Source: a virus (lineage: Duplodnaviria > Caudoviricetes). From it: a stretch of DNA of 42,082 nucleotides. The position numbers and the translations under genes are program-made. The stretch covers positions 1 to 42,082 of the IMG/VR virus record IMGVR_UViG_3300017766_002156; one strand, written 5' to 3'. This document shows, piece after piece, positions 1-42,082 of the stretch. The stretch's first letter is position 1. The number at the start of each line of letters is the position of its first letter. The notes under the pieces are model-generated. The model made no database searches and was not told the origin of the DNA. It saw nothing but the letters and a program-made list of their open reading frames with translations.

Positions 1-123
1 ACGTGCATCCTCAGCCTTGAGGCGCTTGTAGGCGAGTTCGGTCTCTGACTGTGCGCCGAGCTTGAGTGTGGCGACACGGGTCTTGAGCCATGAGATACGG
101 AGCTTAGCCTCGTCAGTGTTCTG
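1..123. repeat. Terminal overlap (copy 1), marks a circular assembly
   Basis: Identical to 41960-42082; the groEL frame reads through the junction (..AEDAR|NAAY..). Confidence 0.97.
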
Positions 124-1191
124 CTTCTCAAGGTCAGCGAGGTGCTCGCTGATGTCCTTGATGCCGATGACGCGAGTCTCCTTGTCAGTAGTGATGATTT
201 TCTCGCACGTACCGAGGTGCTCCATGCGGAGTGTCTTGAATGAGATGCCTTCGCCTGCCTCTACTACCGTAGCGCCAGTAATCTTGGCGAAGTCCTCGGT
301 GATGAGGTCCTTCCAGAGGGTAGGGGCCTTGATGATGAGAGTCTTGAAACCTCCCTGGAGATGCGTAGCAGCGAGACGGTTCGCAACACTGAGGTCGATG
401 TCATCAGCCCAGATGACCAGTTCGTTCTTCCCCAGCTGCTTTACAGCCATCATGATTGGCTCAATCTCCTCAACGCTCTGAATCTTGTCCTTAGCGATGA
501 CGATGAATGGCTTCTTGTAGATGGCCTTGCCTGGCTGCGTGCTTGAGTATTGTCCCAGCCAGCCTGCATTACGCAGACGTACTCCTTCCTGGACCTCGTA
601 GAACGTGGTCGGCAGGTTGGAGTTATCGAGTTCGATGATGCCATCCTTCCCGATTTCCTTGTAGATGTCCTGGAACATCTTACCCATCTCTTCGCTCTCG
701 GCTGAGATGGTTGCTACCTGAAGGATTTCTTCAGCGGTGATGTCGCGCTTCTGCTCGTCGAGCGCCTTCTCAATGAGAGGAACACATTCGTCGAGGGAAC
801 GCTTCACTGCCATTGGATTATCCTTGAGGGCGATTCCCGCGTGGAGAATGGCCTGAGTGAGTACCGTGGTCGTAGTGGTTCCATCACCACCTTCCTTGTC
901 GGAGCGGTTCGCAACTTCCTTAATGAGGTTTGCGCCGATGTTCTCGATAGGGTCGTCGAGGCGCACAAGGCGAGCGATGGAAACGCCGTCGTTCGTGACC
1001 AAGTGACCTGGGTTGAGGTCTGACTCCAGCACAGCGTTCGCGCCAGCAGCGCCGAGCGTGACCTTCACTGCGTCAGCAACTGCGTCGACACCACGCATGA
1101 GACCGTCGCGGGCATGGTCGTTTAGGTAAATGTTTGAGTCGCGTACCAACTCAATTCCGTGTTCAGTGTAAATGTATTTTCCCGTACTCAT
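1..1191 (-). CDS. groEL: Chaperonin GroEL, 5' part; gene spans the origin (1191->1 joined to 41959->41573, about 525 aa)
   Basis: Manual translation, missing from the ORF track: MSTGKY..GVDAVADAVKVTLG..VTNDGVSIA..GDGTTT..VATISA..GKDGII; these are group I chaperonin motifs. Confidence 0.96.
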   Translation of the reverse strand, partial: MSTGKYIYTEHGIELVRDSNIYLNDHARDGLMRGVDAVADAVKVTLGAAGANAVLESDLNPGHLVTNDGVSIARLVRLDDPIENIGANLIKEVANRSDKEGGDGTTTTTVLTQAILHAGIALKDNPMAVKRSLDECVPLIEKALDEQKRDITAEEILQVATISAESEEMGKMFQDIYKEIGKDGIIELDNSNLPTTFYEVQEGVRLRNAGWLGQYSSTQPGKAIYKKPFIVIAKDKIQSVEEIEPIMMAVKQLGKNELVIWADDIDLSVANRLAATHLQGGFKTLIIKAPTLWKDLITEDFAKITGATVVEAGEGISFKTLRMEHLGTCEKIITTDKETRVIGIKDISEHLADLEKQNTDEAKLRISWLKTRVATLKLGAQSETELAYKRLKAEDAR

Positions 1192-1387
1192 GTAGATAAC
1201 GATTATGGTGAGGCTGGAGTGCCGAACGTAGGTGATAATTTAGATACAGCTTGCTTGGTAGGTCGTAGCGGAAGAACTTCGTTTGACGGCACTTCAGGCA
1301 GATTTCCAGTACGCCGTCCTGGTGCTTGCGGAAGGTGCGCCAGTCATGTAGCCAGCTGGATGCGCGACACTTACTTTTCTTCCACAT
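1163..1387 (-). CDS. Small basic Cys/His-rich protein between groES and groEL
   Basis: 74-aa ORF overlapping both neighbours and filling the gap; CxxC motif. Confidence 0.6.
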   Translation of the reverse strand: MWKKSKCRASSWLHDWRTFRKHQDGVLEICLKCRQTKFFRYDLPSKLYLNYHLRSALQPHHNRYLHEYGKIHLH

Positions 1388-1631
1388 GCTTCGCCTTACC
1401 GAGGATGTACTCGGACTCCTCAGGAATAACGTGGTGCTTCACACCATCCACCTCAGCGGTCTCCCACACGCCGTGAGCCGTGAAGAAGAGTGTGTCACCC
1501 ACCTCCACGAACTTCACGTTCTCACCCACAGCAATAACCTTTCCCATTTCCAGGAAGCCGTTGTCCTGGAGGATACCCTCGCGCTTCACTGGCTCAATTT
1601 CAATCTTGTCGTAAAAGGGGATGAAGGTCAT
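1371..1631 (-). CDS. groES: Co-chaperonin GroES-like protein
   Basis: PFYDKIEIEP..GKVIAVG..VEVGDTLFF..ESEYILG resembles Cpn10; next to groEL. Confidence 0.88.
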   Translation of the reverse strand: MTFIPFYDKIEIEPVKREGILQDNGFLEMGKVIAVGENVKFVEVGDTLFFTAHGVWETAEVDGVKHHVIPEESEYILGKAKHVEEK

Positions 1632-1780
1632 AAGGGTTCGATGCGTTCAGGGTTGAATGTTGGTTCGATAATGTGGGCGGGTTTGTACTTGCTCTTGGCT
1701 GCATCAACGCGTTCCTGCACTTCAGAGAGGTCCAGGGCGCTCAGTTTCCAAAGGTTCTTGATGCGCTGCCAGAGTGTCAT
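1628..1780 (-). CDS. Hypothetical protein, 50 aa (MTLWQRIKNLWKLSALD..)
   Basis: Manual ORF with TAATG and ATGA overlaps to its neighbours. Confidence 0.7.
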   Translation of the reverse strand: MTLWQRIKNLWKLSALDLSEVQERVDAAKSKYKPAHIIEPTFNPERIEPL

Positions 1781-2016
1781 TAGCCTTCTGCGACGATGCC
1801 CTCAGGCGCTGCCTCCTTAGGCTTGAACTTGAGGTCACCGACGTTCTCCTGAATTGTGTCAGCGAAAACGCCAGGAGCGATGACGGTCTTGGCGATGGTG
1901 TATACGAGTTCGCACTCGTACTTATCTTTCAGGCCCTGGTAAAACGGCTGGAACTCTTTCATGAAACCCTCCGCACGTGAGGCAACATCGGCCTGCTGTT
2001 CTGGTGTGTACTGCAT
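1780..2016 (-). CDS. Hypothetical protein, first gene of the chaperonin operon
   Basis: 78-aa ORF, ATG just downstream of a TAAGAT -10 box. Confidence 0.75.
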   Translation of the reverse strand: MQYTPEQQADVASRAEGFMKEFQPFYQGLKDKYECELVYTIAKTVIAPGVFADTIQENVGDLKFKPKEAAPEGIVAEG

Positions 2017-2022
2017 ACCTAC

Positions 2023-2069
2023 ATCTTACACCACTAGGTCAAGAGGGATTATCGGGTGGTTGGGGATAA
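2023..2069 (-). promoter_or_regulatory. Putative promoter with TTATCCCCA box
   Basis: TAAGAT at 2023-2028 and box at 2061-2069; -35 spacing not canonical. Confidence 0.5.
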
Positions 2070-2399
2070 AAGCATCATGCACTTAACGATTGCATCTGAG
2101 CGCTTCATTGTGCTGCGTGCGCGACGCTCCAGTGCGTCGTACCCCTTCTTGCCGAGTTGCTCAATCTTGAGCGTGCGGTAGAGGCCCTGCTTGCTGCCCT
2201 CGTGACGCATGTGGCATCCACCACAGATGCCGTCACAGTTCTCAGGGTCGTACCGAGTAGAGCTATTGCCACGACCCCAGAAGTGAGAGTTCTGGGTCGC
2301 TTTGTTGGGGCAAAAGAAACACTTCTGGTCACGCTCACGGATGTAGAGAGAGAACAGCTTGTCAGCCTTTGCCGAGGTCCATAGCTTCGGCTTTGCCAT
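2049..2399 (-). CDS. NinG/Rap-like HNH recombination nuclease
   Basis: ADKLFSLYIRERD-CxxC..SHF..TRYDPENC..CxxCH pattern. Confidence 0.85.
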   Translation of the reverse strand: MAKPKLWTSAKADKLFSLYIRERDQKCFFCPNKATQNSHFWGRGNSSTRYDPENCDGICGGCHMRHEGSKQGLYRTLKIEQLGKKGYDALERRARSTMKRSDAIVKCMMLLSPTTR

Positions 2400-2416
2400 G
2401 CACAAACTATACCAAT

Positions 2417-2443
2417 GAGAAAGGCCCCGAAGGGCCTGTTCTC
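2417..2443 (-). terminator. Hairpin after rsr, probable terminator
   Basis: GAGAACAGGCCC-TTCG-GGGCCTTTCTC on the - strand. Confidence 0.65.
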
Positions 2444-2455
2444 CACTTATTTTAT

Positions 2456-4003
2456 TTACAGTTGCGTTGCGTTGATGTGGTCCACCAGGCTGTCACCCTT
2501 CTCGATTGTGTGCATCAGCTCGAAAATCTTCTCGCTCCATCCTGCTAGCTTGAAGACATCATCCTTGAACATCGAGTTGCCGTAGCCCTTGAGGTCGACT
2601 GAGTAGACGAGCACTCCAGGGTTGATTGCCTTGTACTCACGGAAGAGGCGGTTGAAGTCACCAGCGCGTTCTGCTGGCATGTGGCCGTACCATGCGTTGC
2701 CTTCACCAACCTGAGAGTCAGAGAAGATAACGATACGGTCCACCATCTTCTTCTCCTTGATGAGCTGGCTCATCATGAGGAAAATACCTGCCTCAGTACC
2801 ACCACCGATACCTGCACCAACCTTGTCGATGACCTTGTAGTTCTCGAAGATGTCCTTCTCGCGGTCCAGCTTAGGAGTCTCTAGGCGGTCACCGAACACA
2901 CCAACGATGGTTGAGTTCGCACGCTTCCAGTACATAACTGCAAAGAGGTTAGCGATGCTTGCGGTCTTTGCCTTACTCATCGCTGAGATAGCGGAGCTGC
3001 CACCTGCGTCACCACGCATAGAGCCAGAGTTGTCGGTAAGGATGACCGTGCGACCTGGAAGCTCAGGAATGTTCTGGATAGATGCCTCAAGCGCTGCGAT
3101 GAGTGCCTTCTGGAGGATGACAGCAGTGTCTTCCTCATCCTCGAAGCGGAGAGAACCACTGCGGTCAGTGCCTGCTCCCACTGCTTCAAGAGCAGAGAGG
3201 AAGCGGAATGGAAGCTGCTTTGACTTAGCTACCTGCTCTGGGTCAGAGAGGCGCTTAGCTGCTGCGAGCACGACCTTCATGTCGACACCGTTCTTGATGA
3301 GGTTGTTTAGGTTGCGGAGAAGAGCCATGTAGCCAATCTTCCCGCTGAGAACGAGGTCCTCCCAAGCATCCTTGGTCGCTTCCTTATCGCCAGCAGCTGC
3401 GGATACCTCCACCTCCCATGTTCCAGTGGACTTGAGGTTACCCTCGATGAGGTCCTTCCATGCCTGTGCCTGCTCCTGAGAAGCGTGCTGCGCCTTAGGG
3501 TGGGTGATGTTGAAGAGGTCAACCAGCTTCACTGACTTACCCTCACCACGGTACTTCGCTAGCTGGTAGCGAGAGAACTTGAGAAGGGCGTTACGGATAC
3601 CACGCTTCATCTGCTTAGGCAGGTTCTTCTCTGGTGCGCCGTATGCAGCAGCCATTTCGATGAGGTCGTCTGGACGCTCAGCAGCAGCAACGATGGCACG
3701 CTTAACAAGGTCGTCTCCGTTGTGGATACGAGCAAGCTCAGCGATGAGCAGGTGACTCACAGAGCGCATGTGGTACTCGGTACGAGCAACGACAGCCAGC
3801 TTCGCTACGAAGATTGGGTCGCACTTCTTTACGAGTTCGATGATGCGGTCAGCACGAGCGTCCTTCTTCTCGTAGTACGAGTCTTCTAGGAAGGTCGTGA
3901 TGACTGCGAAGGCCAGCTCCATCTCTGGGGTCTGACCATAGGCGAGAGAACCCATGTGGTTGACTACACGCTCTTCCTTCTTCTTTGTTACAAACTTTGC
4001 CAT
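2456..4003 (-). CDS. rsr: Ro60/Rsr-like TROVE-vWA RNA-binding protein
   Basis: TROVE motifs (YQLAKY, LFNITHPK, TWE, GYMALLRNL, SKQLPFRFLSA) and vWA MIDAS (DNSGSM, GGGT, IFSDSQ). Confidence 0.95.
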   Translation of the reverse strand: MAKFVTKKKEERVVNHMGSLAYGQTPEMELAFAVITTFLEDSYYEKKDARADRIIELVKKCDPIFVAKLAVVARTEYHMRSVSHLLIAELARIHNGDDLVKRAIVAAAERPDDLIEMAAAYGAPEKNLPKQMKRGIRNALLKFSRYQLAKYRGEGKSVKLVDLFNITHPKAQHASQEQAQAWKDLIEGNLKSTGTWEVEVSAAAGDKEATKDAWEDLVLSGKIGYMALLRNLNNLIKNGVDMKVVLAAAKRLSDPEQVAKSKQLPFRFLSALEAVGAGTDRSGSLRFEDEEDTAVILQKALIAALEASIQNIPELPGRTVILTDNSGSMRGDAGGSSAISAMSKAKTASIANLFAVMYWKRANSTIVGVFGDRLETPKLDREKDIFENYKVIDKVGAGIGGGTEAGIFLMMSQLIKEKKMVDRIVIFSDSQVGEGNAWYGHMPAERAGDFNRLFREYKAINPGVLVYSVDLKGYGNSMFKDDVFKLAGWSEKIFELMHTIEKGDSLVDHINATQL

Positions 4004-4038
4004 GTTACGTGTTGCTACTGGTAACGGACCGTCAAGGA

Positions 4039-4115
4039 CCGAAATGAGGCGATTAACGCGTCGGGTGATTTTTCAATTCCAATGAAGTAACCCAGTGCTT
4101 ACAACCTCGTTTCGG
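4039..4115 (-). ncRNA. Y-RNA-like unit A; payload is a minimal anticodon-like stem-loop (UUCA-UUGGAAU-UGAA)
   Basis: 11-bp closing stem and shared scaffold GGUUGUAA..GGUUACUUC..AUCGCC; directly upstream of rsr. Confidence 0.75.
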
Positions 4116-4127
4116 GCTTCGACGCAC

Positions 4128-4227
4128 AGATGTGGCGGTAAACGATGACGGTTGATTGGTTACAGTAGCAACACTGTTGATTTGGAGCCATCACTGGCGA
4201 AGTACCCGTCTTCTTACACCCACATCT
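4128..4227 (-). ncRNA. Y-RNA-like unit B; payload of two hairpins, one antisense to phage 5' leaders
   Basis: AGAUGUGG/CCACAUCU stem, GGUACUUC motif, GCCA-GUGA-UGGC and ACAGUG-UUGC-UACUGU hairpins. Confidence 0.75.
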
Positions 4228-4239
4228 CTACGATGAAGC

Positions 4240-4400
4240 GATACAGAACATTGTTGTGGCGATAAGTTGGGAGGGAACGATTAGCGCTCTACCACTGAGC
4301 TACGAGGCCAAAGTGTGGCCTCGCTTGGAATCGAACCAAGTCCTCTCACTTAGAAGGTGAAGTAACCCTCCCGATGACAACCACAACAATGTTCTGTATC
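4240..4400 (-). ncRNA. YrlA-like Y RNA unit C with circularly permuted tRNA-like domain (UCU loop)
   Basis: Perfect 20-bp closing stem; order is anticodon-like arm, T arm (UUCGAUU), loop-closed acceptor stem CGAGGCC/GGCCUCG, D arm (UAGCUCAGUGGUAGAGC). Confidence 0.88.
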
Positions 4401-4402
4401 AA

Positions 4403-4590
4403 GCGCACATTCGTGGCGATAGCTGCGTGCAGTATGTATCAGTACAGTTTCCCGTACTCCCTACACGAGGGGAATCCGTAACACCGAAGTGTCCCAGGCG
4501 ACAGAGCCGAAGCTCTAAGATAATGGCCGTTAGGCAATTGTTTCCCTTTCGGGTGAAGTAACTGCGACACTGACAACCACGAATGTGTGC
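4403..4590 (-). ncRNA. Y-RNA-like unit D with a six-hairpin, non-tRNA payload
   Basis: 14-bp closing stem, same scaffold; GAAA, UAAC and UUCG tetraloop hairpins on the - strand. Confidence 0.78.
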
Positions 4591-4597
4591 TCGATAC

Positions 4598-4743
4598 GTT
4601 GAGGGCTAGGATGTGGCGATAGTATGCCACGGCGTTTTTGTCTTCGCAGGGATTGAACCTGCAACATTCTCCGTTTAAGGGGGATGCTCTACCGTTGAGC
4701 TAGAAGTAACCGTGACGATTACAACCACGTCTTAGCCCTCAAC
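4598..4743 (-). ncRNA. Y-RNA-like unit E with unpermuted tRNA-like domain (UAA loop)
   Basis: 19-bp closing stem; a 4-bp CUUC/GAAG acceptor-like stem encloses D, anticodon and T arms in normal order. Confidence 0.82.
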
Positions 4744-4753
4744 TTCTACAGGC

Positions 4754-4800
4754 ACTATAGCACTGGGACGTTCGGGCTGGAAGTCCCACCCTGTGGATAG
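4754..4800 (-). promoter_or_regulatory. Putative promoter for the Y RNA-rsr operon
   Basis: Extended -10 TGCTATAGT (4754-4762) just upstream of unit E; CTATCCACA box at 4792-4800. Confidence 0.65.
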
Positions 4801-4804
4801 TGGT

Positions 4805-4832
4805 GAACCCCCAACGGTAAGGCTGGGGGTTC
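4805..4832 (-). terminator. GC-rich hairpin downstream of the Cys-Thr-Pro tRNAs
   Basis: GAACCCCCAGC-CTTACC-GTTGGGGGTTC; no clear U tract. Confidence 0.45.
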
Positions 4833-4935
4833 TAGAGACGAGGCGTAAACTCCGTTTCAAGGATTGCTGAGTATTGCTCTGTCTCTAGCCCCATTTTACA
4901 CCCGTGCGATGGGTGCAAGTGCGTTGTTCACAACT

Positions 4936-5011
4936 TGGTCTGCGTAGAAGGAATCGAACCTTCGTCATTCTTCACCCCAAATGAAGTGCCATACCATTAG
5001 GCGATACACAG
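4936..5011 (-). tRNA. tRNA-Pro(UGG)
   Basis: Cloverleaf; loop TTTGGGG; CCA encoded. Confidence 0.92.
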
Positions 5012-5087
5012 TGGAGCCGATGAGGTTAATCGAAAACCTAGCCTTCTCGTTACAAAGGAGATGCTCTGCCACTTGAGCTACATCGAC
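5012..5087 (-). tRNA. tRNA-Thr(UGU)
   Basis: Cloverleaf; loop TTTGTAA; CCA encoded. Confidence 0.9.
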
Positions 5088-5102
5088 GTTTTGTTTTCCT
5101 GC

Positions 5103-5177
5103 TGGAAAGGTGGACGGGAGTCGAACCCGCGCTTAGCTCTTTTGCAGGGAGCCGTGTTACCTCTTCACCACCACCTT
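5103..5177 (-). tRNA. tRNA-Cys(GCA)
   Basis: Cloverleaf; loop CTGCAAA; U73-CCA. Confidence 0.9.
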
Positions 5178-5249
5178 ACGGGGTCGTTGAAAGAACACGG
5201 CTACACGATGTGGGGGATGTGAAGTATACTGGCTTCATGATTGGCACTA

Positions 5250-5307
5250 ACTATACATCCATGTCGTAGGGCACGCAACATTAGACGTGTCCACTACCTG
5301 TGGATAA
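5250..5307 (-). promoter_or_regulatory. Sigma70-like promoter with perfect DnaA-box sequence
   Basis: TTGCGT-17 nt-TATAGT; TTATCCACA at 5299-5307. Confidence 0.7.
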
Positions 5308-5457
5308 ATGAGTAAGAAGAAGAACGGTGGCAACCGTAAGCTCTCTCGCGCTGACAAGCGCAAGCGTTACTACGAGCGCCATCCTGAGAAGAAGAATCCA
5401 TCTACGAGCGTTGAAGGTCGCGCATGGCGCAACTTCAACCGCCGTAAGAAGGGGTAA
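5308..5457 (+). CDS. Small, very basic protein (49 aa), opposite in orientation to the tRNA array
   Basis: MSKKKNGGNRKLSRADKRKRYYERHPEKKNPSTSVEGRAWRNFNRRKKG; phage-typical AAG/CGC codons; followed by a hairpin. Confidence 0.75.
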   Translation: MSKKKNGGNRKLSRADKRKRYYERHPEKKNPSTSVEGRAWRNFNRRKKG

Positions 5458-5458
5458 C

Positions 5459-5493
5459 GCAAAGGGGAGTGACGAAATGTCACTCCCCTTTGC
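5459..5493. terminator. Perfect 15-bp hairpin, probable bidirectional terminator
   Basis: GCAAAGGGGAGTGAC-GAAAT-GTCACTCCCCTTTGC between convergent units. Confidence 0.8.
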
Positions 5494-5496
5494 TAT

Positions 5497-5570
5497 TGGT
5501 GAGCCTACTTGGAATCGAACCAAGGTGGACTGGTTAAGAGCCAGCTGCTCGGCCACTGAGCGATAGGCCC
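5497..5570 (-). tRNA. tRNA-Lys(CUU)
   Basis: Cloverleaf; loop CTCTTAA; CCA encoded. Confidence 0.92.
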
Positions 5571-5571
5571 G

Positions 5572-5641
5572 TCAGGTAAGAGCTTTCGAGGTCTCTCTGC
5601 CACATTCACAGCGTGGGGTGCTACATATACACCATTACCTG
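5572..5641 (-). tRNA. tRNA-His(GUG), degenerate T arm (possible pseudo-tRNA)
   Basis: CAGGTAA/TTACCTG acceptor, loop CTGTGAA; irregular T stem; no encoded G-1. Confidence 0.6.
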
Positions 5642-5643
5642 TG

Positions 5644-5715
5644 TGCGTCGTCGGGGAGTCGAACCCCGTCCTCCTGCTTGGAAGGCAGGCATGCAACCGA
5701 TTGCACTTACAACGC
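5644..5715 (-). tRNA. tRNA-Gly(UCC)
   Basis: Cloverleaf; loop CTTCCAA; A73. Confidence 0.88.
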
Positions 5716-5726
5716 ATATCGAACGG

Positions 5727-5797
5727 TGGCTTGTAGTGGTGACGCTCCACTCTATTCGGGGTTTCAATCCGACGCTCTGCTGATGAGCTAACAAGCC
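5727..5797 (-). tRNA. tRNA-Phe(GAA), atypical T loop
   Basis: Loop TTGAAAC; T loop AGCGTCA. Confidence 0.8.
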
Positions 5798-5798
5798 C

Positions 5799-5874
5799 TG
5801 GCTCGGACGGGAGGACTCGAACCTCCGACTCTCTGGGTAACAACCAGGCACTCTACCATCTGAGTTACATCCGA
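5799..5874 (-). tRNA. tRNA-Asn(GUU)
   Basis: Cloverleaf; loop TTGTTAC; GCCA end. Confidence 0.92.
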
Positions 5875-5887
5875 ATGTATCGCACGG

Positions 5888-5955
5888 CGGGACCAGTAGG
5901 ACTCGAACCTACCCAGACAGCGTTTGGAGTGCCGTCCCCGCCCTGCGGTGGACCC
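5888..5955 (-). tRNA. tRNA-Trp(CCA) with minimal D arm
   Basis: Loop CTCCAAA, canonical T arm; D arm reduced to CCGC-AGG-GCGG. Confidence 0.75.
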
Positions 5956-5965
5956 ATATTCGCAC

Positions 5966-6055
5966 TGGCTGGGAAAGTAGGCATCGAACCCACAAAGAGC
6001 TTTCGCTCACTCCTGGTTCAGAGCCAGGCGACTTTACCAATTTGTCCATTTCCCA
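5966..6055 (-). tRNA. tRNA-Gln(CUG) with long variable arm
   Basis: U1-A72, loop CTCTGAA, extra GAGC-GAAA-GCTC arm, GCCA end. Confidence 0.85.
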
Positions 6056-6075
6056 ATATCACTTTTATAGCACGG

Positions 6076-6147
6076 CGCTGCGTAGGGGGGTTGAACCCCT
6101 GACCTTCCCGCAGACAACGGGTTGCTCTGCCACTGAGCTAACGCAGC
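6076..6147 (-). tRNA. tRNA-Asp(GUC)
   Basis: Cloverleaf; loop TTGTCTG (pyrimidine at 37); G73. Confidence 0.85.
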
Positions 6148-6257
6148 TGGAGCCATGTACCGCAGGAGTTACACCTACTCACCAACTAGCAGCCTAGGTC
6201 TGGCTGTTGGTGCATACGCCTTCCAGGAGGTTTTACGGTCCCTACGGGCGATACGGC
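6148..6257 (-). ncRNA. Unclassified tRNA-like RNA ending in CCA
   Basis: Bulged acceptor-like stem, T-like arm GTAGG-TGTAACT-CCTGC, long CACCAAC/GTTGGTG arm; no canonical anticodon loop. Confidence 0.6.
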
Positions 6258-6260
6258 TTG

Positions 6261-6346
6261 CGGAAGCGGGGGGACTCGAACTCCCAAAGGCTTTGACACC
6301 CACGGCTGATTTCAAGTCAGCTGCCTTACCATTAGGCTACGCTTCC
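6261..6346 (-). tRNA. tRNA-Ser(UGA)
   Basis: Loop CTTGAAA, long variable arm, G73. Confidence 0.92.
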
Positions 6347-6364
6347 ATGCTGATTCACAGCTTG

Positions 6365-6438
6365 TACCTGCGAGAGGACTCGAACCTCCAGATTACTGTT
6401 CCTAAGACAGTTGCCTATACCAATTCGGCTACGCAGGC
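6365..6438 (-). tRNA. tRNA-Leu(UAG) with short variable loop
   Basis: Loop CTTAGGA; variable region only AATCT. Confidence 0.85.
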
Positions 6439-6441
6439 ATG

Positions 6442-6528
6442 TGACGTTGCATGGAATCGAACCATGCTATGAGGGGCGTGTCTACCCGTTTCCCTCCCTC
6501 GGAGCCTGTAGACAGACTCCGCAACGCC
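6442..6528 (-). ncRNA. Anticodon-less tRNA-like RNA with predicted pseudoknot
   Basis: GGCGTTG/CAACGTC acceptor, canonical T arm; loop TGTCTAC complementary to GTAGACA in the next arm. Confidence 0.7.
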
Positions 6529-6529
6529 C

Positions 6530-6604
6530 TGGTGGACCTTCGGGGAATCGAACCCCGCCCTCCTCGGTGCAAGCGAGGTGTGCTACCACTAGCACCAAAA
6601 GCCC
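6530..6604 (-). tRNA. tRNA-Ala(UGC)
   Basis: G3:U70; loop CTTGCAC; CCA encoded. Confidence 0.93.
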
Positions 6605-6605
6605 G

Positions 6606-6677
6606 TAACCCCTGTCAGTGCTGCCCTGACCGCCTCCTGAGTGTAAAACAGGCGCTCTGCTGATGAGCTAAGGGGCT
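6606..6677 (-). tRNA. tRNA-Val(UAC), atypical T loop
   Basis: Loop TTTACAC; T loop GGCAGCA. Confidence 0.8.
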
Positions 6678-6678
6678 G

Positions 6679-6751
6679 TGGCCCAGGCAGGAGTCGAACC
6701 TGCAACCTTCTGATTCGTAGTCAGACGCTCCTCCAATCGAGCTGCTGGGTC
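6679..6751 (-). tRNA. tRNA-Arg(ACG)
   Basis: Cloverleaf; loop CTACGAA. Confidence 0.9.
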
Positions 6752-6752
6752 G

Positions 6753-6826
6753 TGGCTGCGGTGGGACTCGAACCCACAATCTGCTCCTCTTGAGGGAGTC
6801 GGCTTTACCAATTAGCCTACGCAGCT
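6753..6826 (-). tRNA. tRNA-Leu(CAA) with short variable loop
   Basis: Loop CTCAAGA; variable region only AGATT. Confidence 0.85.
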
Positions 6827-6827
6827 G

Positions 6828-6910
6828 CGGAAGATGTTGGACTCGAACCAACAGGGCTTTTACACCCGACACGCTAGCAACGTGCTCCAATACCATTCTG
6901 GCAATCTTCC
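6828..6910 (-). tRNA. tRNA-Ser(GCU)
   Basis: Loop TTGCTAG, long variable arm, G73. Confidence 0.9.
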
Positions 6911-6919
6911 ATCGCACGG

Positions 6920-6997
6920 TGCGCCTGGGTGGAATCGAACCACCGTTGCCGAAGCGAGTGATTTACAGTCACCCTGTACTCCATGTACCTCAAACGC
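6920..6997 (-). tRNA. tRNA-Tyr(GUA)
   Basis: Loop CTGTAAA; variable arm GC-TTCG-GC. Confidence 0.88.
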
Positions 6998-7001
6998 CTT
7001 G

Positions 7002-7354
7002 TGGACCTGGGGGCATCGAAGCCCCGTCCGAACATCATTCACATCACGAGTCTACATAGCATAGGCATTTTTATAGTGAGCCATCACCTATTCCAGACAA
7101 GGAATTACGCAGCCCGTTGTTTGATACTCGTGGTATCAGGGCTAGGACCTCCACCAGTTTGTAGTGATGATGCCATTCGCGTTACCACAAACATCTCACG
7201 CGATGACACCTACGTTAGGCGAAGGCGAGAACGCCGAGTTCGCGTGCGTAGGGGGATGGAATGGCCTTTGCAGGTATCCTTTTGCGACCATCTATATGTC
7301 GCCTCAGTAGCTATGCACGTTCAATGTCCGATGCCGTCAAAACCTTGCAGGCCC
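7002..7354 (-). ncRNA. ssrA: tmRNA, predicted tag (A)AKAIPSPYARELGVLAFA*
   Basis: 5' GGGCCTGCAAGGTTTTGAC, 3' GACGGGGCTTCGATGCCCCCAGGTCCA with G3:U70; tag ORF 7271->7215. Confidence 0.92.
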
Positions 7355-7355
7355 G

Positions 7356-7426
7356 TAGGGATAGAAAGAATCGAACTTTCGTTCTTCGCGTATCAGGCGA
7401 GTCTTCTACCATTGAAGTATATCCCT
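7356..7426 (-). tRNA. tRNA-Ile(GAU)
   Basis: Cloverleaf; loop CTGATAC. Confidence 0.88.
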
Positions 7427-7427
7427 G

Positions 7428-7498
7428 TGACCCTAGAGAGAATCGAACTCTCGTTGTATGGCTGAGAACCATGCGTCCTTCCACTAGACGATAGGGCC
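7428..7498 (-). tRNA. tRNA-Glu(CUC)
   Basis: Cloverleaf; loop TTCTCAG. Confidence 0.88.
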
Positions 7499-7499
7499 G

Positions 7500-7571
7500 T
7501 GACCTCACGGAGACTCGAACTCCGTACTCCACCTTGAAAGGGTAGCGACTTAACCCATTGTCGATGAGGCC
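7500..7571 (-). tRNA. tRNA-Glu(UUC)
   Basis: Cloverleaf; loop CTTTCAA. Confidence 0.9.
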
Positions 7572-7609
7572 ATTGAAGGTTCCACGCTCAGGCCGTTACC
7601 TACAACCGC

Positions 7610-7683
7610 TGGTGCGAACATTGGGAATCGAACCCAACTTTCTTGCTTGGCAAGCAAGCGTACTGCCAATGTACGATGCTCGC
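7610..7683 (-). tRNA. tRNA-Gly(GCC)
   Basis: Cloverleaf; loop TTGCCAA; A73-CCA. Confidence 0.92.
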
Positions 7684-7684
7684 G

Positions 7685-7756
7685 TAGCGGGCTAGGGAAT
7701 CGGACCCTACCTTGATGGTTATGAGCCATCCGTGCACACCAGTACACTAGCCCGCT
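7685..7756 (-). tRNA. tRNA-Met(CAU); initiator or elongator unresolved
   Basis: Loop CTCATAA; AGCGGGC acceptor; only two of the three initiator G-C pairs. Confidence 0.85.
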
Positions 7757-7774
7757 TGGGGTATGTTACCCCAC

Positions 7775-8446
7775 TTACTTCGTGTTTTCGAGGTCCTGCT
7801 GGTCCTCCTTGGAGAAGAACGACTGAGTGTTCAAGCTAGCGCTCGCTGCGTACATCGTGGTGTTCGTTGCCATCTTGCTGAATGTGCCACGAGTACCGAT
7901 GTCGCTTGAGTTGTAGTTCGACACGTTCTGCGCCGAGAGACCGAACTGCTGAGCAACTGCGTATGAGTCCTGGTTCGCACCGAGGAACACGAACGTCCAG
8001 TTACCCTTCTTTTCGAGGCGTGCCATAGCCTCCTTGAGGTCCTTGTCGGTGAACTCCTTCGATGAGTTCTCCTGACCATCTGTCATGATGACGCACAGAA
8101 CCTTCTGACCCGTCTTCAGAGACTTCTCTGTCTCTTTGATGGTCTGCACCGCTGCGTCATAGAGAGCGGTTCCTCCACCAGGGCGGTAGTTCGTGGAGCT
8201 GAGTTCAGGTACATCCTTGATTTCCTCGTTCGCGTATACCTTCTCAACCGTCGTATCGAACAGAGTGAGAGACATCGCGTACTTGGACTTCTTATCTCCC
8301 CGTAGGGTATCGACGTACTCGTTGAACCCGCTGATTGTTGCTTGTGCAACCGAACTCATGCTCCCCGACTTATCGAGGATGAAGGTGACCAGGGTCTCCT
8401 TACTTGCCTTGCTTGGTGACTTTGGATTCGGGATGGTCTTTTTCAT
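7775..8446 (-). CDS. vWA-domain protein
   Basis: FILDKSGSM, GGTALYDA and IMTDGQEN MIDAS motifs. Confidence 0.92.
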   Translation of the reverse strand: MKKTIPNPKSPSKASKETLVTFILDKSGSMSSVAQATISGFNEYVDTLRGDKKSKYAMSLTLFDTTVEKVYANEEIKDVPELSSTNYRPGGGTALYDAAVQTIKETEKSLKTGQKVLCVIMTDGQENSSKEFTDKDLKEAMARLEKKGNWTFVFLGANQDSYAVAQQFGLSAQNVSNYNSSDIGTRGTFSKMATNTTMYAASASLNTQSFFSKEDQQDLENTK

Positions 8447-8582
8447 ACAGTTCGGCCTTACGAACTACATCAGCTAGAACATCAGCGATGTTGTTACCTC
8501 CAATACGCTTTGCCTTGCGGATTGCCAGCTTCTCAGCCGTAGTGGGGTGTACCCGCGCTCGCTTGTTAGTTTCTTTGCTCAT
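8400..8582 (-). CDS. Small basic hypothetical protein
   Basis: 60-aa ORF downstream of a promoter; overlaps the vWA gene start. Confidence 0.55.
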   Translation of the reverse strand: MSKETNKRARVHPTTAEKLAIRKAKRIGGNNIADVLADVVRKAELYEKDHPESKVTKQGK

Positions 8583-8598
8583 GTGCCTATAATTTTCA

Positions 8599-8640
8599 AC
8601 TATAACACGTCCCTACTATCCCTTGGTGGCGTTATCCCCA
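8599..8640 (-). promoter_or_regulatory. Putative promoter for the vWA-tRNA-tmRNA operon
   Basis: Extended -10 TGTTATAGT (8599-8607); TTATCCCCA on the + strand at 8632-8640. Confidence 0.65.
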
Positions 8641-8641
8641 G

Positions 8642-8791
8642 CTACTGCACGTTCTTCTCGGTGCAGATGCACGGCGACCAGTAGTAGCTCGGTTCGCCAT
8701 CTCCCCCCAGTGTCATCTCCTCGTGACGGCCTTCGCCTTCACACTCTTCGCAGTCGGGGTCAGCGAATTGCTTATAGCGGTTGATGTCCAT
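8642..8791 (-). CDS. 49-aa Cys-rich protein (CxxCxGxG..CxC)
   Basis: Manual ORF MDINRYKQFADPDCEECEGEG..PCICTEKNVQ. Confidence 0.75.
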   Translation of the reverse strand: MDINRYKQFADPDCEECEGEGRHEEMTLGGDGEPSYYWSPCICTEKNVQ

Positions 8792-8792
8792 G

Positions 8793-9080
8793 TTAGAAGC
8801 GGTCTACCTTGCGTTCACCGTACCCTAGAGCAGCACGCCATTCGTCAACGTTCATCTTGCGTTTGATGGCCACCTCTTCATCCGTGGGGAGGAAGTAACC
8901 CGCCTGATTGAACGAGCGACGGCAGCGCTCTATGGCCGATGCGTTACGAACAGGGTCCTTGCCTGGGAACAGCTCACACACCTTGTGAATTAGCTGCTCA
9001 TCGCTATTGCGGGTGGCAGGGAAGTTCTCAAGGACGTGTTGCACCTGGTCTTTCAGCTTGAGGATGTGTTCGTACTTCAT
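8793..9080 (-). CDS. Hypothetical protein (95 aa, MKYEHILK..)
   Basis: Start moved to the ATGA overlap with the upstream gene. Confidence 0.75.
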   Translation of the reverse strand: MKYEHILKLKDQVQHVLENFPATRNSDEQLIHKVCELFPGKDPVRNASAIERCRRSFNQAGYFLPTDEEVAIKRKMNVDEWRAALGYGERKVDRF

Positions 9081-9376
9081 GGCTTCTTGATACGGCTTAG
9101 GACGCACGCTGGTACTTTGCACTCTTCTTCCAGCTTCGATACGTTCACGCGCTTTGCACGTCGGTGGAAGTCTACGATGCCTGACTGATACCCCTTCAAG
9201 TCTTCGACCTGTTTCACCGAGCACGTGTGCTTCGGAGTAGGTGATACCTGGGGAGCCGTGGCTTGCTGTGCGTACATCATCTCACGGTACAGCCTCGCTG
9301 AACTCTTCCCGTAACGTCCGTAAACGTCCCATGGATTCATTAGCGTGTTGTAGTCGTATCCTGAGTACATAGCCAT
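9077..9376 (-). CDS. Hypothetical protein
   Basis: 99-aa ORF in a tightly packed operon. Confidence 0.7.
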   Translation of the reverse strand: MAMYSGYDYNTLMNPWDVYGRYGKSSARLYREMMYAQQATAPQVSPTPKHTCSVKQVEDLKGYQSGIVDFHRRAKRVNVSKLEEECKVPACVLSRIKKP

Positions 9377-9377
9377 A

Positions 9378-9659
9378 TTAGGTCTTCGCTTCTTCCACTG
9401 CCTTCGTGAAGGAACGTACTCCTGCGTAGAACGGCTTCATACGCTTCGGCGTTCCTTCAAGAGGGTCTGGTGGCGCTGGTGGCTGCACGAGCTGGATTTC
9501 CCACTCATCGTGATTACTGCGACTCCCCTGGTCCCAAGAGACCGTGTAGGGCGCACAGTCACACTGCACCGTTCCAGTCCACTGACGATAGCTTTCCCCC
9601 CAGCGCTGCTTTACGCCTGCTTCTGACAGTTGTACGCGCTGACCTGGGTAGAAGGCCAT
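9378..9659 (-). CDS. Hypothetical protein, possible SH3/KOW-like fold
   Basis: FYPGQRVQL..GTV..YTVSWD pattern. Confidence 0.65.
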   Translation of the reverse strand: MAFYPGQRVQLSEAGVKQRWGESYRQWTGTVQCDCAPYTVSWDQGSRSNHDEWEIQLVQPPAPPDPLEGTPKRMKPFYAGVRSFTKAVEEAKT

Positions 9660-9660
9660 A

Positions 9661-10224
9661 TTACTGAGGCTTCTTCTCTTCCTTCTTCTGCTCGCCTCCC
9701 TTAGCCTGGTTGACGGTTACGTCGGCGTTGAAGCTGAAGTTGAGCTTGTCGAGTTCCACCTTAGGAATGAGACCAGCGATGAACTTCACGAACTCATCGA
9801 GGCGAGTGATGTCTGCCTTGAGGTGGTCGATAGCTATATCCTTGCCCGCTGAATCCGCTTCTGCGATTGCAGTGCGCTTCTCAAGCTCAGGGATGCTGTC
9901 GAGCTTCTTCACGAGGTCCTTCTTGGACTCAATCTCAGCATCGAGCTTTGCAAGCTCTACATCCTTCTCGGACTTCGAGGTGAGGAAAGTGGTCTCAAGC
10001 TCTGCGGTCTTCTTGAGGGCTGCACGCTCTCCATCGAGACCCTTCTCACGAGCAGATAGCTTCGCGTCGCGTGCTTCTGCTTCGGCGTTCTGGCGCTCGT
10101 AGCGAACCTCGCTCTGAACCTCCTGCTGCTTCTCACGGCGGTAGAGTTCTACCTCGCGGTCAATAATCTTCTTCTCGCGCTCAAGGTCCTTGACCTCTTC
10201 ATCTGACACGAAGAACTTTCCCAT
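9661..10224 (-). CDS. Coiled-coil protein
   Basis: 187 aa, E/K/A-rich; downstream of the SPFH gene. Confidence 0.8.
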   Translation of the reverse strand: MGKFFVSDEEVKDLEREKKIIDREVELYRREKQQEVQSEVRYERQNAEAEARDAKLSAREKGLDGERAALKKTAELETTFLTSKSEKDVELAKLDAEIESKKDLVKKLDSIPELEKRTAIAEADSAGKDIAIDHLKADITRLDEFVKFIAGLIPKVELDKLNFSFNADVTVNQAKGGEQKKEEKKPQ

Positions 10225-10257
10225 AGTAGTGATTGGTGATTAAAGAACGATTGGTAA

Positions 10258-11058
10258 CTACTTAACGTTGATGAACGGCACTGCGGAGCCTGGAACCATC
10301 GTCGTTGGAAGATGGCCGTCCCACTTCTCTGCAAGCGTGAGACGAACAAGTGCTTCACCGCCCTGTGACTGAAGAGCCTGCGCCTTGATGCGCTGTGCTT
10401 CTGCGACACCCTGAGCTGCCACGATGGTCTGCTCGGATTCGTACTTCACCTGCTCCAGCTTGTTCTTCGCTGCGAGCGCCTCCTGTTCTGCGGTCACCTT
10501 GCGCTCGATGGCAGCGTTGAAGGACTCAGAGAAGTCGAACTGCGTAACGGAAACGTTCTGCACGATGAGGTTGTACGGGCGTAGGCGCTCTGCGAGGGCC
10601 GTCTGAATTGCGTCGGTAACCTCTGCACGCTTGGTGATGAGTTCATCAGCCTTGTAGCGAGCCGTAGCTGCCTTCACGATTTCCTGTACCGCTGGGTCGA
10701 TTACCTTCGACTTGATGACATCTGAGTTACCGATGCGTGCATAGGTATCAGCAAGGGTCGCTGGGTCGAGCTGATAGTTGACTGCGATGACTGCGTTCAC
10801 GGTCTGAAGGTCAGCCGATGCTGCTGCTGCCGTAGTCTCGTCCTTCTGAACCTGGAGGTCGTACTTGATGACATCCTCGAAGAACGGCTGCTTCATGTGT
10901 GTGCCCTGGCCGAGTGTGCGACTGATGCCGTTGAGACCGACAACCACTGCTCCCTCGCCTGGCTTCACCGTGGTGAAAGGGTTGAGAGTGAAGATGGCTG
11001 CGATGACAACCAGCAATCCGACGATACCGCCGATAACCTTAGCTTCCGTTGGAATCAT
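10258..11058 (-). CDS. SPFH/prohibitin (band 7) family membrane protein
   Basis: N-terminal TM; SADLQTV, FDFSESFNAAIERKVTAEQ, KWDGHLP motifs. Confidence 0.93.
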   Translation of the reverse strand: MIPTEAKVIGGIVGLLVVIAAIFTLNPFTTVKPGEGAVVVGLNGISRTLGQGTHMKQPFFEDVIKYDLQVQKDETTAAAASADLQTVNAVIAVNYQLDPATLADTYARIGNSDVIKSKVIDPAVQEIVKAATARYKADELITKRAEVTDAIQTALAERLRPYNLIVQNVSVTQFDFSESFNAAIERKVTAEQEALAAKNKLEQVKYESEQTIVAAQGVAEAQRIKAQALQSQGGEALVRLTLAEKWDGHLPTTMVPGSAVPFINVK

Positions 11059-11167
11059 TTTTCTTTTTCTTAGACTTCTTGCTGGTAAGGAGCTTGATGT
11101 ACACGGCTGCTGCGACCCCGATGAGGATGAGGATAATCAGCAGCTCGATGAGGCGCAGTGCTGCCAT
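11039..11167 (-). CDS. 42-aa membrane peptide with pilin-like hydrophobic helix
   Basis: Manual ORF MAALRLIELLIILILIGVAAAVYIKLLTSKKSKKKKNDSNGS. Confidence 0.75.
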   Translation of the reverse strand: MAALRLIELLIILILIGVAAAVYIKLLTSKKSKKKKNDSNGS

Positions 11168-11170
11168 ACA

Positions 11171-11455
11171 CTAGCCTTCCTGGACTGGTAGTGGACGTAG
11201 GTCCGTGGGCGCGAGCGGGTGCATCTTGGAGCGGTGGATACCGATACCAATGAGACCCTTGAACTCCTTCCCACACACCTCGCATGACTTCTTGAAGGCA
11301 TGCTTCTTGCGCTTCTTCTCTGCAACCACAGTGGGCTGCACAGTAGGGCGTTCGGTGACGAAGAAGTCAGAGAGGAAGAGTTCAACGAACTTCTTCTGCT
11401 CCTTCTCTCCTTCGGCTACGAGGTGAAGTTCACCTCCTTGATGAATCATTTTCAT
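11171..11455 (-). CDS. C2H2 zinc-finger protein
   Basis: CEVCGKEFKGLIGIGIHRSKMH; TAGCAACAC leader motif. Confidence 0.8.
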   Translation of the reverse strand: MKMIHQGGELHLVAEGEKEQKKFVELFLSDFFVTERPTVQPTVVAEKKRKKHAFKKSCEVCGKEFKGLIGIGIHRSKMHPLAPTDLRPLPVQEG

Positions 11456-11531
11456 CTTAGTGTTGCTAGCTGTTAATAATGCAGCGAAAGATTCAGGGTG
11501 AACCAGTCGCTATGCGTGGGGTAGTCATAGG

Positions 11532-12134
11532 CTAGAAGGAAAGTTCTGTTACAACTTCACGAACACGGGCGAGCACGTCACGTTCCATCTCAAGGAACTC
11601 ATCAACCTTCTCCTGGTCGCGCTCAATCTCGATGACGAAGTAGTCCTTCACAGTGAGGTTCGGGTCGTAGAAAATCATCGACACCTTCTGGAGGTCATCG
11701 TTCACCACGAAATACTGGTTCACCTGGTCGCAGTATTCGTCGGGAATCTTCTGGGTGAGGAACGTTTCGATGTGCGTCTCGTCAGCGAGGCACTTCACCT
11801 CCACGGCATGCTCACGGTCAATCACGCCATCGGGTGACACGGCGATGCTGTCGTCTTCGTCGCGGGACCAGATGTAGAGACCCTGGTCGACCTCCTGACC
11901 CGTCTCGGTCATGAATCGCTGGATAGCCTCAACCTCAAGGCGCTGACCACGGTCCATCGGCTTCTCGCCTTCCTCACGAGGCTTGGCTAGGCGCTCAGCG
12001 ATAAGGGTGTAGAAGCCCTTCTTGAGACCTGTGCCACGGAGCTTCGGCTTGATGTCGGTGACCTTGGAGCCAGTAATCTTCCCGCGTCGGGCAGCAAGCC
12101 ACTCCTCGCGGTCCTCGTACTTACTTACCTTCAT
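11532..12134 (-). CDS. YqaJ/lambda-exonuclease family protein
   Basis: EWLAARRGKITGS, RGQRLE, SPDG, VEVKC, QVNQY motifs. Confidence 0.93.
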   Translation of the reverse strand: MKVSKYEDREEWLAARRGKITGSKVTDIKPKLRGTGLKKGFYTLIAERLAKPREEGEKPMDRGQRLEVEAIQRFMTETGQEVDQGLYIWSRDEDDSIAVSPDGVIDREHAVEVKCLADETHIETFLTQKIPDEYCDQVNQYFVVNDDLQKVSMIFYDPNLTVKDYFVIEIERDQEKVDEFLEMERDVLARVREVVTELSF

Positions 12135-12804
12135 ATTCTTTTGCTACGGCTTCTACGGGGTCCTCACCCTTCATCACGGCGACGCGACGAATCTCAGACT
12201 TCGACTTCGTGGGCGGTGTGGTTGCAGGTGGCTCTTCCTTCTTCTCTTCAACAGGAGGTGTGAGCTTCACCTTCTGAGCGTTCTTGAACTCAAGCACGTC
12301 AGGCTTCACCTCAGCAGGAATCTCGGTCCACACAGCTGCGAGTTCCTTGAGGTCTTTCGCATCACCGAGACGCTCGGTCCAGGCGAGGATGGATGCCTCC
12401 TTCTGTTCCTGCTTGTACTCCTCGAACTCTTCCATCTCTTCGCTCGATGCAATCTCACCTGAAGCGAGGTAGCCGACGTTGGCGAGTGCGCGTCCAAGTG
12501 CGATGGTCTCCAACTTCTCGAAGTCCTTCACCTTCTTTCCTGCTTCACCCTTCGCGTTTCCGTTTCCATCGGCGCTGGCACGTAGCGCAGCTTTGTCGAT
12601 GATGCCTGACTTGATGAGTTCGAGCAGGTCGCTCTTGTCCTTCCAGAGCCACACCGTGAACACGACACTTCCATCTGCGTGAGTATCGTATGCTGACTCG
12701 TGCTTACCTTTTGGGTTCGCTTCGAGGAACTCCTTGAGACGGTCCTTCACTTGCGCGTACTGCTTGCCAGAGAGGTCCATCGTCTTTGCAAACTTTTGAG
12801 TCAT
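12121..12804 (-). CDS. Probable single-strand annealing protein (Rad52/Sak-like)
   Basis: YAQVKDRL..EKLETIALGRALANVG; coupled to the exonuclease gene. Confidence 0.7.
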   Translation of the reverse strand: MTQKFAKTMDLSGKQYAQVKDRLKEFLEANPKGKHESAYDTHADGSVVFTVWLWKDKSDLLELIKSGIIDKAALRASADGNGNAKGEAGKKVKDFEKLETIALGRALANVGYLASGEIASSEEMEEFEEYKQEQKEASILAWTERLGDAKDLKELAAVWTEIPAEVKPDVLEFKNAQKVKLTPPVEEKKEEPPATTPPTKSKSEIRRVAVMKGEDPVEAVAKEYEGK

Positions 12805-12833
12805 GGTTGTGTTGCTAGTTTTTAATACAGGAA

Positions 12834-13059
12834 CCTATGTGCTGAGCACGAGACCGAAAGGTTAGTGTGCATCCGTAGATGACTGACCACGATTGCTTCC
12901 ATTTTCGCGCCCAACACACAGGTGGGGAATATAGCTGGCGGGCATCTCAGTTTTCATGTAGCTCTCGAAGACCTGTAACCAGTCGTCTTCGACAACTCAT
13001 GAACCCAAGGTGTCGCTGCCTATTCCGTGAGAGAGAGTGTTTCATCGCTCTTCACCTGT
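12834..13059 (-). ncRNA. Highly structured 5' leader or ncRNA with two long stem domains
   Basis: Long irregular hairpin 12918-13059 and a G:U-rich stem 12834-12922 holding a C-UACG-G tetraloop. Confidence 0.65.
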
Positions 13060-13065
13060 ACAGGT

Positions 13066-13145
13066 ACTATAGGGACAAGTGGGACGTTTTGCAATCGGCA
13101 AGGTGGGGATAACCTTCGGGACTATCGGGACGTGCGTGCTATATT
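13066..13145. promoter_or_regulatory. Divergent promoters around a TTATCCCCA box
   Basis: Leftward TTGCAA-17 nt-TATAGT (13094->13066); box 13104-13112; rightward TGCTATATT 13137-13145. Confidence 0.7.
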
Positions 13146-13153
13146 CATTCTCA

Positions 13154-13861
13154 ATGGCCAACCGACGTATGTTCAGTCTCCATATCGTAGATACCGACGC
13201 ATTTCTGGACATGCCTCAAAGCTCCCAGCTGCTGTACTTCCACCTATCCATGCGTGCGGATGACGATGGTTTCGTGGCTAACCCGAAGAAGGTGATGCGT
13301 ATGGCGGGTGTGAACGACGACGACATGAAGGTGCTCGTAGCGAAGCGGTTCATCCTCATCTTCGACTCAGGTGTGGTCGTCATCAAGCACTGGAAGATTC
13401 ACAACTACATCCAGAATGACCGCTACCGTGAGACCAAATACCTTGAGGAGAAGAGTTCAATCGTGGTCAAGGAGAATGGTTCGTATACAGAGCGGATACA
13501 TTCTGTATCCAAACTGGAGCCACAAGTTAAGATAAGTAAGGTTAAGATAAGTAAAGATAAGAATACATCGTCTATCGACGATGACGGGTTCGACTCATTC
13601 TGGAAGGCATATCCTCTGAAGAAGGGTAAGCAGGCAGCAGTGAAGGCATGGAAGAAGCTGAACCCCGACCCAGCGTTCGCTCAGAAAATCATCGACGCAG
13701 TGCTTTTGCACGCACGTGACGATGAGCAGTGGACAAAGGATGATGGGCGCTTCATTCCCCACGCCTCGACGTTCCTGAACGGACAGCGTTGGGAAGATGA
13801 AATCAAGCCCCGCGCTACTGCACGCATTGACCGCTTTACCAAGGAAGATAAACCATTCTAG
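13154..13861 (+). CDS. Replication initiator / replisome organizer
   Basis: MANRRMFS..LYFHLSMRADDDGFV N-terminus; FDSFWKAYP..KQAA..IPHASTFLNGQRWEDE C-terminus. Confidence 0.9.
   Translation: MANRRMFSLHIVDTDAFLDMPQSSQLLYFHLSMRADDDGFVANPKKVMRMAGVNDDDMKVLVAKRFILIFDSGVVVIKHWKIHNYIQNDRYRETKYLEEKSSIVVKENGSYTERIHSVSKLEPQVKISKVKISKDKNTSSIDDDGFDSFWKAYPLKKGKQAAVKAWKKLNPDPAFAQKIIDAVLLHARDDEQWTKDDGRFIPHASTFLNGQRWEDEIKPRATARIDRFTKEDKPF
13526..13563 (+). repeat. AT-rich direct repeats in the initiator gene, candidate origin iterons
   Basis: GTTAAGATAAGTAA twice plus partial AGATAAGAA, in the linker-coding region. Confidence 0.5.
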
Positions 13862-13863
13862 CT

Positions 13864-14394
13864 ATGGCAACTATCAAAATCCGTGGGCGCTTAGAACCAA
13901 TCATCGTTGATGACGCAATCGCCAAGAAGGTGAAGGCACGTAAGTTCGGTGATGGCGTTGCACAGGCGCAACCGAACGAGCTGGTTGACCTTGGTGAGTG
14001 GTCAGGCGAGTACGGGCGCATCGTTGAGATTGAGTTCCAGCGCAAGGAGAATGACGAAGCGCGTCGTGCTGAGGCACAGCGCAAACTCGAAGAAGAGAAG
14101 CGCAAGGAAGAAGAGTGGCTCAAGAAGCCCGCAGAGGAAAAGGCGAAGAGCGAGACCATGTTCGAGACCGCCTACGCGATGCGTATGTTCGGCAAGTTCC
14201 GCTGCGAGTTGCCTCCTGATGTATCGAAGCGTGCATACGAAGTACGTTTGCAGTGGTTCAAGGACCATCCTGCTGATTGGTCTGTTCCATCATCAGCCTA
14301 CCCAGAAGACCTGCTGCCCCCGAAGGGTAAGTCAGGCCGTGCAATCCTCGCTGACAAGATGCGCGTAAAACCTGAGGACCCCCTCGCTTTCTGA
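13864..14394 (+). CDS. Hypothetical protein
   Basis: 176-aa ORF coupled to the initiator. Confidence 0.8.
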   Translation: MATIKIRGRLEPIIVDDAIAKKVKARKFGDGVAQAQPNELVDLGEWSGEYGRIVEIEFQRKENDEARRAEAQRKLEEEKRKEEEWLKKPAEEKAKSETMFETAYAMRMFGKFRCELPPDVSKRAYEVRLQWFKDHPADWSVPSSAYPEDLLPPKGKSGRAILADKMRVKPEDPLAF

Positions 14395-14395
14395 T

Positions 14396-15031
14396 ATGGC
14401 CCGAACCAAGAACATCAACGCTCTCGAAGCGGACATAGAGAAGCAGGCAAAGGAGCTGATGGTCCAGTTCTACGGCTTTACCGAGGGTACGCGCTACCTG
14501 TCGCTGCTGCACCGCAGCAAGGATGGTGGTGACCAGAACTCTGAGTACAAGCGCCGTGCTGCTCACTTCGTGACGCATAGTGCCAACGAGTACGAGAACG
14601 CATTGGTACGTCTCCTCATCCTGAAGGCCATATCGAGCACCCCGTATCGCCTCTACGCCAGCGCCAATGCACGTGACATCAAGAAGGCCGAGCGTGCCTT
14701 CAAGCGCGACATGCTGGAGGTTGATTTTGAGGCAGGCGAGAACAAGGAGTATTTCTGGAAGCGCCTTGAGTCTAAGTGGATTAGCGCTCTCATGCAGCCA
14801 GGTTCACGTGCTGGCAGTGGTTTCATGATTGACGTGGACCGTGTTGAGGGTGGCCCTACTGACATCACTGCACCCGTACTCACATGGCTCGCAGCGAACA
14901 AGATTGAGCCACTGAAGCAGTACACGACACCGAATGGCTGGCACATCCTCACCCCGCCATTCAACCCGACTGGCTGGGATATACCGAACGCTGAGATTAA
15001 GAAAGACGGTCTAATCCTGCTCGCAGCATGA
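14396..15031 (+). CDS. Putative AEP/PrimPol-like protein
   Basis: hhDVD motif (FMIDVD) and TPNGWHIL motif. Confidence 0.55.
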   Translation: MARTKNINALEADIEKQAKELMVQFYGFTEGTRYLSLLHRSKDGGDQNSEYKRRAAHFVTHSANEYENALVRLLILKAISSTPYRLYASANARDIKKAERAFKRDMLEVDFEAGENKEYFWKRLESKWISALMQPGSRAGSGFMIDVDRVEGGPTDITAPVLTWLAANKIEPLKQYTTPNGWHILTPPFNPTGWDIPNAEIKKDGLILLAA

Positions 15032-15147
15032 TTTGGCTTCGTAACTTCTGGCGTGCCATGTGCGGACTCTCTGAGTGCTGCGGAGCGGACATCTGGTCGT
15101 GGTCGGACCGAAAACATTACTGCACTAAATGTGACAAGCTCGTATGA
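15028..15147 (+). CDS. 39-aa zinc-ribbon protein
   Basis: Manual ORF with SECCGA..YCTKC; ATGA overlaps at both ends. Confidence 0.75.
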   Translation: MIWLRNFWRAMCGLSECCGADIWSWSDRKHYCTKCDKLV

Positions 15148-15839
15148 AAATCATCGCTGTAGGAGACATACACGGGCGCGAGACCTGGAAGCAGGTGCTC
15201 GAAAAGGAGAAGGACTTCGACAAGTTCGTCTTCGTCGGTGACTACTTCGATGCGTTCCCTCCGATGACCGTTGACCGCATCATGCAGACCTTCCAGGAAA
15301 TCCTTGAGTTCAAGGAGCAGAACGAGGACCGCGTGCATCTCTTGATGGGGAACCATGACTTCCAGTACACGCCGTTGTCTGGAGGAACTGAGCGCTACTC
15401 AGGGTACAACCCGATTACGCAGTCACACCTCGACGCGATGATTGGATGGTGGTCCGTGCTTGAGCCAGCCTTCCAGTACGAAGACGTTCTCTTCTCCCAC
15501 GCAGGTCTCACCAATACGTTCGCTGCTCACTGGGGCATGCCTAAGTTCGCAGCTGCCAATGCTGCCTACGAGATTACGAAACTCTTCGACGAGCACCCTG
15601 AGGCGTTCAAGTTCTTCGATGGGGACACGTCGCGTTGCGGTGAGCACGTGAAGCAGAGTCCGTTCTGGGTGCGCCCCGACACACTAGAGACCGACATGTA
15701 CCCTGGCCTACGCATGGTGGTTGGCCATACGCACGCTGAAGGTGTGGAGCAGCGCGGACCTCTGTTCATGATTGACACAGGCAAGCAGGGCGAGTATCTC
15801 CGTATCGAAGACGGGAACATCTTCACTGGAACACTATGA
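15144..15839 (+). CDS. Calcineurin-like metallophosphoesterase
   Basis: GDIHG, GDYFD, GNHD, SHAG and GHT motifs. Confidence 0.93.
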   Translation: MKIIAVGDIHGRETWKQVLEKEKDFDKFVFVGDYFDAFPPMTVDRIMQTFQEILEFKEQNEDRVHLLMGNHDFQYTPLSGGTERYSGYNPITQSHLDAMIGWWSVLEPAFQYEDVLFSHAGLTNTFAAHWGMPKFAAANAAYEITKLFDEHPEAFKFFDGDTSRCGEHVKQSPFWVRPDTLETDMYPGLRMVVGHTHAEGVEQRGPLFMIDTGKQGEYLRIEDGNIFTGTL

Positions 15840-16210
15840 GTAACTTCTACGAAAGCAGCATGTCTCCAGAGGAACTGATTTGTAACGGCTGCGAGTCGGT
15901 CTACCCAAACAATCGAAACGAACGTGATGAACGCCTCCAGATTACTATGGGCTGGATGATATTCGTCATGTGTCCTGTATGCACGAAGAAGGTGCTTGAG
16001 TCAGCGGGACTTACTGACCAGGTTCTTAAACGCAAAATGAACAGCATCCGTCGTGCTGAGACCGAGAACAATCGGAAGCGTGAAGTGAAGGAGGGCGTGC
16101 GCTGCTACAAGTGCGAAGAAAAGTTTGCACGCGATGTGCCACGTGTGAAGGTTGATGAGTGCTCTAATACCAAGGCTTACCACCTCAACTGCTATGAAAC
16201 TATTCGTTGA
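15836..16210 (+). CDS. Cys-rich hypothetical protein
   Basis: Several CxxC motifs. Confidence 0.75.
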   Translation: MSNFYESSMSPEELICNGCESVYPNNRNERDERLQITMGWMIFVMCPVCTKKVLESAGLTDQVLKRKMNSIRRAETENNRKREVKEGVRCYKCEEKFARDVPRVKVDECSNTKAYHLNCYETIR

Positions 16211-16577
16211 TGACATCCGCACTCCACCCGATGACTCCTGGACGCTAGTCAGGACTGTCACTGAAGCGATACGTGCCATCGCTCGCTTCGACTTCGAGGA
16301 AATTAGTCTGGACCACGACATATCGCATGAAGTATCCATCGGAAATCACGTATCACGCCCGTTCCCGTGCGGAGAGACGTATGCTGCTGTCGCCTACTAC
16401 ATCGCACTGAAGTACCAGGGCTACTCAGCGACTCACCCAAAGATTACGCTGCACACCAGTAACGAGGTGGCAGGTGACGAGATGGCAAATATGTTTGATG
16501 ACCACGGCATCATCGTCGAGAAGAAGTACATGGGGGGAGCTAAGCGCCTCAAGGATGGAGGCTGGAAACCTGTATGA
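16194..16577 (+). CDS. Cyclic-phosphate-processing receiver-like domain protein
   Basis: MKLFVDDIR..W..VRT..EAI..ISLDHD..LHTSN..G pattern. Confidence 0.8.
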   Translation: MKLFVDDIRTPPDDSWTLVRTVTEAIRAIARFDFEEISLDHDISHEVSIGNHVSRPFPCGETYAAVAYYIALKYQGYSATHPKITLHTSNEVAGDEMANMFDDHGIIVEKKYMGGAKRLKDGGWKPV

Positions 16578-17071
16578 CACGCGCCTTCGTAAAAGACGGG
16601 GAGATAGAGTTCGGTTCGCCACTGGCTAAGCACCGCTTCTTGAAGCTGGCTGAAGGCCACGAGGTGAAGCTAGACATCCTGGTGAAGCCCACGAGCGAGA
16701 TGCGTAAGTATTTCGAGGGATGCCTCGTGCCTGCCTTCTACTACATGCACCCCCACTCCAAGTGGAAGACCTTTGCCGATGCACGGGAGGTACTCAAGCT
16801 AGAGTTCAGCCCTGGAGTGCGAGAATTGACCGACAGAGAGGGTAACCAGGTCAAAGTGGCCCCAAGTACCACTGAGCTGTCCAAGCGTCGCTTCACGGTC
16901 TTTGTAGAGGCAATCACGGACTGGATGCGGGAGAACGGCGTGCCAGAGGACGTGCTGGACTCAGAGGAGTACAAGCGCTGGCGCGATACCAACTTCGAGG
17001 ACCCGTACTACCCACCACTTCAGCGCCTCAAGGACCTCTACGACCAGGCCCGAAAAGTGAAGAACCCCTAG
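16574..17071 (+). CDS. Hypothetical protein, possibly NinB-like
   Basis: PSTTELSKRRFTVFVEAI segment; last gene of the operon. Confidence 0.65.
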   Translation: MTRAFVKDGEIEFGSPLAKHRFLKLAEGHEVKLDILVKPTSEMRKYFEGCLVPAFYYMHPHSKWKTFADAREVLKLEFSPGVRELTDREGNQVKVAPSTTELSKRRFTVFVEAITDWMRENGVPEDVLDSEEYKRWRDTNFEDPYYPPLQRLKDLYDQARKVKNP

Positions 17072-17090
17072 CTTTCGCCAGAGGTTCTTC
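17059..17090. terminator. Hairpin between convergent operons
   Basis: GAAGAACC..GGTTCTTC inverted repeat. Confidence 0.5.
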
Positions 17091-17195
17091 ATTCTGCCGA
17101 GGACCAGCCTTATTCAGGGGGTCCCCAGGTCCAGGCTTGTTTACGATGCCTAAGAACGCTTGAGCCACTCCAGGTGACGTTACGCGCAGTATGGA

Positions 17196-17360
17196 TTATT
17201 GGCCGTGAACAGTTTGTGAAGGCCCAAACACACACTTCTTGCCTTCCCAGGTGACCATTCCTGCCCCTGCGTCACACCCACTGGCGAGCCAGAGATTGAA
17301 GCCGAGAGCGATGGCTACCATCGTTGAGAAGAACACGATGCGGAAGATTGCCTCTTTCAT
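17196..17360 (-). CDS. 54-aa membrane or secreted peptide
   Basis: Manual ORF MKEAIFRIVFFSTMVAIALGFNLWLASGC..; ATGA overlap. Confidence 0.7.
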   Translation of the reverse strand: MKEAIFRIVFFSTMVAIALGFNLWLASGCDAGAGMVTWEGKKCVFGPSQTVHGQ

Positions 17361-17569
17361 ACGAGTAGCATCTTAGGGATAGATACCCCAACGTAGCGCT
17401 CTGGCTGCTCTGTCATCAGCTTCTTTTGGGTCGCTACCCACTCTTCGTGAGGCTGATTGAAAGCGATGCCAACGGGGTTGCAGGCGTTACAGCCCACGTT
17501 TTTCTTACAATCGTTTATGTGGTACTGGACGCACGTTCCGCATGAACACCCACTCTTGGTACGACTCAT
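17357..17569 (-). CDS. Cys-rich hypothetical protein (70 aa)
   Basis: Start moved to the ATGA overlap; CSCGTC and CNAC motifs. Confidence 0.7.
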   Translation of the reverse strand: MSRTKSGCSCGTCVQYHINDCKKNVGCNACNPVGIAFNQPHEEWVATQKKLMTEQPERYVGVSIPKMLLV

Positions 17570-17751
17570 ACCGTTCCAAGGATAACGCTCTCCACCCAAA
17601 TCTCTCCCTCACCTGCCCCTGGCTTCACGAGCCAGCGCTGCTTTGCGTAGGACACCTTCACGTCAAGGACTTCAACGATAATCTTGAGACCACCGAGGTC
17701 GATGATGCCCTTCTTGCCAATATCGCCCATCATTTCTTTTACAGTTGCCAT
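17566..17751 (-). CDS. Hypothetical protein
   Basis: 61-aa ORF in the operon. Confidence 0.75.
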   Translation of the reverse strand: MATVKEMMGDIGKKGIIDLGGLKIIVEVLDVKVSYAKQRWLVKPGAGEGEIWVESVILGTV

Positions 17752-17757
17752 AGGTAG

Positions 17758-17961
17758 TTAAATTATTCCTCCCGCTTTTCTAATCTCTTTCAGTGCGTTG
17801 GTCATCGAGTATCGGTCACTTGGTGTGAGCGAGACCGTGAAGCAACGTTTACTTCTGTTTGCTGGATAGAGGACCAGATGCTTGCTCCCCATCCTCCACC
17901 TCCATCCCTGTCGTTCAAGCCCTGGTAGTAACCGCGTCACGAACTTGTGAACGTCAGCCAT
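17758..17961 (-). CDS. HicA-like (dsRBD-fold) protein
   Basis: LERQGW..GSKHLVL..TPSD pattern, 67 aa. Confidence 0.7.
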   Translation of the reverse strand: MADVHKFVTRLLPGLERQGWRWRMGSKHLVLYPANRSKRCFTVSLTPSDRYSMTNALKEIRKAGGII

Positions 17962-17963
17962 GG

Positions 17964-18191
17964 CTAGTTCTTTGCGTCTAACGCTATCGCCTCTTCAGAG
18001 TAGCCCTGCATCCTCAAAATATCCGCACGCTTAGGGGCTTTGATGACCTTTGCTGAGGTCTCAGAAGGGTAGGCATATGCCAGGTCCTTCTGAATCATCA
18101 TGTGCGCCCTTTCATCAGTCATATCGAAACCGTCTTCAACCCACGTCTCGCTCACCTCGAACTCGACTACCCACTTGAATGTCTTGCTCAT
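17964..18191 (-). CDS. Hypothetical protein, first gene of a leftward operon
   Basis: 75-aa ORF with TAGCAACAC leader hairpin. Confidence 0.8.
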   Translation of the reverse strand: MSKTFKWVVEFEVSETWVEDGFDMTDERAHMMIQKDLAYAYPSETSAKVIKAPKRADILRMQGYSEEAIALDAKN

Positions 18192-18231
18192 GTTACGTGT
18201 TGCTACTTGTAACCCCTTTCGGGATACTTAT

Positions 18232-18321
18232 AACTTACACTAGCACTATAACTACGTCAATACCTATGACCATAGGGACTGGGGATAACCCCAACATCCC
18301 AAAACACCCAGGGTTTACAAT
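18232..18321. promoter_or_regulatory. Divergent promoters around a TTATCCCCA box
   Basis: Leftward TTGACG-17 nt-TAAGTT; box 18280-18288; rightward TACAAT 18316-18321. Confidence 0.7.
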
Positions 18322-18327
18322 GTATTT

Positions 18328-19422
18328 ATGGCAGACCTCCTAAAAGGCGAGAACTCAGGCGTAATCGTTGATGTGCGTGACACGGACTTCCGTGCAGGCA
18401 CTAATACAGGACTTCCTTACGTCGCAGTCAACCCCTCAGGCGACTGGAATCAGTTCCGCAGCACCGATGAATGGCAGCGCCGTTACAAGAACGGGGCGCT
18501 TGGTTATGACACCAACAGCTGCACCAACTTCAGCCTTGAAAACAGTGCAGAGATTCAGATTGAACGCATGCTCGCTGATGGAGAAATCCCTCTCACTGTC
18601 GTACAGCTGATGCACGACTACGGTTGGTTCGACGCGAGCGGTAACGTCAACTTCAACGATTGGTTCAACGCCATCACCTCAGGCACTACTGACGCAGCGG
18701 GGAACACGCTCTACGCTCCATGGGATGCACTACGCAAGCTCGGCAACATCGCACAGGACAAGGGCTTCCAGCCTAACGATTTCACCAGTGGCTCGCAGTG
18801 GTTCGGTGCGAAGCCTACGCAGGCGCAGCTTGATGAGGCTAAGAAGTTCAGCGCCATCTTCGACATCGCATACGAGTGGGTTTCTATCGGACAGCTCAAT
18901 CAGTGGGATGCGTTCGAGTACCACCTCAAGCATGCTCCCCTTCATGTCCTTGTGCCTACGCGCAACAACTGGAACAGCACAGGCACCATCACCAATGTAG
19001 GGCCTTACACAGGCGTGAATCACGCAGTGACGGTTATCGGACAGAAGAAGGGCGTGTCCCATACTGTCCTTGACCACTACGTGCCGTTCGTAAAGACACT
19101 CGCGTGGGACTATTACATCCCTTACGCGCTCAAGGGCGTGGTGACACTCAAGAAGGACGAGCCAACACCAGCGTTCCCTATCCCAACCAAGGACCTCTAC
19201 CTCGGTCTCTACGACCCACAGGTGAAGCAGCTCCAGGAGTGGCTGAACAACCACGGGTTCCTCCTTGCAACGGTAGGCGCAGGTTCACCAGGCCAGGAGA
19301 GCACCTACTTCGGTGACCGCACCAAGGCAGCTCTGCTCAAGTACCAGATTGCGCGTAAGGTAAGCCCAGCATCGGGTTACTTCGGGTCGATTACGCGTGC
19401 TCAGATGGCAAAGGAGGCATGA
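18328..19422 (+). CDS. Putative endolysin: papain-like cysteine peptidase plus peptidoglycan-binding domain
   Basis: Q..SCTNFS, NHAVTVIG, DHY; C-terminal VKQLQEWLN..GAGSPGQESTYFG..TKAALLKYQ..GYFG. Confidence 0.8.
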   Translation: MADLLKGENSGVIVDVRDTDFRAGTNTGLPYVAVNPSGDWNQFRSTDEWQRRYKNGALGYDTNSCTNFSLENSAEIQIERMLADGEIPLTVVQLMHDYGWFDASGNVNFNDWFNAITSGTTDAAGNTLYAPWDALRKLGNIAQDKGFQPNDFTSGSQWFGAKPTQAQLDEAKKFSAIFDIAYEWVSIGQLNQWDAFEYHLKHAPLHVLVPTRNNWNSTGTITNVGPYTGVNHAVTVIGQKKGVSHTVLDHYVPFVKTLAWDYYIPYALKGVVTLKKDEPTPAFPIPTKDLYLGLYDPQVKQLQEWLNNHGFLLATVGAGSPGQESTYFGDRTKAALLKYQIARKVSPASGYFGSITRAQMAKEA

Positions 19423-19547
19423 ACGTACTAGGACTCAAAGTAGCTGAATACTGGCACGTGGAAATGGTGGTCGTAGTGCCACTCATCCTCTACGCTATTT
19501 GGCGCGTTGAAACCATCGTTTCACTGCTTAAATCCTGCGTTATTTAA
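19419..19547 (+). CDS. 42-aa single-TM lysis-cassette protein
   Basis: Manual ORF with ATGA overlap and a hydrophobic core. Confidence 0.6.
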   Translation: MNVLGLKVAEYWHVEMVVVVPLILYAIWRVETIVSLLKSCVI

Positions 19548-19561
19548 TCCACAAGCCCACC

Positions 19562-19780
19562 ATGGCTATTCTCACCTCAGCTAGTAAGATTGTATTTATC
19601 CTCATGACCCTCGCGGTGATTGCAGGAATGTTCATCGGTAAGATTGACCCCAAGGACTTTATGATGCTCGCGGGCATGGCGTTCTCGTTCTACTTCGCTA
19701 ACAAGGGTGATGCCGTCTCAGGCGTTACGACCACGACAGCGACAGGAACAACGGTGACCCCGCCATACCTCGGCAAGTAA
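19562..19780 (+). CDS. Putative holin
   Basis: Two TM helices, 72 aa, next to the endolysin. Confidence 0.75.
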   Translation: MAILTSASKIVFILMTLAVIAGMFIGKIDPKDFMMLAGMAFSFYFANKGDAVSGVTTTTATGTTVTPPYLGK

Positions 19781-19847
19781 GTCTTCCCCTGTACGGCATC
19801 GGGACTCCAGGCCCGTGAGAACTTCAGAGCGACGTGCGTGAACGCTT

Positions 19848-20348
19848 ATAGCCCTCACTCTAAAAACCGCTGTTGCAATCGCAGCAGCCACATTAGCAGC
19901 GCTGATTTACCTCTCATGGCCTTTGATAGCGAAAGCCATGGAGTTGACCCAGAAGCCTGCCCCGATGCTTGCGTACACGTCAACGCCCATTGAAAGCGTT
20001 GCACTCGTAGCCAAGCCAGTGGTGCTAGAAACTCCTCCAGCACCTAAGCCGTGTGGCATTACGCCAGGCGACTACTCGGTAGAACGCTCTATGGTTGTAG
20101 CTGAGTTCGGTAGTGATGCACCAGTCATGGTCGACATCGCTGAAGCCGAGTCTCAGTTCGACCCGACAGCTGACAACTGCGCTAGTACCGCTGATGGCCT
20201 TTTCCAGATTCTGGATGGCACATGGATTGGAGCAGGGTGTGGCCCTCTAGCGGACAAGAAGAAGGCAATCCCGAACATTCGTTGCGCCCGCATTATCTAT
20301 AACGACTCAGGTACTCGCCCATGGCTCGCAAGCGCTCACAACTGGTAG
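19848..20348 (+). CDS. Lytic transglycosylase-like (SLT) protein with signal anchor; start uncertain (ATA 19848 or TTG 19923)
   Basis: IAEAESQFDPTA..ADGLFQI..TW..RPW motifs. Confidence 0.75.
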   Translation: MALTLKTAVAIAAATLAALIYLSWPLIAKAMELTQKPAPMLAYTSTPIESVALVAKPVVLETPPAPKPCGITPGDYSVERSMVVAEFGSDAPVMVDIAEAESQFDPTADNCASTADGLFQILDGTWIGAGCGPLADKKKAIPNIRCARIIYNDSGTRPWLASAHNW

Positions 20349-20533
20349 ACGATGAGCTTTCTGCTGAAGAGTGCATAGCCAGGAAGATTTGCTACATCTG
20401 CCAACAGAAGCCCTGGGTCCACTGGATGAATGAATACATTGGTGGCTCGTGCGCTGACTGCCAGAAGGAGGTAGAGCAGTTCACATCTGACTTCGTTACT
20501 CTCTACCAGGCCACATATCCCCAGAATCCCTAG
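20321..20533 (+). CDS. Small CxxC..CxxC protein
   Basis: 70-aa ORF. Confidence 0.55.
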   Translation: MARKRSQLVDDELSAEECIARKICYICQQKPWVHWMNEYIGGSCADCQKEVEQFTSDFVTLYQATYPQNP

Positions 20534-20570
20534 TAAGTACCTTGACAACTGTGCGATACTGCAAGGGTAT

Positions 20571-21206
20571 ATGGCAACAACTCGTCAGAAGATGGCAGCA
20601 AAGGAGGTGGTGGAAAATGGTGGAAACGTATCCAAGGCTATGCGTAAGGTAGGATACTCACCAAACACCGCTAAAACCCCCCAGAAGCTCACTGAATCAG
20701 TGGGCTGGGATGAGTTGATGGAAGAGTTCTTGAGCGACAAGGAGTTGCAGGAGAAGCATCGTGGATTGCTCAACGCCACGAAGATTGAGCACATGACATT
20801 CCCGCTCGGTCCTAAGGGCGAAGATGACCCGAATCTCTCAGGCGCATCACCTGAGCTTGAGGATGATGGCAGCGAGGATGACCCAGAGAGCAAGCGTCTG
20901 AAGGCAGAACGGACCACGCTCACTGACAAGGAAATCATCGACATGCTCGCTGAGGTGAACTGCAAGGTGAAGCGCATCGTGCATGGAGAGACTGTACGCC
21001 ACGTCTACTACTGGGTCCTTGATGCGAAGGCACGCAAGGATGCACTCGACATGGCGTACAAGCTCAAGGGGCGTTACGCAACGGAGAAGGTGGACGTAAC
21101 TACTAAGGGCGAAAAGGTAAACATAGATGACAACCAGTTCAACCAACTCGTCCGTGCAGCAGCAGCCCGTGGAGAAAGCAACACTGGCAGCGGAAGCAGC
21201 TCGTAG
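20571..21206 (+). CDS. Terminase small subunit
   Basis: N-terminal HTH (NVSKAMRKVGYS), ALDMAYKLKGRY..KVDVTTKGEK; upstream of TerL. Confidence 0.85.
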   Translation: MATTRQKMAAKEVVENGGNVSKAMRKVGYSPNTAKTPQKLTESVGWDELMEEFLSDKELQEKHRGLLNATKIEHMTFPLGPKGEDDPNLSGASPELEDDGSEDDPESKRLKAERTTLTDKEIIDMLAEVNCKVKRIVHGETVRHVYYWVLDAKARKDALDMAYKLKGRYATEKVDVTTKGEKVNIDDNQFNQLVRAAAARGESNTGSGSSS

Positions 21207-23256
21207 GGGCTTCCCCGAATACTGCGTCGCCATTGACCCCAAGTACCGCTTGGAGTGGTTTCACATGCAGATTGCCCTCAAACTGGAGGAGGCAGTCAAG
21301 CGTGTTGAGCAGGGAGAGGATGTTCGCATCGCTATCTTCATGCCACCGCGCCATGGCAAGAGCGACACGGCTACGCAGAAGTTCCCCTCATGGGTGCTAG
21401 GCAAGCATCCTGAGTGGCCATTCATCGTCTCCTCGTACTCCCAGGACCTCGCTACGGCGTTCGGACAGGGAACACGCGACCTCATGGACAGCGAGAACTA
21501 TGCTGCCATTTTTGATACACGCATGCGTGCTGACACGAAGGCCAAGGCTAACTGGATGACTGAGCAGGGAGGTGGATACACAGCAGTGGGCGTTGGAGGA
21601 ACCATCACGGGTAAGGGCTTCAAGATTGGCATTATCGACGACCCGTTTAAGAACCGTGAGGAGGCTGACTCAGAGGTGATTCGTGAGAGCGTGCATCGCT
21701 GGTATCGTTCTACGTTCTACACGCGTCAGGAAGGCAACACCGCCATCATCCTCATCCTCACCCGCTGGCATGACGACGACCTCGCAGGCCGTGTGCTCAA
21801 GGAGGAGCTAGACCAGATGGAGATGGGCGATGAGGACATCGACCACTGGGAGGTGATGGAGTTCAAGGCGATTGCTACCGAGGATGAGGAGCATCGCAAA
21901 GAGGGCGAACCACTGTGGCCATGGAAGTTCAACCTGCCAAAGCTGATGCGTACCAAGGCAGCTCTCGGTGGCTATGAATGGTCCGCGCTCTACCAGCAGA
22001 ACCCTATCGACGAGGAGAATCAGGAGCTGAAGCGTGAGTGGTTGCAGTACCGCACGCGTCGTGAGGTAGACCTGATGACCACACGCAAGTTCGCTACCAT
22101 CGACCCCGCAGGAGGCAAGAACACCAAGAACGTCAGCAAGAACAAGAGCGACTACACAGGTGTGACGCGCAACTACGTGAATGAGGACAACGAGTGGAAC
22201 CTCGTCTCGAAGCGCTACCGCATCAACTCCAAGAGCGTCATCGACCTCATCTTCGAGTTGCACGACGAGGGCATGGAAGCTATCGGCATCGAGGAAGGCA
22301 TTTACACACAGGCTATCGAGCCGTTCCTCAAGGTGGAGATGGATAACCGTGGCGTGTATCCAAACGTGGTCCCCCTGAAGCACAACCAGACGATGAAGGA
22401 GACGCGCATCCGTGGTCTCATTCCTCGTTACGAGAACCGTAAGGTCTTCCATATCGAGAACACCTGTGCTGACCTGGAGGAGGAATACCTGCGCTTCCCT
22501 AAGGGCGCTCATGACGATGCACTCGACTCAGTGGCATATCAGTCACAGCTTGCTGCTCCACCGAACCAGGGCATCGGTGACCGCATGACACGCAACGAGC
22601 TGGAGGTGAACCTCACTGACCTGGTGAACGAGCAGCAGGAGCCTATCATCATCGGCGTATCGAGCGTCGCTCCCGTGCGCTACATCATCGGCAACAAGGA
22701 CGGTGTGTTCTTCAATGCTGAAGCTAAGATGGCTGACCCGTGGGCTGAGCTTGCCCTACTCATGAAGCGCTGGCGCAGCGTGTTCGTCATCGTGGACGCG
22801 AAGGGAGATACCATCGGCCCTAAGAAGCTCCGTGCTGACCATCCAGGGCGCGTGTTCCTCGCATTCATGACCAATGACCCTAAGGCACAGGAGGGCGTGC
22901 GCTGGGGTGATGGAGACAAGTTCGGTGACGTACAGGTAGCTTGGCATGCCACTGTCCAGCAGCTTGTTGAGGAGTTCCGCGATGAGCGCCTGCCTCTCTA
23001 CGGCACGAAGGATGACTGGCGCGAGGTGGTGAATGAGTTCATGAACCTCTACCGCGTATGGGAAGTGGATGCACTAGGAGGCAAGACCAGCACCTGGGAG
23101 TCATCAGGACCGCAGTCATTCGTGCGTGCTATGGCGCTCTACCGCATCGGCGCTGACAAGTTCAGCAAGGTCACTGCTACCATCGTGGGAGCCAATGAGC
23201 GCATGTACGATGGCATCACCGAGAGCATGGGAGACCGTTTCTCTAACCTGAAATAG
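21127..23256 (+). CDS. Terminase large subunit with C-terminal extension
   Basis: PPRHGKS Walker A, IIDDP Walker B, TRWHDDDL, YQQNP, IDPA, FPKGAHDDALDS. Confidence 0.95.
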   Translation: MTTSSTNSSVQQQPVEKATLAAEAARRGFPEYCVAIDPKYRLEWFHMQIALKLEEAVKRVEQGEDVRIAIFMPPRHGKSDTATQKFPSWVLGKHPEWPFIVSSYSQDLATAFGQGTRDLMDSENYAAIFDTRMRADTKAKANWMTEQGGGYTAVGVGGTITGKGFKIGIIDDPFKNREEADSEVIRESVHRWYRSTFYTRQEGNTAIILILTRWHDDDLAGRVLKEELDQMEMGDEDIDHWEVMEFKAIATEDEEHRKEGEPLWPWKFNLPKLMRTKAALGGYEWSALYQQNPIDEENQELKREWLQYRTRREVDLMTTRKFATIDPAGGKNTKNVSKNKSDYTGVTRNYVNEDNEWNLVSKRYRINSKSVIDLIFELHDEGMEAIGIEEGIYTQAIEPFLKVEMDNRGVYPNVVPLKHNQTMKETRIRGLIPRYENRKVFHIENTCADLEEEYLRFPKGAHDDALDSVAYQSQLAAPPNQGIGDRMTRNELEVNLTDLVNEQQEPIIIGVSSVAPVRYIIGNKDGVFFNAEAKMADPWAELALLMKRWRSVFVIVDAKGDTIGPKKLRADHPGRVFLAFMTNDPKAQEGVRWGDGDKFGDVQVAWHATVQQLVEEFRDERLPLYGTKDDWREVVNEFMNLYRVWEVDALGGKTSTWESSGPQSFVRAMALYRIGADKFSKVTATIVGANERMYDGITESMGDRFSNLK

Positions 23257-23258
23257 GC

Positions 23259-23471
23259 ATGGCTGTACCACCCAACATGACAGTGATTGAGTTGTCGCCA
23301 CAGGAGGCTGTCCTCTTCATGGCCTTTCAGCGACGCTACCCCGTGTTCTCAGTGTTAGAGCAGCTGGGTGCGTTCGATATGCAGAATGGCAGCGTGACTA
23401 TTAACTACGATGCGAATGGCGCGGTGTCTTCAGTAAGTCTGAATAAAACCCTACGCCCGTCAGCACTGTAA
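23259..23471 (+). CDS. Hypothetical protein
   Basis: 70-aa ORF after TerL. Confidence 0.7.
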   Translation: MAVPPNMTVIELSPQEAVLFMAFQRRYPVFSVLEQLGAFDMQNGSVTINYDANGAVSSVSLNKTLRPSAL

Positions 23472-23509
23472 CGAGTAGCATCACTACCACCAGGTTCTGA
23501 AATAGAAGG

Positions 23510-23560
23510 TTATCCACAGTGGTGACCATTGGTCATTGACAAGCATACGCCATATACTGT
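23510..23560 (+). promoter_or_regulatory. Putative structural-operon promoter with perfect DnaA-box sequence
   Basis: TTATCCACA at 23510-23518, then TTGACA and TATACT with a short (11-nt) spacer. Confidence 0.55.
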
Positions 23561-23676
23561 GAGTATCAGCTGAATGAAAGTTTCGTTAAGCTGACGTTTC
23601 CACAATCCACTCTGCCCTCCCGCTCGAACGGAGGCATCTCTAACAAGGGATGCCTCCGTTTTGCGTTACATACCGA

Positions 23677-25575
23677 ATGGCGAACTACAACGACCCCGTA
23701 GAACAGAATATCGAGGGTGTACGCCAGCTCATCGGTTCACGTGTCAACAAGACCAATGACAACCTTGCCAGCGGTACTGAAGGCCCCGATGCAGAGCACG
23801 TAGACCAGTTCACCCTGAAGCTCTCTGATGAAGAGCTTATTCGCCTTGCATCAGCATGGGAAAACAAGTACGCGAGCTACGAGACGGACATCAAGAAGCG
23901 TCAGGAGGCCCAGAAGACCTACTACCTCGGCAAGCAGAAGAACACCTCACCTCTCGCCTACGAGGAGCCAATCAGTGCGAACCTCCTGTTCGAGGCTGAA
24001 GAGACCTTCCTTCCAGCAGCGCTCTCCAAGAACCCTGAGCCAGTCGTTTACGCGGACAACACGCCTGAAGGCAACGAGCTATCCAAGACCGTTCGCACGA
24101 TGCTCCAGTACCACGCTGACACGCTGGTACTTCGTCGTAAGCTCACTCTCGTTACACGTCACTGGTCCATCTACTTCCTCGGCGTGATGAAGCACGGCTT
24201 CGACCCACGCATCAACGACATCAAGTCAGACGTTATCGACCCGCAGAAAATCATCCTTGACCCAGACTCAACGATTGACCCTTACGGCGACTCTGACTCC
24301 ACGTACATCGGAGAGCGCAAGACCGTTACTGCGCGTGCTCTTGCAGAGCTGTTCCCTGACCACCGCGAGTGGATTATCGCGTCAGTCGACGGACGCATGG
24401 GAACGATGGTCACCTACACCGAGTGGTGGAGCGATGACTTCGTATTCTTTACATACAAGAAGAAGGTTCTCGGCAAGCACAAGAACCCTCACTACAACTA
24501 CGAGCAGGCAATCACCCAGGAGGATGAGTTCGGCAACATCGTCACTGTCGTAGAGCAGGGTCCTAACCATTTCGCCTTCCCAAAGAAGCCATACACCTTC
24601 CTCTCGGTCTTCTCACTCGGAGAGCAGCCTCACGACATCACGGGTCTCATCGAGCAGAACATTCCGAACCAGCGCCGTATCACACGCCGTACTGAGCAGA
24701 TTGACATGAACCTCAGTCGCTCTAACAACAGCGACGTATTCAGTGAGGAGAACTTCAACCAGGAGACCGCTAAGCAGGCTGCAAAGGCGCTTGCACAGGG
24801 TCACCCAGTGCTCGTACCGCAGGGTAAGAGCATCGCAGAGGCCATTCAGCGTCTCCAGGGCGTGTCTGTGGACGGAGCCTTCTTCACGGAGCTTGAGGTC
24901 TCAAAGAACGACCTACGCAGCATTTTCGGCACTCAGGGTATCACTGCGGAGTCAGGTGACGAGGACCAGACAGCTCGCGGAATGATTCTCAACCAGTCGC
25001 ACGACACTACCCGCATCGGTGGTGGCATTGGCGATGCTATCGAGCAGTTCGCTGACAACGTATTCAACTGGTGGGTACAGCTCTACGCCGTCTACTACGA
25101 CCAGCCACACTTCGCTTCCATCATGGGCGCGATGAAGGCAGTCGAGTACACGCTCCTCAAGGGTTCAGACCTCAACCGTCGCATCGTGGTCTCTGTCGCT
25201 CCTGACTCAATGAAGCCACGTGATGAGGTGAATGAAATCAACACCGCGACTCAGCTCTACCAGAACGACCTCCTCGACCCGAAGACCTACTTCACCGTCA
25301 CTAACTTTGCGAACCCAGAGGAGACAGCAGGCCAGGTCACCCTATGGAAGACCAACCCAGCGCTCTACTTCCAGGTCAACTTCCCCGACCTCTTCGCACA
25401 GCTCCAGCAGCAGGCTCAGCAGCAGGCATTACTCGCAGCTCAGGGTGTTGCCCCGCCGATTCCTAACGGAGGCGAGGCAGCTCCTGAGTCCATGACCGAG
25501 CCAGCTGGTGGACTTTCAGCCCCAGCATCGAGTTCAGCGCTGAGCAACGTGCCATTAACAACCCCAACGCAATAA
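23677..25575 (+). CDS. Portal protein (P22-like)
   Basis: About 630 aa, between TerL and scaffold/capsid; Q-rich C-terminus. Confidence 0.85.
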   Translation: MANYNDPVEQNIEGVRQLIGSRVNKTNDNLASGTEGPDAEHVDQFTLKLSDEELIRLASAWENKYASYETDIKKRQEAQKTYYLGKQKNTSPLAYEEPISANLLFEAEETFLPAALSKNPEPVVYADNTPEGNELSKTVRTMLQYHADTLVLRRKLTLVTRHWSIYFLGVMKHGFDPRINDIKSDVIDPQKIILDPDSTIDPYGDSDSTYIGERKTVTARALAELFPDHREWIIASVDGRMGTMVTYTEWWSDDFVFFTYKKKVLGKHKNPHYNYEQAITQEDEFGNIVTVVEQGPNHFAFPKKPYTFLSVFSLGEQPHDITGLIEQNIPNQRRITRRTEQIDMNLSRSNNSDVFSEENFNQETAKQAAKALAQGHPVLVPQGKSIAEAIQRLQGVSVDGAFFTELEVSKNDLRSIFGTQGITAESGDEDQTARGMILNQSHDTTRIGGGIGDAIEQFADNVFNWWVQLYAVYYDQPHFASIMGAMKAVEYTLLKGSDLNRRIVVSVAPDSMKPRDEVNEINTATQLYQNDLLDPKTYFTVTNFANPEETAGQVTLWKTNPALYFQVNFPDLFAQLQQQAQQQALLAAQGVAPPIPNGGEAAPESMTEPAGGLSAPASSSALSNVPLTTPTQ

Positions 25576-25578
25576 TTT

Positions 25579-25884
25579 ATGAGCAAGAACCACAAGGAAG
25601 AGAAGAAGGAAGTAGTCGAAATCCCAGAGGAAGCAATCGTCTCCCGTGAGGAGGTGGTCGCTGAGATGGGAGAAGAGGCAGTAGCAAAGATTGAGGCCGA
25701 AGCAGAGGTATCCGATGCAGAGGTCGTAATCGTGCCTAAGGAGGTCCCTGAGACCGCAAACCTATCAGCCCCAGCGCAGAAGAAGGAAAAGAAGCGTGAG
25801 GAGTGCCAGGTGTGCGGAGGAACGGGCCTTGAGTCAGCTGAAAAGCTCTGCCCTGCCTGCGAAGGCAACGGCCTAAAGCGTTAA
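25579..25884 (+). CDS. Acidic protein with DnaJ-type CxxCxGxG zinc finger
   Basis: CQVCGGTG..CPACEGNG. Confidence 0.75.
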   Translation: MSKNHKEEKKEVVEIPEEAIVSREEVVAEMGEEAVAKIEAEAEVSDAEVVIVPKEVPETANLSAPAQKKEKKREECQVCGGTGLESAEKLCPACEGNGLKR

Positions 25885-25888
25885 TCGT

Positions 25889-26155
25889 ATGAACTACGCA
25901 GCACCAATCGACTCTTACGAGGCAACTCGTAACGCAGCAATCGCCAAGATTAAGGGTGCTGCGGAGTCCACTCAGAACCCAATCCTGAAGGAAATCTCGA
26001 AAGAGGAGGACCCGAAGGCCAAGGCAGCGAAGCAGAAGAACATCCGCACTATCCAGATGGTCATGGACAAGGGAATCGAGATGTACCGCGAAGGCCACTG
26101 TGACTTCGCATCGTGCGTCAAGAACATTACTAGCGCTCTCTCAGCACTCAAGTAG
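25889..26155 (+). CDS. Hypothetical protein
   Basis: 88-aa ORF in the head module. Confidence 0.75.
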   Translation: MNYAAPIDSYEATRNAAIAKIKGAAESTQNPILKEISKEEDPKAKAAKQKNIRTIQMVMDKGIEMYREGHCDFASCVKNITSALSALK

Positions 26156-26157
26156 GT

Positions 26158-26370
26158 ATGGCTGGATTTATGAACAAGGCGTTGAACGCCATCAAGAACT
26201 TCGGAGCCAGCGTCACCGTCGTGGACAACAAGAATGACCCGACGAGCGCCTACTCGATGATGAAGCGCAAGCAGGACAGCATGGGGCCAGCAAAGAACTT
26301 CCCGCCACTCCAGGGAAAGAAGCTGCCCTCAGCGCCAGGACGTGGTGCAGCCCTCAAGAAGCTGAAGTAA
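26158..26370 (+). CDS. Small basic hypothetical protein
   Basis: 70-aa ORF in the head module. Confidence 0.7.
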   Translation: MAGFMNKALNAIKNFGASVTVVDNKNDPTSAYSMMKRKQDSMGPAKNFPPLQGKKLPSAPGRGAALKKLK

Positions 26371-26448
26371 CGCACCCCCGTTTGTAAGGCAGTACGGGAG
26401 AACAAGCCTGAATCCAAACCAACTAATCTCTGAAAAGAGCGAAAACAT

Positions 26449-27270
26449 ATGCCCCCAGAAACAACTAACGAGGTAGACAAGTTCTTCGCAGGACTTCCAT
26501 CAACGGACAAGCGTGCTGCCGATGTATTCGGTGACACACCAGCCGTAGAGAAGGAGGAAACCGAGGAGAACGACCCTGAGAAGGGCGCTACCGAAGACGG
26601 TGAGCCTGAAAACGGCGAGCCAGTGCGTAAGAACCGTCAGCACCGCCGTGCGGAATCTCGCAAGTGGGAGGAACGCCTTACTGAAAAGGAACGCGAAATC
26701 ATCGCTCGTGAGGCCCGTATCGAGGAGCGTGAACGTGCTCGTGTCGCAGCACTTGAGAATGACCCGAATGTCGACCCCCTACTCGTTCAGATGTATGGCG
26801 ACAACACGGATGCGATTCGTCTGCATCAGCAGCTACTCGCAAAGTCGACCAAGGACGCTGAGGACCGTGCGTTCCAGCGCTTCCAGGAGAGTGCAGCTGA
26901 AGAGAAGCGTCAGCGCCAGAAGTTCGAGTCAGAAGTCCTAGAGGGCCTTGAGTCCATCGAAGATGTGTACGACGTAGAGCTTACGAGCGACTCGCCTCGT
27001 GCCAAGAAGACTCGCTCTGAGTTCCTCGGCTTGATTGAAAAGCTCTCCCCGAAGAACAGCGACGGCGACATCATCGCCTACGTGGACTTCGATTCCGCTT
27101 GGAATATCTACTCAGCAACCCGCTCAAAGGAGACGCAGAAGACGGAGACGACCACACGCGCTAAGGAAATCGCAGCGCAGACAATGACGAAGGCTACTAC
27201 AGGCGTGAACGCGCCCAAGGCGGTAACGCCAGGGTTCGACGGCTGGAAGAAGGACTTCAACGTGTCATAA
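26449..27270 (+). CDS. Probable capsid scaffolding protein
   Basis: Acidic N-terminus and coiled coil; directly upstream of the capsid gene. Confidence 0.8.
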   Translation: MPPETTNEVDKFFAGLPSTDKRAADVFGDTPAVEKEETEENDPEKGATEDGEPENGEPVRKNRQHRRAESRKWEERLTEKEREIIAREARIEERERARVAALENDPNVDPLLVQMYGDNTDAIRLHQQLLAKSTKDAEDRAFQRFQESAAEEKRQRQKFESEVLEGLESIEDVYDVELTSDSPRAKKTRSEFLGLIEKLSPKNSDGDIIAYVDFDSAWNIYSATRSKETQKTETTTRAKEIAAQTMTKATTGVNAPKAVTPGFDGWKKDFNVS

Positions 27271-27305
27271 GCGACAACCATTACTAACTCTTATTCACGA
27301 TTATT

Positions 27306-28334
27306 ATGCCTCCAGGTGTAAACATCACGACTACGACGAACCAGTACCTGGCTCCGTCGTGGGTCGACCAGGTGCTTCGTGACAACCTCTTCTTCGGAGA
27401 GATTCTCAAGAACACCAAGAAGTGGGACGGCTCCCAGATGCTGTTCCCAATCAAGTACCAGAAGGGTGAAGCGTCTATCGCTTTCAACGGCTTCGACCTA
27501 CTTCCTATCAACCAGGTTCCAGTGTCTGTGAACATGACGTTCTACCCTACATTCGTAGCTACGAACGTTGCGCTCGCTGGTTCCGACCTCTCGGTCAACT
27601 CCACTCAGGAGCAGACCCTGAACCTCATGTCCGTAACCATGGAGTCTCGTGCTCAGGACGGTGCTGATGACATCGGCAACTTCTTCCAGCAGAGCGGTCA
27701 GGCATACGGCGGTAAGGCTCCTATGGGTCTTGCTGGTATCGTCGACAACGGTACGGTTCTCTCCAGCTACGGTGGCCTTGCACGTTCTACCTACTCAGGT
27801 CTCAACGCGACGGTTACTGCATCAGGTGGAACCATCTCGCTGCTCAAGGTTCGTCAGCTCTGGAACTCCATCACGGACGGACAGGTCGCTCCGAACTTCG
27901 CTCTTACGGACTACAACACATGGGCGCTCTTCGAGCAGCTCCTGACTCCGTTCCAGCGTAACAACTACTCCGACTTCGCTCCTAACAAGCAGAACGGTTC
28001 CTCAGCAGGCTACCGTGCGCTCGTTTGGGACGGCATGCTCATCATGCGTGACCGTAAGGTGACTTCGGGTAACTTCTACCTCCTCAACACCGATTACCTC
28101 AAGTTCTACGGTCTGAAGTGGTGGGAGGGTAAGGCGGTATCGCCTCGTGCGAAGGACATCGAGGGCAACGTGTACGAGGAGTCTATCTACACGCCTTCAG
28201 CCTTCACGTGGACTGGCTGGATTCGTGCCTACAACCAGGGAGCTATCAACGGCTTCATGATTATGGGCGGTCAGCTTCTCTGCACCAACCCTTGGCGTAA
28301 CGGTGTGCTCACAGGTATTACCAGCGTCGCCTAA
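27306..28334 (+). CDS. Major capsid protein
   Basis: 342 aa, strongly biased codons, position after the scaffold, GLAGIV and FYLLNTDYL motifs. Confidence 0.85.
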   Translation: MPPGVNITTTTNQYLAPSWVDQVLRDNLFFGEILKNTKKWDGSQMLFPIKYQKGEASIAFNGFDLLPINQVPVSVNMTFYPTFVATNVALAGSDLSVNSTQEQTLNLMSVTMESRAQDGADDIGNFFQQSGQAYGGKAPMGLAGIVDNGTVLSSYGGLARSTYSGLNATVTASGGTISLLKVRQLWNSITDGQVAPNFALTDYNTWALFEQLLTPFQRNNYSDFAPNKQNGSSAGYRALVWDGMLIMRDRKVTSGNFYLLNTDYLKFYGLKWWEGKAVSPRAKDIEGNVYEESIYTPSAFTWTGWIRAYNQGAINGFMIMGGQLLCTNPWRNGVLTGITSVA

Positions 28335-28352
28335 CCCTAAGCGAACACTGCT

Positions 28353-28709
28353 ATGCCTCTGAACATCAACAATTACGACCCAGCGTTCCGTAACGGGGCG
28401 CAGGTCCAGACCGATGACATCGCTGATGCTTCAGTGACCCTTGCAAAGCTCGCTTCAGGGGTCACCCCAGCAGCAAACGTAGTCCTCTTCGGCACTACGA
28501 CTGCTTACGCAGGCGGTGGTACATCCAACGGCTTCACCGTTACAGGTCTTCTCTCAACCGACACTGTGTCTGCTGTCATTCGTGCCAGCACCAACGCAGT
28601 AGCGATTGCGAAGGCAGTACCAACTACGAACACGCTCACAATCACGTTCTCAGCTGACCCTGGTGCATCCACCACGGTTGACTACATCGTGGTTCGCGCA
28701 GCTTCGTAA
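28353..28709 (+). CDS. Virion structural or decoration protein
   Basis: T/A/V-rich; IADASVTLAKLA motif; follows the capsid gene. Confidence 0.65.
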   Translation: MPLNINNYDPAFRNGAQVQTDDIADASVTLAKLASGVTPAANVVLFGTTTAYAGGGTSNGFTVTGLLSTDTVSAVIRASTNAVAIAKAVPTTNTLTITFSADPGASTTVDYIVVRAAS

Positions 28710-28740
28710 TTACCAACCCGAATAACTTCTAAAGACACAT

Positions 28741-29532
28741 ATGTCTCGTCTTACTCAGAAGGGCCAGGGAGCACCATTCGGTCTCCTCTCAACTGTCACT
28801 GAAGTAGTAACTACTGCTCCTTACAGCAACTCGACAACGACTGCTGGTGAGCGTTTTGACTCCTCAGATGGCCGTGAGTTCGTCCTTGTGCAGAACGGCG
28901 CAGTAGCTATCGCTGCTGGAAAGCTGGTACAGGCTCCGCCTGTTATCGCTGACCACCAGAACATGGCGGTTACTGCTTACGCTCCTGCTTCAAGCACGGT
29001 CCCTTACACCACTATCACTGTTACCCTCGGCGCAACCGCAGCTACTGTTAACCAGTACGCAGGTGGTTACCTCGTTGTTAACGACAACGCTGGCGAAGGC
29101 CAGACTCTGAAGATTGCATCGCACCCAGCTGCTGCTCTCTCTCAGTCTCTCGTCATTACGCTTGAGGACACTGCTGTAACGGCAATCACCACAGCGTCTG
29201 AGGTTTCGCTCATCCCGAACCTCTACACTGGCGTTGTCATCAACCCTACGACTCCTACGAACACTCCAATCGGCGTAACTCTCTACGCTCTTGGCGCTTC
29301 GTCAGCTGTCCCTGCGGTTGCTGGTACTACCAACGTGTTCGGCTTCATCCAGACCAAGGGACCTGTCTCTTGCCTCAACGGTGATGCTGACCTCACTGTC
29401 GGTTCTGCTATCTCTCCTTCTAACGCTACGGCGGGTGCAGTTGAGAACGGCGTAATCGCACAGGGCTTCGTTGGTCGCGCTCTCCAGGCGGGTGTGAACA
29501 CGGAATACCGTACTGTTTACATCGACCTCTAA
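28741..29532 (+). CDS. Probable capsid decoration/cement protein
   Basis: DGREFVLVQ..FGFIQTKG; beta-rich, biased codons. Confidence 0.65.
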   Translation: MSRLTQKGQGAPFGLLSTVTEVVTTAPYSNSTTTAGERFDSSDGREFVLVQNGAVAIAAGKLVQAPPVIADHQNMAVTAYAPASSTVPYTTITVTLGATAATVNQYAGGYLVVNDNAGEGQTLKIASHPAAALSQSLVITLEDTAVTAITTASEVSLIPNLYTGVVINPTTPTNTPIGVTLYALGASSAVPAVAGTTNVFGFIQTKGPVSCLNGDADLTVGSAISPSNATAGAVENGVIAQGFVGRALQAGVNTEYRTVYIDL

Positions 29533-29543
29533 TAGGTCCGCAC

Positions 29544-29563
29544 CTGGCCCTTTACGGGGCCAG
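29544..29563 (+). terminator. Hairpin after the head genes
   Basis: CTGGCCCT-TTAC-GGGGCCAG; no U tract. Confidence 0.5.
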
Positions 29564-29636
29564 TGGCGGGGACGTTAGAACCCCCGAATTACCCTGCCTG
29601 AAAAGGCCAAACTAACTGCTTGAAAAAGCTCCCATT

Positions 29637-30137
29637 ATGGAAATCACCCAGTTCAACAACATTCTTCCAGAGGGCTTCAATGGCGTGTTTCCGTTCACCA
29701 ACTCCTCTGACGAGGACTACAAGGACATGTGGAACAGCATTGAGTACACCTTCCCTGCGAAGAGCACGGTTCCTCTTATCATCCCAGGTGAACCACCTGA
29801 GGGCGTACAGAACATCCGTAAGAAGTTCGCACGTGGCTACGCAGTCCGTGAGTTCTACAAGACCGAGAAGTTCGCGTACATGAATGACCGTGAGCGTGGC
29901 GAGAAGCCTGCTCTCTACACGGAGAGCGACCTCGAACCGTTCATCCAGTCATGCCTCGAACCGCTTCCTATGACGCACGCAACCGCTCACAAGGTGGTCC
30001 GTAACGAAGAGGAAAACCTGTCCAAGGATGAAGAGGGAAACCCTCGCACTAAGGTCCTGAAGTCAAAGATGATGGACCCTAAGCTCGGCGTTCCGACTGA
30101 CGAATCAGTGGTCGGAAACGGCGCAATCGTAGCCTAA
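29637..30137 (+). CDS. Hypothetical protein
   Basis: 166-aa ORF. Confidence 0.8.
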   Translation: MEITQFNNILPEGFNGVFPFTNSSDEDYKDMWNSIEYTFPAKSTVPLIIPGEPPEGVQNIRKKFARGYAVREFYKTEKFAYMNDRERGEKPALYTESDLEPFIQSCLEPLPMTHATAHKVVRNEEENLSKDEEGNPRTKVLKSKMMDPKLGVPTDESVVGNGAIVA

Positions 30138-30838
30138 TGAAACTCTTCAGCAAGAACGACATCCAGAAGAAGAAGACCGAGGAACGCGCACGTGAAGTGT
30201 CGCAGGGCGTTGCCCTTGCCACTCGCGTGAACGAACTTCGTCACACCGCTTCTATGGAGGAAGTAATCAACAAGACGTACCGCGAGCAGTCTCGTGCGAC
30301 TACGGAACAGGAGATTGCGGTCATGCTTGCTGAAAAGTCTCAGGTATCGGGCGAGCTGAAAATTGCGAAGGAAGAACTCGCAGAGGCGCGTAAGCCACTC
30401 GATGAAGAGTGGAGCCGTGCTCGCAAGGCCCTTGAGTACGCTCAGGAGCGTGAAGAGATGGCTGACAAAAAGTTCTACGCTGCGGTACTTGAAGAAGATT
30501 CTCTTCGCAAGCGTGAGCAGGATGCCACGAAGCGCGAAGGCCAGCTCGTCAGCCGTACTCTCTCTGTTGAGGCTCGTGAGAATGACGCAGCGGAACTCTT
30601 TAAGAGCGCCACTGCTACGAAAACTGGTGCTGATAGCCATGCTGCGGAGCTTGCAAAGCGTCTCTCACATCGTGAGCAGACAGTCAGTGACCGCGAGGTA
30701 GCCGTTACGAACAACGAAAGCTCGAACAAGGCCCGTGCAGAAGCACTGGATAAGCGCGAGAAGGAGCTGAACGAACGCGAGACTCGCATCACCGACCTTT
30801 ACAAGACCTACGAAAGCACACATGGCGAACGCAAGTAA
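30137..30838 (+). CDS. Coiled-coil protein
   Basis: 233 aa, E/R/K/A-rich. Confidence 0.8.
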   Translation: MKLFSKNDIQKKKTEERAREVSQGVALATRVNELRHTASMEEVINKTYREQSRATTEQEIAVMLAEKSQVSGELKIAKEELAEARKPLDEEWSRARKALEYAQEREEMADKKFYAAVLEEDSLRKREQDATKREGQLVSRTLSVEARENDAAELFKSATATKTGADSHAAELAKRLSHREQTVSDREVAVTNNESSNKARAEALDKREKELNERETRITDLYKTYESTHGERK

Positions 30839-31079
30839 GGACGAAAACGGCGTATCTACACTCATTGGTGCGTCTACCGCTGACGGCAAGACCCCAGTGC
30901 GTGTTTATGCTGACCCAACCACACACCGCCTTCTGGTAGCCAACGGTGTCGCAACTGGCACGGCTGCCCCAGCGACAACACCTTCCTTCATTGGGCAGGT
31001 GTTCGTCGACACGACTGGCAAGAAGGCTTACATGGCGATGGGAACAACCAACTCTTCGGATTGGGTAATCCTCAACTAA
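30822..31079 (+). CDS. Small virion protein with KDENGV module
   Basis: Shares its N-terminal module with the next two genes. Confidence 0.75.
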   Translation: MANASKDENGVSTLIGASTADGKTPVRVYADPTTHRLLVANGVATGTAAPATTPSFIGQVFVDTTGKKAYMAMGTTNSSDWVILN

Positions 31080-31080
31080 T

Positions 31081-31353
31081 ATGCAGGCGAACAAGGACGA
31101 AAACGGCGTATCAACGCTCCTGGGAACACTCGATACGGATGGACTTACGACCATTCGTGTTGAGGCTGACCCGTCAACGCACGCACTTCAGGTGATGGAT
31201 GACACGACTGGTTCAGACAACGGCCCTGGCCCTGTCGCTCCACGTGACGATAACGACGTTCCAGCGCTCCTTGCTGTGTCTTCCGTAGATGGGATTACGC
31301 CAGTGGCCGTGTACACGGACGCGAACGGAAATCTCCTAATTCAGAGCACATAA
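31081..31353 (+). CDS. Small virion protein with two copies of the module
   Basis: KDENGVSTLL..DG.T.IRV.ADP and RDDNDVPALL..DG.TPVAV. Confidence 0.75.
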   Translation: MQANKDENGVSTLLGTLDTDGLTTIRVEADPSTHALQVMDDTTGSDNGPGPVAPRDDNDVPALLAVSSVDGITPVAVYTDANGNLLIQST

Positions 31354-31354
31354 T

Positions 31355-32788
31355 ATGGCACAGGCATCACGCGACCAGAACAATGTTCCGACTCTCCTCG
31401 CTGCATCCAGCTCGGATGGTACGACTCCAGTCCGTGTCTACGCGGACCCGACTACGCACCGTCTCCTGGTCTCGATTCCAGGAGGGTCAGGAACAGTTAC
31501 TTCGGTATCAGTTGCGACGGCAAATGGATTCGCAGGTACGGTAACCAACCCGACCACGACTCCAGACATCACCATCTCAACGACAGTTACAGGCATTGTA
31601 AAGGGTAACGGGACGGCAATCTCAGCAGCAGTGGCAAACACTGACTACCAGAGTCCGATTTCTCTAACGACAACGGGAACTTCAGGCGCAGCGACCTTCA
31701 ACGGCACTACGCTCAACATTCCTGTCTATTCAGGCGGTGCTTCAGGCATCACCATCGGCACTACGACGGTTACATCAGGCACGACTACTCGTGTTCTCTA
31801 CGACAACGCAGGCGTAGTAGGCGAGTACGTCATCACAGGTACGGGCAACGTAGTAATGTCCAACACCCCAACGCTCGTAAGCCCTATTCTCGGTACGCCG
31901 ACTTCAGGAACGCTTACGAACACGACTGGATTCCCAGTTGCTCAGCTTGCAGGCGCGGGTACGGGTGTTCTCACCGCTCTTGCCATCAACGTAGGCTCAG
32001 CAGGTGCTGTGGTGCTCTTCAACGGCGCTCTAGGCACTCCTTCATCAGGTACGCTGACAAACTGCACAGGACTCCCTGTAGGCTCGATTACGGGTCTTGG
32101 AACTGGCGTGGCGACAGCTCTGGCAATCAACGTCGGTTCAGCTGGTGCGTTCGTCACATTCAACGGTGCGCTCGGAACACCTTCATCAGGAACGGTCACA
32201 AACCTCACTGGTACGGCATCCATCAACATCAACGGAACGGTTGGTGCAACCACGCCTACGACGGGTGTGTTCACTACGCTCGTTGCTGGCTCAACCACGT
32301 CACTCCTTCTCGGTACAGCAGGTTCAGCGGTGGGTAACATCGGCTTCCGCAACGCGACTTCAGGAACCATTACGCTCGCTCCTGTAACGGGTGCGCTGGG
32401 TACAGTGACTCTGACGCTCCCTGCGGTCACTGACACGGTGCAGGCAATTGCAGCCACTCAGACGGTCACAAACAAGCGTAACCAGCCTCGCACAGCGTCT
32501 TCTACGACCTCATCGAACCTATCGCCTGACCTCTCGACTGCGAACGTCTACTACCGCACTACGCAGACCGCTACACTCACTATCGACGCTCCTACGGGAA
32601 CTCCTGTCATCGGTGAAGTAATTGCAATCTACGTTGACTCAGCGGGCGCACAGACTCTCACCATCAACTCTACTTACAAGGTGTTCGGGGCTGCTTTCCC
32701 AGCGACCACGACAGCGGGTAAGACGTTCATGATGATTGCTCAGTACAACGGCACTGATTGGAAGACCACCTGGGCTAACGCTGTATAA
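31355..32788 (+). CDS. Tail fibre-like protein
   Basis: T/G-rich; GTVTSVSV motif; internal 47-aa tandem repeat (about 31958-32212). Confidence 0.8.
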   Translation: MAQASRDQNNVPTLLAASSSDGTTPVRVYADPTTHRLLVSIPGGSGTVTSVSVATANGFAGTVTNPTTTPDITISTTVTGIVKGNGTAISAAVANTDYQSPISLTTTGTSGAATFNGTTLNIPVYSGGASGITIGTTTVTSGTTTRVLYDNAGVVGEYVITGTGNVVMSNTPTLVSPILGTPTSGTLTNTTGFPVAQLAGAGTGVLTALAINVGSAGAVVLFNGALGTPSSGTLTNCTGLPVGSITGLGTGVATALAINVGSAGAFVTFNGALGTPSSGTVTNLTGTASININGTVGATTPTTGVFTTLVAGSTTSLLLGTAGSAVGNIGFRNATSGTITLAPVTGALGTVTLTLPAVTDTVQAIAATQTVTNKRNQPRTASSTTSSNLSPDLSTANVYYRTTQTATLTIDAPTGTPVIGEVIAIYVDSAGAQTLTINSTYKVFGAAFPATTTAGKTFMMIAQYNGTDWKTTWANAV

Positions 32789-32794
32789 AATCTT

Positions 32795-33514
32795 ATGGCA
32801 CTTACCAACTCACTCGTACTCGCAGCAGCATCAAGCCAGTACGCTACTGCTGCTGACAGCGCCACCCTCTCCATCACTGGCAACTTTGCCATGGAGTGCT
32901 GGGTTAAGTTCACTACCCTGCCAGGCAGTGGTGTCGACTGGTGTCTCGGTGGTAAGTGGAACAACGATGCTAACCAGCGTGAGTATCGTTGGGGCCTACG
33001 CAATTCTGGTGGAACAATCACCATTGGCGTTATTACGTCTACGAACGGCTCTTCCTTTACCGAGAATTACGTGACTTGGGCGGGCGCAGCTACGGGAACG
33101 TGGTTCCACCTAGCGGTGTCCAAGAACAGCACTACTGCTACGGTGTACGTGAATGGTTCCAGCATCGGAACAGCAACAGTCGACTCATCTCAGTTCAACG
33201 GCACTTCACTCTTCGGTGTGGGTGCGCTCGTTAACAGCTCGCCAACACAGTTCGTGGACGGTAAGTTTGCCCTCTATCGCGTGTGGAGCACTACACGCAC
33301 TGCCAGCGACTTCTCAAATAACTGGTGCGTGGCTCTAGGAAGCACGACAAACCTATCAGCAGAGTGGGTGCTCAACAACGTATACACAGACAACTCTGGT
33401 AACGGGAACACATTGACGGGAGTTAACTCTCCGACATTCGGTACGGATGTGCCGAGTGTCTGTGCAGCACCCGCAGTAACGTCTATTCCAGACGCACGTA
33501 TCTTCTTCATCTAG
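32795..33514 (+). CDS. LamG/concanavalin A-like lectin domain protein
   Basis: FAMECWVK, TWFHLAV, VYVNG, DGKFALYRVW and DNSGNGN motifs. Confidence 0.88.
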   Translation: MALTNSLVLAAASSQYATAADSATLSITGNFAMECWVKFTTLPGSGVDWCLGGKWNNDANQREYRWGLRNSGGTITIGVITSTNGSSFTENYVTWAGAATGTWFHLAVSKNSTTATVYVNGSSIGTATVDSSQFNGTSLFGVGALVNSSPTQFVDGKFALYRVWSTTRTASDFSNNWCVALGSTTNLSAEWVLNNVYTDNSGNGNTLTGVNSPTFGTDVPSVCAAPAVTSIPDARIFFI

Positions 33515-33516
33515 CT

Positions 33517-33789
33517 ATGAAACCACTTAACTTTGCCGATGCCTTCAAGACACTTTGGCCAGTCTTCCTCATCGTAGTGAGCCTGGTTGCTCAGTGGACG
33601 CTGCTTGGTCAGCGTGTTGAAACGTTGGAGCAGCGTGTAAACAACCAGGAGGCGACACTTACCGAACTGCGCGGTCAGGTGACTGAAGGCCAGAAGGATG
33701 TCGCTGCCCTCACTGAGAAGGTGGACGGCATCAAGGATAGCGTCGACTACATCCGTAATCGCATTGACCGTGCGCTTACGAACAACTAG
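33517..33789 (+). CDS. Membrane-anchored coiled-coil protein
   Basis: N-terminal TM followed by heptad repeats. Confidence 0.75.
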   Translation: MKPLNFADAFKTLWPVFLIVVSLVAQWTLLGQRVETLEQRVNNQEATLTELRGQVTEGQKDVAALTEKVDGIKDSVDYIRNRIDRALTNN

Positions 33790-33791
33790 AT

Positions 33792-35612
33792 ATGAGTTAC
33801 CACATTGAAGGAAAGGACATCGTAATCAACGGCTTCGAGAAGGGAATCTCCGACTCGGTGTATTCGGGTGTGGGCGACATGCGTAACATGGAAATCGTCG
33901 GATACCCTGGTGAGGCATCCGTGACGCTTGGTACTGCTCAGGTGACGAAGCCAGCCGTATATAACGCAGTTGCCTTTACTTCAACTGCGTCCACTGACCG
34001 TCTGACCGTTGCTTCAATGTCTGGTATCTACGCGGGGACTGCCATCGTTCTTAACACCAGCTCTTCTACGGGACTCTCAACTGGAACGGTGTACTACATC
34101 CAGAACATCGTGGGCCTGACCTTCCAGGTCTCTATTGGTCCCGCTTCTACCACGCCAGTGAACTTTTCAACTGATGGCTCAGGAACCCTGACCACTTACC
34201 AGTTCTCAGGAAGCTCCCCTATCGCTTACTACGCCGACAATACAGGCGGTCTCGCAGGCATCAACTCAGTCTTCATGACTGACAGCGAGGCCAAGTTGTG
34301 GGTGTTCATGAACCAGGTCATCACTGACGTGCCTGCAAACTCACTCATCTTCATGGGTAACATCGGTGGAGTTGCTGCTTCTGGCATCAAGACCATCACA
34401 GGCATCAACATCTGGAATGGCTACCTATTCCTCTTCGGAATCGTCACTGTGGGAACTGACGTGGCTGATGTGGGAGACCTCCTCTTCACTCCTGCTGCTG
34501 CCTGGGATTACACCTGGCAGAACCTCAGCACCCGCAGCTCAAACGGCGTTATCAACTCACTTGTATCGAGTGAGGACGGCAACCTGTACTGGATTTCATC
34601 TGATGGTCTTGGCTCTCTTATCGAGACTCCAGGTGACTCGTTCGACCCTGGTGACTCTGCAAGCTACTCACTCGCAAACGGCGACGCGCTGCTTCTTCCT
34701 GAAGAAGACAGTGCAAACTGCATCGCTGAGCTTGGCAGCAACCTGCTCATTGGAGCGCAGAAGAACTTTGTTTACGTGTGGAACAAGATTGACGCTGGCT
34801 TCAGCGGTCTCTTGAACATCCCTGATTACTACACTTCATTCATCGTTGCAGCTAGCAACAACGCCTACGTGTTTGCTGGAACCCGTGGCCGTATCTACAT
34901 CACCAACGGCTCAGGCATCGACCTATACAAGAAGATTCCTGACTACGTGACAGGACTCTTGAACCCGTTCTTCCAGTGGAATGACGCGAACTTCGGACGC
35001 AACCAGCTCTACTTTGCCTTCTCAGTGCGTAACTCAGCAGGAACACTTCAGGACCTATGCTCAGGCGCGTGGGCTATTGACCTTGAGAGCGACGCACTAC
35101 GCATGCTCAACAAGACATCGGATGCTGCATACGCAGGCACGGTCCGTATGGTGACTCCACGCCCAGGAAATAACACCAGTTCGCCTGTCTCAGGTATTTT
35201 GGGTAACAGCATCGCAATCGCTTACTACAACAGCACGGCTTCCTACATCGACTACTCGACATCTACCCCTTACACAAACTACGAGAGCTTCCTGCATACG
35301 GAGATGATTCCAGTAGGAACCATTCTCGACCCATTTACCCCTTCTCAGATTGAGTGGAAGACCTCTGCACCATTGGTAGCAGGGGAGGGTGTACGTGTTT
35401 CATACCGCACAAACATCTCAGCTAACTTCACCCAGATTGGTGAGACCACCACCGCTGGGGTGCTTTCAGACCTTTACCAGACGAACTTCGAGAAGGTGCA
35501 GTGGGTTCAGTTCCTAGTGGAAACCAAGTCAACGGCATCCACACCGAGCTACGCACGCCTCACTGAGATGCGCGTCCGCGACTGGCCGTCAGGAGTAAAT
35601 AACAAGAACTAA
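33792..35612 (+). CDS. Probable tail hub/nozzle protein
   Basis: 606 aa, beta-rich, podovirus-like synteny. Confidence 0.6.
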   Translation: MSYHIEGKDIVINGFEKGISDSVYSGVGDMRNMEIVGYPGEASVTLGTAQVTKPAVYNAVAFTSTASTDRLTVASMSGIYAGTAIVLNTSSSTGLSTGTVYYIQNIVGLTFQVSIGPASTTPVNFSTDGSGTLTTYQFSGSSPIAYYADNTGGLAGINSVFMTDSEAKLWVFMNQVITDVPANSLIFMGNIGGVAASGIKTITGINIWNGYLFLFGIVTVGTDVADVGDLLFTPAAAWDYTWQNLSTRSSNGVINSLVSSEDGNLYWISSDGLGSLIETPGDSFDPGDSASYSLANGDALLLPEEDSANCIAELGSNLLIGAQKNFVYVWNKIDAGFSGLLNIPDYYTSFIVAASNNAYVFAGTRGRIYITNGSGIDLYKKIPDYVTGLLNPFFQWNDANFGRNQLYFAFSVRNSAGTLQDLCSGAWAIDLESDALRMLNKTSDAAYAGTVRMVTPRPGNNTSSPVSGILGNSIAIAYYNSTASYIDYSTSTPYTNYESFLHTEMIPVGTILDPFTPSQIEWKTSAPLVAGEGVRVSYRTNISANFTQIGETTTAGVLSDLYQTNFEKVQWVQFLVETKSTASTPSYARLTEMRVRDWPSGVNNKN

Positions 35613-35613
35613 T

Positions 35614-36288
35614 ATGGCTACGAAACTAGAACAGTACGCAGACATCCAGGCCCTTGTTCGCAAGGAGATTGAGACGATGTTCCCGCAGCTTTACAGCCAG
35701 CAGGCGACCAAGTACGGCGTGGCCAAGGTTCCGCTCCACGTTCACAACGGCTTCGATGCTCCACAGATTAAGGCATCTGACGTTATCGCTTCACAAGCAG
35801 CTTCAGGCTCCATCACCATGTCGACCACGGGCCAGCGCTACCAGATTGGTCTCAACGTAAAGCCAGGCTCCCCATTTGCTCCTTCCATCATTCGTTTCAA
35901 CGGCATCGCAGTTCACTCAAGCACTTCACCAGCAATCACTCCTGACATCCGTGCGCTTGTGGTCGGAGATGCCTTCATCGGACCATCGTTCTACCTTCAG
36001 CCTCTCACTACCAGCTCAGTGACTGTCGGTGGTCCTCCTCAGGTCTGCGTGCAGTCATCGTCATACATCTGCGTGAACAACTCAGGTGCAGGACCCGCAA
36101 CGCAGGCATCGGTGAGCGAGGGTCATATTGTCAGCGTGACCTTCAACGGCAACATCGTTGCACGTGCAACGATTCCCGACCTCGATGACTTTGGTGCGAA
36201 CGACAATCCACTGAAGGACGGAAACATCCTGGTGGATGTGACGCTCGCCACCAACTGGCACATTATCGGCAACTTCCTAATCATGTAA
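35614..36288 (+). CDS. Tail-associated protein
   Basis: HVHNGFDA motif; position in the tail module. Confidence 0.6.
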   Translation: MATKLEQYADIQALVRKEIETMFPQLYSQQATKYGVAKVPLHVHNGFDAPQIKASDVIASQAASGSITMSTTGQRYQIGLNVKPGSPFAPSIIRFNGIAVHSSTSPAITPDIRALVVGDAFIGPSFYLQPLTTSSVTVGGPPQVCVQSSSYICVNNSGAGPATQASVSEGHIVSVTFNGNIVARATIPDLDDFGANDNPLKDGNILVDVTLATNWHIIGNFLIM

Positions 36289-36290
36289 CC

Positions 36291-37409
36291 ATGAAGTCCT
36301 ACACCACACTTACCAACCTGTTCACGGACCTATCGAACAACACCGCGTCGACAAACGTGACGCGTGGCGCTGCGCTCATCAACGACCAGTACCGCTACCT
36401 CATCCAGAAGTATTTCAACAACGAGCGCTCATCAACGACCACTACCATCGGTGGCATGAGTCTGACGTTCACTGTTGCTCCTATCGCAGGAGCGACTTCT
36501 GGAACGCTCACAAGCGCTTGGACGTACCCAACCTGCAAGCAGCTCATCACCTTCTCTGACGGCGAGCAGTACCAGGCCCAGTTCACACAGGGGTCCGCGA
36601 GTGTCACGTGGAGCACTCCTCTTCAGGAGGCCGTGGATGCCGATTTCAGCTCTGTTGGTGTGCAGAGCTACAGCATCCCTGCCAACGTGTCGAAGGTGAA
36701 GAACGTGACCATCAACGTAGGACAGTTGAAGTACCAGCCAGTGCCAATCATGACGCGTCAGGAGTGGGATAATGTGAACTTCCTTCCGTACACTTCGGAC
36801 ATTCCGAACTACTTCTACATCTACGGAAACAACATTGAGATTTGGCCGATTCCATCCACTACGGGCAACGTCATCACGACCAACTACCAGACCCGCGTTT
36901 CGGACCTCAGCGTTGCTGACTACTCAACAGGAACCCTCGCAGCGGGCGGTATGGTCGCAGGCAGCGTAACGGTTACAGGTCTCGCATCAGCGTGGGCGGG
37001 TGGGACCTTCCCTGTCGGAGTCGACATCAGCTACTACAACCTCAAGATTAAGGCGAATATCCCTTACGGAGACGGCATCTGGTATCCGATTCGCATGTTC
37101 AACAGCAACACCTCCCTCACCCTGGACGTGCCTGTCATCAACGCTCCGAACATCACCGCAGCAACTACCTACACCATCGGGCAGTTCCCGCTGCTCGATG
37201 AGGACTTCCACGACATGCTCGTATACGGGGCGCTCAAGACGTACTACAGCTCCCAGGTAAAGGATACGGACCGCTTCAAGGAGTACAGCGGTCTCTACGA
37301 TGACCGCTTGCAGCTCCTGGAGGCATACGCTGGCACGAAGAGTGTCAACGTGGACCTTGGCGACCAGCCACAGGCGGTTAATCCCAACCTGTTCCTGTAC
37401 GCAAGCTAA
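36291..37409 (+). CDS. Probable head-tail adaptor with beta-rich insertions
   Basis: PNYFYIYGNNIEIWPIP and FHDMLVYGAL motifs. Confidence 0.7.
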   Translation: MKSYTTLTNLFTDLSNNTASTNVTRGAALINDQYRYLIQKYFNNERSSTTTTIGGMSLTFTVAPIAGATSGTLTSAWTYPTCKQLITFSDGEQYQAQFTQGSASVTWSTPLQEAVDADFSSVGVQSYSIPANVSKVKNVTINVGQLKYQPVPIMTRQEWDNVNFLPYTSDIPNYFYIYGNNIEIWPIPSTTGNVITTNYQTRVSDLSVADYSTGTLAAGGMVAGSVTVTGLASAWAGGTFPVGVDISYYNLKIKANIPYGDGIWYPIRMFNSNTSLTLDVPVINAPNITAATTYTIGQFPLLDEDFHDMLVYGALKTYYSSQVKDTDRFKEYSGLYDDRLQLLEAYAGTKSVNVDLGDQPQAVNPNLFLYAS

Positions 37410-37433
37410 TTAGTAGACGATAATTTATTCACC

Positions 37434-39029
37434 ATGGCTCTCTCTTACTCAAACACAGCACCTGCTTCAAGCGCTCTGAGTGGCTTGATGTCGGGCCTCT
37501 CACCTTCGGCGCTCGCAAACGCTAAGGCTAAGGGCATCGGCAGCAACCTCTCTATCGGTTCCACGGGAAACGTCGTGGCATCGAAGTCACAGCCGACCAA
37601 GACCACAACGTCTTCGTCAGTAACTTCTTCGCCCGCTCTACAGACCACACCTAAGGCTCAGTCCAACACCTCAACTGCTGGAACCGCCTCAGCAGGGTCC
37701 TACCGTGGAGTGAACATCAACCCTGGTTCGGATGCCGATGTCATGGCCCAGATTAAGGCCATCGACGCTCAGCAGTCCGCACCTTCCGTGAATCTCACTA
37801 CCCCTACGTCGTCTATGGGGTCTTCGAGCACGTCCTCATCATCGTCCTCAAGCAGCAAGAGCAAGAAGAGCACTGAGCCTGTTCTTCCTTCCTTCAGCGG
37901 TATCGTTGGAGACCTTGCGGGCATCGCTAAGAACGGTTCTCCAGCGGTCCAGGCTGCTAACGAGGCCCTGGTGAAGTTCAACATGAGCAACGCGGACACT
38001 ACGAAGGACATCTACAGCTCTCCTACCTCAGCCCGTGTCATGCAGGGTCGTAACGCGCAGGTACAGCTCGCTAACGCTGCAAAGCAGGCAGCTCTCGCAT
38101 CAGGTGTTACGAACGCTCTCACAGGCCAGGGACAGCAGATTACGGGCCTTGGAACGGCTGCTGGATACGCTCAGCCTACCCAGATTTCTCCTGGAAACGT
38201 TCTTACGAACCCTCTCACGGGTGAGGCAATCGCTTCAGCTCCTGCTCTCGGCCAGTACGGTCAGACTTACTACGACCCTATGAATCCAGGTTCGGCGGGT
38301 GCAGGTGCTTCGGCGCTCACAAGCGGATGGGCTGACTACCTTGCTGGCGGTGGAGACCCTTCCCAGGTTCCTGCAACGGTCTCAGGCAACGCAGTCCTCT
38401 GGCAGCAGACGCTCCAGGCTGCTAAGCAGAAGAACCCAGGATTCGACGTGAACAGCGCCATGGGTGCTGCACAGGCTCGTCAGACCACTGCTGGTCTCAC
38501 TTCAGGTCTTGCAGGTTCTCAGGCGAACACTGAAATCGTCCAGAAGGGCAAGCAGGAGGTTGCGAACATGGAGGCTGCTCTTACAACGGCTGACCAGAAC
38601 GTTCAGAACCTCCTTGGCATCATGCAGCAGTCGGGCATCAACAACTACAACCTTGTTCCGCTCAACAGCATCGCTAACAAGGTGCGTGCGAACCTCTCTG
38701 ACAGCGCCGTACTCCAGTACCAGACGCTCCTTGCAGGTACTCGCGCTCTCCTTACATCGGTGTTCATCTCACGCGGTCTTGCGCCTACAGACGCTGCTGC
38801 ACAGGCTGACCAGACGCTTGCAAAGAGCACAACGGTCCAGGCGCTCTTCGACCAGTACAACGCTGCGAAGAGCGAGGCTGCAAACCTCATCCAGAACAAG
38901 AAGCTCCAGATTCAGCAGGCTGAGCAGTCGCTCAACTCGCAGACTCAGGGTGGTGGTTCAGGTCAGACTACGCAGATTAACGGACGCACTTACCAGAAGG
39001 TTCAGGGCGGTTGGCAGCTAGTCGGATAA
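37434..39029 (+). CDS. Probable internal virion/ejection protein
   Basis: S/A/Q/G-rich; C-terminal YQKVQGGW motif. Confidence 0.65.
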   Translation: MALSYSNTAPASSALSGLMSGLSPSALANAKAKGIGSNLSIGSTGNVVASKSQPTKTTTSSSVTSSPALQTTPKAQSNTSTAGTASAGSYRGVNINPGSDADVMAQIKAIDAQQSAPSVNLTTPTSSMGSSSTSSSSSSSSKSKKSTEPVLPSFSGIVGDLAGIAKNGSPAVQAANEALVKFNMSNADTTKDIYSSPTSARVMQGRNAQVQLANAAKQAALASGVTNALTGQGQQITGLGTAAGYAQPTQISPGNVLTNPLTGEAIASAPALGQYGQTYYDPMNPGSAGAGASALTSGWADYLAGGGDPSQVPATVSGNAVLWQQTLQAAKQKNPGFDVNSAMGAAQARQTTAGLTSGLAGSQANTEIVQKGKQEVANMEAALTTADQNVQNLLGIMQQSGINNYNLVPLNSIANKVRANLSDSAVLQYQTLLAGTRALLTSVFISRGLAPTDAAAQADQTLAKSTTVQALFDQYNAAKSEAANLIQNKKLQIQQAEQSLNSQTQGGGSGQTTQINGRTYQKVQGGWQLVG

Positions 39030-39035
39030 ACGCTT

Positions 39036-41027
39036 ATGGCCACTCTCGCAGTACGCAACAACAATCCAGGAAATCTCCGTGACCCGAAGACGGGGGCTTT
39101 TCGGCAGTTCGCTACGCAGGAGGAAGGCTACGCAGCTCTCTTGAATGACCTCGATGCGAAGCGCACAGGCGCAACTCGCACGGGTCTGAACGGCAACAGC
39201 TCGCTTAGCCAGTTCGCTTCTGTGTACGCGCCCGCAGGCGACAACAACAACCCTGCTCAGTACGCAGGAAACCTAGCCTCAAAGCTCGGTACGAACCCCA
39301 ATGCCCCAATCGGACAGCAGGACATCGGCAAGCTCGCCGTTGCCATCGCTCAGAACGAGGACCCTTCAGCTGCTCAGCACACCGCTGGTAGCGCTCCTGG
39401 GTTCATTTCTGACGCTCAGATGGCTCAGATGCAGGGAGGCGGTACTCCAGCTCCAGCAGGTGGTTCCACGGGAAACGCGCCAGGGTTTATCTCTGACGCT
39501 GACTTCGCATCTATGGGTGGCCAGCAGCCTGCTCCAGCCCCTGCGCCTGCTCCTAACGTGCCTAACGCGGTTGGTACGCCTCCAGGCCAGTTCAACTCCT
39601 ACAGCCTGTCAGGGCGTGAGGAGGAGAAGCCTAAGAACGGAGTCGTAGGATTCCTCGGCAGCGTCGCTAAGGCGATTGCAGAGCCAGTGGTGAACCTTAT
39701 TGCTCGCCCTGGTCAGCTCGTTCAGCACACGCTCGGTGGCGACACGCAGCCTATCGAAGGAAAGTTCCTCGGTCTCGACATCACGGACCCGTACTCACGT
39801 GGCTTCAACGAAGTTGGTAAGGACGTGGGTCGCGGTATCGAAACTGTTTCACTCGGTCTTCCTATCAAGGGTCTCGGCAGTGCAGCAGCTGTCGGCGCTA
39901 CTCAGGGTCTCGGTTCCTCAATCGAGCAGCAGGGTCTCAAGGAGTCGTTCACTACCCCGCAGGGTCTCACAAACACCGCGCTCAACACAGGCGTTGGTGC
40001 TATTGCTGGTGGAGCCACCTACGGCGCTACGAAGGCCATTGGAGGCGCTATTAAGGGCGCAGGTGACCTCATGAGCGGTAAGACCGCTACACAGGCGCGT
40101 GAGGGCATCTACAAGGCATACGAGAGCGCTCTGAACCTCAACGTGAGCGAGCGTGGCTTCGAGAACCGTACAGGTAAGGACCTGGCACGGGTACTCCTCG
40201 ACAACAACGCTCCGCTTGGTCGTTACGACAACGGAACCCTCGATGCGTCGGATGCTATCAAGATTCTCCGCGACAAGCTGAACCCTCTCAACCAGGAGGC
40301 ATCAGACCTGCTCAACAACCCTCAGGGAGTGGTATCGAACATTCACTTTGGTGACGTGTACCAGACTGTGGCAAAGCGCATCAACGAGAGCACGTTCACC
40401 CAGACCCAGAAGAACGCGATGCTCCGTGAAGCTAAGCAGCTCATCGAAGCTGAAGCTAAGCAGTATGGTATTGAAATTACTCCTGCCGTTTCCGACAAGA
40501 TTAAGCAGGGCTTCTGGAACACAACGTTCTCACGCAGCGTCACATCACGCGATGCGCTCACGAGCAACACGAACTACCTCATCGGTAATACGCTCAAGGA
40601 CCTTGAAGAGAAGGCAATCGCTGGCACGGATGCTGGTGACGTTCTCGGTGGAATCAACAAGCAGCGCTCCGACTACATCGACGCAATCAAGCGCCTCTCC
40701 AAGCTGGACGGCGTGAAACTACTCAAGGGTGGTCGCCTCGGTAACATGTGGGGTGGTCTTATTGGCTCAATCGCTGCTGGAGCCACTGGTGGTGGTCCTG
40801 GTGCGGTACTTGCTGGAGACTTCTTCGGCTCAAAGGCAGCTCAGTTCATCAACAACCCTGCGTTCAAGATTGGTGCAGCAAAGGCACGCCAGTCAGTATT
40901 GAATGGTATCCCTGTCAGCCAGACGGCGGGTAAGGGAATGGGAGTCGTTGGTGCTGGACTCAAGAACGCTGCTGGTACTGCTGCTCGCTTTGGTCAGCCC
41001 GCTGCTAACACGTTCCTCGGTCAGTAA
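39036..41027 (+). CDS. Probable ejection protein with N-terminal lysozyme-like domain
   Basis: RNNNPGNL..F..EEG..YAP..NN motif, then an A/G-rich body. Confidence 0.75.
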   Translation: MATLAVRNNNPGNLRDPKTGAFRQFATQEEGYAALLNDLDAKRTGATRTGLNGNSSLSQFASVYAPAGDNNNPAQYAGNLASKLGTNPNAPIGQQDIGKLAVAIAQNEDPSAAQHTAGSAPGFISDAQMAQMQGGGTPAPAGGSTGNAPGFISDADFASMGGQQPAPAPAPAPNVPNAVGTPPGQFNSYSLSGREEEKPKNGVVGFLGSVAKAIAEPVVNLIARPGQLVQHTLGGDTQPIEGKFLGLDITDPYSRGFNEVGKDVGRGIETVSLGLPIKGLGSAAAVGATQGLGSSIEQQGLKESFTTPQGLTNTALNTGVGAIAGGATYGATKAIGGAIKGAGDLMSGKTATQAREGIYKAYESALNLNVSERGFENRTGKDLARVLLDNNAPLGRYDNGTLDASDAIKILRDKLNPLNQEASDLLNNPQGVVSNIHFGDVYQTVAKRINESTFTQTQKNAMLREAKQLIEAEAKQYGIEITPAVSDKIKQGFWNTTFSRSVTSRDALTSNTNYLIGNTLKDLEEKAIAGTDAGDVLGGINKQRSDYIDAIKRLSKLDGVKLLKGGRLGNMWGGLIGSIAAGATGGGPGAVLAGDFFGSKAAQFINNPAFKIGAAKARQSVLNGIPVSQTAGKGMGVVGAGLKNAAGTAARFGQPAANTFLGQ

Positions 41028-41089
41028 AGAATCCTTCGCCTTGTTGGTGAAGAAAAAAGAAAGCCCATCGAGGAGGCCGTCGATGAGCA

Positions 41090-41386
41090 TTACTTCTTTT
41101 TCTGGAACTGCTTGCACTCCTTCTTCACCTTGTTGTTCTTGTCGAACTTAGCGTTGTTAGAACAGGTGACTTCGAGCAGTTCATTAGGGGTTGAGGTGGC
41201 GACTACTGCGGTTGCCTTGGCCTTAGGACCCTCCAGAGCTGAGATGCGAGCTTCCAGAGCACTAATCTGGGCCATCAGCGCATTTACCTGCGACTGTAGG
41301 TCCTTATTGGTTGGTTTGGTGGCTGCGAACGTCATGCTCGGAACGAGCAGGAGCGCTAGAGCCAGGGTTGCTACTGTATATTTCAT
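41090..41386 (-). CDS. Secreted protein with signal peptide and coiled coil
   Basis: MKYTVATLALALLLVPSMTFA|A; own promoter TTGACT-17 nt-TATGTT (41423->41395). Confidence 0.8.
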   Translation of the reverse strand: MKYTVATLALALLLVPSMTFAATKPTNKDLQSQVNALMAQISALEARISALEGPKAKATAVVATSTPNELLEVTCSNNAKFDKNNKVKKECKQFQKKK

Positions 41387-41415
41387 ACGTTCATAACATA
41401 CCCCATTGGGATGTT

Positions 41416-41604
41416 TTAGTCAAGGGGTACATCCGCGTCACTGAGGATAACCTCTCCACGGATTTTCTTGAGAATATCCTTCGCGCAAGCACCACAAATC
41501 TCCCGCTGAGAGGTGATGTTACCTATCACGGGATGCTTGTAGCTGCGCTTCATCAGCACGAGCGCAAACTTCTTACATGCCTGGCATCGGCGGAGCAGCT
41601 TCAT
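41416..41604 (-). CDS. Small CxxC..CxxC protein
   Basis: 62-aa ORF overlapping the groEL 3' end. Confidence 0.6.
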   Translation of the reverse strand: MKLLRRCQACKKFALVLMKRSYKHPVIGNITSQREICGACAKDILKKIRGEVILSDADVPLD

Positions 41605-42082
41605 GGTGAGGTGAGCGAGGGAGAGTTACGGCTACACGGGCGGTCAGGACCGTTCCAGCGACGCTGATGGCGTTCTTCACTGCGGTCTTTACTACCTTAA
41701 CAGGGTCGACGATTCCTGCCTCCCACATATCCACAACTTCGAGAGTCTTTGCGTTGAAGCCCTTTGAGCCGAAGCCTACTTCGTCGCCAAGGACCTTGGA
41801 GTCAGCTCCAGCGTTCTCAACGATTTGCATGAGAGGAGCGATGAGTGCCTTCTTGAGGATGTTACCTCCGATAGTGTCAGGCATCTTGGATGCTGCGTTT
41901 GCGAGCGCTACGCCACCGCCTGGGATGATGCCTTCCTGGAGTGCCTGGTATGCAGCGTTACGTGCATCCTCAGCCTTGAGGCGCTTGTAGGCGAGTTCGG
42001 TCTCTGACTGTGCGCCGAGCTTGAGTGTGGCGACACGGGTCTTGAGCCATGAGATACGGAGCTTAGCCTCGTCAGTGTTCTG
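41573..42082 (-). CDS. groEL: Chaperonin GroEL, 3' part (continues from position 1)
   Basis: EGIIPGGGVAL, IVENAG, GIVDPVKVVKTA motifs; ends PPMPGM. Confidence 0.96.
   Translation of the reverse strand, partial: QNTDEAKLRISWLKTRVATLKLGAQSETELAYKRLKAEDARNAAYQALQEGIIPGGGVALANAASKMPDTIGGNILKKALIAPLMQIVENAGADSKVLGDEVGFGSKGFNAKTLEVVDMWEAGIVDPVKVVKTAVKNAISVAGTVLTARVAVTLPRSPHHEAAPPMPGM
41960..42082. repeat. Terminal overlap (copy 2)
   Basis: Identical to 1-123. Confidence 0.97.

Follow-up and report, generated by a model that had tools for sequence, protein, structure and literature searches.

In D. radiodurans, according to PMC4201824, Y RNAs derive from precursors upstream of rsr, and the stable accumulation of one of them, Yrn2, depends on Rsr. 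The roles described for bacterial Y RNAs in the available parts of that report and of bioRxiv 10.1101/312249 are those of a PNPase tether and of a gate to the Ro cavity. YrlA/YrlB (Salmonella, M. smegmatis; RF02553) and Yrn1/Yrn2 (D. radiodurans RYPER) belong to groups of several small RNAs, each closed by a stem, that immediately precede rsr in its own orientation; one or more of them has a tRNA-like domain, and the others are plain hairpins. A Ro60 is also encoded by Thermus phage phiLo, together with two RNAs (Yrl1/Yrl2) that carry the CGAA motif. The main text of the phiLo paper (PMC12135203) uses none of the terms mRNA, translation and antisense.

The window analysed here, a 42,082-nt stretch of DNA from a tailed phage (Caudoviricetes), holds a locus of the same general layout, again with a phage-encoded Rsr:

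4754..4762, minus strand: likely promoter of the array and rsr, an extended -10-like element (TGcTATAGT) read from the sequence
4598..4743, minus strand: Y-like unit 1, with D-, anticodon- and T-arm-like stems
4396..4597, minus strand: Y-like unit 2, long loop, 21-nt inverted arms that are 90% complementary
4240..4400, minus strand: Y-like unit 3, YrlA-like, with a putative permuted tRNA-like domain (T-arm then D-arm)
4116..4239, minus strand: Y-like unit 4 ("B"), 124 nt, terminal stem, carrier of the guide
4030..4124, minus strand: Y-like unit 5 ("A"), short hairpin type, ending 26 nt before the rsr ATG
2456..4003, minus strand: rsr, Ro60 homolog of 515 aa with TROVE and vWA domains

The rsr label of the first-pass annotation holds. 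The protein matches phrog_850 (E 3e-47, PHROGs) and its TROVE domain matches PF05731 with 89 bits at a cut-off of 23 (Pfam), while the vWA domain is found as VWA_2 at E 8e-5, under the cut-off. The phiLo Ro60 (PDB 9L5Y/9KOP), which is the closest solved structure, is matched over the full length (E 1e-18). With the contact residue numbering matched by spacing, three of the four RNA-contacting basic residues of phiLo align to basic K133, R134 and K170, and the fourth to P129, beside K130; these columns are invariant across 19 clade sequences.

The five units (4030-4743) lie on the same strand as rsr and within 4 kb of it, the arrangement by which Y RNAs are recognised in PMC4201824, and in all five a terminal stem of 19-21 bp joins the 5' and 3' ends. 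Fold z scores, computed for units B and A, were -4.8 and -3.05. Unit 3 scores 30.5-32 bits against Rfam RF02553 (E 1.6e-4 to 3e-3; gathering score 69), and unit 1 is called tRNA-Leu(taa) by ARAGORN, yet it lacks a proper acceptor stem. Unit B has no tRNA-like domain. Bacterial Y RNAs carry GNCGAA as their 5' motif, and the phage array has a GGUUGUAA-like one: the word at the CGAA-equivalent position is GGUUGUAA in 16 of 47 units and GGGUGUAA in unit B. The canonical GNCGAAN0-1G Ro-binding motif is absent from the 5' strand of unit B, in contrast to the phiLo RNAs, and we therefore file it as Y-like, not as YrlA or a proven Y RNA. Unit stems hold 70 G.U against 25 A.C mismatches outside position 5, a count obtained with a unit finder that favours G.U. 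The promoter element was not listed by a consensus promoter scan; a syntenic phage, G004, has the same -10-like element behind a TTGACC -35. Sequencing run X6 covers the stretch only piecewise.

The large loop of unit B, the fourth unit of the array, holds the inverted copy of a short motif, TAGCAACAC, which otherwise stands before four leftward ATGs. The earlier annotation had placed these five copies exactly, in position and strand, and they are the only exact ones in the window; in 100 dinucleotide shuffles the mean was 0.37 and the largest count 3, and none had five. The guide and its predicted target sites are as follows, each target gene other than rsr being called by its start:

4158..4175, minus strand: guide segment AGUGUUGCUACUGUAACC, a predicted hairpin (6 bp, loop UUGC) that lies in the large loop of unit B
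4004..4025, minus strand: rsr leader, whose site (4009-4025) pairs with the guide in 12 bp + bulge + 4 bp
11459..11473, minus strand: site of a C2H2-like gene (11455; 94 aa, 11171-11455), 10 bp + bulge + 4 bp
12809..12817, minus strand: site of a 227-aa gene (12804; 12121-12804) that precedes a YqaJ exonuclease, 9 bp
18197..18214, minus strand: site of a 75-aa gene (18191; 17964-18191), first in a leftward operon, 11 bp + bulge + 6 bp

The motif ends 5 nt before the ATG of rsr and 18191, and 4 nt before that of 11455 and 12804. The duplexes have the sizes first claimed for them (16 pairs for rsr, 17 for 18191, 14 for 11455 and 9 for 12804). The guide is partly closed by its own hairpin, whose opening costs 7.7 kcal/mol. 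When the loop of unit B was ranked against 122 leaders with accessibility counted, the four target leaders took ranks 1-4; this ranking uses duplex-plus-opening energies, since RNAcofold does not let a loop within a closed stem pair with another loop. The 18191 duplex, at -5.9 kcal/mol, is barely better than that of the next unrelated leader (-5.8). Leaders that match the rsr-defined core over at least 9 nt number 4 of 152 ATG leaders, rsr counted as one, against 0.047 expected. Of the other gene labels, C2H2 is putative, judged from the Cys/His pattern seen in the sequence and from a lead in the ESM Atlas, and for the products earlier called "annealing protein" and "HicA-like" searches of PHROGs, Pfam and NCBIfam gave no named family. 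A role of the motif as a promoter element was rejected at 18191 and at G004 30967, where likely -35/-10 words are seen by eye about 35-40 nt further upstream.

The strongest evidence comes from related loci. In 20 Rsr/Y-array loci, the window included, the own Y loop pairs the own rsr leader over 9-16 nt in 8 cases, against matches of at least 9 nt in 11 of the 380 swapped pairs; at 10 nt or more the counts are 7/20 and 3/380. None of 50,000 permutations reached the observed value, with the window in or out. The strong excess is antisense, lies at the start region and involves at least five different sequences; because the loci are related, the eight matching ones count as about five independent sequence types. 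It is restricted to positions -22..+3 (in six windows placed within rsr the counts were 0-3 of 39), and a direct-repeat control showed a weak excess (1,493/50,000) that vanished at 10 nt. The energy version of the test gave 8/20 own against 32/380 swapped pairs; the own rsr leader ranked first by energy in only 8 of the 20 loci, and 7 had no stable loop-leader duplex. Among L015, L017 and L098, guide and leader carry matched substitutions. G.U and A.C are equally frequent in the duplexes (5 vs 5). In a soil relative, unit B is unchanged over 4122-4230 (109 nt), against 19 changes in 4028-4121, and the single change in the target site, at 4021, falls on the bulged base. Two Y-unit pattern scans returned 20 loci, eight of them already known; among the 12 new ones, L481 and L486 are rsr arrays, and both lack a 9-nt match. 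A scan of viral contigs for the guide with the Y 3' motif gave 120 loci, none with a TROVE gene or Y-like unit.

Targets beyond rsr are seen in two phages, this one and G004; for the remaining relatives with a guide, the sole clear target is rsr. In G004, a one-base compensatory indel is found in the guide and in all three of its targets. The co-varied site is present at the C2H2 ortholog (39% identity) and, in the slot of 18191, before a non-homologous ORF; the gene syntenic to 12804 has no target site. Three of 176 G004 leaders, rsr among them, match the rsr-defined core over at least 9 nt (0.034 expected), and the guide's targets take accessibility-corrected ranks 1-3 of 147. All seven sites of the two phages retain TAGCAAY, which reaches one or two bases past the pairing of the G004 guide. 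There was no general enrichment of leader matches beyond rsr across the loci (32/924 own vs 283/13,860 swapped); without 7 rsr rows and 4 self-overlap artefacts, 21 of the 32 remain. In G010, TAGCAACAC lies 4 nt before an ATG and the homologous unit has 7 complementary bases, locked in a hairpin; this copy falls within the final codons of the gene upstream and could be a chance occurrence. Queries with the C2H2 and Band_7 proteins returned no close relative except G004, and 2 of 401 genomes from the phylum of the Saccharibacteria bin had a match.

Because the guide match changes in step across related phages, we consider it likely, judging from sequence, that unit B, once stabilised by Rsr, serves as an antisense guide that would block ribosome loading on rsr and three leftward genes. 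Repression is the inferred direction of regulation. The co-variation that the first-pass annotation had called for was found (in the swap test, in G004 and among L015, L017 and L098), which partly supports its antisense guide with rsr autoregulation; its Y RNA becomes Y-like, and its multi-gene regulon extends to two phages. A single promoter near 4760 would give rise to a precursor holding the five units and rsr, and Rsr would bind the terminal stems and shield the units. The UUGC loop of the guide would then nucleate on the GCAA of a leader, and the duplex would grow to 9-17 bp, stopping 4-5 nt before the AUG. In a host without Shine-Dalgarno pairing, this duplex could occlude initiation. 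As Rsr rises, the guide would become more stable and rsr translation would fall, closing a negative feedback. The single-target rsr loop looks like the ancestral state, which the lineage of this phage and G004 would have extended to two or three early-gene leaders; accumulation of the RNP would then dampen the early genes.

On the predicted transcript that it shares with rsr, the guide lies 142 nt away from the rsr site, and it could pair in cis only, looping back onto the rsr leader and keeping rsr off until array processing or Rsr binding, with the three distant sites as copied leader pieces or relics. This reading would suit the long identical stretch up to the ATG that the rsr and 18191 leaders have in common, the predominance of rsr as sole clear target, and L292, whose leader pairs with the 5' stem strand instead of the loop. 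Yet each target in the window lengthens its duplex in its own way, and the distant G004 sites, one before an ortholog and one in a syntenic slot with a replaced ORF, co-vary with the guide, which makes pairing confined to cis rather unlikely.

We see little probability in decay, by which Rsr and another unit would tether a PNPase-like nuclease to the paired mRNAs, as in the RYPER. A 3'-5' exonuclease requires a 3' end, not a site next to the AUG, and the strict start-codon position of the pairing points to initiation. Activation appears equally improbable, either by opening of a leader hairpin or by an RNP that brings ribosomes to leaders without Shine-Dalgarno words. Such words are indeed scarce in this phage (3 of 49 leaders), the 4-8 nt gaps of the two phages with several targets are similar to Shine-Dalgarno spacing, and in the rsr and 18191 hairpins the duplex would cover the loop together with the 5' arm, freeing the AUG-side arm. 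However, the GUUAC/GUAAC hairpin reported earlier for these two leaders, although predicted and abutting the AUG in rsr, is weak: it folds no better than shuffles in rsr (z -0.27), reaches z -1.9 in 18191 and is missing at the other two target sites. Moreover, in seven single-target relatives the duplex ends -1 to 3 nt from the AUG, too near to leave the start free. We give hardly any weight to a protein-binding site, be it an operator in the DNA, bound for instance by the C2H2 protein, or a hairpin in the RNA, bound by a translational repressor, with the inverted copy as another operator or chance, since, even though operators too co-vary within a genome and both the retained TAGCAAY and the G010 copy without a full guide would fit, the start-proximal copies are all in sense at a fixed distance from the ATG, the Y-loop copy is always antisense, unrelated sequences repeat this arrangement in relatives, and the soil relative changed its site only at the bulged base.

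The antisense guide, with its loop that tracks rsr, offers a concrete and cheaply testable function for Y RNAs, namely base-pairing control of translation. If true, it would place Ro60 in the role that Hfq has for small RNAs, explain why rsr stands behind arrays of different Y RNAs, and represent an autoregulatory loop recruited into a phage gene-timing circuit, with translational control suited to hosts without Shine-Dalgarno pairing. More speculatively, Ro60 might form the protein centre of an RNA-guided system that can be reprogrammed, in which the Y stem is the handle, the loop an exchangeable guide and the arrays multi-guide cassettes, with Rsr itself promoting the capture and silencing of phage, perhaps host, mRNAs; a swappable guide would make it a compact RNA-guided silencer.

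The literature search, which covered the review literature in part, found no mRNA-pairing Y RNA. The available parts of the Yrl and Yrn descriptions (PMC4201824, bioRxiv 10.1101/312249) likewise present these RNAs without mRNA pairing, in contrast to the phage array, whose loop is complementary to start regions. The sequence shows one mark of trans-acting antisense sRNAs, short start-region complementarity at other loci that co-varies with the targets. The trans-acting sRNAs of Hfq and ProQ are stabilised by protein and form short, bulged pairings over the initiation region of several mRNAs. Here, by contrast, a tandem array supplies a Y-like RNA as the scaffold, Ro60 would act as the chaperone, and the target that looks ancestral is the mRNA encoding this chaperone. 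In the long-form tracrRNA and in CreA, a protein-bound guide RNA represses cas or toxin promoters at the DNA level, via Cas proteins. The phage locus resembles them in that a protein-bound guide would repress the gene of its own protein, but here the position of the pairing points to the mRNA and its translation.

The motif TAGCAACAC occurs exactly five times in the window, a count never reached in shuffles (average 0.37). Four copies are in sense orientation, each 4-5 nt upstream of an ATG, and the remaining copy is inverted within the loop of unit B, the fourth of five Y-like units upstream of rsr, the Ro60 homolog gene. The placement claimed in the first-pass annotation was confirmed, and so were the claimed duplex sizes: 16 pairs with rsr, 17 with the gene at 18191, 14 with the C2H2-like gene and 9 with the 227-aa gene.

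4116-4239, minus strand: unit B; guide segment at 4158-4175, in its loop
2456-4003, minus strand: rsr, preceded by a sense site (target 4009-4025)
ATG at 11455: 94-aa C2H2-like gene, preceded by a sense site
ATG at 12804: 227-aa gene upstream of the YqaJ exonuclease, preceded by a sense site
ATG at 18191: 75-aa gene, first of a leftward operon, preceded by a sense site
4754-4762: extended -10-like element, read directly from the sequence; putative promoter of the array and rsr transcript

By accessibility-corrected energy (duplex energy plus the opening cost of both RNAs), the four target leaders take ranks 1-4 of 122 leaders, with -12.6, -10.4, -6.2 and -5.9 kcal/mol, followed by the next leader at -5.8. 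Matches of at least 9 nt to the 12-nt core were found in 4/152 ATG leaders, rsr included, versus 0.047 expected.

The proposed check, co-variation of guide and leader in related phages, gave a positive answer at rsr. Own loop/own rsr leader pairs were compared with pairs swapped between Rsr loci (L-numbers), with Y units in relatives called by stem and motif, and with the entry L086, which is the window itself, dropped from the collected loci. The first set took every locus with strong upstream units, 20 with the window counted in; here, matches of at least 9 nt occurred in 7/20 own versus 8/380 swapped pairs (0/100,000 permutations). A second set (n=20), without the distant-Rsr loci L060 and L076 and with L203 and L284, gave 8/20 versus 11/380 at this threshold and 7/20 versus 3/380 at 10 nt or more (0/50,000 permutations, with or without the window). 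Here, reverse and complement controls gave no signal, and the direct-repeat control a weak excess (2/20; 1,493/50,000). When units were called more loosely, by motif only (39 of 226 distinct rsr loci), 6/39 own versus 61/1,482 swapped pairs matched (7/20,000 permutations without the window), and six control windows within rsr gave 0-3/39 matches each. In the energy version, 8/20 own versus 32/380 swapped pairs reached -6 kcal/mol or lower, and 7/20 loci had no stable own duplex. The hits, from related loci and in several cases noticed by eye before the tests were run, amount to about five sequence types: window/L014; L006; L012/L013 with L015/L017/L098; L016; and L284. In the L015/L017/L098 type, substitutions in the guide match those in the leader.

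The main comparison is with G004, the genome carrying L014, which shares synteny with the window over 38 ORFs. Its second-to-last unit has UGCUAACUGGA, where the window has UGCUACUG, one base shorter, and the matching extra base is present at three start-proximal sites. One belongs to rsr, another to the C2H2-like ortholog (39% identity), and the third to the gene that opens the leftward operon, where the ORF is non-homologous to 18191. These leaders are ranks 1-3 of 147 by energy; the G004 slot of 12804 is without a site. Conservation is also seen in a soil relative (contigs from four runs of one study), in which 23 of about 300 bases differ from the window, with 0 changes in 4122-4230 versus 19 in 4028-4121; the rsr site is altered at a single position, the bulged base 4021.

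Of the claim that the guide regulates rsr and further genes, the pairing and co-variation stood, the additional targets were seen in the window and G004 only, and the direction of regulation is a prediction. Beyond these two genomes, other targets were not generally enriched: own leaders matched in 32/924 cases versus 283/13,860 swapped, by a count on ORF calls that were crude and overlooked one target in G004, and of the 32, seven were rsr and four ORFs overlapping the unit itself. For the L284 guide, rsr is the only match within 102 kb. That the pairing acts in cis only is unlikely. G010 (L021) is an ambiguous counter-example: TAGCAACAC lies 4 nt upstream of an ATG, and in the unit homologous to unit B just 7 bases are complementary and a hairpin closes them off; the site falls inside the last codons of the preceding gene and may be due to chance. 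The L021 unit at -244 keeps the CUCCAAAUCAA flank and the UUGCUA seed, shut in a 9-bp hairpin, and the rsr leader no longer matches it; possibly, this is a switched-off guide.

Other loci show further pairings. In L284, the rsr leader is complementary, over overlapping stretches, to two different units that lie 440 and 540 nt upstream of the gene (11 bp; 12 bp including a G.U). The loop of the last L013 unit is a candidate second guide: it pairs over 11 bp with the leader of G003 5792-6643, a 283-aa gene that has no assigned family. In L292, from the record that also carries L075, complementarity to the rsr leader (14 bp including a G.U) lies not in a loop but in the first unit's 5' stem strand, 170 nt upstream of rsr, and this suggests an alternative fold enclosing the array.

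The five tandem units run on the rsr strand from 4743 to 4030, each with a terminal stem of 19-21 bp, the word UACUUC and, on the 5' side, a word resembling GGUUGU. In unit 3, the T and D arms resemble those of YrlA (E 1.6e-4, below the gathering score). Since the last unit ends just 26 nt before the rsr ATG, rsr is probably co-transcribed with the array from the -10-like element. Stem position 5 carries a recurrent A.C mismatch (16/48 Y-like units), and at several junctions adjacent units share 6-9 nt. Unit 1 (4598-4743), called tRNA-Leu by ARAGORN, has stems like the D, anticodon (UAA) and T arms of a tRNA, in the usual order, with the acceptor stem not formed. At 4792-4800 lies a word, TTATCCACA or CTATCCACA across the window, L012, L014, L017, L021 and L284, which we take to resemble a DnaA box. 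In the window and these five relatives it precedes the first unit by 52-74 nt, and the likely promoters of 18191 and G004 30967 have a word like it upstream.

The record is a complete phage of 42,082 bp with direct terminal repeats, encoding head genes, a recombination module, 22 tRNA calls, a tmRNA, groES and the Ro60 homolog. An array at 4936-7756 comprises 21 further tRNA calls and the tmRNA, with Glu twice and no Val, His or Trp call. Patescibacteria are the likely host, because a TM7 phage is the second-best annotated match of the major capsid protein (28%, E 4e-28) and a short contig in a Saccharibacteria bin carries an Rsr of the clade. SD-like words were found in 3/49 hand-picked window leaders and, in a further count, in 3/46 leaders versus 6 in the coding control.

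The guide/leader pair combines complementarity, position, orientation, co-variation and conservation. The co-variation of a Y-like RNA loop with the rsr start region, and in one lineage with those of further genes, is real and well supported, and the pairing is very probably functional in some way. Rsr would bind and stabilise unit B, the UUGC loop of the guide hairpin would meet the leader GCAA, and the duplex would cover the ribosome landing site; the outcome would be negative feedback on rsr, in this phage reaching early genes too. We consider such repression by blocked initiation, with the feedback extended to early genes, reasonably probable, and prefer it because in seven single-target relatives the distance between duplex end and AUG is -1 to 3 nt. 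Guided decay of the paired mRNAs and activation by pairing are both decidedly doubtful. A protein site is the least probable reading of the motif.

In the openly accessible literature examined, including 10.1101/312249, PMC7824862 and 10.1101/2024.10.10.617714, no Y RNA was found to be described as pairing with an mRNA. According to the accessible text of PMC4201824, precursors encoded upstream of rsr are processed into Y RNAs, and Yrn2 depends on Rsr for its accumulation. The window RNAs seem to work alike, yet are without the GNCGAA motif of known Y RNAs, and unit B is therefore filed as Y-like, a candidate Y RNA. The window protein is a Ro60 and keeps 3/4 of the RNA-contacting residues of phiLo Ro60 as described in the accessible text of PMC12135203. 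It looks mosaic, with an N-terminal half resembling the L012-L030 clade and a vWA half with inserts absent from that clade and present in the A1 set.
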